IMG/VR virus record: IMGVR_UViG_3300028048_000057 | Span: 1 to 64,000 of that record | Reading direction: 5' to 3' (one strand) | DNA: 64,000 nt | DNA from: a virus | Lineage: Duplodnaviria > Caudoviricetes | Shown: piece after piece, positions 1 through 64,000 of the stretch | Layout: every line of letters begins with the position of its first letter | Numbering within the stretch: position 1 is the first letter of the stretch | Program-made: the position numbers and the translations under genes | Notes under the pieces: model-generated | What the model was told of the DNA's origin: nothing | Seen by the model: only the letters and a program-made list of their open reading frames with translations | Databases searched by the model: none

Positions 1-1
1 T

Positions 2-1663
2 GGAAGCATTGATGCTTATACTAAAGAAGAGACTAATGCATTATTATCTAATAAAGTTGACAAAGTTTCTGGTATGGGTTTATCTCATAATGATTTTACA
101 GATAGTGATAAATTAAAATTAGATGCAACATATATATCTAGTGAAGTTGATGCTTTAATTCAAGCCGAAACTGAAAGAGCAACAGGTGTTGAAGAAAGTC
201 TTGAAGATAGCATTGAAGCAATTAAAGATTTAATTCCTGCTCAAGCAAGTCCTAGTAATAAATTAACAGATAAAGACTTTGTTAATAGTTCTATTGCTAC
301 TAACACTGCTTACTTTTTAGGTACTTATAATGTAGTAACAGATTTAGGATTAACTATAGATGCAACACATACTCAAGTTGCAGAAGCACTTTCTTTAATT
401 TTTTCAGAAAGTGGAGCATCTATTCCATCTAATAATGATTATGTGTTTGTAAGTTATCCAGATGCTACAATTCCTACTCAATTTACTAAATTTGAAAGAT
501 ATAAATATAACAGTGAAGAACTTAGTTGGGCATTTGAATATGAATTAAATAATAGTTCATTTACAGCAGAACAATGGGCAGCAATTAATAGTGGTATTAC
601 TGCTGAACAAATTGCTAAGTTTGTAACAACCGATACAGAGCAAACTATTAGTGGTGTTAAGACATTTAGTAATGATATTCAAATAGGAATTGACAAAAAA
701 ATTAAGTGGTCTAATTCACAATATATAACAGGAAACAATAGCATTATTAGATTTATAAGTGATGCTATGAATATATTTATTGGAGAAAGTGCAGGTGGTT
801 TAATTCCTGTTCAAGTGGGAACTAAAATACCATCTCTTGGTAATTCAACAAATAAATGGCAAAACCTTTATCTATCTGGTATTATCTCTGATGGCACTAA
901 CTCTGTTACTGTTGCTGATATTTCTAATGGTTTGTTTAATGTCATCAATGCTAATGAAATGACTGACAGCACACATTTTACACAAGCACAATACAATTTA
1001 ATTACTAATGGAAAACCTACAATGGTAAATGGTGTGTTATATGATATATATAATCCTGTTATTACGTCTTTACAAAATGTTGGTGGTAATTATTATGGTT
1101 TTGCCTTTGGCTGGTCAGGGACAAGTGGGACATATGAAGGATATTTAGTGCCTATCTCTATCATTACTTCTCAATTAAGAACACAAATTGACTCAAACCC
1201 AAGACTTACAACCTATATAAAAACAATAAATGGCAAAACCATCCCTGCCTACCAGTCCGACACCACTAAGCAATATAAATTCGTTCAACAAATAGGTGGA
1301 ACACTTGCCTATGTTGAAGATGTTCAAGGCGGAATGTCTGTTGATGACCAAACTGCAGAAGATTATGTAACATTAACTTCTACTAACTGGTCTAATTTAA
1401 AATCAAATCATTACTATACAGCGAGTGTGTCTGGTGGAACATTTGACCAAATAAAATTCTTCCCTGATGAAGAAGAAAGTAGATACAACTTATCTATAGA
1501 TGGAAACGATTATAATGTAAGATTATCTTTAAATAGCCCATCAGAAGCAAAAGGTATGTTTGTTATCAAAGAAAATGGACATGCTTATGAAATAACTATA
1601 TTTGTAAGTATGTCAGGTATTGCAAGTGCAGATATAGTATTAAGATGTGCAACAATTTATTAA
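2..1663 (+). CDS. Tail fibre/structural protein, 5'-truncated (frame open from window start)
   Basis: Frame of ORF 74..1663 is open back to base 2; fibre-like motifs (ETERATGVE coiled coil, FTAEQWAAINSGIT, QTISGVKTF, LGNSTNKWQNLY). Confidence 0.7.
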   Translation, partial: GSIDAYTKEETNALLSNKVDKVSGMGLSHNDFTDSDKLKLDATYISSEVDALIQAETERATGVEESLEDSIEAIKDLIPAQASPSNKLTDKDFVNSSIATNTAYFLGTYNVVTDLGLTIDATHTQVAEALSLIFSESGASIPSNNDYVFVSYPDATIPTQFTKFERYKYNSEELSWAFEYELNNSSFTAEQWAAINSGITAEQIAKFVTTDTEQTISGVKTFSNDIQIGIDKKIKWSNSQYITGNNSIIRFISDAMNIFIGESAGGLIPVQVGTKIPSLGNSTNKWQNLYLSGIISDGTNSVTVADISNGLFNVINANEMTDSTHFTQAQYNLITNGKPTMVNGVLYDIYNPVITSLQNVGGNYYGFAFGWSGTSGTYEGYLVPISIITSQLRTQIDSNPRLTTYIKTINGKTIPAYQSDTTKQYKFVQQIGGTLAYVEDVQGGMSVDDQTAEDYVTLTSTNWSNLKSNHYYTASVSGGTFDQIKFFPDEEESRYNLSIDGNDYNVRLSLNSPSEAKGMFVIKENGHAYEITIFVSMSGIASADIVLRCATIY

Positions 1664-1664
1664 T

Positions 1665-3653
1665 ATGAAACCAGTAATAAGAGAAATAGATAAAAAATAT
1701 ATAGAGGTTATCGGTCACTACGATAATCCTATTTTGTGTGCTAAACTAACTCTTATTGCAGATATGTTTGCTATAGAACATAAAAATGGATATGCAAAAT
1801 TTGATGTTAAAGATTACGATAAATTAAGTTTTATAGATGATAGATTAGAGTTTAGTGTTACAGATTTAACCAATACAAAATGGGTGTTTAATAATTCTAT
1901 ATCTTTAAGTTTTGGCCAATATAATATTAACTATGAATCAGATGGTAGTACATTTGATATATTAAATGTTACTTCCAGTTATTTGTCTTATGACTTAGCA
2001 GGTGACACTAGCCAACAAGCGTATTTTAACTCTGCTTGGACAAATCAAGCATATCGTATTATTGAAATCACAGGTGGAAATGATGTTACAAATTCAACTT
2101 TAATTCAATGGCTAGAAGCAAATGCAACTCAAGTTACTATTGATGATTTAACTGGAACAACTTGGTTATTTAATGATACTGTTAATATAGAAGGCTATGG
2201 AGGTAGTTGGGACATTATTTTTAACCATGGAGATGGAATGTATGTTGGAATAGGGATTCCTGGATATGTTATTGATTATAATACAAATGGAAATGACTAT
2301 ACTGCATATTATGATAATGCTTGGGTAGATGAGACCTATAAAACAATAGAAATAACAGGTGGAACTGATGTTACTAATGTTGAATTTATAGCCTGGTTAG
2401 AAGGAAATGCTACTCAGAGTATTGAACCTGTAGTTACAGATTTAACCAATACAAAGTGGTTAATAAAGAAACCTAGTGAATGGGTTAATCCTTTTAGTTC
2501 TGCTACTTCATTTAACCTTAATATTAACAATAAAATTACATGTGGTTCTTATGAAAGTGCTAATACTAACAATATTAGGGGTGTATTTAAATATTTTGGT
2601 ACTATATTAGCAATGTATATTAATAATTCAGATGATACTAACTATCCAAATATTAATATAACATTTGTGGATTATCCAGATGGGGAAGGGGAAGATTCAT
2701 TTGATGTTTCTCATAGTAGTACTAGTGGTGGTGAATATACTAGTTTAGGAGATTTAGAAACTATTTTAGAAATAACTACAGGTGATGATGTAACTAATCA
2801 AAATCTTATTACTTTTTTAGAAACAAATGCAACCCAAATATTACCAACATTTACTTCATCTTTTAATGATATGTCTGTTACAAATGATAATGGCTTTATT
2901 AATTTAAGATTTAAAGATGTTAATTATAAATTAGAAAAAGCAAGCATAACCACTCTTGCTAATACTAGATGGATATTGAATAAAGATATTTTATATGCAC
3001 CAAGCAGTCAAATTTCTTTTACAATAAATGGTAAAATAGATGATGTTGATTTTACTGTTGGAGCAGTTAGTGGTGATTCTAGTACTTCTTCTGCGGTATT
3101 AATTTTAGCACATAATGAATCAGGATATGTAGGAATTTATATGTATCATAACAACTCTATACAATATAAACACAATGCAACTCCTAATTCTATTATTACC
3201 TTTACAGATGGTACTGATATAGCAAATGTTGATTTAATTAATTGGTTAAGTAAAAATGCTACTATGATAGTAGAAGATAATAATGTTAGTGATTCTTCAT
3301 TTAATCAAATAAAAATAAATGGTAATGTTTTATCTATAAATGATTTTAATTATGCTTTATCTATTATTGGAGAATCTTCAGTAAGTGATAGTAATAATTC
3401 TTCATTTAAATCCTTTAATTTAACAGATAATGGAGATGGAACTATTACTTTAACTTTAGGAGATAATTCTATAACTGTAAAAGAGTATGTATTTGGATTA
3501 CAAAGTTCAGATAATTATACCTTAATAGATGCAAATGATAATATATTATTAGCAAAAGAAGAAAGTTTATGGGATTATAATTTAGTTGGAAGAACTTTAT
3601 ATATAGAAAATAGCAGATATGAAGTAAATGGAAGCGAGGTAATATTAAAATGA
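1665..3653 (+). CDS. Fibre/receptor-binding protein with four TDLTNTKW...WLxxNATQ modules
   Basis: ORF 1647..3653, ATG at 1665 follows the upstream stop; four internal repeats; lies in fibre cluster. Confidence 0.6.
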   Translation: MKPVIREIDKKYIEVIGHYDNPILCAKLTLIADMFAIEHKNGYAKFDVKDYDKLSFIDDRLEFSVTDLTNTKWVFNNSISLSFGQYNINYESDGSTFDILNVTSSYLSYDLAGDTSQQAYFNSAWTNQAYRIIEITGGNDVTNSTLIQWLEANATQVTIDDLTGTTWLFNDTVNIEGYGGSWDIIFNHGDGMYVGIGIPGYVIDYNTNGNDYTAYYDNAWVDETYKTIEITGGTDVTNVEFIAWLEGNATQSIEPVVTDLTNTKWLIKKPSEWVNPFSSATSFNLNINNKITCGSYESANTNNIRGVFKYFGTILAMYINNSDDTNYPNINITFVDYPDGEGEDSFDVSHSSTSGGEYTSLGDLETILEITTGDDVTNQNLITFLETNATQILPTFTSSFNDMSVTNDNGFINLRFKDVNYKLEKASITTLANTRWILNKDILYAPSSQISFTINGKIDDVDFTVGAVSGDSSTSSAVLILAHNESGYVGIYMYHNNSIQYKHNATPNSIITFTDGTDIANVDLINWLSKNATMIVEDNNVSDSSFNQIKINGNVLSINDFNYALSIIGESSVSDSNNSSFKSFNLTDNGDGTITLTLGDNSITVKEYVFGLQSSDNYTLIDANDNILLAKEESLWDYNLVGRTLYIENSRYEVNGSEVILK

Positions 3654-4903
3654 GTGTAGATATTAAATTAGGAAATGATATCATAAATGGAGTTAATTAT
3701 CTAAAGGTTAAAAATGCAAATAATCCTAATGAATTAATCACTTTTGCACCAACACCTTTTGATTTGAATATTCATTATTCAAGTACAACTCCACCAGAAG
3801 ACACTTCAAAATTATGGGTAAAGACAGATAATGAACCTGAAAAAGTATTAGTAGAAAAAAGTTTTAATGTAAATGAACCAAATGAAGTAGAATCTATAAC
3901 TAGTATATCTTTATATGATGGCGTGTGTGGAACAGGTAGATATGGGGATTATATTTATATATTCACAAGAGGGAATGGCCAATATATTAAAAAATATAAT
4001 ATTTTAACTGGGGCATTGACTAATTCATCTGCTCAAGTTACTAATGCTCCTAGTGACCTATTCTGTTCAACTGTCTATAAAAATTTTCTTTATATATTTG
4101 CTACAGACTATTCTTATAAGTTTGATATGAGTACAGAAACACTTACTTCAATTAATTATACAGGAAGTTTTTTAAGGTATGCAGCCTGTTCTTGTGTAGG
4201 GGACTATATATATATTTTCCCAGGAGGTAGTAGTAATAATTACTACAGAATAGTTAGAAAATTTAACCCAGCAACCGACACTGATGAAACTATTCAAGGG
4301 GCTCTTTTAGCCTTTAATGGTAATGCCAGAAGTACTTGTGTTGTTGGTACTGACATTTATGTCTTTGGTGGAGAGTATAGTTATTATAGTAACCCTGTTG
4401 TTTACTATAATACTATTCAAAAATTTGATACAACCACAAATATTGTTAGCACTTTAAGTGTTACTTTACCTACTGTAGCTGCTCACATTACTAGTTCAGC
4501 CATAGGAACAGATATATATTTATTTGGTGGTCAAACAAGTGGGGCTACTTTAAATACAATCTTAAAGTTTGACTCTATTAATGAAACTATAACCACATTA
4601 TCTCAAACTTTGGTAGCTGCAAAGGTATTTATGTCCCCTATAACTATAGGAACAGATATATATTTATTTGGTGGAAGTTCATTTACAGGGTTTCAATTCT
4701 TTTCTACAGTTCTTACTCTGATTCAAAATTATATGTTAATAGTAGATAGTGGATATCAAAAATCATTTGAATTTTTCTCTTCTAATTTCTTAGATGTAAG
4801 AGTTTATCCACAGTCGGTTTATCTAGGAGATTCTAATAATGAAGCACAAAAGGTAGATGCAGCACTTTATAATTCATCTACTCAGACATGGGAAAATATT
4901 TAA
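3650..4903 (+). CDS. Kelch-repeat beta-propeller virion protein
   Basis: Repeated IYxFGG motifs with downstream KFD; N-terminal PPEDTSKLW linker; near-identical DNA at ~4502 and ~4646. Confidence 0.75.
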   Translation: MSVDIKLGNDIINGVNYLKVKNANNPNELITFAPTPFDLNIHYSSTTPPEDTSKLWVKTDNEPEKVLVEKSFNVNEPNEVESITSISLYDGVCGTGRYGDYIYIFTRGNGQYIKKYNILTGALTNSSAQVTNAPSDLFCSTVYKNFLYIFATDYSYKFDMSTETLTSINYTGSFLRYAACSCVGDYIYIFPGGSSNNYYRIVRKFNPATDTDETIQGALLAFNGNARSTCVVGTDIYVFGGEYSYYSNPVVYYNTIQKFDTTTNIVSTLSVTLPTVAAHITSSAIGTDIYLFGGQTSGATLNTILKFDSINETITTLSQTLVAAKVFMSPITIGTDIYLFGGSSFTGFQFFSTVLTLIQNYMLIVDSGYQKSFEFFSSNFLDVRVYPQSVYLGDSNNEAQKVDAALYNSSTQTWENI

Positions 4904-4919
4904 AAGGAGAAAATAAAAT

Positions 4920-5693
4920 ATGGCAAATTATCAATTAACACAAACTGGAGCACAAATTCAAAAAGACTTAGATTTAACTGAACATATACAACCAGAATTT
5001 TCTAGTTCTTCTACTTATGCAGTAGGAGATTTAGTTACATATAATGGCTATCTTTTTAAATGTATTGTTGCAGTTACTACTGCAGGGGCTTGGACAGGAA
5101 ATACTAACTGGGCTATTACCACACTTAAAGAAGAATTAGCAGGAGCAGGAAATTCTTATACAGCAGGTACAGGCATTGATATAACTTCAAATGTAATAAA
5201 ATGTACAGGAGTAGAATATTTAACAACTGCACCTAGTTCAGATAATGTTAGTGGTGCTTTAAAATTTGTAGTTTTAGATACTGAACCAGCAACAAAATAT
5301 GAAGGATATATTTATATCATTACAGCATCTAATTCTACTCCTACAGTTGGGTATAGTGGAAATATTGATGTTAGTGAACAACTTACAGTAGGGTATACTG
5401 GAGAAACTTATATAAAATTTGATAGTGCTCCAACTTCTAGTAGTGACTATGATTTCCATTGCCTATTCACTGGTGCAATCTTTGATAGTAATGGTGAAGT
5501 TTCTTCTCCAACCTATATAAACAAGACAAAAGTTTATGTTTGGAGTAATAATGGCAGAACAGGAGGGGTAATTATCAATGGTTTTACAACATCTGTTAGT
5601 TCAACAACCTATCAAGAAGCAGTTGAAGTCACTTTAACTGGTAATTATGATATCTCAATGATTTTTAGCAGAAGTGGAGGTTCTAATGACTAA
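4920..5693 (+). CDS. Fibre-associated protein with CBM5/12-like carbohydrate-binding motif
   Basis: STYAVGDLVTYNGYLFKC...W...W motif; YTAGTGIDIT fibre motif; AAGGAG RBS. Confidence 0.55.
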   Translation: MANYQLTQTGAQIQKDLDLTEHIQPEFSSSSTYAVGDLVTYNGYLFKCIVAVTTAGAWTGNTNWAITTLKEELAGAGNSYTAGTGIDITSNVIKCTGVEYLTTAPSSDNVSGALKFVVLDTEPATKYEGYIYIITASNSTPTVGYSGNIDVSEQLTVGYTGETYIKFDSAPTSSSDYDFHCLFTGAIFDSNGEVSSPTYINKTKVYVWSNNGRTGGVIINGFTTSVSSTTYQEAVEVTLTGNYDISMIFSRSGGSND

Positions 5694-6784
5694 TGGCAAT
5701 ATCACCATTACAAAAAGTTATGACAATTAATTACAGTGAGCCCGAATCATTAGCAATTTCTGATTTAACCAATACAAAGTGGATATTAAGTGATACTCCA
5801 AACGTAAACACTGGATTAGGATATTCAATTAACTTTACGTCAAACAACGAAAGCTTTACAACGTTTACACTATATGAACTTAAGAACAGAATTACTTATG
5901 GTACTACACAAGTATACAATAGTTCATGGTCTAATCAAGCATATCGCACTATTGAAATTACAGGTGGTATTGATGTTACTAATGCTGATTTAATAGCATG
6001 GTTATCAAGTAATGCAACACAAGTGATTGAACCAGAACCACCAACCCCAGGAAGTGGAAGTATAACGTTAGGTAATTTACCTATCTCTAAAATATTCTTT
6101 GGTTCTAATGAAGTATCTAAAGTATTTTTAGGTTCCTTAGAAATATATGATGAAGAGCCTGAACCAGTTATTACAGATTTAACAAATACAGTTTGGAGAA
6201 TTAAAAAGCCAAGTGAATTATCAAAATTACCTGGAATGACTTTTGAAAGTGATTTCTATGTATCTACAAAAATAACATATAGTAATTATGTTTCAAATAT
6301 TTCTACTTATTTGAGTTTTACTCCTTCTCCTTCAACAAACGGAATTATAATAATTCAATATCCAACTGGTTCTTCTGGAATTTATCCCCGTTTTACGATA
6401 GTTGGTTTAGGAGGAACTAACTATTATGTTTCATATATACCATCTTATACTGGAACTCCTACTACTTTAGGTGATGTTGAATGCACACTTGAAATCACTG
6501 GTGGCACTGATACAACTAACCAAACTCTTATCGATTGGTTATTAGCAAATGCTACTCAAGTAAATTTAATTAGTTTTACTATTGGTGGAATATCTTATAC
6601 AGCAGAAGAAGGTATGACTTGGTATGAATGGTGTGACAGTGAATATAATACATTTGGCTTGTCATGTGAAGATGATGAAACTTCCCCTTATTCTGCAAGT
6701 GGATATATTCCAGATGTTGTTGGAGGCGATACAATAGTAGATGGTGCAAATTATGTGTTTAATGCAGGTGGAAGCAACGATTAA
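5693..6784 (+). CDS. Fibre-associated protein with two TDLTNTxW...WLxxNATQ modules
   Basis: Same module as 1665..3653; TAATG coupling to the upstream gene. Confidence 0.6.
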   Translation: MAISPLQKVMTINYSEPESLAISDLTNTKWILSDTPNVNTGLGYSINFTSNNESFTTFTLYELKNRITYGTTQVYNSSWSNQAYRTIEITGGIDVTNADLIAWLSSNATQVIEPEPPTPGSGSITLGNLPISKIFFGSNEVSKVFLGSLEIYDEEPEPVITDLTNTVWRIKKPSELSKLPGMTFESDFYVSTKITYSNYVSNISTYLSFTPSPSTNGIIIIQYPTGSSGIYPRFTIVGLGGTNYYVSYIPSYTGTPTTLGDVECTLEITGGTDTTNQTLIDWLLANATQVNLISFTIGGISYTAEEGMTWYEWCDSEYNTFGLSCEDDETSPYSASGYIPDVVGGDTIVDGANYVFNAGGSND

Positions 6785-6824
6785 TTATATAATTTAATTA
6801 GATAAAAATAATATTGAAAATATT

Positions 6825-6857
6825 ATATAAGAGTCCATAATGACTCTTATATTTTTT
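6825..6857 (+). terminator. Intrinsic terminator
   Basis: ATATAAGAGTC-cataat-GACTCTTATAT followed by T-run. Confidence 0.8.
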
Positions 6858-6865
6858 GCTAAATT
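6857..6865 (+). promoter_or_regulatory. Putative late promoter TGCTAAATT
   Basis: Recurrent intergenic motif, upstream of 6882. Confidence 0.7.
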
Positions 6866-6881
6866 TAAAGAGGATTAATAC

Positions 6882-7337
6882 ATGTCAAATAAATTATTAG
6901 ATATTAATACATTAAATGCTATTAAAACTTACATAAATAATGGTTCTGTACATACAATCATGAATGCTTCTTCAGTAGCAGGAAGCACTACTTCAGGTTC
7001 TCAAAAATCAGTAAGGTGGTATGTTTCAGGTGTTGATGGCATAACAAATCCTACTAATGGAATGAAAATAGCAATTAAAATACCATTATCAGGAAATTCT
7101 TCTGGAGTAGCACTTAGTTTAAATGGAAATGTTAAGGCTAATTATCATCCAGTTTTATATAATGCTTCAACATTATCTTCACAATATTCTGAAGGTTTAA
7201 TAAAAGTACTAATCTATGATGAATCACAATCTGCAAATATTTATTTAGATTCTGGAGTAAGTGTATCAGTTACAGGATGTTGGAAATGTGAAGGAGATTA
7301 TACTATAGATGCTCCTCAAATAAAAAGATATATTTAA
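6882..7337 (+). CDS. Small fibre-type structural protein
   Basis: N-terminus KLLDINTLNAIKTYI resembles 28763; DGITNPTNGMKIAIK...LIYD resembles the N-domain of 11341. Confidence 0.55.
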   Translation: MSNKLLDINTLNAIKTYINNGSVHTIMNASSVAGSTTSGSQKSVRWYVSGVDGITNPTNGMKIAIKIPLSGNSSGVALSLNGNVKANYHPVLYNASTLSSQYSEGLIKVLIYDESQSANIYLDSGVSVSVTGCWKCEGDYTIDAPQIKRYI

Positions 7338-7349
7338 TGGAGGTTTACT

Positions 7350-9656
7350 ATGCGAGTAAGATATGGTAAACCTATTAAAGTAAAGAGTTTAGCAGGAGAC
7401 CAAACACATATTACTAAAGGCTCTTCATATACTTGGGTAGGGCTTAAGAATAATTATTTTGGTAATATGAATAGTGGTACTAATATTATTTGTCCTATAG
7501 TTAGTGGCAATAGATATTTTTATGCTATTCATTGTCCTACACATGATTTAAGTTCATACAATCCAGCATTTGGTCAAACAGGTAGTCAAAGTTATAATGC
7601 TGGTCAATTAGTTTCACTAGGAAATAGTTGGTATGGATTAGCATTTACTTCAACTAGAAATATAGAGACCTTTAATGGTATTGGAATATATTATTCTTGG
7701 ACTGAAATTTTTGATTCAATGACTATAGATGCTTATTTTATATTAGATTTAACAAATACAGATTTAGAAAATTTAACAACAGTACAATTAAATAAATATA
7801 ATAAATATTTTCCTCTTATTGCCACAGGTGAAGAAATTACTATTGATGATAAAGCAGGACAAATCCCCACTACTAAACTACCTAGTGAATATCAGCAATT
7901 AGAGTATATACAAAATAGTGGTTCTCAATATTTAAATTTAAATTTTGTACCTAATGATGGAGCAGAATGGGCTTATGAATTAAAATGGATGGATATCTCT
8001 GCTTCAGGCTCTAACTATGTTATGGGAAGTAGAGTAAGTTCATCAACTATTTATTTTGGTATGTCAGGTGCTTCTGCTACATTATCAATGGGAATATCAA
8101 ACCATAACTTATCAGTTTCAAACTATCGCTTGGCCAATAGATTATATTTAAACTATGCATCATACTTTGGCACTAATGAAGGTACTAGTAAATTAATAAA
8201 TCTTACAGATGGAGATTCTTATACAGGAACTCAAACAGCATCACTTACATCTGCTTCTGCCTCAGTTTGTTTATTTGCTTTGAGGTCAGGAAATGTGCAT
8301 AGTGGAATGCGTGTGTATTATTTAAAAGTATGGCGTAATAATATATTATATAGAAACTTAGTTCCATGTTATAGAAAATCAGATAATGTAATAGGAATGT
8401 ATGATTTAGTAGGAAGAACATTATATACTAATTCTGGAAGTGGTAAATTTACAAAAGGAAATAATGTAAATGATACTATTTCTTGTAAAATTTCTGGTGG
8501 TAGTAGTGATATTTATTATGGATATAATCAGATTTTTACTCCTTCACATTATTCAGGTGGTTATGTGGGCAATGGAACTATTACAGAGAGTGTTGAAAAT
8601 AATAGAATTATTTATACTTATACTTTTGGCTCAACTATCTCATCAACTGCTTATACAAATGTGATATTAAATATCTCTCAAGCACCTATATCAAATCACA
8701 AATATTATTATAGAATCTCTATAAAAGCACCTAGAATAGGAAGATTTTATGTGAGAGGAGGATTAAGTAATATTAATATATCAGAAATAAATACATGGAC
8801 AACAAGTGAAAAAATTACTGGTCCGTGGAGTGATACTAATTCTTGGTATGTAGGCCCAAATAATCCATCATCTCAAGGGTATCAAGAGGGAGATTCTTAT
8901 CAAGCAATTATAAATTGTATAGACCTCACAGAATGGTTTGGTGAAGGCAAAGAACCTACCACAGTTCAAGAATTTAAAGAAAAATTTACTAAAGAATATT
9001 ATGGTTTCTGTCCAACACCTATTAAATTAACTAGATATCAAATAGAAGCATTACCTAGTTATGGATATAATCAGTTATGTAAAAATGGAGATTTTTCAAA
9101 TGGAACTACTGATTGGCAAAGAGTGGGAGAAGGAACAATTTCTAACGATAATGGTAAAATGAAATTAACAATATCTGGCTGGAAGGCTTATTCTTCTGTT
9201 GGAACCAATAGCAGTATTACTTATATAGAAGGTCATAAATATTTATTTAGAATTAAAAATATCGATTTAACAAATCTTGATTGTTCTTCTATTTGGACAA
9301 CAAATTTCGAATTAACTATTATTGCAGGAACTTCAAATAATCAATGGGTTGAAAGAATTTACAATAAAGTGCAACCTCCACTTAATATTAATTATGAAAA
9401 GATATTAACATGTTCTTCTGGTTCTTCTTGGAAATCTGGTAATGGTATTGGTGTTTATGTATATGGCAAAGTAAATAGTTGGTCTGGATATATTACAATT
9501 GATAGTGCTCAAGTAATTGACCTAACAGATTGGTATGGAGCAGGAAATGAACCAACAACAATAGAAGAATTTAAAGCAACTTTCCCAAATAAATATTATC
9601 CATATAGTAAAAAAACACTATTAAATAAATATATGATAAATAAACTAGTCAGTTGA
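7350..9656 (+). CDS. Multi-domain tail/receptor-binding protein with lectin/CBM-like domains
   Basis: Two IDLTxWxGxGxEPTT motifs; LEYIQNSGSQY...LVPCYRKSDNVIGMYDLV; KNGDFSNGTTDW CBM-like start. Confidence 0.6.
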   Translation: MRVRYGKPIKVKSLAGDQTHITKGSSYTWVGLKNNYFGNMNSGTNIICPIVSGNRYFYAIHCPTHDLSSYNPAFGQTGSQSYNAGQLVSLGNSWYGLAFTSTRNIETFNGIGIYYSWTEIFDSMTIDAYFILDLTNTDLENLTTVQLNKYNKYFPLIATGEEITIDDKAGQIPTTKLPSEYQQLEYIQNSGSQYLNLNFVPNDGAEWAYELKWMDISASGSNYVMGSRVSSSTIYFGMSGASATLSMGISNHNLSVSNYRLANRLYLNYASYFGTNEGTSKLINLTDGDSYTGTQTASLTSASASVCLFALRSGNVHSGMRVYYLKVWRNNILYRNLVPCYRKSDNVIGMYDLVGRTLYTNSGSGKFTKGNNVNDTISCKISGGSSDIYYGYNQIFTPSHYSGGYVGNGTITESVENNRIIYTYTFGSTISSTAYTNVILNISQAPISNHKYYYRISIKAPRIGRFYVRGGLSNINISEINTWTTSEKITGPWSDTNSWYVGPNNPSSQGYQEGDSYQAIINCIDLTEWFGEGKEPTTVQEFKEKFTKEYYGFCPTPIKLTRYQIEALPSYGYNQLCKNGDFSNGTTDWQRVGEGTISNDNGKMKLTISGWKAYSSVGTNSSITYIEGHKYLFRIKNIDLTNLDCSSIWTTNFELTIIAGTSNNQWVERIYNKVQPPLNINYEKILTCSSGSSWKSGNGIGVYVYGKVNSWSGYITIDSAQVIDLTDWYGAGNEPTTIEEFKATFPNKYYPYSKKTLLNKYMINKLVS

Positions 9657-9664
9657 GAAAAAGA

Positions 9665-9673
9665 TGCTAAATT
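9665..9673 (+). promoter_or_regulatory. Putative late promoter TGCTAAATT
   Basis: Recurrent motif upstream of 9691. Confidence 0.65.
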
Positions 9674-9690
9674 AAGAGAGGATAATTTAA

Positions 9691-11337
9691 ATGGCTAATT
9701 TAAAAAATGTTATATATTTAAGTAATGAAGACTATGAAACATTAGTGTCTACAGGAACTGTCACTATTGATGGTGAAACTTTAATATATGATGAAAATAA
9801 TGTTTACATTACTCCTGATAAATTAGTAACCACAACTGAAGATGGTTTAATGTCTTGTACAGATAAAGTCATTTTAGATACAATTAATAGTGCTTATATT
9901 AAAAATGCTAGTGTAAGTGGTAATACATTGACAATTACAAAACAAGATGATACAACTATTACTTTTACAAGTAGTTTATATACATTAGTAAACACTGGTA
10001 CTTCTTCAGATGGAATTAAATTCTTAGAAGATATTTCTTATACAAGTGCTTCATCAAGTGGTAGTAATACAGTTTCAAAATCAACTCATACTCATACTGT
10101 TACAGCAAAGGGTTCTGTTTCATTATCAAGTAGTACAACTTCAACAGATGGCCCTACTTATGTAGAATCAATTTCTGGTGGAAGTGCAGTGTCTCCAACT
10201 ACCAAATATATGAAATTTAATGCTGGTACAACTCCAAAAAGTGGGGCTACACCAAATCATACATCAACCCCATCTGGAGCAAATAGTGGTACAAAAGTTA
10301 CAGCAATTACTGGAATACCTAATTTTAGTGGAGGAAGTGGTTCCTTTACACCTACAACAAAATACTTAAGTGCTTCTTTTAATGGTAGTGAAGTTACAAG
10401 TGGCAGTAATAGTGGAACTAATATAAATGCAGTTACAAGTTATCCAAACTTTAGTGGAGGTTCTTTAGGTGGAACTAAAACATTTGTTACAGGAGTTACA
10501 GCAGGTTCTGGTTCTTTAACTAGTGTTGATACTCAAGGAACTGGAGATATTGCTTATATTGCTAGTGCTTCACATACTCCAGCATCTTTAGGAACTGCTA
10601 GTACAGGAACAGTATCTATAAATGGTGGTTCTGGTAGTTTTACAGGTACTAGAACAACTTCAGGAACAGGTAGTTCATATAGAAGAATATTAACCTTAAG
10701 TCACTCTCATACAGAGGCATCATTAAGTGGAACAACTACATTCGTTACTGGATATCCAAATTTTGATGGTGGAAGTGCAACACATACAACAAAATATTTA
10801 CATCATACTCACACATCTGCTTCATCAAGTGGAACAGGTACAGTTACACTTACACCTGCTTCTTTAGGTACACCAAATACAAGTAGTGTTGCTCCAGGTT
10901 CACATACACATTCAGTTACTTCTGGAGGTTCTATTTCATTAACAGCAAACTCAACTACAGGAACAGGAAGAATTACTTATATTGAAAGTGCAACTCATAA
11001 TCATACTGGTGCTTCATTAGGTACATTAAGTACAGAAGATGTTTCACCAAATGCTCATACACATACTTATGATAAAACTACAAGTGTATCATTAACAGAT
11101 GGTACTGCACCATCAATGAACTTTAATACTGGTGTAAGCACAGATACTCCTTATATTAGTGCTATATCAGGTGGAAGTGCAGTATCTTCTACTACTAGAT
11201 ATATGAAATCAACATTTACTGGTTCAAGTGCTACAACATCAGATGGTAGTAATCAAACAGCAAGTGCAGTAAGTGGTATTACAAGTGGTAGTGTTACAAA
11301 GACTACAAAATATATGAAATTAGAAGAGGAGAACTAA
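9691..11337 (+). CDS. Ser/Thr/Gly-rich fibre with multiple His-x-His motifs
   Basis: HTH/HSH/HNH motifs as in trimeric metal-binding fibre needles; repeated ISGGSAVSxTTxYMK and YPNFxGGS. Confidence 0.65.
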   Translation: MANLKNVIYLSNEDYETLVSTGTVTIDGETLIYDENNVYITPDKLVTTTEDGLMSCTDKVILDTINSAYIKNASVSGNTLTITKQDDTTITFTSSLYTLVNTGTSSDGIKFLEDISYTSASSSGSNTVSKSTHTHTVTAKGSVSLSSSTTSTDGPTYVESISGGSAVSPTTKYMKFNAGTTPKSGATPNHTSTPSGANSGTKVTAITGIPNFSGGSGSFTPTTKYLSASFNGSEVTSGSNSGTNINAVTSYPNFSGGSLGGTKTFVTGVTAGSGSLTSVDTQGTGDIAYIASASHTPASLGTASTGTVSINGGSGSFTGTRTTSGTGSSYRRILTLSHSHTEASLSGTTTFVTGYPNFDGGSATHTTKYLHHTHTSASSSGTGTVTLTPASLGTPNTSSVAPGSHTHSVTSGGSISLTANSTTGTGRITYIESATHNHTGASLGTLSTEDVSPNAHTHTYDKTTSVSLTDGTAPSMNFNTGVSTDTPYISAISGGSAVSSTTRYMKSTFTGSSATTSDGSNQTASAVSGITSGSVTKTTKYMKLEEEN

Positions 11338-11340
11338 TTT

Positions 11341-14300
11341 ATGGCAGATAAAATTGACCATTTAACTATAGATTCTAATAATTATGATATTACTTTACCT
11401 GTAGATGATGTTAACGCAATGTTCTATACTACATCTTCTGCAACAGCAAATGCATTTATAGTAACTATTCCAGGTGTAGATGTTTTAGTTGATGGAATGA
11501 TAATTAATGTTAAGTTTCATGCAGCCACTGCAGAAGGTGCAACATTAAATGTTAATAATTTAGGTGCAAAAGCAATTTATTATAGAACATCAACTGCAGT
11601 TACTACTCACATTGTTGCAAATAACTATGTTACATTAGTTTATGATGCTACAAATGACCATTGGGTAATGCAATATGCTTATGATAATACAGGAACTAAT
11701 ACTATTGGTTATCAATTAAGAACTAATTCAACAGTTTGGGCAAATAAAACTGGCTATACAATGAATAGACGTACATTACTTTTTGAAGTTGATGGTGGTT
11801 TAAGTGGTGCAGCAACTTCTATTGCTACAGGTACAACTAAAACAACAGTTAATTTTAAATATATTCCTGGTGGTGTAATTAAATATTATTCTACTTCTGG
11901 TGCTATTGCTAATGATGCTAACTTTGGAGCCACAGGATTATGGGACCAATATGCTATAGACTTACGATATACATTTAATACAGGTAGTACATTAGTTAGT
12001 AATGGGCCAGTTTATATGAGATGTGTCATCAATACAGATGGTACTTTAACCCCAGATTATACTGGTTCACCAAAACACCCTATTGCTCAAGTATTACCAA
12101 CAACAGATGATGGTAAAGCATATGTATATTTAGGTAAAGCATATAGTACTTCAAGTATTGAATTATATGAACATCACCCTATCTATATATTTAAAAATGG
12201 TAAGATTTGTTTATATACTGGAGTTCAATCAGATTGGAGTGCTTCTTCTGGTCCTACTCAAATATTAAATAAACCAACTTTAGGAACTTCTGCAGCAAAA
12301 GACTTTACTACAAGTGTTACAAGTGGAAGTGGTGATTTAGTTACTTCTGGTGCTGTTTATACTTCTCTAGATTCAAAATCAAATGCTACTAATATAGAAA
12401 ATGGTTCAGGAACTAATGCTATTCAAGAGAAGATGGCAAATGCTACAGTTAACTTTACAGGTAGAAATGCAAATGCAGAATCCTTAGATAGTTCATTATC
12501 TACTACTATTAATACAGGTGCTAGTGCAAGTCAATCTATTGCATTAAATAAAGATACAATGGCTTTAGGCACAGCATCATTTGCAAATGGTAATAAATCC
12601 ATTGCTAAAGGTGAAGAATCACATGCAGAGGGTTATTGTTCAGTTACTCTTGGTGATGGTTCTCATGCAGAAGGTGCAACTACAGTTGCTTTTGGTACAC
12701 AATCACATAGTGAAGGTAATAATACTCAAGCAATTGGTGATGACTCTCATGCAGAAGGTCATGGAACAATTGCAGGTAGTTATACTAGTGGAACAAAAAC
12801 AGGAGAAGCCTCCCATGCAGAAGGTGTAGGAAACAAAATTGGTTCATACACTGCAGACTCTTCCCAAGGTGCTAATCAATCCTCTGGAGGTGGAGGTGGA
12901 GGAGATGACCCTTCACCAGACCCAGGAACTTTCGTTGCTGGTTCAGGTTCACATGCCGAAGGATATAATAACTTAGTTACAGGTGCTGGTTCACATGTTG
13001 AAGGTCTTCGTAACTATGTATCTGGTAATTATTCTCATGCTGAGGGTGTAAATAATACAAACTCTGGTCCTTACTCTTTTGTTGCAGGATACAATAATAT
13101 TAATAATGGAGAAGTCTCTTTTGTAGCAGGAAGATGGAATAATAATCAAGGTAATAACTCTTTTGTTATTGGTAATTATAACAAAAACACCTCTAGTCTT
13201 ATTCCTAGGTTTATTGCAGGTCAATACAATTCTGATATATATAATGCTTTATTTGAAATTGGTAATGGTACAGCCGATAATGCTAGAAGTAATGCTATGA
13301 CTGTTTATAATGATGGTCATGTTGAGATTGGTGCCATGGGAGATACCACTTTTAGTGTGGCAATTAAAGGTTATGTAGATACAAAAGTATCAACTAAATC
13401 AAATGCAACAAATATGCTAAATGGCACTGGTATTGGTTCTTTAAAGCAAATAGACACTACATGTAGTGGTGCCCATTCATTTAGTTCAGGATATAGTACA
13501 ACTGCTTCTGGGAATTATTCTCACACAGAAGGGGCTATTACTGTAGCAAGTGGTGATTATTCACATGCAGAGGGTGCTAATACTATTGCAAGTGGAACAG
13601 CATCTCATGCATCAGGTCTTAACACAAATGCAAAATTAGAGGCTCAAACCGTTGTAGGTAAATTCAATAAAGATGCTACAAATAGTTTGTTCATTGTTGG
13701 TAATGGTACAGCAGATTCAGTAGAAGGAAGAAGTAATGCTTTTGAAGTCTATCAAGATGGACATGCAGAAGTTGGCTTAATAGGTTCTACTAATAAATCA
13801 GTAGTTACAAAAGAATATGTTGATAGTAAACCAAATTTAATAGAAACTACCTATTCTAATTTAAAATCTTTAAGAGACAATTCCCAATTAATTCCAGGTA
13901 GATTTTATAGAATTACTGATTATACTTGTACTACAACAACAACTAATACATCTAGTGCTGGTCATGTTTTTGACATTATTGTGAGAGCAGACTCTACAAA
14001 TAAATTAAATGAAAATGCAAGTGCTATTTTACATAGTGGTGATACTTATTTTGCAAATAACAAACTAGAATCATGGAAACTTTGGTATTCTTTAGATAAT
14101 AATACTAATAGATTTGCTTGGGCTGATTCCACAAATGGTAAAGGTGTCATTTATAGAATGATTGATGAATTTAATAATGATATTCCATATGACTTTAAAA
14201 ATATTTTGTTTACAAAATCAGGAAAATATACTAATGCTTATACTTTTAGTTATACACAAAGTTCAACAATTAATGATGCTTCTATATTAGGATTAAGTAA

Positions 14301-14835
14301 AATTTGTTATGATAACTTAATTAAAGAATATATTTATTCAAACAAACAACAACTTAATTTTAATGTTTTTTATTCAACTATAAACTTATTTACTTGCTAC
14401 TCCAATATATTTGGAAATAATTGTCAAAATAATACTCTTGGAAATAGTTGCTACCACAATGTCTTTGGAAATAATTGTCAAAATAATACTCTTGGAAATA
14501 CTTGTGCAGATAATACTTTTGGAAATAGTTGTCAATACAATACTTTTGGAAATAATTGTGAACACAATACTTTTGGAAATAGTTGTGAACACAATACTTT
14601 TGGAAATGCTTCATCTTCTATGGATTATTATCAATATAATATTCTTGATAATGGGTGTATATTACTTTATCTTATTGGAAATGGAACTGCTTCATCTTCA
14701 AATTATGTACAAAACATTCATATCCATTTAGGGGTTACTGGAACTAAGTCAGATAGAAAAACAATCACAGTAGATAGAAACTTAGCATATGAAACTGATG
14801 TCTATGCATCTGGTTCTACTGAGATGTTTGTATAA
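11341..14835 (+). CDS. Large tail fibre/adhesin with YadA-head-like SHAEG repeats and C-terminal beta-helix repeats
   Basis: Many SHAEG-type repeats, two GNGTAD...RSNA neck motifs, NTFGNxC tandem repeats. Confidence 0.75.
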   Translation: MADKIDHLTIDSNNYDITLPVDDVNAMFYTTSSATANAFIVTIPGVDVLVDGMIINVKFHAATAEGATLNVNNLGAKAIYYRTSTAVTTHIVANNYVTLVYDATNDHWVMQYAYDNTGTNTIGYQLRTNSTVWANKTGYTMNRRTLLFEVDGGLSGAATSIATGTTKTTVNFKYIPGGVIKYYSTSGAIANDANFGATGLWDQYAIDLRYTFNTGSTLVSNGPVYMRCVINTDGTLTPDYTGSPKHPIAQVLPTTDDGKAYVYLGKAYSTSSIELYEHHPIYIFKNGKICLYTGVQSDWSASSGPTQILNKPTLGTSAAKDFTTSVTSGSGDLVTSGAVYTSLDSKSNATNIENGSGTNAIQEKMANATVNFTGRNANAESLDSSLSTTINTGASASQSIALNKDTMALGTASFANGNKSIAKGEESHAEGYCSVTLGDGSHAEGATTVAFGTQSHSEGNNTQAIGDDSHAEGHGTIAGSYTSGTKTGEASHAEGVGNKIGSYTADSSQGANQSSGGGGGGDDPSPDPGTFVAGSGSHAEGYNNLVTGAGSHVEGLRNYVSGNYSHAEGVNNTNSGPYSFVAGYNNINNGEVSFVAGRWNNNQGNNSFVIGNYNKNTSSLIPRFIAGQYNSDIYNALFEIGNGTADNARSNAMTVYNDGHVEIGAMGDTTFSVAIKGYVDTKVSTKSNATNMLNGTGIGSLKQIDTTCSGAHSFSSGYSTTASGNYSHTEGAITVASGDYSHAEGANTIASGTASHASGLNTNAKLEAQTVVGKFNKDATNSLFIVGNGTADSVEGRSNAFEVYQDGHAEVGLIGSTNKSVVTKEYVDSKPNLIETTYSNLKSLRDNSQLIPGRFYRITDYTCTTTTTNTSSAGHVFDIIVRADSTNKLNENASAILHSGDTYFANNKLESWKLWYSLDNNTNRFAWADSTNGKGVIYRMIDEFNNDIPYDFKNILFTKSGKYTNAYTFSYTQSSTINDASILGLSKICYDNLIKEYIYSNKQQLNFNVFYSTINLFTCYSNIFGNNCQNNTLGNSCYHNVFGNNCQNNTLGNTCADNTFGNSCQYNTFGNNCEHNTFGNSCEHNTFGNASSSMDYYQYNILDNGCILLYLIGNGTASSSNYVQNIHIHLGVTGTKSDRKTITVDRNLAYETDVYASGSTEMFV
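14404..14607 (+). repeat. 30-bp coding tandem repeat (about 7 units, NTFGNxCxxN)
   Basis: Repeated aatact(t/c)ttggaaata(a/g)ttgt. Confidence 0.85.
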
Positions 14836-14852
14836 TAAAGAGGTATTAAATT

Positions 14853-15380
14853 ATGGCAGATAAAAAGATTCAAGGTAGTTTAGAAGTCACCGGTAGCACT
14901 AAATTATCTAGTCCAACAAGTGGGACAATATCTTCAGGAAATTTCTTAGGTTTGGATAGTAATAACAATATTATTAAAGGCAACTTACCTATTACTTTAG
15001 GTGATATTATTAATTTGGGAACAATTAGTGTGTATATAGATACAGAGGGTTCTCAAGAGGCAGTGGCTTCCTTTAGTAAAGAAATAAGTCAGCAAGAATT
15101 TGCACAAATATCAAATACAGGATTATGCATTATTATGTTTAATACAACTTGTGTTATTATTCCATATGTTAAAGAGGGGTATCCATCCCAGGGTAATAGA
15201 TTTATTTGTAATGCAGCATACGATTCTTTAGGGAATTCAATGACTGTAAGAGGTGTATTGAGAGTTGCTCAAGATGAGGTATGCTATATATCAATTAAAT
15301 TCAATACTGAATTTGCAGAAAAATTACTTCAATCAGGAATTACACCATATGGTATTATTAGATTTATAGGATTAAATTAA
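14853..15380 (+). CDS. Fibre-associated hypothetical protein
   Basis: GAGG RBS; IQGSLEVTG and LGLDSNNNI fibre-like motifs. Confidence 0.5.
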   Translation: MADKKIQGSLEVTGSTKLSSPTSGTISSGNFLGLDSNNNIIKGNLPITLGDIINLGTISVYIDTEGSQEAVASFSKEISQQEFAQISNTGLCIIMFNTTCVIIPYVKEGYPSQGNRFICNAAYDSLGNSMTVRGVLRVAQDEVCYISIKFNTEFAEKLLQSGITPYGIIRFIGLN

Positions 15381-15416
15381 AATATATAAACATTAATAAA
15401 AAGGAGATATAATTTT

Positions 15417-15668
15417 ATGGATTATGTGTATAGTGAATTAAATGATATTGTTGTAAATATAGAATACAATGGGGTGGAAAATGAAACCTCCAAAGTTTTA
15501 GTAGACAATTTAAACAGATTAATAGAAGTTATTATTAAAAAACTTCCTAACAAATTATTAATAATTGATAAAGATGGAAACACTATTCAATTTGATGGTT
15601 CTGAATTAAAGGAACTTGATGTTAGCACAATGCCTTATCAAGAAACATTAGATATCCTTAACTCATAA
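15417..15668 (+). CDS. Small structural hypothetical protein
   Basis: AAGGAG RBS; QFDGS...V motif seen in fibre proteins. Confidence 0.5.
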   Translation: MDYVYSELNDIVVNIEYNGVENETSKVLVDNLNRLIEVIIKKLPNKLLIIDKDGNTIQFDGSELKELDVSTMPYQETLDILNS

Positions 15669-15669
15669 T

Positions 15670-15698
15670 AGAGTCATTATATTGACTCTTTTTATTTT
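15670..15698 (+). terminator. Intrinsic terminator
   Basis: AGAGTCA-ttatat-TGACTCT then T-rich tail. Confidence 0.7.
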
Positions 15699-15714
15699 AA
15701 TAAAGTAGTTTTTA

Positions 15715-15731
15715 TGCTAAATTTATTGATA
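15715..15731 (+). promoter_or_regulatory. Putative late promoter TGCTAAATTTATTGATA
   Basis: Extended form of the recurrent motif. Confidence 0.75.
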
Positions 15732-15748
15732 AACTTAGAGGATGATAA

Positions 15749-16708
15749 ATGCAATATAATAGATTACAATTATTAGAAAAAACTAGACAAGAACTTATCA
15801 ATAAATCTAAATCTGGTGCAGAATATTCTAAGAAGAATCAAGCGAGAGGAAAGAATAGATGGGAAAGAAGAAATTATTCCCAAGTGGCCAATAGTGTCAG
15901 AGATTATAATAATATTGATATGGATGCCTTTTGGAAAGGTGATGTTTTAGAATTTGTTATTAAAGTTAATGGTGAAACAGATAATTATGAAGTTATTATT
16001 CTCTTTGAAGGTATTTTAGCAGAACTTAGAAGAGAAGTTCAAGGAAATAACAATAAATTAGAATTTAAATGTGTATTGAGAGCATTACTTAAAGTTTTCA
16101 ATACTGGAGATGTTTATGTTTCATGCAACTGTCCAGATTTTATATATAGGTTCAAGTATTGGGCAGCAAGAAATAAATATTCAAGTGCAATACCAGACCA
16201 ATATACCAATATGAGACCATTGCCAGGACCAGAAGATGGAGGTAGAGGTGCAGCAGGGGCTAATGACCAAGATACAAAAGGTTCAGCATGTAAACATGTA
16301 AATCTTGTTATTAGTAATTTAGATTGGATGATGAAAGTTGCTAGTGTAATAAACAATTATGTTAAGTGGTGTAAGGAAAACATGGAAAGAAATTATGCAG
16401 ATTATATTTTTCCACAAGTATATGGAGTTCCTTATAATAAAGCCATTCAAATGTCCTTGTTTGATGACCCTAATGATAATGGATTATTACTAAGTGACCA
16501 AGACACTATCAATAAAGTTATTAATAAGAGTTTACAAGGTAAAGATACTCAAGGTAAATGGACAAAAGGAAATCAATATAGATTTCAAAAGAAAGACATA
16601 GATAATAATAATAATGAAGAAGACCCTAATCAATTAAAATTAGATTTAAAGTTTGGAAATAATCAGAATAAAGAACTAGTTCCTAATGAGGAGGAAGATG
16701 AATTATGA
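15749..16708 (+). CDS. SWIM zinc-finger protein
   Basis: VSCNCPDF...ACKH SWIM signature. Confidence 0.7.
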   Translation: MQYNRLQLLEKTRQELINKSKSGAEYSKKNQARGKNRWERRNYSQVANSVRDYNNIDMDAFWKGDVLEFVIKVNGETDNYEVIILFEGILAELRREVQGNNNKLEFKCVLRALLKVFNTGDVYVSCNCPDFIYRFKYWAARNKYSSAIPDQYTNMRPLPGPEDGGRGAAGANDQDTKGSACKHVNLVISNLDWMMKVASVINNYVKWCKENMERNYADYIFPQVYGVPYNKAIQMSLFDDPNDNGLLLSDQDTINKVINKSLQGKDTQGKWTKGNQYRFQKKDIDNNNNEEDPNQLKLDLKFGNNQNKELVPNEEEDEL

Positions 16709-17109
16709 TAAAGAAAAATATAATTTTAGGTGAATATATCAATGTAAATATTTCTCCAAATCAAATAATTACAATAAATAGAGGAGATACTTTTAATGCT
16801 CCATTATTTATTAATATTGGTGGAAGCAAAATATATCCAGTAAGATATCCATTTACTGATAAAGACACTATTTATGTTGGCATAATGGAAGCCCATCAAC
16901 CTTTTGAACATGCTATAATTAAAAAAGTATACACTATTGAAGATTTAAATGAATATGGAGATATTGTTTTAAGATTAGATAGTAAAGATACTGAATATTT
17001 ATTGCCAGGAACTTATTATTATGAAATTAAATTAGAACATATAAATGATGATGATACAACTATAATTAAAACAATTGTTCCTAAGAGAAAATTATTCTTA
17101 GTAGAATGA
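16705..17109 (+). CDS. BppU-N-like Ig-fold baseplate/adaptor protein
   Basis: INRGDT...DTEYLLPGTYYYEIKL pattern. Confidence 0.55.
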   Translation: MIKKNIILGEYINVNISPNQIITINRGDTFNAPLFINIGGSKIYPVRYPFTDKDTIYVGIMEAHQPFEHAIIKKVYTIEDLNEYGDIVLRLDSKDTEYLLPGTYYYEIKLEHINDDDTTIIKTIVPKRKLFLVE

Positions 17110-17118
17110 TGCTAAATT
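17110..17118 (+). promoter_or_regulatory. Putative late promoter TGCTAAATT
   Basis: Recurrent motif upstream of the holin-like pair. Confidence 0.65.
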
Positions 17119-17152
17119 ATGTGAGAAGGACACAAAGAGGAGTATTATATCT

Positions 17153-17719
17153 ATGCCAGAATGGTTAACAATATTTAGTACAGTAATAGGTATCTTAGGT
17201 ACTCTTTTTGGTGCTATTGGATTAACTGCTTACATTCAAACAAGAATGAAACATAAAGCAGAAAAGAAAAATAAATTAGAGGATGAAAGAGAAGAAGAGA
17301 TTGCTAGACTTCAACATGATAAATATCTAAATGAACTTAGAATCATTATCAAAGAAGAGAATGCTCAAAGTGTTGCTCCTCTAGAAAATCAAATAGGAAC
17401 TCTAGATGAAAAGATAACAACTATTGATGGTAGATTGGCCAAAGTTGAAGATGGTACACAAGATACTTTAAGAGATAGAATCCTTAGTGCATATTATAAA
17501 TGTCAAGAAAAAGGATTCCACACAAGATATGATTTTGAAAATGTTCATCATATGTATAGAGACTATCTTGCTTTAGATGGTAACTCATTTGTAGAAGATT
17601 GCATGAAAAAATTTGATTTACTTCCAGGTGAAGAAGAATATATTAAATCATCAAAAAAGAAAAAAAGTTTTAGAACAACTAAGAAAAAAGGAAGTCAAAT
17701 CTTATTAGAAAATAATTAA
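17153..17719 (+). CDS. Membrane-anchored holin-like protein
   Basis: N-terminal TM helix, coiled coil, LRDRI...YxxLxGNS motif typical of lysis-cassette proteins. Confidence 0.55.
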   Translation: MPEWLTIFSTVIGILGTLFGAIGLTAYIQTRMKHKAEKKNKLEDEREEEIARLQHDKYLNELRIIIKEENAQSVAPLENQIGTLDEKITTIDGRLAKVEDGTQDTLRDRILSAYYKCQEKGFHTRYDFENVHHMYRDYLALDGNSFVEDCMKKFDLLPGEEEYIKSSKKKKSFRTTKKKGSQILLENN

Positions 17720-17743
17720 ATAAAGAAAGGAATGTAGAAGATT

Positions 17744-18076
17744 ATGTTAGACACAGTACAATCAATTATTGCATTAATTGGAGCCTTAGCAGGATTAATT
17801 GGAACAGGAGTTAGTGCCTTCTTTGCTATTAAAGTTTTAATTAAATCTAGAAAAGAAAAGACAGCACAAGAAAATTGGAACTTCATTATGGAAATTGCTA
17901 GAACTGCTATGAGTAAAGCAGAAGAAACAGGAGCCAGTGGAGCAGACAAAAAGACTATGGTTATTGAAAGTGTTAAAGAAGGATGTAAAGCAGCAGGAAT
18001 CAACTTAGATTCATTTATTGACCAATTAAGGGCCTTCATTGACCAATCAATCTCATTTGCCAATACAATTAAATAA
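17744..18076 (+). CDS. LL-H-type holin-like protein
   Basis: N-terminal TM helix then AEETGASGADKK. Confidence 0.6.
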   Translation: MLDTVQSIIALIGALAGLIGTGVSAFFAIKVLIKSRKEKTAQENWNFIMEIARTAMSKAEETGASGADKKTMVIESVKEGCKAAGINLDSFIDQLRAFIDQSISFANTIK

Positions 18077-18104
18077 TTTAATTTAAAGGGAAGATATCCC
18101 TACT

Positions 18105-18131
18105 AGAGGTCTACTAAGTACACCTCTTTTT
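18105..18131 (+). terminator. Intrinsic terminator
   Basis: AGAGGT...ACCTCT stem plus T-run. Confidence 0.6.
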
Positions 18132-18135
18132 ATTT

Positions 18136-18144
18136 TGCTAAATT
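18136..18144 (+). promoter_or_regulatory. Putative late promoter TGCTAAATT
   Basis: Recurrent motif directly after terminator. Confidence 0.6.
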
Positions 18145-18146
18145 AA

Positions 18147-18371
18147 ATGAATATGGAAAACTTATATACTTATTATAACTATGAAGATGCTTACTATCAC
18201 ATGCAATATAATAAATGTATAGAGATAGCAAAATACCTTTTACCTAAAATAAAAAACAATCCTATGGTTAGAGAATTAGAAGATAAACTATATGATACCT
18301 ATGATAGTATAGATAATAATCTATTAGGTGAAATAAAGATTTGGTTAATGGTATATCAAAATATAATATAA
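18147..18371 (+). CDS. Hypothetical protein, possibly leaderless (start 18147 or 18153)
   Basis: 74-aa ORF directly behind the promoter motif, no RBS visible. Confidence 0.4.
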   Translation: MNMENLYTYYNYEDAYYHMQYNKCIEIAKYLLPKIKNNPMVRELEDKLYDTYDSIDNNLLGEIKIWLMVYQNII

Positions 18372-18429
18372 CCTTGCAACAACCTTGCAAAAAATATTCT
18401 TATAATTAAAAGATTAAAAAAATAGGTTG

Positions 18430-18438
18430 TGCTAAATT
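18430..18438 (+). promoter_or_regulatory. Putative late promoter TGCTAAATT
   Basis: Recurrent motif upstream of terminase. Confidence 0.65.
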
Positions 18439-18489
18439 AAGTGAAAGCATAATTAGCGAAAAACCATAGTGGAGAAAATTTCTTAACTA

Positions 18490-20481
18490 ATGAACAATAT
18501 AGAATTATTAAATACTTTAAGTGAAGAAGAAAGACAAATTGCTCTTTCTATTTTAAATGACTTATCAAATAAAGGTACTAGTGATACTCTTCAAGAATTA
18601 TTATATAGAGATTATAAAGAGATACCAGTAGATATTGAAACATTCCTTACTAATGATAACTATCTTGGTTTGGCTTGGAAAGATGCTAAAGGTAAATCCA
18701 AGGTTTATCCTTTTTGGATGAACACTCTTAAGAAGATATTTCCTAACAATCTAGATACAGATTATGATACACTATTAGAAAGTGGTGCTAGAGGTCTTGG
18801 TAAATCAGAAGTTGCTTGTGGTGCTATATGCTCATACTTAATGTATAGAGTTATGTGTCTTAAGAATCCACTTGAGTATTATCATCTAAAACTTACAGAA
18901 AAAATTGCTTTTGCTTTTATGAATATTAAGTTAGATTTAGCAGAGGCTATTGCTACAGATAAATTCCAAAAGACTATTCAAATGTCTCCATGGTTTATGC
19001 CTAAGGGAACATTGACTAGAAGAAATAATAAAGACTTTTGGCTACCACCTGACCCTATTGAACTTATTATAGGTTCTCAAAGTGATGATTTAATTGGTAG
19101 ACCTATCTTTTTTGCTTTCTTTGATGAAATTTCATTCCTTAAGAATCAAGATATTCAAAAACAAAAAGAAAAAGCAATGGATATGATAGATACTGCTATT
19201 GGTGGTATGAAGACAAGATTTATTCATAATGGTAAGAATCCAACATTACTTGTTGTTGCATCATCTAAGAGAAGTGAACAATCCTTTATGGAATCTTATA
19301 TTAGATTATTAAGTGAAACTAGTTCTAATAATACTTATGTTGTAGATAAACCAGTATGGGAAGTTAAACCTAAAGGAACATATAGTAGTGAAATATTCTA
19401 TATTGGCCTTGGAGATAAGTATAAAGAAACAAAGGTTATTCCTGATGGTGCAGACCTTAAGACATATAAAGAACAAGGATATGAGATTATAGAAGTTCCT
19501 ATTGACTTTAAAGAGAATGCTCTTAAAGATTTAAATAGAATGTTATGTGACTTTGCTGGTATATCTAGTTTCTCTTCTAACAAATTTATTAGTGCAGCAA
19601 GACTAGTGAGTGTTGTTAGTGATAAGTTTGAAAATCCTATGCCTGATATTATTGAAGTTGGGGATGCTATAGAAGACAAAGTGGAATATAAAGATTTCTT
19701 CAATATGGAAAAGATTCCAAAAGAATTAAAGAATAGACCACTCTTCATCCATCTAGATATGTCCTTAACTGGAGATAAGACAGGTATTGCAGGTGTGTGG
19801 ATTATTGGTAAGAAACCAACAAGTGATGGAAATCCAGGGAAAGACTTGTGGTTCCAACCAGCATTCTCATTCTCAGTTAAAGCACCTCATGGAAGACAAA
19901 TTAGTTTTGCTAAGAATAGAAACTTTATAAGATGGTTGAAAGAACAAAACTTTAAGATTAAACATATTACAAGTGATACTTATCAAAGTGCTAACTTGCA
20001 TCAAGATTTAAAAAGTGATGGCTTTGAATGTTCTATCTTATCAGTAGATAGAGTTGAACAAATTCCAGGTGAACATGTTGGTATATGTAAACCTTATGAA
20101 TACTTAAAGAACACTATTTATGAAGAAAGAATAAGACTATATAAAACAGAACTTCTCTATAATGAATTAGTTCAATTAGAAAAAGATAATAATATAGGTA
20201 AGGTGGACCACCCACCTAAAGGAAGCAAAGACCAGGCTGATGCTCTTTGTGGAGCAGTGTATACAGCAAGTGGATATGCAGAAGAGTATGCTTATGACTA
20301 TGGTGAAAACTTAGACTTACTTGTAGATATTAATAAAGATGAAATATATGAGGCTCAACAAGAAAAGAAACAATTAGTTGTAAATTATGAAGATGAACTA
20401 AGACAAGCATTGTTGATGGCCAATGGCATAAATACAAATAAAGAAAAAGATGATGACAAAGATGACTTCTTTGTAATGTAA
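18490..20481 (+). CDS. terL: Terminase large subunit
   Basis: Walker A GARGLGKS, Walker B FAFFDE, coupling motif VASS, nuclease IHLD and DHP..GSKDQADA; upstream of portal. Confidence 0.9.
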   Translation: MNNIELLNTLSEEERQIALSILNDLSNKGTSDTLQELLYRDYKEIPVDIETFLTNDNYLGLAWKDAKGKSKVYPFWMNTLKKIFPNNLDTDYDTLLESGARGLGKSEVACGAICSYLMYRVMCLKNPLEYYHLKLTEKIAFAFMNIKLDLAEAIATDKFQKTIQMSPWFMPKGTLTRRNNKDFWLPPDPIELIIGSQSDDLIGRPIFFAFFDEISFLKNQDIQKQKEKAMDMIDTAIGGMKTRFIHNGKNPTLLVVASSKRSEQSFMESYIRLLSETSSNNTYVVDKPVWEVKPKGTYSSEIFYIGLGDKYKETKVIPDGADLKTYKEQGYEIIEVPIDFKENALKDLNRMLCDFAGISSFSSNKFISAARLVSVVSDKFENPMPDIIEVGDAIEDKVEYKDFFNMEKIPKELKNRPLFIHLDMSLTGDKTGIAGVWIIGKKPTSDGNPGKDLWFQPAFSFSVKAPHGRQISFAKNRNFIRWLKEQNFKIKHITSDTYQSANLHQDLKSDGFECSILSVDRVEQIPGEHVGICKPYEYLKNTIYEERIRLYKTELLYNELVQLEKDNNIGKVDHPPKGSKDQADALCGAVYTASGYAEEYAYDYGENLDLLVDINKDEIYEAQQEKKQLVVNYEDELRQALLMANGINTNKEKDDDKDDFFVM

Positions 20482-20483
20482 CT

Positions 20484-20500
20484 TGCTAAATTTATTGACA
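20484..20500 (+). promoter_or_regulatory. Putative late promoter TGCTAAATTTATTGACA
   Basis: Extended recurrent motif upstream of portal. Confidence 0.7.
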
Positions 20501-20521
20501 AAAATGGAAGGAGAATAACTC

Positions 20522-22456
20522 ATGCCAGAAATTAAAAACAATCAAGATTTATTAGGTAAAAAGATAGTACCAGTTCCAGTGGAAGAACCAGAAATTGGTG
20601 TTGATTTAGAAGATGAACTTATCAATAGATTAATTGATGACCAAGATGAAAATCAATATAGTCATAGTGCAGATTTAAGTGAACTTGAACAATTTATAGG
20701 AGTTGCTCAAACTAGAGAACAAATGTATGCACTTATTGACTTAATGGCTACAGATGAAAGAATTAGAGCAATCTTAGATACATATACAGAAGACACTATA
20801 GAAACTAATGAAAATGGTTTAGTTGTTTGGTGTGAATCTAGTGATGATGATGTTTTAAAATTCATTAATTATTTATTAGCATCATTAAAAGTAGATGAGA
20901 ATAGTGAAGAATGGGTAAGGTCATTAATTAAATATGGTGATTTATATTTAAGATTATATAGACAAAGTGACTATGAAGAAGAAGATATTTTTGATAATTC
21001 AAAAGAAGAAAGAGAAGATTATGAAAGAACTCTTAATGAAGCATATAATCCAGATATAGATGAAGAGAAAGAAAAGTTAGATGAAGATGTTAAAGTAAAT
21101 GTACATTCTCCTAATGACCATTTTGTTCACTATGCTGAAAAAGTAGATAATCCAGCAGAGATGTTTGACCTTACTAAATTAGGAACTACAAGAGGTTACA
21201 TTAAAGCCCCAGTAGCAGTTCAAAACAATTATGATACTTTTTCACAAATTGTAAATCCTTATGTTTCTTATAAGATGAAGAGCCATGATGTTACAGTTTA
21301 TAGTGCTACTGATTTTGTTCATGCAACCTTAAACTCAAATACATCTAGAAACCCAGAACAAGTACAAATCTTTAAAGATGATAAAGCCTATGAGAGTGGT
21401 GAAGGTGCAATATCTTATAAAGTTAATAGAGGCCAATCTCTCTTATATTCACAATTTAAAATTTGGAGAGAATTAAGTTTATTAGAAAATTCTATCATGT
21501 TAAGCAGATTAACAAGAAGTGCTATTGTTAGAGTAATAAATGTTGAAGTAGGTGATATGCCAAAAGAAAAAGCAATGTCAACTGTTTCAAGAATTAAACA
21601 AAACATTGAACAAAAGAGTGCATTCAAAGTTGGTCAAGGTATGACTGAATATACTAACCCAGGACCAATTGAAAATGCAGTATATATTCCTACCCATGAA
21701 GGTAAAGGAGCAATTACAGCAGCAAATATTGGTGGTGACTATGACCCAAAACAATTAACAGACTTAGATTACTTCCAAAATAAAATGTATGGAGCATTTA
21801 GAGTTCCAAAACAATTCTTCAATTTAACTGATGATGGTGCTGGATTTAATGGTGGAGCATCCTTAACAATTATCTCTAGTAGATATGGTAAAGCCATTAA
21901 ATCAATTCAAAAAACCTATTGTCAATTAATAACTAATTTAATTAACATCCTATTATGGGATAAAGGATTGAAGAGTTACATCAATAAATTTACTATTAAA
22001 ATGCAAACTCCTATCACTCAAGAAGAGTTAGATAGAAGAGAGAACATGAGAAATAGAATGGGAGTTAACCAAGATGTAATGAATCTTGTTAATGGTGTTG
22101 TTGATGATGATATCATTAAAGCCAAGATTGTTAAATCTTTATTAGCACAATCCATTTCCAATTCAGAAGTTATTGAGTTGCTTCAAGAACATATTGATAA
22201 TATGGAAGAAGCCAAGAATGAAGAGAAGAAACCTAAAAAAGAAAAAGAAATTGATGGTGATGAAGAAGAATCATCTTCAATGGATAGTGAATTAAGATTA
22301 GGTGGAGAGCCAAGTGAAGTTCCTATGGAAGAACCTTCTCAAGAAGAAGAAACACCAGAAGGAGAAGAAACTATGGTAGCCTCAAGTCCTAGTGAAGAAG
22401 ATTCTTACCTTCCAAACCCTAATGAACTTCAATTAGATTTAACTCAAAATCAATAA
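20522..22456 (+). CDS. Portal protein (T4 gp20-like)
   Basis: KYGDLY, L.LLE..IM..RLTR, VEVGDMP..KA, DLDYF..K.Y.A.RVP motifs; acidic C-terminal tail. Confidence 0.85.
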   Translation: MPEIKNNQDLLGKKIVPVPVEEPEIGVDLEDELINRLIDDQDENQYSHSADLSELEQFIGVAQTREQMYALIDLMATDERIRAILDTYTEDTIETNENGLVVWCESSDDDVLKFINYLLASLKVDENSEEWVRSLIKYGDLYLRLYRQSDYEEEDIFDNSKEEREDYERTLNEAYNPDIDEEKEKLDEDVKVNVHSPNDHFVHYAEKVDNPAEMFDLTKLGTTRGYIKAPVAVQNNYDTFSQIVNPYVSYKMKSHDVTVYSATDFVHATLNSNTSRNPEQVQIFKDDKAYESGEGAISYKVNRGQSLLYSQFKIWRELSLLENSIMLSRLTRSAIVRVINVEVGDMPKEKAMSTVSRIKQNIEQKSAFKVGQGMTEYTNPGPIENAVYIPTHEGKGAITAANIGGDYDPKQLTDLDYFQNKMYGAFRVPKQFFNLTDDGAGFNGGASLTIISSRYGKAIKSIQKTYCQLITNLINILLWDKGLKSYINKFTIKMQTPITQEELDRRENMRNRMGVNQDVMNLVNGVVDDDIIKAKIVKSLLAQSISNSEVIELLQEHIDNMEEAKNEEKKPKKEKEIDGDEEESSSMDSELRLGGEPSEVPMEEPSQEEETPEGEETMVASSPSEEDSYLPNPNELQLDLTQNQ

Positions 22457-22487
22457 TAAAAAATAAGATATGAAAGGTTATACTTAT

Positions 22488-22628
22488 ATGAATAAATTAT
22501 TAGATTACTATTATGGTAATGAAGAATTAGCAATTAAACATATTAAAAGAAATAAAATCAAAAGGATTATGAAGATTATTACAAGCATTGTTATTGTTAG
22601 TAGTCTTTGTATCCTTATGATTGCTTAA
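22488..22628 (+). CDS. 46-aa membrane peptide (not in ORF track)
   Basis: MNKLLDYYYG...IITSIVIVSSLCILMIA; GAAAGG RBS; C-terminal hydrophobic helix. Confidence 0.5.
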   Translation: MNKLLDYYYGNEELAIKHIKRNKIKRIMKIITSIVIVSSLCILMIA

Positions 22629-22648
22629 TGAAAGGAAAATAAATAATT

Positions 22649-23140
22649 ATGTTACAATCAAATGATTTAATACTTATACTTACAAACATGGCTTCTCAAG
22701 GTATTGAAGGAGCAAGTGAACAAATTAGATTATGTATTGGTAAACCTCTATCACAATCTATTGATGTTTTAAAGTTTATTAATGAGCATAGACAATTAGA
22801 TGTTACTAAGTTCTATGAAAGGATTAGAAAAAATCATAATGAAAAGAAATCTAATCTTTATAAGAACATTGTAAAGGAAGAATTAAGTAGTGAAGATATC
22901 ATTACTACTCTTCATGCATTTGCTCTTCAAGTAGCACTTTTTTCAAAACATGTAGAAGAATCTAATAAAACTTTATTCTTTAAACATGTAAGAGCAGAAG
23001 AAGTTGCTAGAGTGTTAGATGGTTATTATAAGGATTTTGATTTAACCAGTGCACTTAAATTATTAAGATTAATCAAAGCAGATTTACTTGTATTTGAATA
23101 TATTAATGGTAGAAGAGATTCACAAGGAAATGTTATTTAA
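22649..23140 (+). CDS. Hypothetical helical protein in head module
   Basis: AAGGA RBS; between portal and protease. Confidence 0.6.
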   Translation: MLQSNDLILILTNMASQGIEGASEQIRLCIGKPLSQSIDVLKFINEHRQLDVTKFYERIRKNHNEKKSNLYKNIVKEELSSEDIITTLHAFALQVALFSKHVEESNKTLFFKHVRAEEVARVLDGYYKDFDLTSALKLLRLIKADLLVFEYINGRRDSQGNVI

Positions 23141-23164
23141 TTATAAATAAATGTTAAAATATAG

Positions 23165-23173
23165 TGCTAAATT
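23165..23173 (+). promoter_or_regulatory. Putative late promoter TGCTAAATT
   Basis: Recurrent motif upstream of protease. Confidence 0.65.
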
Positions 23174-23222
23174 AGATGAGAATGGAATTATTCAAGTAAT
23201 TTTACATTAGAGGAGAATTTAA

Positions 23223-24782
23223 ATGTTAGAAAGTTTTAAAGGCAAACAATTCACTTATACTCCTTTATCTAAAGAAGAGATGGAGAAAAGAGGAATCCTT
23301 GGTAGATTAGTTGGTCCTATTGCTGATACTAAAGCCCCTACAAGAAATGGAAGAATGTATTCTAGAGAATTGTGGGAAAATGTTTTCAATGACCCTCTAA
23401 TGCAAGAGAAGATTAATAATAGATGTTTGTTCCAAGAACTAGGACATCCAGAAGATAGAACAGAAGTTGATATGGAGAAAATATGCTCTTGTTTAGCAGA
23501 AACTCCTAAGATTGGTGAAGATGGATTACTTTATGGAGTATTTGATATCTTACCTACAAAGAATGGTCAATTATTAAAAGTATTATGTGATTATGGTACT
23601 ACTATTGGTGTTTCTAGTAGAGGTACAGGAGATATCATTGATAATGGTGATGGAGAAGAAGTAGACCCAAGTACATATGATTGTGAAACTTGGGACTTTG
23701 TAATTGTCCCAGCAGTTGAAAAAGCAAGAGTGAACTATGTCAATGAATCTTTAGATAAAGAATCTAAAAATAATATGCTAAATTTAAAGAAGGCATTGGT
23801 TGAAGAATTAGATAAAGCCAATCCAGAAGATAAAAAAGTAATGGAAGAAACATTACAAACTCTAGGATTAAACTTAGAGGAACCAAAAGATGATTCAAAT
23901 CCTCTTAATGAGGAAGTGAATAAAGAGACAGAGAGTGAATCTCCTAAGAAGACACTTGATGAAACAAAAGAAGCCAATAATGATGGGTCAGATGCATTAA
24001 TCAAAAGTTTCCAAGAAGCACTCATGAAATCAGCAGAACTTGAACAAAAAGTTAAGACACTCCAAGAGCAATTAGCAGTCAGTGATGCAGAGGTTAGTAA
24101 ACTTAAAGGTGAGAATGATAGACATAAATCTATTATTGTAAACTTAACAAGACAAGTCAAGGAATCTAAAGAGAGTAATAAAAAAGGTGTTTCAACTTTA
24201 GAGGAAGAACTCAAAGTAAAAGAAAACAAGATTAAATCTCTTGAAGGTGAAGTAAAACAACTTAGAGAAAGTAAAATCTCAACTAAACAACTTAGAGAAT
24301 CTATTTCTACTAGACAAGGTGAAATTAAGAAACTCCAAGAATCTGTTAGTTCTAAAGATGTTACTATTAATAATTTGAATGAACAACTTTTAAAAGAGAA
24401 GCAAGACTCAAAACATAAAGTTAATGAGTTAACAGAAGAAATTTCAAAATCCAAGGCTATTGCAGAAGGATACAAGAGATTAGCCAATAGTTCAGTAAAT
24501 AAATATATTGAACTTAAAGCAGTGATGTTAGGGGTTGACCCACAAGTCATTAAAAATAATCTTAAAGAATCCTATACATTGAAAGATGTAGATATGGTTT
24601 GTGATAGACTCCAAGGACAAGAAATCAATCTAAGTAGATTACCATTCAAAGTTGACAAGAATGTTGTAGTCAAGGTAAATGAGTCCAAGCAAGTTGTTAA
24701 TCCTAAATCAAATAAAAATGAGATTTATGATGATGACTATGTAGATGAAAATCTATTAAGAATTGCAGGGGCCATTAAATAG
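23223..24782 (+). CDS. Prohead protease (T4 gp21-like) fused to coiled-coil scaffold
   Basis: NGRMY, ELGHP, TKNG, GVSSRGTG, WDFV..PA motifs; C-terminal ~340 aa coiled coil rich in LxE. Confidence 0.88.
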   Translation: MLESFKGKQFTYTPLSKEEMEKRGILGRLVGPIADTKAPTRNGRMYSRELWENVFNDPLMQEKINNRCLFQELGHPEDRTEVDMEKICSCLAETPKIGEDGLLYGVFDILPTKNGQLLKVLCDYGTTIGVSSRGTGDIIDNGDGEEVDPSTYDCETWDFVIVPAVEKARVNYVNESLDKESKNNMLNLKKALVEELDKANPEDKKVMEETLQTLGLNLEEPKDDSNPLNEEVNKETESESPKKTLDETKEANNDGSDALIKSFQEALMKSAELEQKVKTLQEQLAVSDAEVSKLKGENDRHKSIIVNLTRQVKESKESNKKGVSTLEEELKVKENKIKSLEGEVKQLRESKISTKQLRESISTRQGEIKKLQESVSSKDVTINNLNEQLLKEKQDSKHKVNELTEEISKSKAIAEGYKRLANSSVNKYIELKAVMLGVDPQVIKNNLKESYTLKDVDMVCDRLQGQEINLSRLPFKVDKNVVVKVNESKQVVNPKSNKNEIYDDDYVDENLLRIAGAIK

Positions 24783-24829
24783 TCAACAAAACATTTTGAA
24801 AATTTATTTACAGGAGATTAAAATTAATT

Positions 24830-26242
24830 ATGATTACAAGAAATGTAGACTTAAAAGAAACTTTTAAGAAAAGATTAGTTGTCTCTGAAGCAGCATATAA
24901 AGCAGCAAACAATGGTGCAGAATTATCTGTTAATAAAAAGAATATTATTGCTAGATGTTTAGCAAATACTTCTACCTTCTTAACAGAACAATATGCTCCT
25001 ACTTCAGGTACACAAATGAGCAATGTTGGTCCATACAAGAAATTTGCTCTTGATATCACCACAGTTGCTATGCCAAACTTAATTGCACATGATTTAGTGT
25101 TAGTTAAACCTTTACCATCCTTCACAGGTGTTGTATTCTACTACAAATTTGTTGCAGGTGTTAAAAAAGGTGGAGTTGAATTAGAACAAACTTTCAATGA
25201 CCCATGGGCATTAGGCAAAATGGATGAAGCAAGAATTAACTATACTTCACCAGTTGTTATTGATTCCTTTGCTGGTGATGGTACAGCAGTTACCTTCTCA
25301 CTCACATGGAAACATAACTTAATTAAAACAGAAGGTTACAAACCAGTTGTTACAGTTGATGGTGCAGAAGTTGCAGTGGCTTCCTTTGATGCAGTTGCAG
25401 GTACAGTTACCTTAGCAAGTGCTCCAGCAGAAGGTGCAGTAATTAAAGTTGCATATCAATATGACATGGTTACAGTTCCTCAAGAAGAAATCCCAACCAT
25501 CAAGGTTGTTAGTGATTCAATCTCATTAACTGCAAAACCAAGAAGAGTTAAAATCTTCTTCTCACAATTTGCATCCTTCATGGCAAAACAAGAAGCAGGA
25601 TTCAACCTTGAAGAAGCCCTCAAATCACAAGCAGTTTCAGAATTAGAATTTGAAATTGATAGTGAAATTGTAAGTTTATTAGCAAGAAATGCTGGTAAAT
25701 ATGCAGCAAGAACAGGTGAAGCAACAGTTACCTTCAATAAGAGAGTTCCAGTTGGTATTTCCAAATCAGAACACTATGAAGCATTTGCAGAAACCTTACT
25801 TGCTTTAAGTAAGGTTATTAGAGACAGAACTAAGAGATATGGTATCAACTACATTGTTGGTGCTACAGACTTACCATTAGTTGTTGGCTTAATGAAGAAC
25901 TGGAAAGACAGTGGTCAATCACAAAAACCAGGTCCTTACTTTGCAGGTTCAATCAATGGTATCAAAGTTTATGTCCATCCAGAAATGGAACAAGGTCACT
26001 TCTTTGGTGGATACCATGGTGATGACTTAATGACTTCTTCAGCAGTCTATGGTCCATATATGCCAATTGTTCCAACAGCCTTATTACAAGGTCCAGATGG
26101 TGCTTCAACTCAAGGATTCTCAACCTTATATGCATTAGAAATGTTAAATGACATCCTCTTATGTGAAGGTAGAATTGTTGATGAAGCCAATGCTAGTGCT
26201 AACCAAGTGGTTGCAGTTGCAAGCCACGAAGGTAGCAACTAA
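24830..26242 (+). CDS. Major capsid protein (T4 gp23-like)
   Basis: PNLIA.DLV.VKPL...G.VFY, EID.EI, AVYGPYMP motifs; follows protease; strong terminator after. Confidence 0.88.
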   Translation: MITRNVDLKETFKKRLVVSEAAYKAANNGAELSVNKKNIIARCLANTSTFLTEQYAPTSGTQMSNVGPYKKFALDITTVAMPNLIAHDLVLVKPLPSFTGVVFYYKFVAGVKKGGVELEQTFNDPWALGKMDEARINYTSPVVIDSFAGDGTAVTFSLTWKHNLIKTEGYKPVVTVDGAEVAVASFDAVAGTVTLASAPAEGAVIKVAYQYDMVTVPQEEIPTIKVVSDSISLTAKPRRVKIFFSQFASFMAKQEAGFNLEEALKSQAVSELEFEIDSEIVSLLARNAGKYAARTGEATVTFNKRVPVGISKSEHYEAFAETLLALSKVIRDRTKRYGINYIVGATDLPLVVGLMKNWKDSGQSQKPGPYFAGSINGIKVYVHPEMEQGHFFGGYHGDDLMTSSAVYGPYMPIVPTALLQGPDGASTQGFSTLYALEMLNDILLCEGRIVDEANASANQVVAVASHEGSN

Positions 26243-26270
26243 TTAGCCCATCTAATTAATAAGAACCTTT

Positions 26271-26297
26271 AGGGAGTTAGAAATAACTCCCTTTTTT
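26271..26297 (+). terminator. Intrinsic terminator
   Basis: AGGGAGTTA-GAAA-TAACTCCCT then T-run. Confidence 0.9.
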
Positions 26298-26299
26298 AT

Positions 26300-26316
26300 T
26301 GCTAAATTTATTGATA
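26300..26316 (+). promoter_or_regulatory. Putative late promoter TGCTAAATTTATTGATA
   Basis: Extended motif upstream of the glycosylation cassette. Confidence 0.75.
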
Positions 26317-26335
26317 AAATTGAAAGGACCTTGTT

Positions 26336-27268
26336 ATGTTTGATATAGATTATGTGTTTCCTTTTGTTGATGGGAATGAAAAAGTTTGGAAACAAACTTA
26401 CATAAATTATTGTAATAAAAATAAACTATATGATAAACTTGAGAACATAGAAGGCTCTAGGTTTAAAGATTTTGGTTTACTTCCTACTTTAATCCAATGT
26501 ATTAAAACAAATATGCCTTGGATAAGAAAAATACACATCATTGTATCTAACATAGAACAATTACCAAGTATTATAAGAGAAGATACTAAAGTTAATATAG
26601 TATTACATAAAGATATAATTCCTCAAGAGTTCTTACCTACATTTAATAGCACAACTATTGAGATGTTTATACATAATATAGAAGGTCTTAGTGAACACTT
26701 TATATATGGTAATGATGATATGTACCCTATTAGTAAGTTACAACCAAATGATTTCTTTAGTGAAGATGGTAGTAAGATTAAAGTAATGTTTAAAAAAGAA
26801 GAACTTAATAAATTTTTAATTTTGGCCAATCAATTTAGAAAAGTATGTTGGAATAATACTAATACCATTATAAAAGAATTTAATATAAATATACAATTAA
26901 AGGAAAGAGAATATTTTAGACCTTATCATAGTATTTCTCCAATGATTAAATCACAATGTAAAATAGTATTTGATAAATGTAAAAATAAAATTTATGATAA
27001 AATAAGAGCCTTTAGAACAAGTAAACAACACAATCAATATATTTATTTAGTGTATTTGTATTTAAATAATCTTGTAGAAGATTCCCCTATATCCTTTAAG
27101 TATGTGAGTTGTAAGAATACTCCTCAAGAAATTATAAAATGTATTAATGATAGAAGTATTCAAATTCTATGTGTTAATGATACTCCAAATGAACATAGAA
27201 GAGATATACTAAATAATAAACAACATATTGTAGAAGCATTTAATAAGAGGTTATCTAATGAATTATAA
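26336..27268 (+). CDS. Stealth-family sugar-1-phosphate transferase
   Basis: CR1 IDYVFPFVDG, CR2 MPWIRKIHI...LPTFNS..IE...HFIYGNDD, CR4 CVND. Confidence 0.85.
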   Translation: MFDIDYVFPFVDGNEKVWKQTYINYCNKNKLYDKLENIEGSRFKDFGLLPTLIQCIKTNMPWIRKIHIIVSNIEQLPSIIREDTKVNIVLHKDIIPQEFLPTFNSTTIEMFIHNIEGLSEHFIYGNDDMYPISKLQPNDFFSEDGSKIKVMFKKEELNKFLILANQFRKVCWNNTNTIIKEFNINIQLKEREYFRPYHSISPMIKSQCKIVFDKCKNKIYDKIRAFRTSKQHNQYIYLVYLYLNNLVEDSPISFKYVSCKNTPQEIIKCINDRSIQILCVNDTPNEHRRDILNNKQHIVEAFNKRLSNEL

Positions 27269-27932
27269 AATCTTAGTGATGTCTTGTGATAAGAATAAAG
27301 ACCTTTGGGAGCCATTCCATTATTGTATGGAAAAGTATTGGCCTAATCATCCAGAGATTATTTATAGTACTGATACTTTAATAAATCCTTATTATAAAAC
27401 TATAAGTAAAGAATATCCTATAAATGAATATACTAGAAGGATAAGAGAAACTCTACAAGAAATAGATAGTGATATTGTATTACTTATGATGGATGATACA
27501 TTCTTAAGAAAACAAGTAAATTATAAAGTCTTAGATACCTTAGTTAATTACATTAATGACAAACTTATTGCTATTAATTTAGAGCCTCCAAGACCATTTG
27601 AGCCTATAGACTTAAAATTTAATGACATTCTAAATATAAGGCATCCACTTGGAAGATATCACTCTTCTTTACAACCTCAACTATGGAACAAAGAAAAACT
27701 TATTGAGTTGTTTAGTGTGGATTGTGACCCATGGGAAGCAGAAAAACTAGGAGATAATTCTAGTTATACTTTTGGAAATATAGCCACTACTAATTTAGAT
27801 TTTGATTATGGTAAACTTCCTAATAAATATCCTTTTGCTATTGTTCAAGGAAAATGGACACAAGAATGTAAAGACTTTTTTGATAAAGAAAAGTTTGAAA
27901 TTGATTATTCTATAAGAGGGTTTTATAAATGA
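27258..27932 (+). CDS. GT-A fold glycosyltransferase-like protein
   Basis: ILVMSCD...W, LLMMDD, SLQPQLW, PWEAE pattern; overlaps neighbours. Confidence 0.6.
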   Translation: MNYKILVMSCDKNKDLWEPFHYCMEKYWPNHPEIIYSTDTLINPYYKTISKEYPINEYTRRIRETLQEIDSDIVLLMMDDTFLRKQVNYKVLDTLVNYINDKLIAINLEPPRPFEPIDLKFNDILNIRHPLGRYHSSLQPQLWNKEKLIELFSVDCDPWEAEKLGDNSSYTFGNIATTNLDFDYGKLPNKYPFAIVQGKWTQECKDFFDKEKFEIDYSIRGFYK

Positions 27933-28723
27933 AAGTAGTTTTGTGTGCTTTAGCAAAGAATGAAAATCTCTATGTTAATGATTGGGTAAAGTGGTATATT
28001 AATTTAGGGTTTGATATTATTTACCTATTTGATAATAATGATAAAGAAACTCCTTATGTTGGTAATTTTATAGATAAAGAGTATAAAGATAGAGTAATAA
28101 TAAAAAATATAAGTGGTTTATCTGGAAGAGGGTTTCAAAAGAAAGTATATAAAGATTTTTATGATACTTATAAGAATACTTTTGATTGGTGTTTCTTTTG
28201 TGATATAGATGAATTTTTAACAGGAGTTAATAATATAAAAGAATTTCTATCCAATCCATCTTTTAATAATGTTGAACAAATAAGAATAAAGTGGAAACTT
28301 TATGGTGATGATGATATGATAGAAAGAGATATTAGTGTTCCTGTATATAAAGCATTTAAGAAACAAATAAATAATAATAAAAAATCTAATCAAGGAAAGA
28401 CTATAATAAGAGGCCATCTTCATAAAGTATACTTTAATTCAGTACATTATGGTGCTTGTGATGAACATGAAACAATATTAAAATCATGTTTGCCTTCAAG
28501 TAAAGAATGTCATAGTAAAGTAAATATTGAAGAAGATTACTCCAATGAACAAGTATATCTAAATCACTACATGACAAAGACTCTAAGTGAATTTGTAAAA
28601 CAAAAACAAGGAAGAGGAGATGCAGTACATGGAAATGTTTTAGATTTAGATTATTTTTGGAGAATAAATACTAAGACTAAAGAAAAATTAGATTGGTTAA
28701 ACTATAATTTAAAACAATGCTAA
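27929..28723 (+). CDS. Glycosyltransferase (GT2/GT92-like)
   Basis: AKNE..Y..W..Y..LG, YLFDN, DIDEF, LNHY motifs. Confidence 0.8.
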   Translation: MKVVLCALAKNENLYVNDWVKWYINLGFDIIYLFDNNDKETPYVGNFIDKEYKDRVIIKNISGLSGRGFQKKVYKDFYDTYKNTFDWCFFCDIDEFLTGVNNIKEFLSNPSFNNVEQIRIKWKLYGDDDMIERDISVPVYKAFKKQINNNKKSNQGKTIIRGHLHKVYFNSVHYGACDEHETILKSCLPSSKECHSKVNIEEDYSNEQVYLNHYMTKTLSEFVKQKQGRGDAVHGNVLDLDYFWRINTKTKEKLDWLNYNLKQC

Positions 28724-28732
28724 ATTTATTGA
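28718..28732 (+). promoter_or_regulatory. Putative late promoter TGCTAAATTTATTGA
   Basis: Motif overlapping the stop of 27929, upstream of 28763. Confidence 0.7.
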
Positions 28733-28762
28733 AAGGTATGAATTTTAATAAGGAGAAAATAT

Positions 28763-30277
28763 ATGGCAGTTAAAAAACTATTAGATGAAAACAGTTTGCT
28801 TGCTGTTAAAACTTATGTAGATACCTTTGGTGGTAAAGTTGATGATGTTCAAGTTAATAGCACTTCTGTTATTTCTAATAAAATTGCAAATATAGCAGTT
28901 GATGGTACATATAATGCAAGTACAAATAAGATTGCTTCACTTAGTAGTATCACAAATGCTATTAATGCTTTAGATGTTAGTAATATTACTGGATTTGGTG
29001 CAGGTAAAACATTAGCCACTTTAGTTGAAACTAATGGTAAGATTAGTGCTACCTTCCAAGACATCAGTATTACAGAATCTCAAATTAGTGATTTTGGTTC
29101 TTATGTACCTACAACTAGAACAATTGCAGGATTAGGATTATCTAGTAATATTAGTTCTAGTGACTTAGTGAATGCTTTAGGATTAAGTCAAGCATTAACA
29201 TTTGTGGGTGCATCAACTACAAACCCTACAGGAACAAGTGGTGCAACAGTTAGTGGACACACTACTTGGAAAAAAGGTGATGTAGTATTATACAATAATT
29301 TAGAATATGTAAACATTACAGGTTCTAATACTTCAAGTTCTACACCAAACCCTAACTGGGAAGAATTAGGCGATGGAGCAAGTTATGCCTTAAAGACAAC
29401 TACAATTAGTGCTGGTAGTGGTTTAACTGGTGGTGGAGATTTATCAGCAAATAGAACTATTAGCCATGCTACTCCAAGTGGTGCTACTACTAAAACTAGT
29501 GGATTCTATAAATTCTCTACAGATTCATTTGGACATGTTAATGGCACTACAGCAGTTGCTCTTAGTGATTTAACTGGATTAGGTGCAGCAGATAATAGTA
29601 AAGTAGTTCATTTAGGTACAAGTTCTAGTCCAAGTGATGAAACCATTTATGGTTTAAAAACATTTATAGGTGCATCAGGCTCTAGTCAAAAACATGCAGC
29701 AACCTTTGTAGATACTATTTATATTGCAAGTGATTCCGCATCAACAACAATGCCTTTAGAATTACAATCTAAGGAGAGTGGAAAAGGAATCATTTCAGTA
29801 GGTGGTGGCAGTGGTAATTTACAAGTAGTACTAGGTGTTACTGGTAAGATAGTAGGCACTTTGTCTGGTTATGGTGTTAAATTACCTAATACATCTGGTT
29901 GGACTGCAGATAAAATTATTGCAACTTTGGATGATATTCCACCATTAGGAGAATATGTTAAAGGACCTTCAAGTTCTACTGATGGTAATATTGCATTGTT
30001 TGATGGTACTACAGGTAAACTAATCAAAGATGGTGGTACTTCACTTGCTACAGTTACATCTCACATTAGTGATTCTAATATCCATGTTACAAGTGCAAAC
30101 AAAACATCATGGAATAGTAAAGTATCAGATGTTAAAGTAACAGAAGTTAGTGGTCAAACAACTCAAGATGGATATCAAAAATTACAACAAAGTAAAGATA
30201 GTGGAAGTACTTATACTGATATAGTTGCTTGCTTATCTTATAATGAAGCATGGGCTATCCTTACAGCAAGTAATTAA
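28763..30277 (+). CDS. Ser/Thr/Gly-rich fibre protein (possible head/collar fibre)
   Basis: AGSGLTGGGDLSANRTI, DSFGHV, GPSSSTDGNIALFDGTTGKLIKD, H..D..IHV...K..WN fibre motifs. Confidence 0.7.
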   Translation: MAVKKLLDENSLLAVKTYVDTFGGKVDDVQVNSTSVISNKIANIAVDGTYNASTNKIASLSSITNAINALDVSNITGFGAGKTLATLVETNGKISATFQDISITESQISDFGSYVPTTRTIAGLGLSSNISSSDLVNALGLSQALTFVGASTTNPTGTSGATVSGHTTWKKGDVVLYNNLEYVNITGSNTSSSTPNPNWEELGDGASYALKTTTISAGSGLTGGGDLSANRTISHATPSGATTKTSGFYKFSTDSFGHVNGTTAVALSDLTGLGAADNSKVVHLGTSSSPSDETIYGLKTFIGASGSSQKHAATFVDTIYIASDSASTTMPLELQSKESGKGIISVGGGSGNLQVVLGVTGKIVGTLSGYGVKLPNTSGWTADKIIATLDDIPPLGEYVKGPSSSTDGNIALFDGTTGKLIKDGGTSLATVTSHISDSNIHVTSANKTSWNSKVSDVKVTEVSGQTTQDGYQKLQQSKDSGSTYTDIVACLSYNEAWAILTASN

Positions 30278-30297
30278 AATTAAATAATTATTAATAT

Positions 30298-30332
30298 AAA
30301 TCACATTGACAAATAGTTGGTGTGATTTTTTT
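30298..30332 (+). terminator. Intrinsic terminator
   Basis: AAATCACATTGAC-aaata-GTTGGTGTGATTT plus T-run. Confidence 0.7.
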
Positions 30333-30333
30333 A

Positions 30334-30362
30334 TTGACAATATTTTTAGATGTCCTTATAAT
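30334..30362 (+). promoter_or_regulatory. Consensus sigma-A/70 early promoter
   Basis: TTGACA-17 bp-TATAAT. Confidence 0.9.
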
Positions 30363-30388
30363 TAAATCAGAAAGAAGGTAAACACTAT

Positions 30389-30541
30389 ATGACTATTAAA
30401 GAAAGGTTATTGCAAGAATATGAAGCAGCAATTAATGCTGTGTATGGAGACTTAGCAGATAAGCAGGAAGAAGAAGTTAACATCAAATCTGGTGATATTG
30501 ATAGCATTGGTAACAAAGTCAAATTCTATCTTGACATCTAA
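30389..30541 (+). CDS. 50-aa early protein (not in ORF track)
   Basis: MTIKERLLQEYE...KFYLDI; AAGG RBS; behind promoter 30334. Confidence 0.6.
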   Translation: MTIKERLLQEYEAAINAVYGDLADKQEEEVNIKSGDIDSIGNKVKFYLDI

Positions 30542-30559
30542 TTAACAACTATTTATAAT
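30531..30559 (+). promoter_or_regulatory. Consensus sigma-A/70 early promoter
   Basis: TTGACA-17 bp-TATAAT. Confidence 0.9.
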
Positions 30560-30583
30560 TTATAATGTGAGGTACAATTAAAT

Positions 30584-30832
30584 ATGATATATACTAGAAC
30601 AGAAACACATGAAGGCAATGATTGCCTTATAACTAAAGATGCTCATATTGTATCAGTATATAATGATAGTGGTAGTTGCATTGGCTATGTTGCTACTCGT
30701 TCTACTATCTATAGAGGATGCTGGGGATTTGATTCTGGTAGTCAATCTTTTGTGTATGATACTGACCATAAACAAGAGGCCATTGATTGGTGTGAAGAAT
30801 TCTTTGGTACTACAAAGGTGGTGACTGAATAA
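30584..30832 (+). CDS. Hypothetical early protein
   Basis: GAGGT RBS; behind promoter. Confidence 0.65.
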   Translation: MIYTRTETHEGNDCLITKDAHIVSVYNDSGSCIGYVATRSTIYRGCWGFDSGSQSFVYDTDHKQEAIDWCEEFFGTTKVVTE

Positions 30833-31089
30833 TGTCTAAAAGAAAGTTAACTAAAATTGTCAAGAAAAGAAGACTCAACTATAAGCCTACTATTGGGATT
30901 ACTTTAGATAATGGTAAAAGGGTTAGTGTTAACTCTGTGGTCTATTGGGATATTATTAGAAAAGAAGAGGAAGCAAAAGCAGAAGCAGAGATGTATAGTG
31001 TTGCTCATAAACTAATTAGAGAAATGTTTCCTAGTATAGCCCTTATTGAAGATATGTGTGCAAGTATGGGAGCATGGGGATACTTTTAA
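30832..31089 (+). CDS. Hypothetical protein
   Basis: TAATG coupling. Confidence 0.6.
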   Translation: MSKRKLTKIVKKRRLNYKPTIGITLDNGKRVSVNSVVYWDIIRKEEEAKAEAEMYSVAHKLIREMFPSIALIEDMCASMGAWGYF

Positions 31090-31100
31090 GAGGTGACTTT

Positions 31101-31376
31101 ATGTTTAAAAAATTAAAATTAAAAAGAAGATATAATAAAGAATTAGATGAACTCTTCCAAGAATATCTTTGGGATTGTAATTTTCTTACTTCTAGTATTA
31201 TGATACATAGAAATGACAATGGAGGTAAAAACTATAAATCATTTAATGAATGTTGTAATATTGCTTGTAAGTATGCTAAAGAACTTTACCTTAGAAGAAA
31301 GAAAGAAATTGATAATAAATATATGTTATTAGGAATTTCTAAGGAAGAACTTGCTAAATGGTTATCTCAAAGATAA
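31101..31376 (+). CDS. Hypothetical protein
   Basis: Start moved to the ATG after GAGGTG. Confidence 0.6.
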   Translation: MFKKLKLKRRYNKELDELFQEYLWDCNFLTSSIMIHRNDNGGKNYKSFNECCNIACKYAKELYLRRKKEIDNKYMLLGISKEELAKWLSQR

Positions 31377-31434
31377 AAGAGAAATCAATAAAAATTATAA
31401 TAACAATGTGAAGTTTATAGGAGGTAATTAATAT

Positions 31435-31923
31435 ATGTTAGTTTGGTTAATTATTAGTATCATTGTATTAGTTTTATCTTTAGGTTGTTTATTTGGATTT
31501 ATAATTTATGCTAAAAAATCTGAATATTATCATCCTAATGTAGAAGTATTTGCAATCATAAGTGGAATAATTGCTTTTATAAGTTCTGCTAGTTTAACTG
31601 CAAGTGCATGTTTATTTCCTCAATGGAAAGAAAGTTACAATTATAAGATGGCTAATATTTTATCTATTAGTAGAGAATCTGAAGTAGAAGGAAGATTTGT
31701 ACTAGGGAGTGGAAGTATTAAAGAAACCCAATACTATTTTTATTATTATGAAACTAATATGGGAGTTAAATTAGGGAAAATTGATGCTTCAAAAACTTAT
31801 ATTATTGAAACAAGTGAATATGAACCTTGTATTTATGATACTAAGATTGGTGACTCCTTTGAACAATATTATACTTTATATGTTCCTTACAATACCCTTG
31901 TTACAAATTACATTTTAAATTAA
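31435..31923 (+). CDS. Membrane protein (2 TM) with GxFxLGSG phage motif
   Basis: GGAGGT RBS; two hydrophobic helices; EGRFVLGSGSI...YFYY. Confidence 0.7.
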   Translation: MLVWLIISIIVLVLSLGCLFGFIIYAKKSEYYHPNVEVFAIISGIIAFISSASLTASACLFPQWKESYNYKMANILSISRESEVEGRFVLGSGSIKETQYYFYYYETNMGVKLGKIDASKTYIIETSEYEPCIYDTKIGDSFEQYYTLYVPYNTLVTNYILN

Positions 31924-31936
31924 AAGGTAAACCTAT

Positions 31937-32149
31937 ATGATTATATTTATTCAAATGTTATGTTGGTTATTAGTGGAGTTTGTTATTGTATTTGTTCATA
32001 TTTCTTTAATGATGCAGTTATTAGGTGATGATGCTTTTCTTAAAAATACACCTATGGAATTAGCAAATAAAATTTTATTTTGTATAATATCATGTGCACT
32101 TACTTCTGGAATTATAGGTATGTGTTTCTTAAGATTGGTTACTATGTAA
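31937..32149 (+). CDS. Small membrane protein
   Basis: Two hydrophobic segments; AAGG RBS. Confidence 0.55.
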   Translation: MIIFIQMLCWLLVEFVIVFVHISLMMQLLGDDAFLKNTPMELANKILFCIISCALTSGIIGMCFLRLVTM

Positions 32150-32161
32150 AGGAGTATTTAG

Positions 32162-32401
32162 ATGAAAAGAAAATATACAAAATGTGAATGTTGTCCATTT
32201 TATGCTAAAGAAATGAAAAGTGGAAAATGGGAATGTTCAAAAATAAATCCTAGTTATTATACCCCAAGGAGTTATACAAGGGAAGAAAAATCAGGAAGTT
32301 TATGTATTTTTAATTATCATAGCAGTGAGGATAAAGATAATAACTTAAAAAATCAAATACTAGAGCGTTGGATAAATGCTAATAAAGGAGAGAATCAATA
32401 A
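32162..32401 (+). CDS. Cys-rich hypothetical protein
   Basis: CECCPF...C...C; AAGGAG RBS. Confidence 0.6.
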   Translation: MKRKYTKCECCPFYAKEMKSGKWECSKINPSYYTPRSYTREEKSGSLCIFNYHSSEDKDNNLKNQILERWINANKGENQ

Positions 32402-32565
32402 TGAAATCAATTCCACATTATTATTTAGCCTTGCTTATTTGGGTTTTAGAGATTATAATGTTTGCTTCAATTGTATTATTACCATTAGTAGTTTGGTTAA
32501 GAGATAATTTTGATGCCTTTAAAGTTCCTTTTTGTTGTGCTTATTGTGAAAATTGGAGGAATTAG
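32401..32565 (+). CDS. 54-aa membrane peptide (not in ORF track)
   Basis: MKSIPHYYLALLIW...CCAYCENWRN; AAGGAG RBS; TAATG coupling. Confidence 0.55.
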   Translation: MKSIPHYYLALLIWVLEIIMFASIVLLPLVVWLRDNFDAFKVPFCCAYCENWRN

Positions 32566-32566
32566 T

Positions 32567-32842
32567 ATGCTAATAAAAGCAATAGTTAAAAGAGAAGAAG
32601 AATTTGATTTAAGACAATTTAATTTTTATTGTGAAGAAACAATAGAAGAAAATAAAGATTCTAATTTATCTTTTGATGAACTAGTAAATAAATGTTATGA
32701 AAACTTATTGTTTACATTTATTGAAGATTTAGGATATGATATCATCTCTGTCAATGAACAAGATAAACAAAAAGTCTTATATTGGATTAGACAAAATGTA
32801 AAAGACATTTTAGATAAAAAGAAGAAAGAGGTCTTGTTATGA
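32567..32842 (+). CDS. Hypothetical protein
   Basis: Start moved to the ATG after GGAGG. Confidence 0.6.
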   Translation: MLIKAIVKREEEFDLRQFNFYCEETIEENKDSNLSFDELVNKCYENLLFTFIEDLGYDIISVNEQDKQKVLYWIRQNVKDILDKKKKEVLL

Positions 32843-33222
32843 TTACAAATGAAAACATTATGAAATACATTAGAACGAAAGATGACAAAATCTATGAATT
32901 GCAAGCAGCAAAAAGTGGAGAAAAATATCTTGTTAGGAGAAATGAACTAATACCAATGTGGAACACTAACGAGTATGAAATCATTAAGCAAGCCGACACT
33001 ATTGAGGAATTGTGTGATTGCTGTGTTTGTTTTATCAAAGATGGATACTATCCTTATATTTATTCTATTGAAGATATTAAGTATTTAAGAAAGTTGGAAC
33101 AATTTGGGGGCAAAATAAGAAATAACAGAGTGTATGAAAAAGTTTATCTTACCCTCTGGACTGATAAAGGTCTTATCTATGTAGCAAAGATGAACGACAA
33201 AGGAGAGTTAGAATTATTATGA
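32839..33222 (+). CDS. Hypothetical phage protein
   Basis: ATGA overlap; KYIRTKD...KQADTIEELCD...GLIYVAKMN. Confidence 0.65.
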   Translation: MITNENIMKYIRTKDDKIYELQAAKSGEKYLVRRNELIPMWNTNEYEIIKQADTIEELCDCCVCFIKDGYYPYIYSIEDIKYLRKLEQFGGKIRNNRVYEKVYLTLWTDKGLIYVAKMNDKGELELL

Positions 33223-33404
33223 AAAAGAAAATTAAAGATTTGACTTTAGAAGAAATGAATAAGATTTGTGCTTTTCATAATGAAAAAGGAACATCTTGCT
33301 TGAATAATCATTGTAAATGTCCTTTACTTTTTGCAGGTGCTTGCTTAAGAGGTTTTGTTGAAAAATTGCAATACATTAAAAAAGAGGTAGAAGTTGATGA
33401 CTAA
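33219..33404 (+). CDS. Cys-rich hypothetical protein
   Basis: KKIKDLT...C...C...CPL; AAGGAG RBS. Confidence 0.6.
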   Translation: MKKKIKDLTLEEMNKICAFHNEKGTSCLNNHCKCPLLFAGACLRGFVEKLQYIKKEVEVDD

Positions 33405-33777
33405 AGAATTAACACCATTAGAAGCATTAAAAAACTTAGCAAAGATGTTTAGTTGTGAAACCCCATTTTGGGATAGTAATATGCAAATCATTGAATCTGC
33501 ACTTAAAAAGTTAGAAAAATGGGAAAACCTTAAAATCAGTGAAGAAGAAGCACATTGGTTAATGACTTTGATAAGCAACCCTGAAGGTCAATTAGATAAA
33601 CTCAAAGCATTAGAGATAATTAAAAAGAAAATGGTTGATATATCTATGTTTTATTGTACTGATGTTTTATCAGAATATAATGATTGGGCAAGAAAACATT
33701 TAACTTTATTACCACCTGAAAAAAGAGAACTAACCAAGGAAGAATACAATTTATTAAAAAGGTGTTGTTATGATTAA
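33397..33777 (+). CDS. Hypothetical phage protein
   Basis: GAGGT RBS; LKALEIIKKK...LTKEEYNLLK. Confidence 0.6.
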   Translation: MTKELTPLEALKNLAKMFSCETPFWDSNMQIIESALKKLEKWENLKISEEEAHWLMTLISNPEGQLDKLKALEIIKKKMVDISMFYCTDVLSEYNDWARKHLTLLPPEKRELTKEEYNLLKRCCYD

Positions 33778-33988
33778 ATGGAAAGTATTTGAAAGTAAAA
33801 CTCCAAAACAACTTATGAAAACACTACAAAATTGGGGTTGGAAGAAAGAAGACATTATCAATTTATTAGTCTATTATGAAATAGAAGATGAAGAAACCTT
33901 AAAAGGAACTACTTATCTTAATATATGTACTAAATATAAAATTATTTTAACTGAATGTGTTGAAGAAGAATATGACAATGCATATTAA
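33770..33988 (+). CDS. Hypothetical protein
   Basis: Overlapping start with AAGGT RBS. Confidence 0.55.
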   Translation: MIKWKVFESKTPKQLMKTLQNWGWKKEDIINLLVYYEIEDEETLKGTTYLNICTKYKIILTECVEEEYDNAY

Positions 33989-33993
33989 TAAAT

Positions 33994-34020
33994 AAAGAAC
34001 TTAATTGTTCTTTTTTTTTT
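33994..34020 (+). terminator. Intrinsic terminator ending the early island
   Basis: AAAGAAC-ttaatt-GTTCTTT then long T-run. Confidence 0.7.
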
Positions 34021-34021
34021 A

Positions 34022-34050
34022 TTGTATTATTATCTTAATTTTGCTAAAAT
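34022..34050 (+). promoter_or_regulatory. Sigma-A-like promoter overlapping a late-motif variant
   Basis: TTGTAT-17-TAAAAT with TG extension (TGCTAAAAT). Confidence 0.55.
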
Positions 34051-34070
34051 AATATAAGAGGTAATTTGTC

Positions 34071-34268
34071 ATGGCTAAGAAAAAGAAAAAATTAAAAATC
34101 AATTATACAAAGTCATCAAGTGGAGTGGTTACTTTACATTTAGACCCTAAAGATATTAAAGTAAGAAATGAACTACATTTTCAGACTCAATTAAATACTA
34201 AAGCACAAGTATATAAAGATAAAACAAAATACTCTAGGAAAAGAAAGCATAAGAATAAAGAAGAGTAA
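34071..34268 (+). CDS. Small basic protein with ArfA-like C-terminus
   Basis: KAQVYKDKTKYSRKRKHK; GAGGT RBS. Confidence 0.55.
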   Translation: MAKKKKKLKINYTKSSSGVVTLHLDPKDIKVRNELHFQTQLNTKAQVYKDKTKYSRKRKHKNKEE

Positions 34269-34277
34269 CTCTTTTTG

Positions 34278-34294
34278 TGCTAAATTTAATGATA
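34278..34294 (+). promoter_or_regulatory. Putative late promoter TGCTAAATTTAATGATA
   Basis: Extended motif upstream of 34321. Confidence 0.75.
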
Positions 34295-34320
34295 AATTTA
34301 CTAGGAGAAAATAACTGTAT

Positions 34321-37300
34321 ATGGAATTATATGATAAAGTAACTCAAGTATTAGATGATTATGGTATTCTTTATGGTGATATTGTAGAAAATGATGATGG
34401 TTCTATTAATATTGTTGGTGTTGAAGAAGATGAATGGGATGAAGTAGTTGATGCTATTAAAGAAGAATTAGGCCTTGATGTTTTAGTTCCAGATTCAGAC
34501 CATGATGAATTAGACAATGAATTAATTGTTAGAGAATCCTTAAAAGAATCTTGTGTAAAATATACAAAACCAACTAAAGAAGATATTGAAGAATGGGACC
34601 CTGATTTTGATATTTGTTGTAAAGATGTTGCTAATGGATTAGATAGTGGCTATTGGCATGGACAAACCTCAAGTGAAAGAAGTTGGGGATTAAGTGTTAA
34701 TGGTAAAGATGGAAATCAATTTAGTCCATTATTTGCAGATGTAGTTGCTTATGAAATTTCTTATCCAGTTAGAGATGGTTTATTTAGTTATAGTGGTTTA
34801 GATTGTGTTCCTAATAAATCTACATTCTCCTATATGAGTGAAGAAGATTGGAAAGATGAAGATAAATTAGAAACACTTAGAAATGATTTATTAAGTGTTG
34901 GTTGTGAAGAAGAAGAAATTAATAAATTCTTTAAAGATGAAATTAGTGAAATTGAATTCTATGTTGATTATGAAATTGATATTGATGATTTAGAAGAAGA
35001 TGAAGAAGAAACTGATGAATCTTTAAAAGAAGATAAAAGTTTTAAGGATTTAACAATTGAAGACATGTTCTTTGAAGTTTCTGGTAAGAAATTTAAAGTT
35101 TTTGATAAAAATGGTCACTTCACAAAAGAAGCATGGAAATTATATGATAAAGTAGCAAAGAAATTTGGAGATTATGATGAGTTTGATGCTCTTTGTGGTG
35201 AAGAAGGTTGTTTTGAAGATGATGAAGATATTCAATACCCTTCTAATGAATCTTTAAAAGAAGCAAAAGATGAAGATAAATTAGAAACCTTTGAAGATAA
35301 AATGGACTTCTTAGCAAAAGATGAACAAGAAGCAATTGATGGTTATGACAAAGTTATTGCTATGTTAAATCCAGATGAAGATGCTTTTGTTATTGAACAA
35401 TTAACTAAAATTAAAATTGAAGAAGAAGCACATAAAAAATATCTTGAAGATGTTAAAACTAATAAAGAGTTAGAATATACTGAACCTTTAGAACAAGATG
35501 AACTTGAAGAAGGTAAAACAAGTGCTCAAAAATATAATGATATGCTTCATAGAACTTTTGAGATGGCTAAAAAAGCCAATCTTGCTATGAAAGATTTCTT
35601 AATTAAAAATGGTGTTAGTGAAGAGGAAGCAGAAAAGTTATATCAAGATACAGGATTACATGGAAGTCCATTACAACAAAAATTAATTGACATGGGACTT
35701 AAAGATGAATTCTTTAGTAAATATGATTATAGTAAAGGTGTTATGAAAGAATCTAAACAAATTAAAGAAGCACAAGAAGGATTTACTACTTTCCTTAATT
35801 TAGAGTGTGGTGTATTATTAGAAGAAGACCACCCAGAATTTAAAGACTATTCAGTTGCTTATGACCATAAACATGGATATTATGATGAAACCTATCTCAA
35901 TTCTTTAGAAGGTGATTTAGAACTTCTTAAAGAGAGTGGATTAGATTATATCAAAAAAGGTGTTAATGGAACATATGCTATTTTAACTAAAGTAGATGTC
36001 CAAGGAAGCATGGAAGATGACTTTATTAAAGATGCTATCAAAGACATTGAAGATGGAATGTATATTGATAATAGTATTGAATTCTTAGATGGTGAACAAT
36101 TCAAAGCATCTAATGTCATTTGGAGTGCATACAAAGATGAGAATGGTGAAATCCATGAAAACTTTGTTGATACAAGTGTTACTGAAGAATGTAAAAAAGA
36201 ATTAAAAGAATACAATTTACCTAAAGATGCTAAACCATATAAAACATGTGGTGATAAAGAATATTATATTGCTACCTTTGATGATGTAGATAGAGCAATG
36301 ATGGGAAACAAAGCAACTCATACAATTGTCACTAAGAAAGTTGGTGGAGACTTTGATATGGGAAGTGCTAGTGGTTTAGACTTTAATAGTGAAGAAGAAG
36401 CCAAAAAGTGGATTGATGATGCATGCTCATTAAAAGAAGATGTTAGTGATGAAGTAGCAAGTAAATTACAAGCCTTATATGATGAAGGTAGAGTTTACTT
36501 TGACCTAGCCAAAGATAAAGATGGAGATGACTTCCTCATTGTTGATGGATGGGAAGATGTTAGAAAAATTCAAAAAGCATTAAAACCAGATTTTGAACCT
36601 AAAGATGAATATGACACAAGTGTCTTAGATGAATTATTTGACAATGGTTATCAATGGGGATTTAGAGATGAATACTCTAAATGTGATAGATGTGGAAAAG
36701 TAATTAGAACAGAAGCAGACTCTTATTCATGGGTTCCAGACTTCTTTGTAACAGAAGATGGAGAAATTATTTGTGGTGATTGTGTTAGAGAAAATCCTAA
36801 AGAATATTTAGAAACTTTATATAACAACCCAGAAAAGGCAAATACAATCTTAAGTGCTCAAGACTTAATTGATAATGGTTTTGAAAAGATTGATGGTGAC
36901 TATGAAGATGGTTGGTATGACAAACATGACTCACCAGAAGAAATCCTTAACAAGGCTTTAGAAGCACATCCTAATGGAGTATTTATTTTCCATATTAGTG
37001 GACAAGGACAATTTGCAACTCAATTTGAATTATGGGGTGCAGACCTTGACTTAGATGAATCTAAGAAAAAAGACATTAAAGAAGAAAATGAAGACCATTA
37101 TGTTGTTATCTATTATGAAGATGGTAGTCATGACATTTCTTATGGTGATTATGATAAATCTTGTAAATTTTATGATGAGTATGTAGAAAAATTAGGTTCT
37201 ACTATTGAATCAGGAAAGAAGATTGTTAAAGTTTTAAGATATAGTGAAAATGGTTGTGAAGAAAGTAAATCTTTAGAAGGATTTGAAAATATTGATGAAT

Positions 37301-37509
37301 CCTTAAAGGAATCCTACAAAGAAAATGACCTTATTGAATTTGAAGATGATGCACCTATGACTTTTGGTGATATTGTTGAAATGATGTACAATAGATTATC
37401 AAAGGAAGATAACTTAGTTGAGAACTTAGAAGAAGAAGCCCTCAAATGTGCTAAAAACTTCATTGAAGAAAAAGGTGGGCATAAAGCCACTAAAGATGCA
37501 GAAAAGTAA
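34321..37509 (+). CDS. Acidic multi-domain polyprotein (ferritin-like and Zn-ribbon domains, ESLKE linkers)
   Basis: ESLKE at 34534, 35017, 35248, 37297; DEQEAIDGY...EEEAH; CDRC...CGDC. Confidence 0.7.
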   Translation: MELYDKVTQVLDDYGILYGDIVENDDGSINIVGVEEDEWDEVVDAIKEELGLDVLVPDSDHDELDNELIVRESLKESCVKYTKPTKEDIEEWDPDFDICCKDVANGLDSGYWHGQTSSERSWGLSVNGKDGNQFSPLFADVVAYEISYPVRDGLFSYSGLDCVPNKSTFSYMSEEDWKDEDKLETLRNDLLSVGCEEEEINKFFKDEISEIEFYVDYEIDIDDLEEDEEETDESLKEDKSFKDLTIEDMFFEVSGKKFKVFDKNGHFTKEAWKLYDKVAKKFGDYDEFDALCGEEGCFEDDEDIQYPSNESLKEAKDEDKLETFEDKMDFLAKDEQEAIDGYDKVIAMLNPDEDAFVIEQLTKIKIEEEAHKKYLEDVKTNKELEYTEPLEQDELEEGKTSAQKYNDMLHRTFEMAKKANLAMKDFLIKNGVSEEEAEKLYQDTGLHGSPLQQKLIDMGLKDEFFSKYDYSKGVMKESKQIKEAQEGFTTFLNLECGVLLEEDHPEFKDYSVAYDHKHGYYDETYLNSLEGDLELLKESGLDYIKKGVNGTYAILTKVDVQGSMEDDFIKDAIKDIEDGMYIDNSIEFLDGEQFKASNVIWSAYKDENGEIHENFVDTSVTEECKKELKEYNLPKDAKPYKTCGDKEYYIATFDDVDRAMMGNKATHTIVTKKVGGDFDMGSASGLDFNSEEEAKKWIDDACSLKEDVSDEVASKLQALYDEGRVYFDLAKDKDGDDFLIVDGWEDVRKIQKALKPDFEPKDEYDTSVLDELFDNGYQWGFRDEYSKCDRCGKVIRTEADSYSWVPDFFVTEDGEIICGDCVRENPKEYLETLYNNPEKANTILSAQDLIDNGFEKIDGDYEDGWYDKHDSPEEILNKALEAHPNGVFIFHISGQGQFATQFELWGADLDLDESKKKDIKEENEDHYVVIYYEDGSHDISYGDYDKSCKFYDEYVEKLGSTIESGKKIVKVLRYSENGCEESKSLEGFENIDESLKESYKENDLIEFEDDAPMTFGDIVEMMYNRLSKEDNLVENLEEEALKCAKNFIEEKGGHKATKDAEK

Positions 37510-37556
37510 TCCTACTCATGGATTAACCTAAAAGTGGCTCAGAAAGGCTAAAAATA

Positions 37557-38273
37557 ATGGAAAAAGGCCAAAGAGTTAAAATTGTTAATACTAATTCTAT
37601 TTGGGATGATAAAGAAGGTGTCTTAGAAGATATTGAGGAAGAAAGATGTACAGTATTTGTAGATTTTATTCCAGAACAAAATAAAAAAGTAAGGCAATAC
37701 TTTAAGTTAGAAAATGTAGAACCAATAGATTCTTTTGATGAAGCCCTAAAAGATAAAGTTAGTGGTGAAGTGGGAGAATTAGAAAAAGACTTCAAAAATG
37801 GATATGGTTTATTAAAAACTAATAAAGGAAATACAATTCAAGTAGCCATTGATAACCTTGAAGAAGTAGAGGACGATGTTTCTTCTTCATTAAATGTTTT
37901 AGATGTTATAACTACAGAATCTTTTGAGGAAGATTATTTTAATTTACCTAATCCTAAAGAAGCAGATTGGTTCTTTGAAAAGAAAGAATCAAATAGTTTA
38001 ATGATTTTACAAAGATTAGGACTAGAAAAAACTATTCAACTAGGAAAGGCCAAAAAAGAATCTATTTCAAATAATAATAAATACAAAGGTGGAGTAACAG
38101 TTTATTCTTTATTTAAAGGTGCAGGAAGCGGGAATCAATTTAGAGCCTATTTTTATAGAGAAGGAAATACTTGTATCTTTGTAAGATGCTTGTTAAAGAA
38201 GACAACTAAAAATACATCAGAAGAAGATAAGGCAATTATGGACACCATAAATTATGCTTTATCTAAAAAATGA
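37557..38273 (+). CDS. KOW/SH3-like domains fused to RelE/Gp49-like domain
   Basis: GQRVKI...EGV.EDI...V; C-terminal RAYFY...FVRCLLKKT.K. Confidence 0.5.
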   Translation: MEKGQRVKIVNTNSIWDDKEGVLEDIEEERCTVFVDFIPEQNKKVRQYFKLENVEPIDSFDEALKDKVSGEVGELEKDFKNGYGLLKTNKGNTIQVAIDNLEEVEDDVSSSLNVLDVITTESFEEDYFNLPNPKEADWFFEKKESNSLMILQRLGLEKTIQLGKAKKESISNNNKYKGGVTVYSLFKGAGSGNQFRAYFYREGNTCIFVRCLLKKTTKNTSEEDKAIMDTINYALSKK

Positions 38274-38275
38274 TG

Positions 38276-38304
38276 TTGACAAATAATATAGACCTATTTA
38301 TAAT
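38276..38304 (+). promoter_or_regulatory. Consensus sigma-A/70 early promoter
   Basis: TTGACA-17 bp-TATAAT. Confidence 0.9.
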
Positions 38305-38330
38305 TGTGATTGAAGTGAGGTACTAGGAAT

Positions 38331-39092
38331 ATGGAATTACCAAAATTAACTAAAGAAATTGCTAAACAAATTGATGACAACTATCAAAAGTTCTTAAAGA
38401 ATGAAGAACTCAAAGAAGCATTAAGAGAAGATGATATGCTTAAAGCAAAGGCATTAGCAGAATATCTTGGTGTAGATGTTGAAGATATTGAAAATACAGG
38501 AATTGACCTCTATAAAGTAGATGGTGATGAATATTTAGTTCTAACAGATGAAGAGGCTACAGAAAAAGCAGAAGAAGAAATTCAAAATGTTTTTGATGAT
38601 TTAGGTTTAGATTCTTTTACTGATTCATTTAAAGAATGGATTATGAACAATTGTGTCTCTACAGGTAAAGTATATGATTGGATGTTAGATTCATATAGAA
38701 GTTATGTAGATGATATTGAATTAGAAAATGATTATACTTTTGGTAACAGACTTATTCAAGAACTCTATGATAATGGTTTATTAGAAGATGAAGATTTTGA
38801 AGTTGAAGATGGAGAAATCCTCTATGATGAATTAAGAGATTCTTCTATCTTAGATAGTAAAAAAGAAGAATATGCAAATCAATTAGCATCTACAATGGAC
38901 CCTATGGATTGGTTAAAAGAAATCTATAGTGAAAAAGATTTAGCAAAATTAATTGTAGATGAAGATATGATTGATATGGAAGCCCTAATTGAAGAATGTA
39001 TTAGATTAGATGGTAGAGGCCATTTCATTGCTTACTATGATGGAAATGAACTTGACCTTGGTAATGGCTTATTTGCATATCAAGTAAACTAA
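38331..39092 (+). CDS. Highly acidic protein, ArdA-like DNA-mimic candidate
   Basis: D/E-rich; EYLVLTDEEA and IDMEAL...DGRGHFIAYYDG; own early promoter and terminator. Confidence 0.5.
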   Translation: MELPKLTKEIAKQIDDNYQKFLKNEELKEALREDDMLKAKALAEYLGVDVEDIENTGIDLYKVDGDEYLVLTDEEATEKAEEEIQNVFDDLGLDSFTDSFKEWIMNNCVSTGKVYDWMLDSYRSYVDDIELENDYTFGNRLIQELYDNGLLEDEDFEVEDGEILYDELRDSSILDSKKEEYANQLASTMDPMDWLKEIYSEKDLAKLIVDEDMIDMEALIEECIRLDGRGHFIAYYDGNELDLGNGLFAYQVN

Positions 39093-39097
39093 ACAAT

Positions 39098-39125
39098 AAA
39101 AAGCAACCAAAAATGGTTGTTTTTT
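39098..39125 (+). terminator. Intrinsic terminator
   Basis: AAAAAGCAACCA-aaaa-TGGTTGTTTTTT. Confidence 0.8.
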
Positions 39126-39214
39126 ATTTTTCAATCAAAAATGGTTGCTAAAAAAGAAAGGGTAATAGAAAAAAGAAAGTAACATAAAGAAATAAAGATT
39201 ACCTAAAAGAAGTG

Positions 39215-39270
39215 TTGTATATGTTCTAATACATCCTATATAAATATAGTCTATATTATAACATATACAA
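39215..39270. repeat. Inverted repeat with nested palindromes
   Basis: TTGTATATGTT (39215-39225) / AACATATACAA (39260-39270), inner CTATAT-AA-ATATAG. Confidence 0.7.
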
Positions 39271-39324
39271 GAGTACAGGTCACTTTTTTACCTCTTTGTT
39301 ATAAGTTTTTGTCAAAAAAAATAT

Positions 39325-39353
39325 TTGACTAAAAACATAATAGAGTTTATAAT
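39325..39353 (+). promoter_or_regulatory. Sigma-A/70 promoter
   Basis: TTGACT-17 bp-TATAAT. Confidence 0.8.
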
Positions 39354-39371
39354 TTAACTAAAGGTATTATT

Positions 39372-39752
39372 ATGAGAACAGATATTACACTAGAATCTAT
39401 CATTAGCCTTAGATATAATGAAGAAAGAAACTATTCTTCTCTTAAAGCATCTAAAGTAGTAGAAGTATCTTTTGATATTATTAGAAAAATAAATAAACTT
39501 AGTAAAGAATGTTGGAATGATTTATCTATTCAATTTGCTATCTATAGACAAAACTTAGCATATTATAGAAGAAATGGTGGATTATATCCTAACTTAGATT
39601 ATCCTTTAACATATAAACAAAAGATTAGTCAACTTCAAGAAATTAAATATTTTATCCTTGATAATGTAGATAAGATTAAAAATAATAATTGGACTTATGA
39701 TATTGGATATTGTAAATACATAAGAGGACTTAGAGATATTCTTACATTGTAA
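39372..39752 (+). CDS. Hypothetical protein
   Basis: AAGGT RBS; own promoter. Confidence 0.6.
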   Translation: MRTDITLESIISLRYNEERNYSSLKASKVVEVSFDIIRKINKLSKECWNDLSIQFAIYRQNLAYYRRNGGLYPNLDYPLTYKQKISQLQEIKYFILDNVDKIKNNNWTYDIGYCKYIRGLRDILTL

Positions 39753-39806
39753 TGTATAACTTTAGTTGTATAATTAATTAAGAGTGCTTTATGTAACTCT
39801 TTTCAT

Positions 39807-39823
39807 TGCTAAATTTATTGATA
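39807..39823 (+). promoter_or_regulatory. Putative late promoter TGCTAAATTTATTGATA
   Basis: Extended motif upstream of 39846. Confidence 0.75.
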
Positions 39824-39845
39824 CAATAAATAAGGAGTTTTATAG

Positions 39846-42800
39846 ATGGATATAGATTCAAAGAGTACAAATAAGAATATTTGTAAAGAAGACTTAACTA
39901 GTGATATTGAATTAGTATCTAAGTCTTTTGGAACCTCTACACAACCATTTATGGGCCCTTCTTATATTTTACCTAATGGTAAATTTTTAAAAATAAGAAA
40001 TGCCAATATCAATATTTCTAGTAATGGAAGTGGAGATAGAGGATTAATCATTCACTTAGATGTTCAAAAATGGTTAAACAAACAACACAATAAAGAAGTA
40101 AGTAATATTGATAGTATAGATTTAGAAGAAGTTTGTATTAGAGTTAATACAGATATGGTAGAACATTATATTGTATTGCCTAAACAAAGACCTAATGATA
40201 ATCAGTTTGAAGCATTAAAGGATTGGATAGACTTCTACTTTGAAAAAAGAAATACTAATTTAACACTAGTTTCCTACTATGGTCCTACAGAGACTTATTT
40301 TGTAGGTACAGTTGCAGAAGATATTATTGATGATATTAAAGCATACTATACAAGAGGAATGTATTTTGAAAGTAAATCTTGTACAAAAGATAAACCTATA
40401 GTTATTAAAGAAGACTACACTCCTACAGAAGAAGATTTTCCATTTACTTTAGATGATATAGAAAATGAATTTCCTGATTTATTTAGTTCTAATTTTGAAT
40501 CTTGTGGAAATGCTTTTATTACTCCAGATGGAAGATTCATTCTTAGTGGAAAAAGATTTGATATGCATGCTGACTTTTCTTGGCAATGCTTAATGAACAT
40601 TGCTGGTAAGACAGAACAAGAAATTGAAACTGAGTGGGATACAAGTAAACTTTTAGATGCTTTTACTAAATATTTTGATTTAGTTAGAGTTAATGATGGT
40701 TCTAATAAAGGTTCAGAGGAAAGAGTTTATTTTGTAATTCCAAAAAATAGATTATCTAGAGGCCAATATGATGCTTTATTATCTTGGTTAGATTATATAC
40801 TAGAAAATAAGTTTTCTAAAAAGATTTATGATATTCAAGCATTTGTAGGAAATAATTATGCACATAAAAGATGGGATATATCTAATGATATTACAAGTGA
40901 TGAAATCATGGAGGATGTTGAGGGTGCTTTAATTAGAGGTTACTTTACTGAATCTCTTAAAGAAGAAGTTAGCGAAAGTGACCAAGAAATATTAAACATT
41001 TTAGATGAAACATTTGGTCAAGGTGATAGAATTGTAGATTGGTCAACTTATATTTTACCTAATGGACATTGTTTAGACTTTTGGAGTGATTGTATAAATG
41101 ATAAATATTTAAGTGATTCTCCAGAAGAATGGTTCACAGAAGATGAAGGTGAACACGCTAGATGTTGGGAATTCATGAATGCTATGTGGCCAGATAAATT
41201 TGAATCTTCTATTGAGTGTGAAGAATTTATGGATAAATATTGTATTAAAGTTAATATTAATTATCCATATGCTTCCCTTGCTACAAATAATGTTACATCT
41301 CAACAATGGAATTCATTAGAAAAAATTATGAATTGTCTTTTAGAACACCCAATAGATTATTATTGGATGGAATGCCCTAATGATGAAAAAGGAATGGTTA
41401 GTATCTTAACTAAAAAGGGAGATACTTGGTTAAACTTATTTGAACTAGGCCTTGAAGAATTCATGAAAGAAGTTAAAGAAGGATATACAAGAGGATTCTT
41501 TGAAAATTTAGATGAATATTTTGATGAAGTAGGATTTGAAGAAACTAATGAAGAATTTCCAGTATTTGCTAGTGATGAACCATATAGAATTAAAACTTTA
41601 ATCACAAAAGGTGATAAGGCTTATAGAATTTATTATGATAAGAGTACAGGAACTTTCTATCTCCAAGATGCTTTTGGTAATAGAACACATGGAGATATGC
41701 TAGACCTAGCCAAAGAAAATGGATGGATTACAGACCAAAGTTCTTTAGGTAAATACTTAGATACTGATTGGGATGGGTACATGGTTTTCATTCCATTCAA
41801 TTATGATAAAGAATTAAGATGGCACACAAGAATAGGTGAGGATGATTATTATGATTGTAGAGTTTATCCTTATGGTGTCATGTTTGTTAGAGATGATAAA
41901 GCATATGAAAACCCTCTTTTTAGTGCATTAGGAGAACCAGAAAGAGAAATTCATTATAAAGAGTCTAATGAAACTATAACTATTAGTGTAGGAGATAAAT
42001 CCTATGACTTAGATGTATGGGATGATTTAGGTGCTGAACCTAATGATGCAATCTCTTTGGATTTAGATAGTTTAGGTAAAAAGAAAAAAGACCATAATAA
42101 ATTTGAATATGTTTTAGATATGGTTAAGTCTTTAGGATTTAAAGTTGCTAATTCTGAAAGAAGATATGAACAAAAAGAATACATTAATTTTGCAAATAGA
42201 TTTTATGATGAATATCAATTAGTAAGAGATATAGATAAAGATGAACCTTGGACCTTAAAAGATGAGGAAGGAAATGTTTTAAATGATTCTTTAGATTTTA
42301 ATGATAGTGATAATTGGAATGTTATTTCTTCTTTACAAGATGCTAAAGATGATGGCATAGATGATATAGATGATGATTTACTTGATTTAGATGATTTAGA
42401 CTATGATGACATTGAAAGAGAATCTTTAGATGAAGGAGTTGATAAATACTATAGATTAGAACTTGAAGACCCTTGGGGAGGAAGGTCTGGCCTTATACTA
42501 GGTGCTTTTGAAATGATTCCAACAAAAGAGACTATTGAGGAATTTCCTGAAGATTTTGAAGAATTGACAGATGATGAGAGAAGAACATATTATGAAATTG
42601 ATAGAATAATTTCTAAGTTATCTGAAATTAAATGTCCTGCAGTAAATTCTAAAAACATTTTTGCTTTTACAAAAGAGGCTTACAATAAATATAAGGAAGA
42701 TATAAAATATCTACAAGAATTAGTATCTAAAATAGGTATGAAAGTTATTATTAATGAAGTAGATGTAGATGATTTAGATATAGAGTATAAGGATGATGAC

Positions 42801-45800
42801 CAAATTGCTTTTGATGTAAGAAAGTATAATCCAAGAGAAATAACTGAATCAAAACAAGATATTGAAAAGTTCAAACAATGGGCGGGAGAGAAACTTGCTA
42901 ATAGATTTTTTGCTATTAAAGATAGAATTAAAGATAATGATAAAGATATGAGAGATATCTATTGGTGGATGACTCAAGCAAATAAATTTTTTGGTGATGA
43001 TGAGCAAGTCCTAAAACAATTAAAAGATTTTGTTAAAGAACTTGAATCAATTCCAACAAAAAAAGAGAGAAATAAAAATGCTAGAGAAGGTTCAGAAAAA
43101 GTCTATGATGATGGAAGATGGTTAGTTTTAAAAATTAATACATATGAAGCATCTGTTAAATATGGTAAAGGTACTGAATGGTGTATTACAGGAACTAACT
43201 CAAGTGATGATGAAGGAAACGGTGGAAGATATGATTTTGGAAAACACTCTAAAGGTGCTCAAATTTATTTCTATATTGATAGAAGTAAAAATAATAAATA
43301 TGCTTTAGAATTTAAAGATTTACATAATTGGTGTTTGTGGAATGAATCAGATTGGGTTGAGTGTGGTGAAGGTAAATTATTTAAACAAGGATTAGATGTT
43401 CAATCAGGAGAGACTTGGAATGCTTATGACTCAGGAGGAAAGCATCCTAATTTTCCAAACATTCAAGGATTACCAGACTTAAATAAAGCATATGAGGATT
43501 TAGCAAAAGAACAAGGTTGGGATAAACCTATTATTTTAGAGGAAATTGAAAAAACATTTAAGTTCCCTAATACTCCTACAATGCAAAGAGCATTACAATC
43601 TTTAGAAAAAGATGGATATAAATTAGAAACAATCAGAATAGAAGATTTAGTTAAAGATAATAATCTTTTAGATAACAAAGAATTAGATTATCATAAAGCA
43701 ATTTGGGGACCAAATCCAGATGATTATAGAATGGATGATATGGAAATTGATTCATGGAATTTTAATGATGCAATGTCTTGTGTTAGAAAAGATAATAAGT
43801 TATTATTAAATAATGGTAAACATAGAACAAGAGCCCTTTATAATAGTGGATATGAATTTATAGAAATTCCTGTTTTAAGTGAATCACTAAATGAATCAAA
43901 CAAGGAGTTAGATTATATTCATGAAATGGATGGAGATTATGTGGACATGAAAGAACTTGAAAATGTCACATACAAACAATTAGTAGATAATGATTTAGTA
44001 ATTAATCCAACTAATAAGTTATATCATAGCACTCCTGCAAGCAATTTAGAAAGTATTAAACAAAATGGATTGAGAATAGATAATAAGAATTTATGGTCTA
44101 TGTCTAAATCAGGAAGGATTTATTTTGCACTAGACCCAGATGAATCTATAGAATATACAGAGTATGCATATCAATGGGGAGCCTCTAATGTAGAAGATGT
44201 TATTTTATTGGAAGTTCCTATTGATGCTTTAGATTTAAATAAACTTTATGTTGATACTAATGAAGATGAAAATGGATATTGTATTGAAGGAAAATTGTGT
44301 TTGATGTCTCTTGAATATAGAGATAATGTTCCAGCATCTAGTATTAAAATTGTAAAAATTATAAAAGAAGATGAAATGGATGAATCTCTCAAAGAAAAAA
44401 TAGTTAAGAAAGGAAATAAGTGGCAAGTTCAATCAGAAAAAGGAAAGAACTTAGGTACTTATGATACTAAGAAAGAAGCAGAAGATAGACTTAAACAAGT
44501 TCATTATTTTAAACATATGAATGAATTTATAGATGAAGTTCCAACAAAATATTCAGAAGAAACAATAACCGATGAATTAAGTGAAGTTAAAAGATTATTA
44601 AATAAAGGAAATGTTAGTTATAGAGGATGCTATGACACCAAGGATAATGTAGTTGGTTTAAGTGAATTAGAATTAGAGATTCATGATAATGTTGAAAGAG
44701 CAATGGTAAAGAATGGATACTCTTCTAATTTCTTACATAGATTTTTAGTTTTTGATAAAAAATATTATGATGAAAATAGTATTGATGATGAAGTAGATTA
44801 TTATGATATACCTCTAGAACAATATGAATATGATAATTTTTATTTAGTGTGGGTGGTTGAAAAAGGTAAATCATTTACTAAAACAGAATTGTATAATGTA
44901 TTAGGAAAACCTATTAAGAAATTGAGATACATAAAAGAATCATTTAAAGAAGATTTAAAAGACAATCAAGTTGTATATAACTTTGATAGAGAATTAAACT
45001 CTAATGAAGTACTTTTATATCATCAAACAAGTGAAGATAAATTAAAGAAAATTCTTAAAGATGGTTTTATAAAACATGATGTTTGGGCACAAGAGAATAT
45101 AGACACATGGAATTATGGAGGATATGCTATTGGATTTGCAATAGATAAAGATAGAGTGCATAAACCAAATGATATAGATAGAATAGTTTATGTAGATATC
45201 CCTAAAGAAGATTTTGTATGCATTCTTGATTCTAGAGGTAGAACTTCAATAGGTAAAGAGAAATTTAAAAGTGAATTTGAATTAGTAGAATCAAAGGAAG
45301 ATTTTGAAAAATTTAAAGTATGGTGTAATGATGATAACTTATATAATAGATTTATGAAGTTAAGAAACAGATTAAATGGACAAGAAAAAGATATCTATTA
45401 TTGGATGGGCCTTGAAAAGAAATATGGAAAACATGGGGCTATTCAAGAATTACTCATCACCCTTAGAGATTTAGAAAGAACACCTACTAGAAAAGAAAAA
45501 GATGAACTAGCCAAAGAAGGGTCTATACTTTTATATAATCAAAATGGTTGGAAAGTATATAAAATAGAAACTCAAGAAGCATCACAAAAATATGGTAAGA
45601 ATACCATGTGGTGCATTAGTGGTGAAGGTGGATATGATATAGGGGATGGTTTTTGGGAAGGACATGAAGACAATACTTACTTCTATATCCATGGAAATGA
45701 AAAGTATGCTTTGATTTGGCCTAAAGGAGCCAAAGTTTGGGATATTTGGAATGATGAGGATGAAATAATTCCTTATATACCTAATGCTCCTAAAGTAGAA

Positions 45801-46064
45801 GGGTTGCCAGATGTAAGTAAACTTCCAGACTTTATTACAACCAATGTTGCTAAGTTATACAACATAAGTGTAGATGATATTAAAGATGTAAAAAGTGCAT
45901 CTTATGATTCAGAGTTAATGGATTTATTCTTAGATTATGATTCTAAGCAAAATTATATAGTTGAGTTAAAAGATGGAACAACTAAATATTGTTATGTTAA
46001 AGAATTCACAGATTTCATTGATGTAACAGAAGAGATAGAAGAACTTATTGATGAATATTTATAG
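39846..46064 (+). CDS. 2072-aa polyvalent polyprotein (ART-like x2, ParB-like, PcfJ-like x2, other repeated domains)
   Basis: LYHST/LYHQT..I..G, NGKHRTRAL, two EAS.KYGK.T.WCI domains; linkers ESLKE 40950 and 44382, ESLDE 42420, ESLNE 43881. Confidence 0.75.
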   Translation: MDIDSKSTNKNICKEDLTSDIELVSKSFGTSTQPFMGPSYILPNGKFLKIRNANINISSNGSGDRGLIIHLDVQKWLNKQHNKEVSNIDSIDLEEVCIRVNTDMVEHYIVLPKQRPNDNQFEALKDWIDFYFEKRNTNLTLVSYYGPTETYFVGTVAEDIIDDIKAYYTRGMYFESKSCTKDKPIVIKEDYTPTEEDFPFTLDDIENEFPDLFSSNFESCGNAFITPDGRFILSGKRFDMHADFSWQCLMNIAGKTEQEIETEWDTSKLLDAFTKYFDLVRVNDGSNKGSEERVYFVIPKNRLSRGQYDALLSWLDYILENKFSKKIYDIQAFVGNNYAHKRWDISNDITSDEIMEDVEGALIRGYFTESLKEEVSESDQEILNILDETFGQGDRIVDWSTYILPNGHCLDFWSDCINDKYLSDSPEEWFTEDEGEHARCWEFMNAMWPDKFESSIECEEFMDKYCIKVNINYPYASLATNNVTSQQWNSLEKIMNCLLEHPIDYYWMECPNDEKGMVSILTKKGDTWLNLFELGLEEFMKEVKEGYTRGFFENLDEYFDEVGFEETNEEFPVFASDEPYRIKTLITKGDKAYRIYYDKSTGTFYLQDAFGNRTHGDMLDLAKENGWITDQSSLGKYLDTDWDGYMVFIPFNYDKELRWHTRIGEDDYYDCRVYPYGVMFVRDDKAYENPLFSALGEPEREIHYKESNETITISVGDKSYDLDVWDDLGAEPNDAISLDLDSLGKKKKDHNKFEYVLDMVKSLGFKVANSERRYEQKEYINFANRFYDEYQLVRDIDKDEPWTLKDEEGNVLNDSLDFNDSDNWNVISSLQDAKDDGIDDIDDDLLDLDDLDYDDIERESLDEGVDKYYRLELEDPWGGRSGLILGAFEMIPTKETIEEFPEDFEELTDDERRTYYEIDRIISKLSEIKCPAVNSKNIFAFTKEAYNKYKEDIKYLQELVSKIGMKVIINEVDVDDLDIEYKDDDQIAFDVRKYNPREITESKQDIEKFKQWAGEKLANRFFAIKDRIKDNDKDMRDIYWWMTQANKFFGDDEQVLKQLKDFVKELESIPTKKERNKNAREGSEKVYDDGRWLVLKINTYEASVKYGKGTEWCITGTNSSDDEGNGGRYDFGKHSKGAQIYFYIDRSKNNKYALEFKDLHNWCLWNESDWVECGEGKLFKQGLDVQSGETWNAYDSGGKHPNFPNIQGLPDLNKAYEDLAKEQGWDKPIILEEIEKTFKFPNTPTMQRALQSLEKDGYKLETIRIEDLVKDNNLLDNKELDYHKAIWGPNPDDYRMDDMEIDSWNFNDAMSCVRKDNKLLLNNGKHRTRALYNSGYEFIEIPVLSESLNESNKELDYIHEMDGDYVDMKELENVTYKQLVDNDLVINPTNKLYHSTPASNLESIKQNGLRIDNKNLWSMSKSGRIYFALDPDESIEYTEYAYQWGASNVEDVILLEVPIDALDLNKLYVDTNEDENGYCIEGKLCLMSLEYRDNVPASSIKIVKIIKEDEMDESLKEKIVKKGNKWQVQSEKGKNLGTYDTKKEAEDRLKQVHYFKHMNEFIDEVPTKYSEETITDELSEVKRLLNKGNVSYRGCYDTKDNVVGLSELELEIHDNVERAMVKNGYSSNFLHRFLVFDKKYYDENSIDDEVDYYDIPLEQYEYDNFYLVWVVEKGKSFTKTELYNVLGKPIKKLRYIKESFKEDLKDNQVVYNFDRELNSNEVLLYHQTSEDKLKKILKDGFIKHDVWAQENIDTWNYGGYAIGFAIDKDRVHKPNDIDRIVYVDIPKEDFVCILDSRGRTSIGKEKFKSEFELVESKEDFEKFKVWCNDDNLYNRFMKLRNRLNGQEKDIYYWMGLEKKYGKHGAIQELLITLRDLERTPTRKEKDELAKEGSILLYNQNGWKVYKIETQEASQKYGKNTMWCISGEGGYDIGDGFWEGHEDNTYFYIHGNEKYALIWPKGAKVWDIWNDEDEIIPYIPNAPKVEGLPDVSKLPDFITTNVAKLYNISVDDIKDVKSASYDSELMDLFLDYDSKQNYIVELKDGTTKYCYVKEFTDFIDVTEEIEELIDEYL

Positions 46065-46107
46065 AATAAACTATTGATTATTGGTAGGTTTTGATTTACA
46101 ATATTAT

Positions 46108-46118
46108 TGCTAAATTTA
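46108..46118 (+). promoter_or_regulatory. Putative late promoter TGCTAAATTTA
   Basis: Recurrent motif upstream of 46151. Confidence 0.7.
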
Positions 46119-46150
46119 GAGAAGATTTACATTAACAAGGAGAATTCCAA

Positions 46151-48085
46151 ATGAGTGTTAGAAAATTATTAGAAGATTTAGACATTGAAAATATAGATGA
46201 TGAAATAATTGTAGATGACAATATGGATGTTGTTGATGACATCAAAGATAGATTAATTGTTACAGATGAAGAAGGTAATCTAGTTTCAGCACATGTATAT
46301 GCTAATACAATTTTGATTACTTATGAATTAACAGAAGAAGAATTAATTAAATTACTTAAAGAGAGTGGAGAATACTTTAAATTCTTTACTTTTACTTTAG
46401 AAGGTGTAGATGAATTAGTTATAGGTAATGAACTTTGTACTATTGAAGATATTAAAGAAGAATTTTTATCCTCTTTAGAAGATGGAGAAGAATTAGAATT
46501 TGATGTTGTTGAAATCAAAGATGAGGGTGAAGATGAACAACCAAAAGCAGAGGAACAAGAACTTACAGAATCCATGAAGAGTGAAGTTACTAAATGGTGG
46601 AAAGATGTAGAAGATGCTAACATTGCCATGAAGTGGGGATTTAGAATTGACAATGAAGGTTGTGATGAAGAAGAGATGCATGCAGCAATGTTTGATATGT
46701 TAGATGAACTTAAAGAAGTTGGTGCTTTTGAATTGTTTAATAGTGGTAAAAAGATTTACAATAAATATGCTAAATACTCCAAATATAATGAATCCATTAT
46801 TGAAGGTTGGGGTGAAGATGGAAAAGACTACATTTACTATTGTGTAAGTGATGGTATGAACCCAAGAAATTCTATTATTTTACCTAATAGTGAAGATGCT
46901 AGAGAAAGAGCAATTCAAATTGCAAAAGATAATCAACCAAAATATAAATATGTTTCTATGTTTAAAAATGGGGAAGAAATTGTTATTTGGAATGCGGAAG
47001 ACTTTGACCCAAGCATTAATAATATGCATGTTGAAAACTTAAAAGAATGTAAAGTTAAAGTTAGTGCATTGCATGATGATGGTTCTTTAGCACATGAAGA
47101 AGTGGTTGAAATTGAAGGCCCTTATGATAGTGGTAAAATTCTTACAAAGTTTTTTGAAAAGAATCCAGAGTATAAACAATCAATGTTATCATTAGACTTT
47201 ATTGAAGAATCTATTAAAGAAGAAGTTAAAGAAGGACCAAGTGATATTTTTGGTTATATTAATGGTGATTTAGAATCATTTGACCCAAAAGCATTTATAG
47301 ATAAAGTTAAAGCAAGAAAAACTTCTTTACATACAAATAGAATAATTAAAGATACAGACAATTTAAAGATTTGTCATCATATTGTTTGTGAAACTTTAGG
47401 TTGGGGTGATGAACCAAGGGTTTATATTGATGTAGTTGAAGAAACTTGGACAAGAAACCCAGGTGATGCAGATGACATCAATTCTTATTCAGGAGAAGAA
47501 ACCCAAGATAGAATTTTAATGAAGAATTGTGGTAAAGGTGAAGAGGGATTTGCTAAGGCCATTGAAGTATTAGAACAATATAAAAAAGATACTTTAGGTA
47601 AGAATGAATCTTTACAAGAAGATAGAAAAAATCCTACTCCAGTTGAATTTAGAGAAAGAATTTCAAAAATCAAAACCTATCAAGAACTCAAAGATTATTT
47701 AAATGAATATCCAGAACTTTATTTAGATAGCAATGGTGTTGATGAATTATCAGTTTGGACTACTCTTGATGATGGAGAAATGGCTGGTGATATTATTGCT
47801 AATGTTGACCAATTCTTTGATGATTGGTATAAAGAACATCATTGTGATGAATCTTTAAATGAAAGTGGCTCTCATGAAGAAAATATTTCTAAAATTAGAA
47901 CTTATGGTGAATTAAATAGATACTTAGAAAAACATCCAGAATTAATACTAAAAAGTCCAGGAAAAGGTGTTTTAAATGTATTTAAGAAAGATGAAGATGG
48001 AGTTGAAGAATTTGTTTGTGATGTTAGCAAATTCTATAGAGCCTTTAGAAAAGAAGCAGATAAAGCAGATATAAGAATTAAATAA
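46151..48085 (+). CDS. Acidic multi-domain polyprotein
   Basis: ESIIE, ENLKE, ESIKE, ESLQE (47606), ESLNE (47849) linkers; duplicated ISKIxTYxEL..YL...PEL domain. Confidence 0.7.
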   Translation: MSVRKLLEDLDIENIDDEIIVDDNMDVVDDIKDRLIVTDEEGNLVSAHVYANTILITYELTEEELIKLLKESGEYFKFFTFTLEGVDELVIGNELCTIEDIKEEFLSSLEDGEELEFDVVEIKDEGEDEQPKAEEQELTESMKSEVTKWWKDVEDANIAMKWGFRIDNEGCDEEEMHAAMFDMLDELKEVGAFELFNSGKKIYNKYAKYSKYNESIIEGWGEDGKDYIYYCVSDGMNPRNSIILPNSEDARERAIQIAKDNQPKYKYVSMFKNGEEIVIWNAEDFDPSINNMHVENLKECKVKVSALHDDGSLAHEEVVEIEGPYDSGKILTKFFEKNPEYKQSMLSLDFIEESIKEEVKEGPSDIFGYINGDLESFDPKAFIDKVKARKTSLHTNRIIKDTDNLKICHHIVCETLGWGDEPRVYIDVVEETWTRNPGDADDINSYSGEETQDRILMKNCGKGEEGFAKAIEVLEQYKKDTLGKNESLQEDRKNPTPVEFRERISKIKTYQELKDYLNEYPELYLDSNGVDELSVWTTLDDGEMAGDIIANVDQFFDDWYKEHHCDESLNESGSHEENISKIRTYGELNRYLEKHPELILKSPGKGVLNVFKKDEDGVEEFVCDVSKFYRAFRKEADKADIRIK

Positions 48086-48092
48086 TTAATTT

Positions 48093-50708
48093 ATGAATTG
48101 GAATGATTTTTTAGTAAAAGGATATAAAGAATTAGATAATGCCCACTTACATTTTAATGTTGAAGGTGGGACTTTTGAATTTGATAATGATAGAGATGCT
48201 AGACAAGGTGCAACAATCTTAGGAAGACTCTATGGTTTTGATAATGTCATTCAAAGTGGATGGAATGTTATAGTTTCTTTTCCTGATGATGTTGATGAAA
48301 ATTTAATTAAAAAGTTAACTGAAGATTTAATTGTAATTGAACCTTATGAGGCTAAGGAAAAGTTAGCAAATCTAAAGCATCAAATTGAAAATGAAGATAC
48401 ACCAGAGAACAAAGAATCTTTAATGACATTAATGGATATTTATTTATTTCAAACATATAAACCTTCAGATAAGGAAGAGTCCAATATTACAGATGCAGAA
48501 TGGGAAGAATATTCTAAATTTTTAAATAGTGAGAAAGAAAAATATCAAAAGCATCTTAAGGAATCTAATTCAGAAACAATAGAATTATACTATGATAAAC
48601 TACCTATCAAAACTAGGTATAAGGTATTTAATGCTACTGAAATATCTCCAGAAGAGTGGGACTATAAAGAAGGATATGATTCTTGGACTTATGAAGTAGA
48701 TAAAGATTATGTTATAGATGTCTTATATGATACTATATTAGATGAAAAAGAATTTGAAAATTATTCAGAAGAAGAATTAGTAAAATACATTAATGATAAT
48801 TTTGATGACTTATTGGATAAATATTACAAAGAGGTTTTAAAATATTTTGAAGATAGTGCCATTGAAGATTATGAAGAACATAAGCGTGATGAAGATGATT
48901 GGGATGATTATAGAGAATCTTTAAATGAAGATTTAAAATCTAAGTTAGAGAAAAAGTTATCTGAAGACATGGATAATTTACCAGGAGTCTATTATGTAGT
49001 TAAATCAGATATGACTAAAAAAGGATATGGTGCACTAAGAAATATTCTGTATAGAGATGTAAATAAAGAAAAGGCATTAAAGAATTTAAAATTACATAGA
49101 CAACTTAATAAGGATAACCAAAATGTAAAGGTGTTTTTAGTATATAATAATAAAATACTAGATGAAGATATTGAAGATAGAGAAAATACTATTTTACAAG
49201 TTGTTAAAGAACATGTTGATGAATTATTGTCTTCAATGAAAGATTCACCAGTAGTAAGAAAAAGAAAAGGATGGGAAGAATGTTCTTTTGGTTATAAATT
49301 ACCAAATAGAAATATTAATATTACATATGGTTATAAGAAAGATAATAAGGTATTATTTAAAGTTGAATTCTATTCATCAAAACCTAAATATCTTGTTGCA
49401 AGTCCACAATACTATTGGTTAGTTTATAATAAAGACACAAAAGATTTACATTTTATTGATGGCCTTCAAAATTTAGAATATGAAGGATTAGAAGAAGATA
49501 TTGAAAAACACGATACTTTAAATCCTAAATTATTTGATAATAATGAATTAAAACCAGAAGTAAAAGAAGCACTTTTAAAAGTAGTAGATGCTTTTGTAGA
49601 AGATTTAAAAGATAGTGAAATAGATATTAAAGTTAAAGATGTTGTTGTAATAGGAAGCAATGTAAATTATAATTATAATAAAGATAGTGATATTGATTTA
49701 CACATTATTGCAGATTCAGACATTTCTCAATATCCAGGTGAATTATTAACTTTATTGTACAGTGCATATAGAAGTATATTCAATAAAAATTATGATATTA
49801 CAATTAAAGGAATTCCATGTGAAGTATATGTTGAATTAGATGAATTACATGGAACTAGTAATGGTGTTTATTCACTATATAATGGTTGGTTAAAAGAACC
49901 AGAGCAAAAGAATATTCCAGATATTGATATGGATACTTTTAATAAATTATTTGATGAGTGGGAAGATAAGTATTTTGCATTGTTAGATGAGATAGGAATT
50001 ACTCCAGAAGAAATGCTTGCTCTAAACGAGAGAGAAGAAGATAAAGAAGCAAGTGAAAAGGTATATAATTTTATTGAAGATATTTATGACCTTAGAAAAG
50101 AATCAATTGCTCAAGAAGGTGAATTTGGTTTAGGTAATCTTGTATTTAAAGAATTTAGAAACCTTGGATACTTAGATGCTTTAAAACAATTAACTAAAAT
50201 TCTAAAGGGAAAAGAATTATCTTTAGAAAATATAAATGAAGATTTCTCACAAGATACTTTAGAATCTATATACAAATATACACTAGATAATGATGGTGGG
50301 ACTTTTGATTTAAGAAGTGGTAAAAGCCTTTCAGGAAATGATAGCATGAAAAATGTCTATAGTGTTGAATTCAAAAGTCATGATTGGAGAAAAAGAATAG
50401 GCCAAGTAGATAAACAAGAAGTATTAAATGCTATTGAATCATTATTAAGAAGTGATAGTGTTAAAGATGCAGATGCTATCGGTACTTGGAGTAGTGGAGA
50501 AAATGAAAGACCACAATCAAGTATAGGATTAAATAAAATCTTTAAAGATAGAGAAGAAGCAGAAAAATTTGCTTTAGACCATAATCAAAAGGCTATAGGT
50601 GAATTCAATAGTAATGGAGAATATGAAGAAACTATCTATAGAAAAGACTTTAAATATAAACCTCATAAAGAAGATGAGCCAAAAGAGCAAGACAAAGAAG
50701 AGAAATAA
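48093..50708 (+). CDS. Polyprotein with Pol-beta-superfamily nucleotidyltransferase domain
   Basis: VVIGSNVNYNY..DSDIDLHII and EVYVE; ESLNE 48915, EGLEE, ENINE linkers. Confidence 0.75.
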   Translation: MNWNDFLVKGYKELDNAHLHFNVEGGTFEFDNDRDARQGATILGRLYGFDNVIQSGWNVIVSFPDDVDENLIKKLTEDLIVIEPYEAKEKLANLKHQIENEDTPENKESLMTLMDIYLFQTYKPSDKEESNITDAEWEEYSKFLNSEKEKYQKHLKESNSETIELYYDKLPIKTRYKVFNATEISPEEWDYKEGYDSWTYEVDKDYVIDVLYDTILDEKEFENYSEEELVKYINDNFDDLLDKYYKEVLKYFEDSAIEDYEEHKRDEDDWDDYRESLNEDLKSKLEKKLSEDMDNLPGVYYVVKSDMTKKGYGALRNILYRDVNKEKALKNLKLHRQLNKDNQNVKVFLVYNNKILDEDIEDRENTILQVVKEHVDELLSSMKDSPVVRKRKGWEECSFGYKLPNRNINITYGYKKDNKVLFKVEFYSSKPKYLVASPQYYWLVYNKDTKDLHFIDGLQNLEYEGLEEDIEKHDTLNPKLFDNNELKPEVKEALLKVVDAFVEDLKDSEIDIKVKDVVVIGSNVNYNYNKDSDIDLHIIADSDISQYPGELLTLLYSAYRSIFNKNYDITIKGIPCEVYVELDELHGTSNGVYSLYNGWLKEPEQKNIPDIDMDTFNKLFDEWEDKYFALLDEIGITPEEMLALNEREEDKEASEKVYNFIEDIYDLRKESIAQEGEFGLGNLVFKEFRNLGYLDALKQLTKILKGKELSLENINEDFSQDTLESIYKYTLDNDGGTFDLRSGKSLSGNDSMKNVYSVEFKSHDWRKRIGQVDKQEVLNAIESLLRSDSVKDADAIGTWSSGENERPQSSIGLNKIFKDREEAEKFALDHNQKAIGEFNSNGEYEETIYRKDFKYKPHKEDEPKEQDKEEK

Positions 50709-50710
50709 CT

Positions 50711-50727
50711 TGCTAAATTTATTGATA
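50711..50727 (+). promoter_or_regulatory. Putative late promoter TGCTAAATTTATTGATA
   Basis: Extended motif upstream of 50761. Confidence 0.75.
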
Positions 50728-50760
50728 AAGTTATAATATAAATTAGGAGATTAGATAGAT

Positions 50761-51501
50761 ATGGCAATGAGTGTTAAAGACTTAGCCAAGTGGCTTAAAC
50801 AAGAAGTAGAATTCTTAAAAGAAAACCAAGATTATGTTGGTGGTTGGATTCAATTAGGTAATGGTCTTGCTGCAGTTGTTTTATGGACTCCAGGTTGGGG
50901 TGATGAAAAAAGAGATGATTGCATTCAAGCAGAAGATAACCCAGATTATGCATTGTGTGCAGGAATTAAAATCTACAATCCACATGATACACCAGATGGT
51001 TGGTTAATGCTTAGTGATAAAGAAGGAAATATTGTTACAGAAGAAAGTGGTATTTCACCAAAAGAAGATTATGAAGCAGAAGCAAAATGGTTATTAGATG
51101 ATTTTGCTAAAGTTGAAACTGTTGATTATGATGAAGATGGTGTTATTACAAGTGAAATTGAAGAACCTAAGAAAGAAGAAGAATCTTTAAAAGAATCAAA
51201 AGGTGATTATTTAGATTCTAAATATAAAAAGATTATTGGTGAATATTTTGATTACACAGGTGACTTTGAATTCTTAGATATTGTTGCTGATGTTATTTCA
51301 AGAATTGATGATTTTGGGGATGAAGAAGATATTTGGAGAGCCATTGATGATGCATTAATTTATAATGATGACCAATGGACCATTGCTCAATTCTATGCTT
51401 CAAGTCCTAGTGAATGTGATTGGGATTCCATTATTTCAGATTTTGATGGTGATATCCACTCAATTTGTGATTTAATTATTAGTTCAGGAGATGAAGAATA
51501 A
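50761..51501 (+). CDS. Two-domain acidic protein; C-domain Ocr-like
   Basis: ESLKE at 51181 separates domains; IWRAIDDALIYNDDQW. Confidence 0.6.
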   Translation: MAMSVKDLAKWLKQEVEFLKENQDYVGGWIQLGNGLAAVVLWTPGWGDEKRDDCIQAEDNPDYALCAGIKIYNPHDTPDGWLMLSDKEGNIVTEESGISPKEDYEAEAKWLLDDFAKVETVDYDEDGVITSEIEEPKKEEESLKESKGDYLDSKYKKIIGEYFDYTGDFEFLDIVADVISRIDDFGDEEDIWRAIDDALIYNDDQWTIAQFYASSPSECDWDSIISDFDGDIHSICDLIISSGDEE

Positions 51502-51878
51502 TGGCTAGAGAAAAACAAAGAATTTTTAAAGAATCACTTTCTCCTAAACTTCCTAATAAAAAAGTGAATGAAAGTGCTTCTAGTTTAGAAGAAGGTAAGA
51601 AACATCAATTTTTAGGTTTAATGGTTGGTAGAGATGCTTATGCTCCTACGGAAGTTGGAACCATGACAGTTGAAGAACTCATTGAAGAATTACAAACATA
51701 TGACATGAGTCTTAAAGTAGTCTTTGTCAATGATGGTGGATATACTTATGGAGGTATCTCTTCATCAGATATTAGGGAATTCTCATATGAAGATGATGAC
51801 GATGAGGATATTGAAGAATCTAAAGAAAAAGGTCACATGAAGTTTAAACCAGAGAGAAAACCTTCAATTAAAAAGTAA
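51501..51878 (+). CDS. Small protein with MTVxELIxxL domain flanked by xES sites
   Basis: TAATG coupling; FKESL, VNES, LEEG, IEES. Confidence 0.6.
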   Translation: MAREKQRIFKESLSPKLPNKKVNESASSLEEGKKHQFLGLMVGRDAYAPTEVGTMTVEELIEELQTYDMSLKVVFVNDGGYTYGGISSSDIREFSYEDDDDEDIEESKEKGHMKFKPERKPSIKK

Positions 51879-51896
51879 ATTAATTCAATAAATAAA

Positions 51897-51925
51897 AAGA
51901 GAGCCCATAAATATGGGTTTTTCTT
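51897..51925 (+). terminator. Intrinsic terminator
   Basis: AAGAGAGCCCATA-aa-TATGGGTTTTTCTT. Confidence 0.7.
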
Positions 51926-51941
51926 ATATATTAAGAATTAG

Positions 51942-51958
51942 TGCTAAATTTAATGATA
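51942..51958 (+). promoter_or_regulatory. Putative late promoter TGCTAAATTTAATGATA
   Basis: Extended motif upstream of the neck gene. Confidence 0.75.
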
Positions 51959-51990
51959 AAAATAAAGATTAATGTGAGGACTATCTATAG

Positions 51991-52701
51991 ATGAAATTAA
52001 GTGAATATATTGAGGATATCAAACTTGTACTCACAGGTGGAGTTTTAAGGTTAGAAATAAGTGATGACACTATTGGAAAGTTAATCTTAAAGGCCTTTTC
52101 TGAAGTTCAAAGATATATTGATGAAACAAGATTTATTCAAGTTCCTTATGCTTCTTGTATTGATTTAAAAGATTTTAAACATAGTTCTATCACAAATGTA
52201 TATAGAACTAAGGGAACAGGAATTGACACTTCTTCAGATATGAATGCTTTGAATGACCCTATGTATTTTCAAATGTGGGCTTCATATGGTTTTGGAGGAA
52301 TGTATAATTTAAATGAGTTCATATTGAATTATGGTGCTTTCAATACAATAGAACAAATTAGAAATACTCAAACAACAGACCTTAAATTTATTGAAGATAA
52401 ACAAGGTGATAAATTATATATCAACTCTTCAATAGATACACCAATAGAAATTGTAATAGAGTATGTTCCAAAATTTGATGATGTGGATGAAGTTAAGAGT
52501 GATTATTGGATTGATATTTTAAAAAGATTATCCTTAGCACATGTTAAAGCAACTTTAGGATATATAAGAACTAGAATGAAAGTTAATAATCAACCTTATA
52601 CTGATGATGGTGAAGAGATGAGAAGAGAAGGTTTAGAAGAAATTGCACAACTAGAAGAAACCTTAAGAGTGAATTCTCAACTCATATATCCAGTAGATTA
52701 G
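51991..52701 (+). CDS. Neck/head-completion protein (T4 gp13-like)
   Basis: YI...L.G....EI start and WI.....A..K..LG..R...DG....EG..E...LEE.L ending. Confidence 0.65.
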   Translation: MKLSEYIEDIKLVLTGGVLRLEISDDTIGKLILKAFSEVQRYIDETRFIQVPYASCIDLKDFKHSSITNVYRTKGTGIDTSSDMNALNDPMYFQMWASYGFGGMYNLNEFILNYGAFNTIEQIRNTQTTDLKFIEDKQGDKLYINSSIDTPIEIVIEYVPKFDDVDEVKSDYWIDILKRLSLAHVKATLGYIRTRMKVNNQPYTDDGEEMRREGLEEIAQLEETLRVNSQLIYPVD

Positions 52702-52748
52702 GTTGATGTATAATAAATAAGATGTTATAAATTAGGAGAATTTATAAA

Positions 52749-55535
52749 ATGAGTAAGATTGAAGAATTAAGAAAAGAACTTAACAATGCAAGGGATAGAC
52801 TTATTGCCAAAGGATGGAAATGGGATGGAGAAAGTGGAAATCTTATGGACATTAAGCCATTTGAAATTGCTTATCAAGAGGCTATTGAAAAAGTATTTCC
52901 AGATTATATTTGGTGGGAACTAACCAATTATTGGGATATCTTTGATGCTATGATGAGTGGAATTAATGATAAAGATATTATTGAGGAAATCATTAATCAC
53001 ATTGACCCAAGTGCTTTTGAGGAAGAGTTTGGTGAAATCAAAGAAGATGAAGATGGAGACCCTATTTTAGGAGAACCTCAAGAACATGAAATTGATGAAT
53101 TAGAAAAAGAAGATACCAAAGTAATTGCAAAATTAACAGAAGGTACAAGTAACTTCCCAGTAAGAAGTGATTTTGATTTACTTGTTTTCTATACTTTTGA
53201 TGAATTTTCAGACATGATTAGGTATAGTAGTGATTATCCTAATGAAGCATCTTTTGAAGATGATAATGGTAATGTTAATTATGAAGCATTTGAAAATGCA
53301 TGCCAAGAATTTGAAGACAAGATGTGGGAAGAAAATGAAGTTTGTGTTTTAGATGATGATGATATTGAAAGACTTAAAGATAAATTAGATGACTTTAATT
53401 TAGAAACCAAATCTATTTCAGATAGAAGATGGAATGATGAAGTTGGTGATGAAACATATGATGACCTATCTAATCTTGAAGATATTGAATTAAAGATTGA
53501 ACCAGGTTATTATGAAGCAGCATATATTGATGTTGATAATGAAAATTCAATTAAATATATGAGTAAAGAATTTGGTGAAGAACAAAGTGAAAGAATTGCT
53601 AAGTTCTTAGAAGAATTAAGAAAAGAATTTGGCTTAACAAAGTTAGGTCTTGCTTATGGTCCAGCAAGCAATGGTGAAACAGGATTTAAAATTATTAAAG
53701 AAGCAAAACCTGCAAATAAAGGTAAAAAGAAAGCAAGAATTATAGGAAATCCAGAAGCAGAAAAAACATTTTTTAATGTTGCTAATGGTACTTGTGAATC
53801 TTGCAAATTAAGTGAAGCAAAAGAAAAATCCTATGAAGAAATGTTTGATGAACTCATTGATGGAGTTGAATTTGAACTTGTAAAATATAGTGGTGAAGAT
53901 AGAAAATCCAAATCTACTTGGGATGATAAAGAATATGAAGGAGATTGGGGTTTAATTGATACCCAAGGTGCTAATTTAGGTGGCATTGAAGAAGAAAGAT
54001 TCAACAATGCTAAAGAAATCATTGATAGATTAAATGTTTATATTAGTGATTACTTCTTAGGTGGACAAGATGGTCTAGAAGTTAGTGAAGAACATCAAGA
54101 TGAATTAGATGATTGTTATACATATGAAGAAATGTTAGAATTCTTTAAGAAATATCCAGAAGAAGATGAAAATGGTTATCTTGTTGAATTATTAGACTTC
54201 ATTGTAAATCATGCTAAAGATGTTGATTTAGAAAAATGTACTTTTGAAGAATTCGGTGAAGATTCCAAAGGAAGTGAAGTTTGGGTTTTAAAATTCATTG
54301 ATAAAGATGGCAATCAAGTTAAAGAAATGGGAAAACCTATGGCTTTAGATTGCACAAAAGCATTAGCCCAAAAATTAGTTGATGCAATGAATAAGTATCC
54401 AGGAAGAGTGGGAATGACTCATGAGATTGAAAAGGCTCCTTATGCAGATTCAATGTCTTATGAAATCATTGATAGTGATGATGTAGAAGAATGGATTAGT
54501 AAGATTGAAGCAGAAGGAGAAGCCTCTAATGAATCTTTAAAAGAGGAAAAAGAACCAGAACTTCCAAAAGAAGTTACAATGGACATGGCTACTATGAATG
54601 ATTTAGATATTAACCCTTCTGAAACTGGTGGAGATGAATTAGATGAAATCATTGGTGATTGGTTAAGTGATGAATATGGATATTGTCATTTTGGTTTTGA
54701 ATATGATGTAGAAAATGACCACATCAATATTTATAACATTGAATGGGATACAAGTGAATCATTAAAAGAAAGTAGTGAAGAAGAAGTCAAAGCCCCTAAG
54801 TATGCTGATGACCTTGAAATTGAAATTGCAAATAAATTAGAAAAAGCATTTCCTCAATCTAAAGGTGTGCACGATAATGCTACAGATATAGTTATGGATA
54901 TTGTAGATTTTTATCAAACTTACTATGATGAAGGTAAAACTCAAGATGAGATTAGAGCAAAATTAATTGCTAAACTTCCTGACTATGGTGTTACACACAT
55001 GGGTATGGCTGGAAGAATTATTGATTTAGTCATAAAAGAATTTGGTATTGATAAATGGGATTGGTCAGAAGGACATCCTACAGAATCTCTTAAAGAAGAA
55101 GAAAAACCATTTGTTTGTCCAAGACCAGCAATGAAACACAAAAAGATTAAAGAAGCAAGAGAAGATAGTGTTGGTTGGTTTGAAAGTGTTAAATGTTATG
55201 GTGCTCCAGGTGATGAACCAAGTGAAGTTTATGAACCAGGACAAGGTGCTTATTGTTTAGTAGATGAAGATTGTTTCTTAGTGGATAGATTAGAAAAATA
55301 TGAAAGAGAAGCAATTTTAGACCAATTAATTAAAGGTGGTTCTCAATTTGCAATTGGTGATAATGAATATGAAATTGAATTTGCAGGTGATTGTGATTGG
55401 GATGAAGCATGGCCTCATATCTTAAGAATGTTTAAACAAGGCAAACTTAATGGAGTATTTAAATTAGATAAAAAACAAGAATGTAAAGAAGAAAAAACAA
55501 TTTCTTCTAAAATTATTAAAGCACATAGAAAATAA
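52749..55535 (+). CDS. Acidic multi-domain polyprotein
   Basis: ESLKE at 54531, 54756, 55083; discrete domains e.g. LIDTQGANLGGIE and IGDWLSDEYGYC. Confidence 0.7.
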   Translation: MSKIEELRKELNNARDRLIAKGWKWDGESGNLMDIKPFEIAYQEAIEKVFPDYIWWELTNYWDIFDAMMSGINDKDIIEEIINHIDPSAFEEEFGEIKEDEDGDPILGEPQEHEIDELEKEDTKVIAKLTEGTSNFPVRSDFDLLVFYTFDEFSDMIRYSSDYPNEASFEDDNGNVNYEAFENACQEFEDKMWEENEVCVLDDDDIERLKDKLDDFNLETKSISDRRWNDEVGDETYDDLSNLEDIELKIEPGYYEAAYIDVDNENSIKYMSKEFGEEQSERIAKFLEELRKEFGLTKLGLAYGPASNGETGFKIIKEAKPANKGKKKARIIGNPEAEKTFFNVANGTCESCKLSEAKEKSYEEMFDELIDGVEFELVKYSGEDRKSKSTWDDKEYEGDWGLIDTQGANLGGIEEERFNNAKEIIDRLNVYISDYFLGGQDGLEVSEEHQDELDDCYTYEEMLEFFKKYPEEDENGYLVELLDFIVNHAKDVDLEKCTFEEFGEDSKGSEVWVLKFIDKDGNQVKEMGKPMALDCTKALAQKLVDAMNKYPGRVGMTHEIEKAPYADSMSYEIIDSDDVEEWISKIEAEGEASNESLKEEKEPELPKEVTMDMATMNDLDINPSETGGDELDEIIGDWLSDEYGYCHFGFEYDVENDHINIYNIEWDTSESLKESSEEEVKAPKYADDLEIEIANKLEKAFPQSKGVHDNATDIVMDIVDFYQTYYDEGKTQDEIRAKLIAKLPDYGVTHMGMAGRIIDLVIKEFGIDKWDWSEGHPTESLKEEEKPFVCPRPAMKHKKIKEAREDSVGWFESVKCYGAPGDEPSEVYEPGQGAYCLVDEDCFLVDRLEKYEREAILDQLIKGGSQFAIGDNEYEIEFAGDCDWDEAWPHILRMFKQGKLNGVFKLDKKQECKEEKTISSKIIKAHRK

Positions 55536-55547
55536 GGAGATACTAAA

Positions 55548-57107
55548 ATGAATAAAATTATGATGGATGCTTTTAAAGCACTAGAAAATATTGATGATGA
55601 ATTAGTAGCCCCTAAGAGAATAGTTATTAACAAAGATAAGAAAGTTGTTAATGAATCTAAAAGTGGTAATGCCAAAAAAGTTATCAAAGAAGAAAAAATT
55701 GAGACTATAGATATCAGTGGTAAAGATATGTATGAGAGAGGTAAGGCATATTACTATGCTCATACAGGTGATGTTGTTGATATTGATGGTAAAAAATTTA
55801 GAATTGACCATAGAGAACATAAAATTGGTTATGGTGACACAATTGATTTAATTGATTTAGAAACTAAAGAATTAACTACAATTTCTAAGAAAGATTTCAT
55901 TGAGAAGGCAAAACTTTTAGATGAAAGTTGTAAAGTAGATGAAGCCCCTAAATATGACTTAGATACACAACATGATTCTAGAAAATCTTTCTATGGTAAA
56001 GCAAAAGTTGATGTTAAAGATAATGGTACCCAAGTTCTTTATTCTTATGGTACTCCAGTTTGTAGAATTGAAAATGGTAAAGTTACTCTTTTAAATAAAG
56101 GGTATTTAGGTTGGGCAAGTTCTCAAACAACTTTAAGACATGTTAAAGAATTCTTAAAACAAAATGGTTTTGAAGTTGCAAGTTTAAGAGAATTGGCAAA
56201 GATGTACCCTATTGAACAAGCAAGAGAAGATGAATCTTTAAAAGAAGCAGTAATCAATCTTAGCAAAGAAGAAGAAGTTGAAGCAGCAAAGAAAGTTTTA
56301 AATGATGAAAGTGCAGAAAAAGAATTAACAGTTGTTGATGTTGATGCAGATTCTATTGATAAACTTAAAACAGATTATATAGGTAATGCTATTTTAATTT
56401 GTCCTGTATGTAAAACTCCTATTTTCTTAAAACCTTCAGCATTAAAAAAGGAAGAAAATAGTGACAAATATAATAAAGAAATAGAATGCCCTCATTGTCA
56501 TGCTCAAGATGGATTTGATTTAGTTGCCCAAGCAGCAGAACTTACTCCAGAACAAGCAGAAAAAGAAGCAGAAAAAACAGAGTTAACAGGAAGAGAGTCT
56601 ACCTCAGAAGAAGAAACTAAAGAAGTTAAAGATGTTGATGTAAAAGTTGATATTGATTCTAATGAAGATGAAGAAAAGAAAGAAGAATCTTTAACTAGAA
56701 AATTTATGATTGAAGATATTGATGAAAATAGATTTGATAAACTTATTAATCAATATTTAATTTCAACTTACAATAATGTTGAAAGTTACTCTACTACTAG
56801 TGGTAAAGTAGATAATGATAATAATATTGTTGTTTTAGAAGGTGTCATTAAATATAAGAGTGGTAAAGAAAAACCAACTTCATTTAAATTTGAAGCAAAA
56901 TCATCTACAAGAAGTGGTAGGCTTAGATTTGTAGGTATTAATGAAACTTTAACAAAGTCAAGAAATGCTTTCTCCTTATTTGGAAGAGTTTCTAAGAGTG
57001 GTTGTTTAAGATGTGAATCTATGAATTACTCTTATGGGGTTAAAGTATTAAATGAAAGTAAACTAATTAAGGGAAGAGTTGAAATTAAAGAAAAGAAAAT
57101 GAAGTAA
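55548..57107 (+). CDS. Multi-domain virion-associated protein with Zn ribbon
   Basis: SFYGKA...LYSY...SQTTLRH domain; ESLKE 56232; CPVC...CPHC. Confidence 0.65.
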   Translation: MNKIMMDAFKALENIDDELVAPKRIVINKDKKVVNESKSGNAKKVIKEEKIETIDISGKDMYERGKAYYYAHTGDVVDIDGKKFRIDHREHKIGYGDTIDLIDLETKELTTISKKDFIEKAKLLDESCKVDEAPKYDLDTQHDSRKSFYGKAKVDVKDNGTQVLYSYGTPVCRIENGKVTLLNKGYLGWASSQTTLRHVKEFLKQNGFEVASLRELAKMYPIEQAREDESLKEAVINLSKEEEVEAAKKVLNDESAEKELTVVDVDADSIDKLKTDYIGNAILICPVCKTPIFLKPSALKKEENSDKYNKEIECPHCHAQDGFDLVAQAAELTPEQAEKEAEKTELTGRESTSEEETKEVKDVDVKVDIDSNEDEEKKEESLTRKFMIEDIDENRFDKLINQYLISTYNNVESYSTTSGKVDNDNNIVVLEGVIKYKSGKEKPTSFKFEAKSSTRSGRLRFVGINETLTKSRNAFSLFGRVSKSGCLRCESMNYSYGVKVLNESKLIKGRVEIKEKKMK

Positions 57108-57120
57108 GAGGTGATTATTT

Positions 57121-57624
57121 ATGGAAAATAAAGACACAGGCCTTTTACTAGATAAACAAAATATAGAACTTCAAAGATTTTATTTTGAGGAATTAGTAAG
57201 ACTTAAAGGAATTAATCTTATTTATAGAGCCCCTAGAGAAAACAAAGAATATGATGGCTATGGTGAATTAGATGCATTCTTTTATGACCCTATTGTAGTA
57301 GGATGTATCTATGATGAGCATCCTAATCAATGGACAATGAAAAAGTTAGGTTGGGCTAGTGAACTTCAAGAAGAAACCTCAATAGTTCATGTTCCTTACA
57401 ATACACCTAAGTTACAAAATGGTTCTTTGTTTATTGTACCTAGTGGTGTAGATAATGCAGAAGGTAGATTATTTAGAATCATAAAGATGAGTACTATTTG
57501 TATGTATCCAGCAAGTGTAGCATGTCAAATTGCTCCAGTGTGGAAAAATACATTTGAGAAATCTCAATTTGACCATTCAGATAATAACTTCAATTTATTA
57601 AAAGAAGATGAAGGTGAACAATAG
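57121..57624 (+). CDS. Head closure/neck protein (T4 gp14-like)
   Basis: Position and size; FEE...L.GI...Y..P pattern. Confidence 0.5.
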   Translation: MENKDTGLLLDKQNIELQRFYFEELVRLKGINLIYRAPRENKEYDGYGELDAFFYDPIVVGCIYDEHPNQWTMKKLGWASELQEETSIVHVPYNTPKLQNGSLFIVPSGVDNAEGRLFRIIKMSTICMYPASVACQIAPVWKNTFEKSQFDHSDNNFNLLKEDEGEQ

Positions 57625-58038
57625 ATGGTTCTATATATAAATAATTATCCCAAAGGACAAGATGATGAATTTGTATTAAAATGTATACCTTCTATTATTG
57701 CCTCTAGAATGTTATCAAATTGTTCTACAAAGAATACTAAAGCAATGGATAACTATTTAAATAAAATGTATGAAATGTCTACTTATGAAATAGTGGAAAA
57801 AGTAGGAAAACACATTAAGACTTCTTGGGTTAGTGACTTATGTCAAATTAGCATAGATACAAATGCACTTGAGGAGAAAAGTGGCCAAACAATCAAGTCT
57901 TTAATAAAATTAATTGATTATGGAAATATAGATGTTAAAGGGTTAAATATTTTTAAAGAATCACTTATGTTTATACAAGCATATATAAATTCAATTTATA
58001 GATTATATAGATATAGTAATGGAAGGAAGGAGAATTAA
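57625..58038 (+). CDS. Hypothetical virion morphogenesis protein
   Basis: LIDYGN motif; between neck and terminator genes. Confidence 0.5.
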   Translation: MVLYINNYPKGQDDEFVLKCIPSIIASRMLSNCSTKNTKAMDNYLNKMYEMSTYEIVEKVGKHIKTSWVSDLCQISIDTNALEEKSGQTIKSLIKLIDYGNIDVKGLNIFKESLMFIQAYINSIYRLYRYSNGRKEN

Positions 58039-58040
58039 TC

Positions 58041-58703
58041 ATGGCAATTCAATATTATGACAAAGCCTTAACTGAAAAGATTCAAGATTGGATTAATGAC
58101 CCAAAAATCCATGTCTATAGACCAGAAGAAGTTTCTTGGATGTTGCAACAAAAGAGTGATGAAAATAATGATAAACCTATAGCATTACCATTCCTAGCAC
58201 TATCTAGAGAAACTGAGATTAATATTGAGAATCCAAATAAAAATCCTTTAAGTTATGATGGCCTAGCAATAAGACTATATGATGATAAAGGCAAGGAAGT
58301 ACATTTAAAATCAGCATTTAAATTAAATGCAATTCCAATAAGATTAAGTTATCAGTTGGATATTTATACCAAAGGTTTAGAAGAAGCATGTGAATATGTT
58401 AGAGAACTAGTATTCAGATTAATCAATAACCCAAAGATTCAAATTACAATTCCTTATAATGGAGTTAATTTACAACATAAATCTTCTATACAAGTATACT
58501 CTCAAATAGAAGATAATAGTGATATACCTCAAAGATTATATCCAGGACAATTTACAAGATTTACTATTAAAATGACAATTGATGATGCTTATTTATTCAG
58601 TGTTGTTGATAGACAAAACATTTTAATAGATAAAATTAGAATGGAAATTATGGATAAAGAAAGCAAAGAAACAGAGGTTGAAATTCTTACAATAAACTCT
58701 TAA
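58041..58703 (+). CDS. Tail terminator/sheath stabiliser (T4 gp15-like)
   Basis: LPFLALSR and PIRLSYQLDIYT motifs; directly upstream of sheath. Confidence 0.65.
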   Translation: MAIQYYDKALTEKIQDWINDPKIHVYRPEEVSWMLQQKSDENNDKPIALPFLALSRETEINIENPNKNPLSYDGLAIRLYDDKGKEVHLKSAFKLNAIPIRLSYQLDIYTKGLEEACEYVRELVFRLINNPKIQITIPYNGVNLQHKSSIQVYSQIEDNSDIPQRLYPGQFTRFTIKMTIDDAYLFSVVDRQNILIDKIRMEIMDKESKETEVEILTINS

Positions 58704-58710
58704 TAAAGAG

Positions 58711-58727
58711 TGCTAAATTTAATGATA
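58711..58727 (+). promoter_or_regulatory. Putative late promoter TGCTAAATTTAATGATA
   Basis: Extended motif upstream of sheath. Confidence 0.75.
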
Positions 58728-58750
58728 AAATATTAATAAGGAGAAATACA

Positions 58751-60280
58751 ATGCCAAAGATTAAAATTACAGAAATAGATAATACAGGCAGTATTCAATT
58801 AAATCCAATTACTAATGTGGTTTTTATCCCAGGTAAAGCAGCATCAAAAATGACTAAACCTGTACTTTGTTCTTCAGTTTCAGAACTAAGTAACCTTAAA
58901 GAAGCAAAAGGTTTAATTGAGGATACATCCTATAAACTAGCAAAAAGATTAATTCAATTAGGAATGCAAGTACTTTATCAAGGATTTGTAGCAAGTGGTA
59001 CTAGTGTTACTTGGTATGATGGTAATTATTTTGCAGATATTATTGAAGATGAAGAAGAAGTGAAAAAAGTAACCATTAGTGGAGAAGCATTTACTTTAAG
59101 TGAAACTGGTGAAGAATTAGTTACAGTTAAAAAATATAGAGTAACACATCATCATGAAGGTTCCGAAGATACTCATACAAATGAATATTTACATTTTGGT
59201 ATCAGTAGTGGTAAATGTGTGATTAAAATTGAAAACCTTATTTTAGAAACAGGAGATGAAGTATTATCTTCAGATTTTAAATTATTTGTAGGTATTCCAA
59301 CAAAAGAAGGTGTAGCACAATATCAAACTATTTTATTTGACTATATTAATAATAAAGTTGGATATAATTGGTTAGGACTCAATGGAGAATCCATTATAAT
59401 TGGTTCAGAAGATTGGGCATTGTTACAAGATAAATCAGTATATGATATTAGATTCTTAACTACAGGTGGTTATGCAATTCCATCACAAGCAATGGTAGAA
59501 TGTGCAGCAACTAGAGGAGATTGTGTGGCTTTAATTGACCATGATAGAGGATTAACAAGTGTTTCTAGTGTTAGAAGTGCTATGGCTCCTTTTGTTAGTT
59601 CATTCTCATCAGGATTTACTCCTTGGTTTGAAGCAAGTTTAGATGGTACTGAAAGTTTAGTTGTTCCAGCATCATTTGGATATTTATTTGCTTATGCTAG
59701 AAGCATTCAAAATAATCCTACTTGGTATTCAGTTGCTGGTTCCTTTAGAGGAATTATTCCAGAATTAGTTAAAGTTGAATATGAATATTCATCAGCAGAA
59801 GTAGAAATGCTTCAAGGTAGAGCCTCTACAATGGAAGTTGGTATGGGTGAACCAAATGATAATGTTGGTTTTGCAATTAACCCAATTGCTTATGTTAGTA
59901 GATTTGGTTATCTTATTTGGGGAAATAGAACTCTTGTTGAAAATGAAGCAGGACAAGATGGAGTAGGTATCTTAAAAGCAACTTCATTCTTAAATGTTAG
60001 AAACCTTTGTAGTGACATTAAAAAGACACTTTATTTAGCAGCAAGAAGATACACATTTGAACAAAATAGTAATTTATTATGGTTAGACTTTAAATCTCAA
60101 GTTACTCCACTCTTAGATAGAATGGTTAGTGGCAATGGTATTGAGGCCTATACATTTGAACAAATGCCAACAGATAAGAAAGCCAGATTAAGTGCAAGAT
60201 TAACTATTGTTCCAATTGAGGGAGTTGAAGACTTTGAATTAGAAGTCTATCTTGAAGACTCACTTGAAGTGGTTGAATAA
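58751..60280 (+). CDS. Contractile tail sheath protein
   Basis: P.I.I.EID, RGDCVALID, W.S.AG..RG, INPI, WGNRTL, LNVR.L, FEQN motifs. Confidence 0.92.
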   Translation: MPKIKITEIDNTGSIQLNPITNVVFIPGKAASKMTKPVLCSSVSELSNLKEAKGLIEDTSYKLAKRLIQLGMQVLYQGFVASGTSVTWYDGNYFADIIEDEEEVKKVTISGEAFTLSETGEELVTVKKYRVTHHHEGSEDTHTNEYLHFGISSGKCVIKIENLILETGDEVLSSDFKLFVGIPTKEGVAQYQTILFDYINNKVGYNWLGLNGESIIIGSEDWALLQDKSVYDIRFLTTGGYAIPSQAMVECAATRGDCVALIDHDRGLTSVSSVRSAMAPFVSSFSSGFTPWFEASLDGTESLVVPASFGYLFAYARSIQNNPTWYSVAGSFRGIIPELVKVEYEYSSAEVEMLQGRASTMEVGMGEPNDNVGFAINPIAYVSRFGYLIWGNRTLVENEAGQDGVGILKATSFLNVRNLCSDIKKTLYLAARRYTFEQNSNLLWLDFKSQVTPLLDRMVSGNGIEAYTFEQMPTDKKARLSARLTIVPIEGVEDFELEVYLEDSLEVVE

Positions 60281-60297
60281 TGGAGGAAAGATAAGAT

Positions 60298-60885
60298 ATG
60301 AGAGCAGATAATATTGGTGCTTATCACTTAGCCCAAAATCCAGAATTATATGAACCAGCAAGAACAAATAACTTTGAATTCTATGTTCCAACACTTCCTG
60401 ATAATTTATTATATGCAGGTGTGTTAGCATCAGACCAAGTTAAAGATGAAAAGAAATTCATCAAAAATGGTGGTAAATCTTTAAGAGTAGCAGTTCTTAG
60501 TTCTTCAGTTCCACACTTTGCTTTAGGTAAAATTGAAGTAAAGAGAGGCAACAGTACAATGAATGTTGCAGGTACTCCAGAATTCTCACCATTAACTCTT
60601 GTTTGTAATGATTATATTGGAGCAAGAATTAAAGACATCTTAATGGCATGGCAAGCACTTGCTTATGATGTTAGAACTCAATTAGTTCAAAAGATGTCTA
60701 ATTATAAAATGGAAGGTTACTTAATTGAGTACACTCCAGATTATGAAGAAGTAAGAAGATGGCATATTTATGGTTGTTGGGTAAGTGAAGTTTCAGAAAA
60801 TGAATTCAATAATGAATCCAATGATAAGAGAACAACTACAGCAACTCTTATCTATGATTATGCTATCCCAGAATTACCAGACTAA
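60298..60885 (+). CDS. Tail tube protein (T4 gp19-like)
   Basis: R.NNFE, W..YGCW...V, L.YD motifs; follows sheath. Confidence 0.8.
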   Translation: MRADNIGAYHLAQNPELYEPARTNNFEFYVPTLPDNLLYAGVLASDQVKDEKKFIKNGGKSLRVAVLSSSVPHFALGKIEVKRGNSTMNVAGTPEFSPLTLVCNDYIGARIKDILMAWQALAYDVRTQLVQKMSNYKMEGYLIEYTPDYEEVRRWHIYGCWVSEVSENEFNNESNDKRTTTATLIYDYAIPELPD

Positions 60886-60903
60886 TCAAAAAAAATAATT
60901 TAT

Positions 60904-60936
60904 AGGTGCATACTTAGGTGTGTACCTTTTATTTTT
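60904..60936 (+). terminator. Intrinsic terminator
   Basis: AGGTGCATAC-ttag-GTGTGTACCT then T-rich tail. Confidence 0.75.
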
Positions 60937-60965
60937 AAATAATTTTTAAAATCTTTTAAAAGTAG

Positions 60966-60980
60966 TGCTAAAATTTATGA
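60966..60980 (+). promoter_or_regulatory. Late-promoter variant TGCTAAAATTTATGA
   Basis: One-base variant of the motif, after a terminator. Confidence 0.5.
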
Positions 60981-60996
60981 GGTAAAGGAGTATTCT

Positions 60997-61170
60997 ATGG
61001 ATATTGAAATTAAAGAAAAGGAACTTAAAAAAGTGTCCAAGAAGATTATTGGTGTACAAGTAACCGATGAAATTTATGATGCACTTCAAAAGAAGAGTGA
61101 AGAGGAATGGCTAACTATATCAGATATAGTTAGAAGACTCATAAGAGATTATTTAAAGGAGGCAAAATAA
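60997..61170 (+). CDS. Ribbon-helix-helix (CopG/Arc-like) DNA-binding protein (not in ORF track)
   Basis: KKIIGVQVTDEIYDALQKKSEEEWLTISDIVRRLIRDYL; AAGGAG RBS. Confidence 0.75.
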   Translation: MDIEIKEKELKKVSKKIIGVQVTDEIYDALQKKSEEEWLTISDIVRRLIRDYLKEAK

Positions 61171-61171
61171 T

Positions 61172-61936
61172 ATGTTAAAAGATGCTACAATTAAAGAAAC
61201 ATATACACTTCCTTCTTTAGGTAAACTATATGGTATTGAAGGATTCAATCCAAAAGTCACACTTAGAAGTATGACCACTATGGAAGAGATGAAAAGATTA
61301 TCATATACAGAAGATGAGTTTAAATTAATGTCTGAAATTATTGATGATTGTATTCTTGAAGAAATGCCAATCTCTTCTTATGATATGGTATTAGGTGATT
61401 ATGAATTTTTATTACATAAACTTAGAGTAGTTACTTATGGTAAGGATTATAAAATGCAAGATACATGTCCAAATTGTAAGAAACAAACAGTAGTGAGTGT
61501 AAATTTAGATGAGGTAGAAGTTCATGAATTTGATGAAGATGAAATTCTTAAATCAAGAACAATTACATTACCTATATCTAAAAAGAAAATAACATTAGCC
61601 TTTCAAACTCCAAGAACAATAGATTTAATCAAAGAGAAGGCAAATACACTAAGAAAGAAAACGAAAGACCAACACACAAACTATGAGTTCATGTATAGAG
61701 TCATCTCCTATATTGCAGAAGTTGATGGCCTAGAAAAATCAGATGATGACTTAGAACAAATGGTTAGAAAAATGCAAATGAAAGATATCTATTATATTTT
61801 AGATAAAGGTGCAGAACTTGGTAGAAAGGTAGGACTTGACAATGAAGTAGTTGCAAAATGTGGAAATTGTAATTATGAATTTGTCACACGATTTCAGTAT
61901 CAACCATCATTTTTTAGACCCTATATTGACGAATGA
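61172..61936 (+). CDS. Baseplate hub/tail assembly chaperone (T4 gp26-like) with two CxxC motifs
   Basis: LPSLG..Y, LRSMTT.EE, CPNC, CGNC, FFRP ending; between tube and tape measure. Confidence 0.7.
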   Translation: MLKDATIKETYTLPSLGKLYGIEGFNPKVTLRSMTTMEEMKRLSYTEDEFKLMSEIIDDCILEEMPISSYDMVLGDYEFLLHKLRVVTYGKDYKMQDTCPNCKKQTVVSVNLDEVEVHEFDEDEILKSRTITLPISKKKITLAFQTPRTIDLIKEKANTLRKKTKDQHTNYEFMYRVISYIAEVDGLEKSDDDLEQMVRKMQMKDIYYILDKGAELGRKVGLDNEVVAKCGNCNYEFVTRFQYQPSFFRPYIDE

Positions 61937-62180
61937 TGGGAAACCATATGGTCCATGGAGATATAAAAAGATAGTTGAAGAGTGTTATATAATAAGTCAT
62001 GCTATAAATACTTCTTATACAGACTTAATGAAGATAACACCTAGGGAAAGAGAGTATTTCATAGAATTCTTAAACAGAGAAGCAGAAGAAATGAAAAAAC
62101 TCAAAGAAGATAATAGTAAAAAATTAAATAAAACTTTAGAAGAAGTAAAATCAGCAAAACAATCAAGAGTAAGAATGTAA
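61911..62180 (+). CDS. Second tail-chaperone reading frame (gp51-like / frameshift extension); start uncertain
   Basis: SYTDLMKITPREREYF motif; overlaps upstream gene at a T6 run; no convincing RBS. Confidence 0.55.
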   Translation, partial: FLDPILTNDGKPYGPWRYKKIVEECYIISHAINTSYTDLMKITPREREYFIEFLNREAEEMKKLKEDNSKKLNKTLEEVKSAKQSRVRM

Positions 62181-62192
62181 GGAGGGTAATCA

Positions 62193-64000
62193 ATGGCAAA
62201 ACAAGCAAATCCAATATTTAATTTTGGGATTACTGATGATAATAAAATTGAAACCAAAACCCTTGATGATGTTTTTAACCTTGAAAAGAAGAAGTCTGAG
62301 GAATTAGAAAAATATAAAAGAGACTTAATAAAAGAAACTGCAAACATTCAATCCAAAGATTTAGAAAGAAGATATAAAAATCTTCAACAACAAATAACTA
62401 AACTTGAAATGGATGGTGTAAAAGTTACTCAAGCCTATAGATTGAAGTTACAGAAAGAGGCCATCAAGCAAGAACAAGAAGAAAGATTGAAGTCTCAAAA
62501 AGAATTATATAAAAAAGAATTAGAAAATTTAAAAAAGTCTCAAAGAGGAACTAAAGAAAAACTTTCTGATAATAATAAACTCTATCAACAAAATAAAGAA
62601 ACTTTAGATTTACTTAAAGTTATTGCTTCTCAAAGAAAATTAACTAAGGATGAGAAGAAACTTCAAAAAGATACTAGAGAAGAACAAGCAAAAATCAATA
62701 GAGAAAATGCAGCAATGCAAATTCAACAAGGTTTAGTAAATGCTTTACAAGGCCTTTCTGATTCTATCAACTCTAATATGAAAACTTATGTAAATTTGCA
62801 TAAGGGTACTAATGCTAGATTGCAAGGATATACAGGAAGTGGTATTTTAGGTTTAGGCTTAAGAACTTCAGTAGATAAATATGGTGTTTTAGAAAATAGA
62901 CTTACTTCAGCAGTAGGAGTTAATCCTTATTTTAGAACAGAGGCTATGCTCACTAACCTTAGTAACTTAATAAATGAAGGTATTGCTTCTAATGTTGAAC
63001 AAAGAGCATTTTTACAAACAGCAAGTGAGAATATTGCAAATACTTTTGATGTTGCTAATGGAGCCTTATTAAGAATTGTTAGATTACAACAACAAGACTC
63101 ATCTGCAGCAAGATTAGGTATGGAAGCATATTTAACTAGATTTTTAAATGGTTTAGTTGAAAATACAGAATACCTAAATAAAACTTTTGATACAGTACAA
63201 GAAGCATTAATAGAGACTTCTTCTCATATGTCTATACAAGCATCTACAGAACTTGAGTATGTTATTCAAAAATGGTTAGGTGCTTTAGTTGGTGTAGGTA
63301 TGAGTGAAAGTACAGCATCTAATTTGGCTCAAGCCATAGGTTATTTGGGTAGTGGTAATATTGAAGCCTTAAGTGGAAATGCTTTACAAAATCTTTTAGT
63401 CATGGCAGCAAACAAGAGTAATCTTGGTTTTGGTAGTTTACTTACTAGTGGCTTAAATGCTTCTAATGCAGATGCTTTAATGGCCAATTTAGTAAATTAC
63501 ATGATTGAAATTGAGAAGAGTGGAAATAATGTTGTTAAATCACAATTTGCAAATACATTTGGAATAACTTTTAGTGACTTAGCAGCAGCATCAAACTTAG
63601 CAGGTTCAATGAGTTCACTTTATGGTAACCAATTAAGTTTTGGTGGAATGTATAATGAATTAGCAATGCAACTTATGCAAGTTCCATTAAGAATGACAAT
63701 GAGTGAAATGCTAGACAATGTGTGGGAGAATTTAGAATTTGGTCTTGCTTCTAATGTTGCATCTAGTCCAGCACTTTCAGCAATTTGGAAAGTTACAGAT
63801 ATGATTCAAAGCCAAACTGGTGGAATTAATATTCCATTTATTAGTGCTGCAGGATTTGGAATTGATTTAAATACAACCATTGAAAATTTAGTTAAATTAG
63901 GTGTAGTTGGAATTAGTTCTTTAGGAATGATTGGAGATATGGTAAGTGGTTTATCAACTTCTTTAGTACCATCTTCAGCATTATTAAAATTAGGAATACT
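62193..64000 (+). CDS. Tape measure protein, 3'-truncated (not in ORF track)
   Basis: GGAGG RBS, ATG 62193 (MAKQANPIF...), frame appears open to window end; coiled coil then A/G/L-rich helices; follows the chaperones. Confidence 0.75.
   Translation, partial: MAKQANPIFNFGITDDNKIETKTLDDVFNLEKKKSEELEKYKRDLIKETANIQSKDLERRYKNLQQQITKLEMDGVKVTQAYRLKLQKEAIKQEQEERLKSQKELYKKELENLKKSQRGTKEKLSDNNKLYQQNKETLDLLKVIASQRKLTKDEKKLQKDTREEQAKINRENAAMQIQQGLVNALQGLSDSINSNMKTYVNLHKGTNARLQGYTGSGILGLGLRTSVDKYGVLENRLTSAVGVNPYFRTEAMLTNLSNLINEGIASNVEQRAFLQTASENIANTFDVANGALLRIVRLQQQDSSAARLGMEAYLTRFLNGLVENTEYLNKTFDTVQEALIETSSHMSIQASTELEYVIQKWLGALVGVGMSESTASNLAQAIGYLGSGNIEALSGNALQNLLVMAANKSNLGFGSLLTSGLNASNADALMANLVNYMIEIEKSGNNVVKSQFANTFGITFSDLAAASNLAGSMSSLYGNQLSFGGMYNELAMQLMQVPLRMTMSEMLDNVWENLEFGLASNVASSPALSAIWKVTDMIQSQTGGINIPFISAAGFGIDLNTTIENLVKLGVVGISSLGMIGDMVSGLSTSLVPSSALLKLGI

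Follow-up and report, generated by a model that had tools for sequence, protein, structure and literature searches.

Joint-separated modules in acidic late-type genes of an uncultured T4-like rumen phage: candidate cargo polyproteins of the head

In the genome of an uncultured T4-like rumen phage (161 kb in whole), a 22.8-kb cluster of genes located between the capsid gene and the neck and sheath genes encodes very acidic proteins (pI 4.1–4.6) in which one five-residue peptide, E-S-L-K-E, recurs. What are these proteins for, and what is the peptide doing in them? A sequence-only reading of the window analysed here (64,000 nt) had proposed that many small anti-defence and takeover domains are concatenated into late-made polyproteins, loaded into the prohead, and released there by the phage's own protease as injectable effectors. 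Having followed up that reading, we consider it reasonably probable that the proteins are late cargo polyproteins of a T4-like head, with modules that are chained by protease-site joints, packaged, cut, and injected.

Table 1. Features of the cluster and of the head genes, in window coordinates (nt).
Feature	Coordinates	Strand	Details
Prohead protease domain, gp21/S77 type	23223..23777	+	aa 1-185 of a 519-aa protein
Scaffold-like coiled-coil half of the 23223 protein	23778..24782	+	crowded with L-x-E
Major capsid protein, gp23-like	24830..26242	+	PHROG 138; tblastn matches to T4-like phages
Predicted capsid maturation site F-L-T-E	24977..24988		aa 50-53 of the capsid protein
Polyprotein 1	34321..37509	+	1062 aa, pI 4.3; ESLKE at aa 72, 233, 310, 993; near-motifs CSLKE at aa 702, QIKE at aa 480
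Polyprotein 2	39846..46064	+	2072 aa; motifs at aa 369, 859, 1346, 1513, 1698
Predicted ADP-ribosyltransferase-fold module	43899..44381	+	aa 1352-1512 of polyprotein 2
Small basic DUF2188-like module	44397..44540	+	aa 1518-1565, starting directly after ESLKE
Polyprotein 3	46151..48085	+	644 aa; ESIIE at aa 214, ESIKE at 353, ESLQE at 486, ESLNE at 567
Polyprotein 4	48093..50708	+	871 aa; ESLNE at aa 275
Nucleotidyltransferase module	49488..50276	+	aa 466-728 of the 48093 protein; PHROG 36119, E 1e-31
Two-module protein	50761..51501	+	246 aa; ESLKE at aa 141 separating the modules
Head-tail adaptor-like gene	51991..52701	+	PHROG 211 (head-tail adaptor Ad2), E 2.5e-9; no motif
Polyprotein 5	52749..55535	+	928 aa; N-terminal 594 aa conserved, followed by three modules demarcated by ESLKE (aa 595, 670, 779)
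519-aa protein	55548..57107	+	one ESLKE, at aa 229; PHROG 4264 matches aa 135-220

A recurrent peptide behind late promoter-like motifs

The eleven copies of ESLKE reported earlier are all present (34534, 35017, 35248, 37297, 40950, 44382, 51181, 54531, 54756, 55083, and 56232), as are the variants ESLNE (43881, 47849, and 48915), ESLDE (42420), ESLQE (47606), ESIKE (47207), and ESFKE (44937). With each protein shuffled, 0.04 copies of ESLKE are expected (maximum 1 in 300 shuffles), and the broader ES[LIF]xE, seen 20 times in the cluster, is expected 1.3 times; ESLKE is the most frequent 5-mer of the cluster. Counting across the whole 161 kb adds just two copies, one of them in an acidic ORF of 907 aa (156065) that has a module in common with a polyprotein of a relative and a sub-threshold match to LPD26 (21 vs a cut-off of 27). 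The full motif is missing from the fibre, tail, and glycosyltransferase ORFs of the window, as had been stated, and likewise from its head-shell ORFs. GARTCNYTNAARGAR has 14 matches, every one in frame and on the plus strand, which is the gene strand, with none on the reverse strand and none in the control.

The consensus joint reads [D/E/N]-E-S-L-K-E-[D/E/S/A/G], with Leu at position P3; hydrophobic residues are not depleted among the residues flanking the motif, so the joints would be very short. The same motif occurs in syntenic proteins of a relative, G001 (115 kb, core genes ~50% identical), in which it likewise ranks first among 5-mers, and in 68 of 75 metagenomic homologues (222 ES[LIFM]xE motifs, 136 of them ESLKE), which were retrieved via shared 5-residue words, a procedure that may favour ESLKE-bearing proteins. 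Conservation in the relative and in these homologues supports the earlier claim of selection on the peptide and, by this comparison, the motif is functional and conserved. The codon argument that had accompanied the claim stood only in part: synonymous variation is real (TCT/TCC/TCA; TTA/CTT/CTC/CTA; AAA/AAG), but the Ser codon is nearly fixed as TCN, being so in 44 of 47 motif copies of the phage and the relative, despite AGY accounting for 41% of the Ser codons of the genome.

Four polyprotein units (34321, 39846, 46151, and 50761) start, as claimed, behind a late promoter-like motif, TGCTAAATTWR (at 34278, 39807, 46108, and 50711); a further copy, at 51942, belongs to the head-tail adaptor-like gene, which lies within the cluster and is 56% identical in the relative. 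The same motif precedes the terminase, portal, protease, and sheath genes. The T4 late promoter TATAAATA was considered and rejected, not being enriched (18 observed vs 19.7 expected).

Modules between the joints and their exchange

The placement of the motif at module boundaries was generally borne out, by homology breakpoints, by exact gain and loss of modules at motifs, and by dips in AlphaFold confidence, but not every border has the full motif: several in this phage bear just I-K-E or L-K-E, and ORF 51501 has none. A statistical claim of [LI]-K-E at every module border was dropped, since [LI]KE without Ser is equally enriched outside the cluster. Of the homology breakpoints, 20.7% have a motif no more than 10 aa away, versus 8.2% at random (maximum 10.2% in 200 trials). 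In polyprotein 1, the homology blocks of 53 relatives begin or end at aa 71–88, 231–248, and 299–323, and modules without a motif are motif-flanked in relatives; polyprotein 2 has domain types that are repeated internally and a module order that is shuffled with respect to a 2608-aa protein of G001. In the relative, the two modules of the 50761 protein recur with 270 aa more between them and ESLKE again right before the second, and in P0006 and P0007 two modules between two motif copies are missing exactly. Module aa 599–672 of the 52749 protein recurs at varied positions in 11 proteins, without an upstream motif in those where it is N-terminal. The weakest case of the cluster is 55548, the ESLKE of which sits within a block conserved with a relative that has no motif there.

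In two AlphaFold models, the covered motifs (five of five) lie in stretches of low confidence that separate or adjoin confident domains, as the earlier reading would have it; in the 52749 protein, such stretches (aa 594–602, 674–687, and 768–834) contain or adjoin motifs, and module 603–673 has block-mean pLDDT values of 74–89. The segments between motifs behave as mobile modules that recur in other proteins and positions, and the joint appears to mark points of module exchange, insertion, and loss between phages, so that the cargo set would evolve by cassette shuffling.

As for what the modules are, the notion of many anti-defence or takeover domains has just two of them to go on, and the rest have no assignable function. 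The segment flanked by ESLNE (aa 1346) and ESLKE (aa 1513) in polyprotein 2 has, in its AlphaFold model (pLDDT 80, pTM 0.76), an ADP-ribosyltransferase fold; Foldseek matches include KptA/Tpt1, pertussis toxin S1, DarT1, and PARPs (E down to 6e-6, probability 1.0), along with phage 2'-phosphotransferase-like and DarT-like proteins, and the PARP and KptA HMM matches are weak. Its stand-alone homologues, compared by single-module alignment, are 120–240 aa long. The nucleotidyltransferase module, with a weak Pol-beta nucleotidyltransferase HMM match, has stand-alone homologues of ~230 aa in T4-like cyanophages and Lak phages. Stand-alone homologues of inter-motif segments, as proposed for checking, were found for these two modules, for the DUF2188-like module, and for G0_91956, and a stand-alone relative of one module matches Pfam ART-PolyVal above threshold.

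Searches of all polyproteins against Pfam, NCBIfam, and PHROG gave just sub-threshold or function-unknown matches, with no Pfam family above its cut-off in the polyproteins of the window (PARP 23.0 vs 26.7) and no family match for polyprotein 3. Foldseek with the 928-aa 52749 model returned no match below E 0.3, PDB sequence searches with 39846, 48093, and the protease returned nothing useful, and neither the 22.8-kb cluster (megablast) nor the 2072-aa protein (tblastn) has a match among 50,697 cultured-phage records.

The DUF2188-like module has hundreds of representatives (DUF2188 HMM matches are weak), and among 104 internal copies in diverse proteins the upstream P3 residue is L/I in 80 and P1 is E in 83, with [L/I]-x-E preceding ~80% of them. 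Among stand-alone forms, some begin with an L-x-E leader, others with a different leader or with none (some leaders are 6–25 aa long and end in L-x-E); since leaderless and other-leader forms exist, L-x-E is not part of the domain. Separately, we observed that 21 viral loci with the module mostly show tiny stand-alone ORFs, and that its weak matches in enterobacterial T4-like phages adjoin genes annotated as RNA ligase and anti-CBASS, a setting that does not bear on packaging.

These data bear on whether the joint might be nothing more than a flexible spacer and a junction for recombination or cassette exchange, with the chains acting uncut as polyvalent proteins. A repeated 15–30-nt sequence would supply microhomology for module swaps, and the gain and loss of modules exactly between motif copies would fit such a junction; the near-constant TCN codon suggests that the joints share an origin or are constrained at the DNA level, and the N4 virion RNA polymerase is known to be transferred uncut, as are several polyvalent proteins of plasmids (Iyer, Burroughs, Anand, de Souza, and Aravind 2017; PMC5512222). 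However, the Leu, Lys, and Glu codons vary synonymously, the fixed residues (Leu at P3, Glu at P1) are those read by the protease family of the phage, and [L/I]-x-E is kept before the DUF2188-like module even where other residues differ, which DNA homology hardly explains. A junction without cutting therefore seems unlikely to us.

A head protease that fits the joint

The protease at 23223 is of the gp21 type (S77) (Pfam Peptidase_S77 PF03420, 29.3 bits vs a cut-off of 27; PHROG 207 head maturation protease, E 1e-36; GHP and SSRG motifs in the sequence), and ESLKE contains the published rule of the family, cleavage after L/I-x-E, by which T4 Alt is cut at both ends (PMC9026906). The claimed density of L-x-E in the scaffold-like half was confirmed (13 vs 4.8 expected; none of 1000 shuffles reaches 13), and the 23223 protein has the top L-x-E density in the genome among proteins of at least 150 aa. 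The predicted capsid maturation site is part of a pattern, S-x-F-L-N/T-E 20–30 aa upstream of KKFxLD/PNLIA, that is conserved in the capsid proteins of five phages. Because the joint fits the cutting rule of the phage's own protease, the chains are probably packaged in the capsid and cleaved into pieces within it.

In the sequence of events that we propose, the chains, each a string of small modules that fold independently, are synthesized late, alongside the head proteins, with which they share the late promoter-like motif, and would be built into the prohead core. The 23223 protease, which would also trim the capsid protein at F-L-T-E and chop its own L-x-E-rich scaffold half, would then cut after the last Glu of each joint, the motif of which fits the rule. 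The freed modules, including the ADP-ribosyltransferase-fold domain, the nucleotidyltransferase, and the small basic DUF2188-like domain, would remain in the head and, as with T4 Alt and internal proteins, enter the cell with the DNA.

Cutting in the head need not mean injection: like T4 gp22, gp67, and gp68, the chains could serve as an assembly core or fill space, to be degraded and expelled afterwards. In T4, core proteins are cleaved to numerous fragments that mostly exit the head (PMC9026906), and the very acidic composition of the proteins here, with an enzyme signature missing from most modules, would suit such a role. We nevertheless regard it as quite improbable, because the modules are folded domains with stand-alone homologues, the ADP-ribosyltransferase-fold and nucleotidyltransferase ones among them, and fast module shuffling is typical of conflict proteins rather than scaffolds.

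The capsid and scaffold sites are L-x-E without the E-S prefix, so the strict E-S of the joint is unexplained by the known protease rule, and it could serve another reader. One such reader would be a different protease, of the host or the phage, which cuts the joints before assembly or after injection rather than in the head. A different specificity is conceivable given the missing prefix, and for polyvalent proteins, processing after injection has been suggested (PMC5512222), but no second protease was found in the polyproteins (no HExxH, hence no built-in zincin peptidase, and no HMM match to a peptidase), the S77 rule accommodates the motif, and the genes share their regulation with head genes; we think this very unlikely. 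The least probable alternative, which we would give hardly any weight, is a reader that is no protease, with ESLKE as a linear motif that docks to the scaffold or portal or is modified at its Ser. The Ser is indeed invariant though the known protease rule does not need it, and genes for a Stealth-type phosphotransferase (Stealth_CR2, 101 bits) and a GT2 adjoin the capsid gene at 26336–28723; nothing ties these transferases to the polyproteins, however, and placement at borders, L at P3 with E at P1, and many copies per chain suit cutting better.

Should cutting of the joints in the head prove true, the motif would label, from sequence alone, the proteins that the phage injects in the first minute of infection, a class that is rich in anti-defence and host-takeover functions and otherwise hard to spot in uncultured phages; the dozens of motif-bounded modules are a ready list of candidate effectors. 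Cargo chains of this kind would also explain how dozens of different small proteins are loaded using few targeting signals, and would offer a simple engineering rule for cargo delivery in T4-like heads. More tentatively, and with considerable doubt, one may imagine that T4-like phages of gut and rumen include a clade with a general cargo-cassette system, a marketplace of injected effectors comparable to an integron. A small protein of any kind, once inserted between E-S-L-x-E joints of a late polyprotein, might then be carried by the chain into the prohead, released by the head protease, and injected, and the joint might double as the breakpoint for swaps between phages and for moves between stand-alone genes and chains; injected effectors would become readable directly from sequence.

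Relation to known head-cargo systems

The closest parallel is phage T4, with IPI, IPII, IPIII, and Alt (PMC9026906). Common to both are a gp21-type (MEROPS S77) protease and its L/I-x-E rule, an ADP-ribosyltransferase-fold cargo (here a candidate one) with sites on both sides (as in Alt), a scaffold rich in the same site, and a variable cargo repertoire; the short L-x-E-ending N-terminal leaders of stand-alone relatives of one module resemble the T4 capsid-targeting sequence. T4 cargo consists, however, of single proteins, each with its own 7–10-aa N-terminal targeting peptide (PMC9026906), whereas the modules here are chained into proteins of about 250–2072 aa by a stereotyped five-residue joint. 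The T4 internal proteins are basic and the polyproteins acidic; neither a common leader nor a T4-style capsid-targeting peptide was found at the polyprotein N-termini, and there is no sequence homology of the polyproteins to T4 internal proteins or Alt.

In the giant phages phiKZ, 201phi2-1, and SPN3US, ejection or inner-body proteins are cut by a gp21-related protease (gp175/gp245), also after the Glu of a three-residue motif, and these phages have many head-internal proteins (PMC10052503, PMC9026906). Their motif is S/A/G-x-E or A-x-E, versus Leu at P3 here, and 13 of 14 mapped sites in SPN3US remove N-terminal propeptides rather than separating functional modules (PMC10052503, PMC9026906). 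The searches of the 50,697 phage records with the cluster DNA and the 2072-aa protein revealed no homology to the proteins of these phages.

Phage P1 has large Dar proteins (DarA, DarB, DdrB, Ulx, and Hdf) that are packaged into the capsid, with loading tied to head morphogenesis, and injected as anti-defence proteins. The head protease of P1 belongs to another lineage. Unlike the chains here, the Dar proteins are encoded by separate genes without a common joint, and no homology was found; DdrB is processed prior to packaging (cited in PMC5512222).

Injected multi-domain phage proteins are themselves a published idea, that of polyvalent proteins (PMC5512222), which are long, combine unrelated small domains, are encoded amid virion genes, shuffle quickly, typically include ADP-ribosyltransferase domains, and are predicted to be packaged and injected. 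At least two disparate domains amid virion or packaging genes, the mark of that class, are found here (ADP-ribosyltransferase-fold and DUF2188-like in 39846; nucleotidyltransferase in 48093), and the signature domains MPTase, LPD, and ART-PolyVal are not above threshold in the polyproteins of the window. Processing of polyvalent proteins has been proposed to occur via built-in zincin-like (MPTase) or C-terminal assemblin-like peptidase domains (PMC5512222); the proteins here, in contrast, have no such domain and instead a repeated joint that matches a separate head protease, a junction motif of which a term search found no mention in the text of PMC5512222. What would be new here is the combination of T4 internal-protein processing with Aravind-type polyvalent proteins; if true, it joins two subjects that PMC9026906 and PMC5512222 treat apart.

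Distribution of the ESLKE joint and its place at module borders

The acidic late open reading frames (ORFs) at 34321–57107, named here by their start coordinates, are divided by a joint, ESLKE or a variant of the form ES[LIF]xE, that is real, conserved, situated at module borders and compatible with the cutting rule of the T4 prohead protease. All 11 exact copies and the variants listed by an earlier sequence-only reading were recovered at their positions, and a genome-wide count adds only two ESLKE outside this cluster, one of them in the 907-aa acidic ORF 156065. Shuffling each protein gives 0.04 copies of ESLKE (maximum 1 in 300) versus the 11 observed, and 1.3 copies of ES[LIF]xE versus 20; ESLKE is the top 5-mer of the cluster. 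The remaining acidic non-cluster proteins (1756 aa, ORF 156065 excluded) contain one motif. A degenerate DNA pattern of the joint matches the whole genome 14 times, each time in frame and on the gene strand; the reverse strand and the control give no match.

In a 115-kb relative (reverse strand of IMGVR_UViG_3300028048_000089), whose core genes are 45–65% identical to those of the window phage, ESLKE is again the top 5-mer of the syntenic cluster, where the counterpart proteins also contain ES[LI]xE. At least one ES[LIFM]xE is present in 68 of 75 metagenomic homologues of two polyproteins (222 copies in 69,064 aa, including 136 exact ESLKE), a set that may favour ESLKE-bearing proteins because retrieval was seeded by shared 5-residue words; an index-free search also returned long proteins with ESLNE as the top 5-mer outside the shared domain. 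The extended logo of the joint reads [D/E/N]-E-S-L-K-E-[D/E/S/A/G]-K-E. Its serine is encoded by TCN in 44 of the 47 ES[LIF]xE copies of the two phages, with AGT and AGC making up 41% of serine codons genome-wide, a bias compatible with a shared ancestry of the joints and selection for serine, and one that leaves room for a DNA-level role of the joint in cassette exchange. We found no mention of an ESLKE joint in phages in the literature. A rival and less likely reading takes the motif to serve for docking or modification.

Homologous segments are shuffled between the window phage and its relative, with segment ends frequently falling on motifs. Residues 999–1221 of ORF 39846 (a 2072-aa polyprotein) are matched from residue 2370 of a 2608-aa protein of the relative, in which ESLNE at 2368 directly precedes the homologous segment; the two modules of 50761 have 270 aa more between them in the relative, and in both phages ESLKE immediately precedes the second one. 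In ORF 52749 (928 aa), the stretch bounded by the motifs at aa 595 and 670 occurs in 11 other proteins at varied positions, without a preceding motif when N-terminal, and two family proteins lack exactly the two modules lying between two motif copies. Altogether, 20.7% of homology breakpoints (n = 1249 distinct) fall at most 10 aa from a motif, versus 8.2% of random positions (200 trials, maximum 10.2%). ORF 34321 has concentrations of breakpoints at aa 72, 233 and 310, where motifs lie; near-motifs alone (CSLKE, QIKE, ELKE and DIKE) mark the remaining borders, and the modules concerned are motif-flanked in relatives. Plain [LI]-K-E was considered as a border mark, and its specificity for the cluster could not be demonstrated.

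Elsewhere in the cluster (37557–39092), one 306-aa protein of the relative joins the N-terminal 55 aa of ORF 37557 to almost the whole of ORF 38331, a further case of module fusion or fission, here without the motif.

Modules as stand-alone proteins and as predicted structures

Stand-alone homologues of inter-motif segments, for which the sequence-only reading had proposed a search, exist for the ADP-ribosyltransferase-fold, DUF2188-like and nucleotidyltransferase modules. An index-free search with aa 1340–1700 of ORF 39846 resolved three modules: the ADP-ribosyltransferase-fold module, with stand-alone relatives of 120–240 aa; the DUF2188-like domain, covered by most of 631 representative matches, among the most widespread small phage domains found and present as free-standing ORFs of 42–70 aa in jumbo-phage contigs that reach 433 kb; and a third that accompanies the DUF2188-like module in stand-alone proteins of 150–215 aa. 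For the nucleotidyltransferase module of ORF 48093, T4-like cyanophages and Lak phages encode stand-alone relatives of ~230 aa. Finally, the gene at 91956 matches residues 269–544 of a polyprotein of the relative (24% identity, E 9e-17), where ESLEE follows at 549; standing alone in one phage and motif-bounded in a chain in the other, the same module is thus a separate gene or chain cargo depending on the phage.

Upstream of internal DUF2188-like copies in diverse long proteins, L or I occupies P3 in 80 of 104 cases and E occupies P1, immediately preceding the domain, in 83 of 104; the E-S prefix is far rarer there (E at P5 in 34 of 104, S at P4 in 24 of 104). Some stand-alone forms begin with a short leader that terminates in L-x-E and is similar to the T4 capsid-targeting peptide; in others the leader terminates in I-[K/Q]-S, and others again are leaderless. 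Since copies with another leader or none exist, L-x-E is not part of the domain. One stand-alone protein consists of a leader, the DUF2188-like domain and Pfam ART-PolyVal (57.7 bits).

The expectation that motifs lie in inter-domain linkers agrees with the two AlphaFold models, which cover five motifs. In the AlphaFold model of ORF 52749 (input of 23 sequences, mean pLDDT only 58), the low-confidence stretches 594–602, 674–687 and 768–834 hold or adjoin all three motifs, and the 70-aa module that separates motifs one and two has block-mean pLDDT of 74–89; a Foldseek search with the full model gave no match. The model of aa 1340–1530 of ORF 39846 (pLDDT 80, pTM 0.76) has a compact core, residues 25–167, with both motifs in the less confident flanks. 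As judged by Foldseek, this one modelled core has an ADP-ribosyltransferase superfamily fold: its PDB matches are KptA/Tpt1, pertussis toxin S1, DarT1 and PARPs (E down to 6e-6, probability 1.0, TM-scores only ~0.4), it is also similar to phage 2'-phosphotransferase-like and DarT-like proteins, and weak PARP and KptA HMM matches of the module agree with the assignment. A less likely rival reading is that the chains remain uncut.

Late promoter-like motif and genome setting

The polyprotein genes have in common a late promoter-like motif, TGCTAAATT(T/A)(A/G) (TGCTAAATTWR), with 25 genome copies, all on the gene strand, often extended to TGCTAAATTTAWTGATAAA and located 30–60 nt upstream of virion genes. 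It precedes the four polyprotein units 34321, 39846, 46151 and 50761, also 51991 and 156065, and the genes for terminase, portal, protease, sheath and fibre. No enrichment was seen for the T4 late promoter TATAAATA.

Features of the window and of the full 161-kb record
Feature	Position	Remarks
Terminase	18490	
Portal	20522	
519-aa protein	23223	First third gp21-type prohead protease, then coiled-coil scaffold-like half
gp23-like capsid protein	24830	
DUF2188-like domain (module 2 of the 39846 segment)	44397–44540	~50 aa, basic (KIVKKGxKWQVQSEKG...)
Head-tail adaptor	51991	Downstream: sheath stabiliser, sheath, tube, hub
Late motif	6857, 9665, 15715, 18136, 18430, 20484, 23165, 26300, 28718, 34278, 39807, 46108, 50711, 51942, 58711	10 more elsewhere in the genome
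Stand-alone 326-aa gene	91956–92936 (full record)	Without late motif in front
907-aa acidic ORF	156065–158788 (full record)	Outside the window; ESLNE and ESLKE

ORF 156065, preceded by a late motif at 156003, shares one module with a polyprotein of the relative and has a sub-threshold match to Pfam LPD26 ('large polyvalent protein associated domain'). On a circularly permuted genome, this ORF would sit immediately 5' of the fibre genes with which the window begins.

The IMG/VR record, whose first 64 kb form the window, is 91% complete by CheckV estimate, has a G+C content of 29% and carries almost all genes on one strand. Because its capsid protein is only ~30% identical to the closest cultured ones (Bacillus SP-15, Listeria LIS04 and Bacillus HSE3) and, next, ~25% to those of T4-like phages, the window phage is a distant T4-like myovirus. 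Directly 3' of the capsid gene and behind late motifs (26336–28723) lie a Stealth_CR2 gene (hexose-1-phosphoryltransferase-like match, 101 bits) and a GT2 glycosyltransferase gene, the products of which may attach sugar or sugar-phosphate to virion proteins. In the first 3.6 kb of the reoriented record of the relative, the terminase large subunit is split into ORFs of 562 and 434 aa that match aa 5–210 and 232–639 of the window's single terminase; with ~350 additional residues inside the first, the arrangement suggests the insertion of an intein, an intron or a homing endonuclease.

The prohead protease and known systems

The protease part of the 23223 protein matches Pfam Peptidase_S77 (29.3 bits versus a cut-off of 27) and PHROG 207 (E 1e-36). 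In T4, processing is blocked when Asp takes the place of the Glu at the cut site. T4 gp21 cuts after Glu in L/I-x-E; it cleaves core proteins repeatedly and Alt at each of its two ends (PMC9026906). L-x-E occurs 13 times in the scaffold-like half versus 4.8 expected (13 reached in 0 of 1000 shuffles), the whole 23223 protein has the top L-x-E density in the genome, and the capsid sequence S-x-F-L-N/T-E is kept in five related phages at the expected gp23 maturation cut position. The explanation we favour, as moderately probable, is that the cluster ORFs are head-cargo polyproteins cut at their joints by the prohead protease: they would be loaded into the prohead, severed there, and the pieces injected. 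The L/I-x-E rule does not account for the strict E-S prefix, and, less probably, another protease might cut the joints; the polyproteins show neither an HExxH nor a match to a peptidase family. The chains could also, again less probably, be core material and not effectors.

Under the preferred reading, that of protease-cut head cargo, the window phage is like T4 with its internal proteins and Alt in protease family, cut rule and ADP-ribosyltransferase cargo, and unlike it in that the T4 proteins are single, each with its own N-terminal address, and the modules here are chained. With polyvalent proteins (PMC5512222), the cluster ORFs share a chained, shuffled, virion-linked architecture; built-in peptidases are proposed for those proteins, and term searches of that paper turned up nothing on a junction motif. 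Of the 14 sites mapped in SPN3US, 13 serve to remove N-terminal propeptides, and the motif there is A-x-E (PMC10052503), whereas the motif of the window phage is E-S-L-K-E and lies at module borders.

Follow-up and report, generated by a model that had tools for sequence, protein, structure and literature searches.

The gene with which this study is concerned, P0001, is a single open reading frame encoding 2,072 amino acids that sits between capsid and tail genes (Table 1). Terminase, portal, protease, capsid and sheath genes in the same genome define its phage context, and the order of genes around it is the same as that around a second polyprotein gene (L001). The source phage is uncultured and has a genome of 161 kb, of which the 64,000-nucleotide stretch analysed as a whole is referred to here as the window. 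The protein comprises approximately 14 units of at least nine types on one polypeptide. Iyer et al. (2017) applied the term polyvalent protein to phage or plasmid polypeptides with 2–15 unrelated domains, and P0001 is one of these. With its 45 homologues it makes up a set of 46 giant proteins, from which profiles of the units were built. Among the homologues, many have one or another of the domains PF18760 ART-PolyVal, GNAT, DUF5662 and SprT-like. P0001 itself gave no Pfam match above cut-off, and no peptidase family was detected in it. A tblastn search of isolated phages returned no match to the whole protein, no paralogue of its units was found elsewhere in the genome at E ≤0.001, and promoters and terminators were both at chance level.

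Table 1. Features of the P0001 gene, its units and linkers, and associated genes (a slash marks the fusion point).
Feature	Position	Strand	Remarks
Prohead protease (Peptidase_S77, T4 gp21 type) with fused coiled-coil scaffold-like tail rich in x-x-E-S	23223..24782	+	
gp23-type major capsid protein	24830..26242	+	
Separate 319-aa gene	15749..16708	+	10-aa leader MQYNRLQLLE; homologue fused in frame to polyprotein P0024 at ...ERLNE/S
Block of eight genes	34321..57107	+	20/30 of the genome's ES[LFIMV]xE motifs
P0001, polyvalent polyprotein gene (putative cargo)	39846..46064	+	45 homologues, 1,190–3,354 aa; PF18760 ART-PolyVal on many
Unit A1, unnamed domain A, aa 29–175	39930..40370	+	AF2 pLDDT 74; 591 representative clusters, without Pfam model
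Unit A2, aa 219–369, C-terminal ...RGYFTE	40500..40952	+	A1 profile E 6e-31; L001 copy 57% identical
Linker ESLKE (GAATCTCTTAAAGAA)	40950..40964	+	
Unit A3, aa 385–555, C-terminal ...RGFFENLDE	40998..41510	+	A1 profile E 2e-16
Unit C1, aa 556–745	41511..42080	+	Profile from homologues
Unit U5 with acidic tail, aa 746–858	42081..42419	+	
Linker ESLDE	42420..42434	+	Residue-exact homology breakpoint versus P0003 and P0004
Unit U6, aa 860–1000	42423..42845	+	Profile from homologues
Unit P1, putative 'PcfJ-like', aa 1001–1225, ESKQD to PIILEE	42846..43520	+	
Unit B, ParB-like candidate, aa 1226–1346, NGKHRTRA motif	43521..43883	+	
Linker ESLNE	43881..43895	+	
Unit ART1, candidate Tpt1/KptA-PARP-like ADP-ribosyltransferase fold, aa 1347–1513	43884..44384	+	
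Linker ESLKE directly 5' of unit D	44382..44396	+	
Unit D, DUF2188-like basic 43-aa module, KIVKKG...FKHMNE, aa 1514–1562	44385..44531	+	
Unit C2, aa 1563–1698	44532..44939	+	C1 profile E 4.5e-8
Linker ESFKE	44937..44951	+	
Unit ART2, short remote relative of ART1, aa 1699–1815	44940..45290	+	hhalign probability 95.5%
Unit P2, aa 1816–1995	45291..45830	+	
C-terminal tail T, aa 1996–2072	45831..46061	+	After P2-type units in 10 proteins

ART1 fell below the Pfam cut-off for both PARP (23 bits, cut-off 26.7) and Tpt1 (16.2, cut-off 26) and matched phrog_5470 at 0.007; PF01885 is present on relatives that are 72–76% identical to it. ART2 gave no match to the ART-PolyVal profile. Sequence searches of the PDB came back empty for ART1, ART2 and the ParB-like unit alike. 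The last of these had been put forward in the first-pass annotation as a ParB-like singleton; it does occur once, and the name is a lead only: ParB/Srx (PF02195) had no Pfam or PDB sequence match in unit B, ParB_N is found on 18–21% of the members of two Atlas clusters (a weak hint), and a GKHR motif was recognised by eye. The DUF2188-like unit D also occurs once, alongside single unnamed units. DUF2188 (PF09954) scores 14.2 bits on unit D of P0001 against a cut-off of 22, and 24.7 bits on the D copy of P0002, which is 78% identical. The PcfJ-like name given to domain P is likewise a lead only: no Pfam match to PF14284 (PcfJ) was obtained in P1, P2 or four relatives scanned whole, and domain P had no fold match in the PDB. 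PF14284 is present on 33% of the members of one Atlas cluster, again a weak hint, and in BFVD proteins bearing PcfJ-like names match P at E 4e-3 to 0.4, with unnamed phage proteins doing better (1e-6). Domain A had no Pfam match, ten separate-gene forms included, and Foldseek found nothing for it in the PDB; its separate homologues were missed by word-based search and recovered by exhaustive profile search. For domain A the gelsolin-like matches of the wide structural search stayed at Z ≤6.8, inside the tool's stated noise, and we do not assign that fold.

The first reading of the sequence held that domain A is present three times, and domains C, P and ART twice each. Plain self-BLAST, which hides off-diagonal matches, was replaced by masked windows and per-unit comparisons, and in these the repeats are significant. 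For domain P, residues 998–1214 match 1812–1992 with 40% identity (E 2e-26) and the P1 profile recovers P2 at 1.5e-55; for domain A, residues 108–176 match 295–370 (E 3e-5) and 21–173 match 383–552 (E 0.01), and the profile of A1, built from the 46 proteins, recovers both other copies (Table 1); for domain C, residues 521–608 match 1519–1607 (E 3e-5), and the C1 profile recovers residues 1560–1717. For the ART-like pair, what survives is a distant relationship over part of the sequence: ART2 aligns with the ART1 family profile across 63 columns, all of them in the N-terminal half (E 1.3e-8), and has no homologue in the 46-protein set. It had also been suggested that the array grows by duplication of its units. 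Each of A1, A2, A3, P1 and P2 belongs to a deep clade of its own and has orthologues elsewhere, and units of the same family within one protein have a median identity of 28% and a maximum of 45%, D aside. Recent tandem duplication is rejected on these grounds, and the repeated domains are old paralogues (25–45% identity).

The units were said to start or end at xxE(S), and indeed all internal boundaries have E-S or hydrophobic-x-E. Hydrophobic-x-E lies within 8 residues of 40% of random positions and is thus common by chance, so that only the longer motif is informative. Strict ES[LF]xE sites number five in P0001 (residues 369, 859, 1346, 1513 and 1698), and ESLNE (41 copies) and ESLKE (39) are the commonest 5-mers across the 46 giant proteins. 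Genome-wide there are 30 copies of ES[LFIMV]xE against 6.6 expected, and the eight head-to-tail block genes that hold two thirds of them amount to 14% of the proteome (binomial 4e-11). Distant homologues (P0039–P0046) have zero or one motif each, except P0043, which has three. A hydrophobic P3 residue precedes the first Glu at only 47% of sites versus a background of 34%, and the linker Ser codon is always TCN (20/20 in the window, 13/13 in L001). Just ahead of unit D, hydrophobic-x-E is found in almost all of 57 loci – LTE/KIVK and FNE/VIRK are examples – and identity of the D-unit DNA begins at the GAA of LxE and stops at MNE. Where units exist as separate genes they carry short leaders that end hydrophobic-x-Glu (MISFKE/, MKTFKDYLEE/, MQYNRLQLLE/), and in the separate D-unit genes and ORF 15749 these are 5–10 residues long. 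The P–T pair forms the C-terminal end in nine of the ten proteins that carry it and is internal in P0016.

Comparison with relatives bears directly on the proposal that the array imports linker-bounded units. Nearly all 46 architectures differ, units of P0001 type are also found inside other genes or as separate genes, and it is at the joints that modules are exchanged, acquired or lost among relatives. P0003 and P0004 are ~75% identical to P0001 over residues 13–834 and 1813–2072; between these flanks they carry different cassettes or none, and homology ends inside ...DDIERESL/. With P0018 the P1 block shares 88% identity, confined to the stretch that runs from /ESKQD to PIILEE/. Three such junctions are residue-exact. 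Breakpoints of blocks with ≥50% identity lie near the strict motif 4–5 times more often than expected by chance, although no more than 14% of homology breakpoints are at the strict motif. Viral and metagenome contigs gave no match to a degenerate DNA pattern made for the DYDDIERESL junction. The original evolutionary idea is therefore partly upheld: exchange at linkers is borne out, recent duplication is not.

One explanation for this bias, again foreshadowed in the first-pass annotation, is that the linker DNA provides microhomology that steers recombination to joints, in which case the bias would be mutational and not only selective. We consider this doubtful. It draws on the presence in the window of ten copies of GAATCTTTAAAAGAA, counted with up to one mismatch, where 0.06 would be expected, on DNA repeat families centred on linkers, on the frozen class of the Ser codon and on the residue-exact junctions. 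However, all ten copies lie in sister genes and none in the P0001 gene; the five P0001 linkers have ~5–8 bases in common, little beyond GAATC; exact 15-mers occur at 4/11 ESLKE sites versus ~1.5 to 2.5 expected from codon frequencies, no excess over codon bias; and linker DNA is unlike between phages (GAATCTCTCAAAGAA versus GAGTCGTTGACAGAA), whereas the adjoining D-unit DNA is 80–88% identical. The case for microhomology in the linker DNA looks weak. GAATC itself, considered as a special DNA site, has 161 copies against 116 expected, ~20 of which come from strict linkers.

The rule to which the joints conform is that of a protease encoded by the phage itself. The S77 domain (PF03420) of the prohead protease scores 29.3 bits (cut-off 27), with a match to phrog_207 at 1e-36, and the protease–scaffold fusion is found, 50% identical, in both related phages that have such polyproteins. 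Proteases of the gp21 type have a published logo with cleavage after Glu and a hydrophobic residue at P3, at exposed sites; in T4, the cuts in Alt fall at ITE-6 and LTE-619, and gp21 removes 10-residue targeting leaders from internal proteins (PMC5694885, PMC9026906). ES-L-x-E fits this logo at five joints of P0001 and hydrophobic-x-E at all boundaries, and a conserved Y-V-x-E-[SG]-L stands directly after the S77 domain, at the protease-to-scaffold boundary. The capsid protein contains no E-S, so Ser after Glu is not a requirement of the protease.

Our preferred reading is that P0001 is probably a modular cargo chain that is packed in the prohead, cut after Glu at its joints by the S77 protease, and ejected with the DNA. 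Some 14 independently folding modules, strung together by E-S-L-x-E (more loosely hydrophobic-x-Glu) joints, would be produced late as one chain and loaded into the prohead, where the gp21-type enzyme would cut after the Glu of each joint; the likeliest scissile bond is L-x-E/, at the second Glu, with the first perhaps also cut in some joints. The products thus released – domains A, C and P, the D peptide, which is small and basic, the ParB-like unit and the units with an ADP-ribosyltransferase fold – would then enter with the DNA and act ahead of any phage gene expression. Arrays would change mainly via exchange of whole cassettes, among phages and among genes, and also by fusion and fission with separate cargo genes. 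Given that leaders of separate genes already end hydrophobic-x-Glu, a former leader can become a joint, and junctions at joints would persist because the modules stay intact and cleavable. Counting against this reading are the ambiguity of the scissile bond between the two Glu of the motif, the capsid protein's lack of E-S, the small share of homology breakpoints at the strict motif, the scarcity of that motif in distant homologues, and the lack of any visible N-terminal targeting peptide common to the block's proteins.

It is unlikely, in our judgement, that P0001 instead acts without being cut, as a polyvalent or structural protein of many domains in which ESLxE is a flexible helix-capping spacer inherited with the cassettes. 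Polyvalent proteins delivered uncut are known (N4 virion RNA polymerase, ArdC and TraC1; PMC5512222), the invariant TCN serine fits descent without a protease, and no N-terminal targeting peptide common to the block's proteins is visible. A passive spacer would nonetheless be expected to drift, yet no other word is as well conserved as the motif in these proteins, whose modules are 25–60% identical; it turns up again in eight separate genes of the block between head and tail, it has Glu at P1 in keeping with the rule of the phage's S77 protease, and separate versions of the same units have short leaders ending by the same rule. That the joints are cut by some other protease, before packaging or after ejection – from the host or from an unrecognised peptidase module, given that Iyer et al. 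envisaged processing by embedded peptidases, possibly post-injection (PMC5512222), that some relatives (P0019, P0025) have a SprT-like metallopeptidase, and that several P0001 units are without assigned fold – is improbable, since no peptidase family was detected in P0001, Glu cleavage with hydrophobic P3 is the published gp21-type logo, and the motif recurs within the S77 protein itself.

A further step is put forward here as a tentative possibility: the ESLxE joint may be a portable 'cargo tag' with two roles, that of a seam for cassette exchange and, by origin, that of the targeting and cleavage leader of a separate head-cargo gene. A gene of any kind that gained ESLxE could then be fused into the array, packed, cut free and injected, and linkers inherited with their cassettes would explain the frozen serine codon. 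Such a tag would give the counter-defence arsenals of phages a device dedicated to evolvability, with the capsid protease acting in trans.

Several consequences follow from cleavage of the joints by the capsid protease, should it occur. A whole set of enzymes would be shipped with the DNA from few genes and re-sorted by cassette swaps at a fixed seam, and the concept of polyvalent proteins would be widened from self-processing to trans-processed chains. The joints provide a simple sequence rule for spotting injected phage proteins in metagenomes and natural boundaries for the expression of modules, domain A being a family without a model; they also point to a natural design by which foreign proteins could be loaded into capsids.

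A close parallel is with the polyvalent proteins (PMC5512222), which like P0001 are giant polypeptides of many unrelated conflict-type domains (ART and ParB-like, with GNAT in relatives), whose Pfam signature, ART-PolyVal, is found on relatives of P0001, and whose delivery with DNA would likewise be expected here. Mosaic duplication and rearrangement are known for a Helicobacter prophage family (PMC5512222). For the chains of Iyer et al., release by embedded zincin-like or assemblin-like peptidases was proposed and no linker motif described (PMC5512222); in P0001, by contrast, no peptidase is detected, the conserved joint peptide fits a protease whose gene lies elsewhere in the genome, and points of exchange map to that peptide. 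Alt and IPI–III of T4, processed by gp21 (MEROPS S77), are packaged in the head and co-injected with DNA, one of them is an ADP-ribosyltransferase, and they are cut after hydrophobic-x-Glu; their 10-residue core-targeting leaders have the same form as those of the separate D-unit genes and ORF 15749. T4, however, has a separate gene and a single leader per cargo, whereas P0001 concatenates up to 14, with the leader-like peptide repeated as internal joint, and its targeting and cleavage are predicted. In phiKZ, 201phi2-1 and SPN3US the gp21-related gp175/gp245 cuts many head proteins, among them inner-body and ejection proteins, after Glu and at several sites (S/A/G-x-E or A-x-E), but mostly to remove propeptides from single proteins, and no chain of exchangeable enzymes has been described. 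Polymorphic toxin cassettes resemble P0001 in their exchange at conserved boundaries, but there it is mainly the C-terminal tip that varies. Polyproteins of RNA viruses are also single products cut into several proteins, but by their own protease and in fixed order.

The 2,072-residue polyprotein P0001 is a chain of 14 units: A1, A2, A3, C1, U5, U6, P1, B, ART1, D, C2, ART2, P2 and the C-terminal tail T. In plain self-BLAST the internal repeats are masked from view, so masked windows were used; these paired P1 with P2 (E 2e-26), A1 with A2 (3e-5) and A3 (0.01), and C1 with C2 (3e-5). Profiles built from 46 homologues recovered the same repeats: A1 matched A2 at 6e-31 and A3 at 2e-16, C1 matched C2 at 4.5e-8, and P1 matched P2 at 1.5e-55. 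By both approaches the three A, two C and two PcfJ-like P domains of the first-pass annotation are real. Its pair of ART-like domains stands in part: ART2 aligns to the ART1 family profile (hhalign probability 95.5%), but over the N-terminal 63 columns alone, and no ART2 homologue was found among the 46-homologue set.

A central issue is how such an array grows. The proposal had been duplication or import of units bounded by linkers – the short ES-L-x-E joints between units – and it is the import, or exchange, that our data favour. Recent duplication is not supported: in trees A1, A2 and A3 fall in separate deep clades, as do P1 and P2, each with orthologues in other phages, and same-family units within one protein share a median identity of 28% (maximum 45%). 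Almost every one of the 46 architectures is distinct. P0001 reads A-A-A-C-U5-U6-P-B-R-D-C-R'-P-T (R, ART1; R', ART2), whereas the syntenic orthologue in the related phage L001 reads P-x-R-C-x-D-A-x-D-A-x-A-P. The closest relative changes unit by unit along P0001: P0003 and P0004 lead from A1 to U5 and again at P2-T (63-88%), P0018 at P1 (88%), P0006 at B (66%), P0010, P0009 and P0007 at ART1 (76%) and P0043 at C2 (56%), whereas ART2 has none.

Several junctions, sought as gain or loss at linker boundaries, proved exact to the residue. P0001, P0003 and P0004 agree through a stretch ending in DDLDYDDIERESL and diverge after it: P0004 passes directly to the P2-T end, P0001 has eight other units, and P0003 a set including GNAT and ART-PolyVal. 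The P1 block common to P0001 and P0018 begins at ESKQD and ends at PIILEE. The NTase unit of a neighbouring 871-aa protein ends in KELSLENINE here and in KELSLESLNE in P0046, followed by a P unit. Across 850 distinct breakpoints (blocks of at least 50% identity), the strict motif ES[LF]xE lay within 8 aa of 14%, against 3% of random positions, and hydrophobic-x-E-[SDEKN] was nearby in 48% against 19%. The NTase unit is of Pol-beta type, stands N-terminally or internally in the P-unit-bearing polyproteins P0046, P0043 and P0045, and shares the end KELSLE[SN][LI]NE across those phages.

The joint is also conspicuous by frequency. Among all 5-mers of the 46 proteins, ESLNE and ESLKE rank first and second, and the logo is E-S-L-[KN]-E-[SDE], with P3 ahead of the first Glu mildly hydrophobic (47% versus 34%). 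ES[LFIMV]xE occurs 30 times in the genome against 6.6 expected; eight genes at 34.3-57.1 kb, with 14% of residues, account for 20 of these copies (binomial 4e-11), and two more are in a late protein of 907 aa at 156 kb. At the DNA level, the window has 10 copies of GAATCTTTAAAAGAA (one mismatch allowed) where 0.06 would be expected, and each of them lies in a sister gene of the P0001 gene. Synonymous sites vary among the five strict P0001 linkers, exact 15-mers among linkers do not exceed codon-bias expectation (arithmetic from linker codon frequencies), and linker DNA varies among phages beside the conserved D unit. AGY makes up ~40% of serine codons, yet the linker serine is TCN at 20 of 20 sites in the window and 13 of 13 in L001 (4 of 7 in the related phage L003); in other Glu-Ser pairs the share of TCN is 61% (window) and 48% (L001) (Fisher 1.7e-4 and 7.9e-4). 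This fixation would fit linkers copied along with cassettes rather than arising anew; that linkers guide recombination does not follow from it.

What the units are is less plain, as no named Pfam domain in P0001 scores above cut-offs. ART1 likely has a Tpt1/KptA-PARP-type ADP-ribosyltransferase fold: its own family matches are sub-threshold, and relatives at 72-76% identity carry PF01885. Unit D is DUF2188-like, its copy in P0002 exceeding the cut-off of that family. For B the single lead, to ParB_N, came from the Atlas. In BFVD the best P matches are phage proteins without a name (E 1e-6), followed more weakly by proteins named PcfJ-like; the PDB gave no match. P units of the 46 proteins form three clades, the first at or near the N-terminus, the second always directly before T, the third internal with an insert; of the 10 proteins with the P-T pair, 9 end in it. 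These clade-specific positions hint that P may serve assembly or anchoring rather than act as an effector. Domain A (YILPNG...CIRVN...Q...RGxF) is widespread in viruses, has no Pfam model and also occurs as separate genes of ~165 aa. The family counts 591 representative clusters, and its proteins range from 143 to 3,235 aa and hold 1-4 copies each; fold searches of its predicted model (pLDDT 74) found no convincing match. The ART-PolyVal, GNAT, DUF5662 and SprT-like modules of relatives place the P0001 family among the polyvalent proteins (Iyer et al. 2017).

The virus record comprises 161,442 bases (estimated completeness 91%; G+C ~29%), with nearly all genes on the + strand. The homologues of the genes at 37557 and 38331 form a single gene in L001.

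Features of the window discussed in the text
Feature	Position	Remarks
Separate gene	15749-16708	319 aa; upstream of terminase
Terminase	18490
Portal	20522
Prohead protease	23223-24782	Peptidase_S77 (T4 gp21-type), fused to coiled-coil tail
gp23-type capsid protein	24830-26242
Run of large unnamed proteins		between capsid protein gene and head-tail adaptor
Polyprotein	34321	homologue of part in a different gene of L001
Putative promoters, sigma-70 type, perfect (TTGACA-17-TATAAT) and near-perfect	38276-38304 and 39325-39353	precede two small genes within late block, shortly upstream of P0001 gene
P0001 gene	39846-46064 (+)	2,072 open codons; within the run
Domain A	39930-41510	three copies
Unit D	44385-44531	43-residue basic peptide
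NTase unit	49488-50270	in 871-aa protein
Head-tail adaptor	51991
Tail sheath	58751

Units also cross gene borders. The 319-aa gene upstream of the terminase, for which no family match was found, has a 10-residue leader ending L-L-E (MQYNRLQLLE); its homologue is the C-terminal module of polyprotein P0024 (residues 871-1160), joined between ERLNE and S, and in L003 is part of a second polyprotein. Unit D, found also in L027, L037, L051, L057 and other loci, reaches 96% identity between phages whose other units share 50-70%, its synonymous sites conserved too. Among 57 viral loci it occurs inside polyproteins, at the N-terminus of proteins of ~200-400 or ~900-1,000 aa, and as a separate ~50-aa gene whose short leader ends in hydrophobic-x-Glu (MISFKE or MKTFKDYLEE); the latter leader presumably resembles the T4 IPIII targeting peptide. 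Since units occur as separate genes with leaders, we infer that the joints may be former leaders, and that arrays would grow through cargo-gene fusion and cassette exchange.

Hydrophobic-x-E precedes D in nearly all 57 loci, whether or not the E-S part is present, and DNA identity among D copies runs from the GAA of L-x-E to M-N-E; by this context the second Glu of the joint may be the cut site. The first may be cut too, as suggested by a conserved Y-V-x-E-[SG]-L directly after the catalytic domain of the protease protein (three phages) and by its [LV]-x-E-S-rich tail. That tail, a scaffold-like coiled coil, spans ~340 residues, in which Glu-Ser pairs number 12 against 4.6 expected; the fusion and its E-[SG]-L site are kept in two related phages. 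Proteases of gp21 type cleave after Glu with few further determinants (PMC5694885, PMC9026906). From this rule and the joint pattern – and beyond that pattern we can only infer – the polyprotein would be synthesised late and loaded into the prohead, the S77 protease would cut it at the joints, and the freed pieces would be ejected with the DNA.

Polyvalent proteins, their mosaic evolution and release via embedded peptidases are already published (Iyer et al. 2017). The literature that we searched, incomplete in coverage and including Iyer et al. 2017 and 2021, yielded neither a conserved joint peptide fitting an in-trans capsid protease nor any mapping of cassette exchange to a joint of that kind; with such coverage this is not proof of absence. 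Whereas Iyer et al. 2017 proposed release by embedded peptidases, in P0001 the S77 capsid protease would act in trans. T4 offers a parallel: its internal proteins use 10-residue leaders and its Alt is cut after Glu, at ITE-6 and LTE-619 (PMC5694885, PMC9026906), and the joints of the P0001 family likewise end in Glu.
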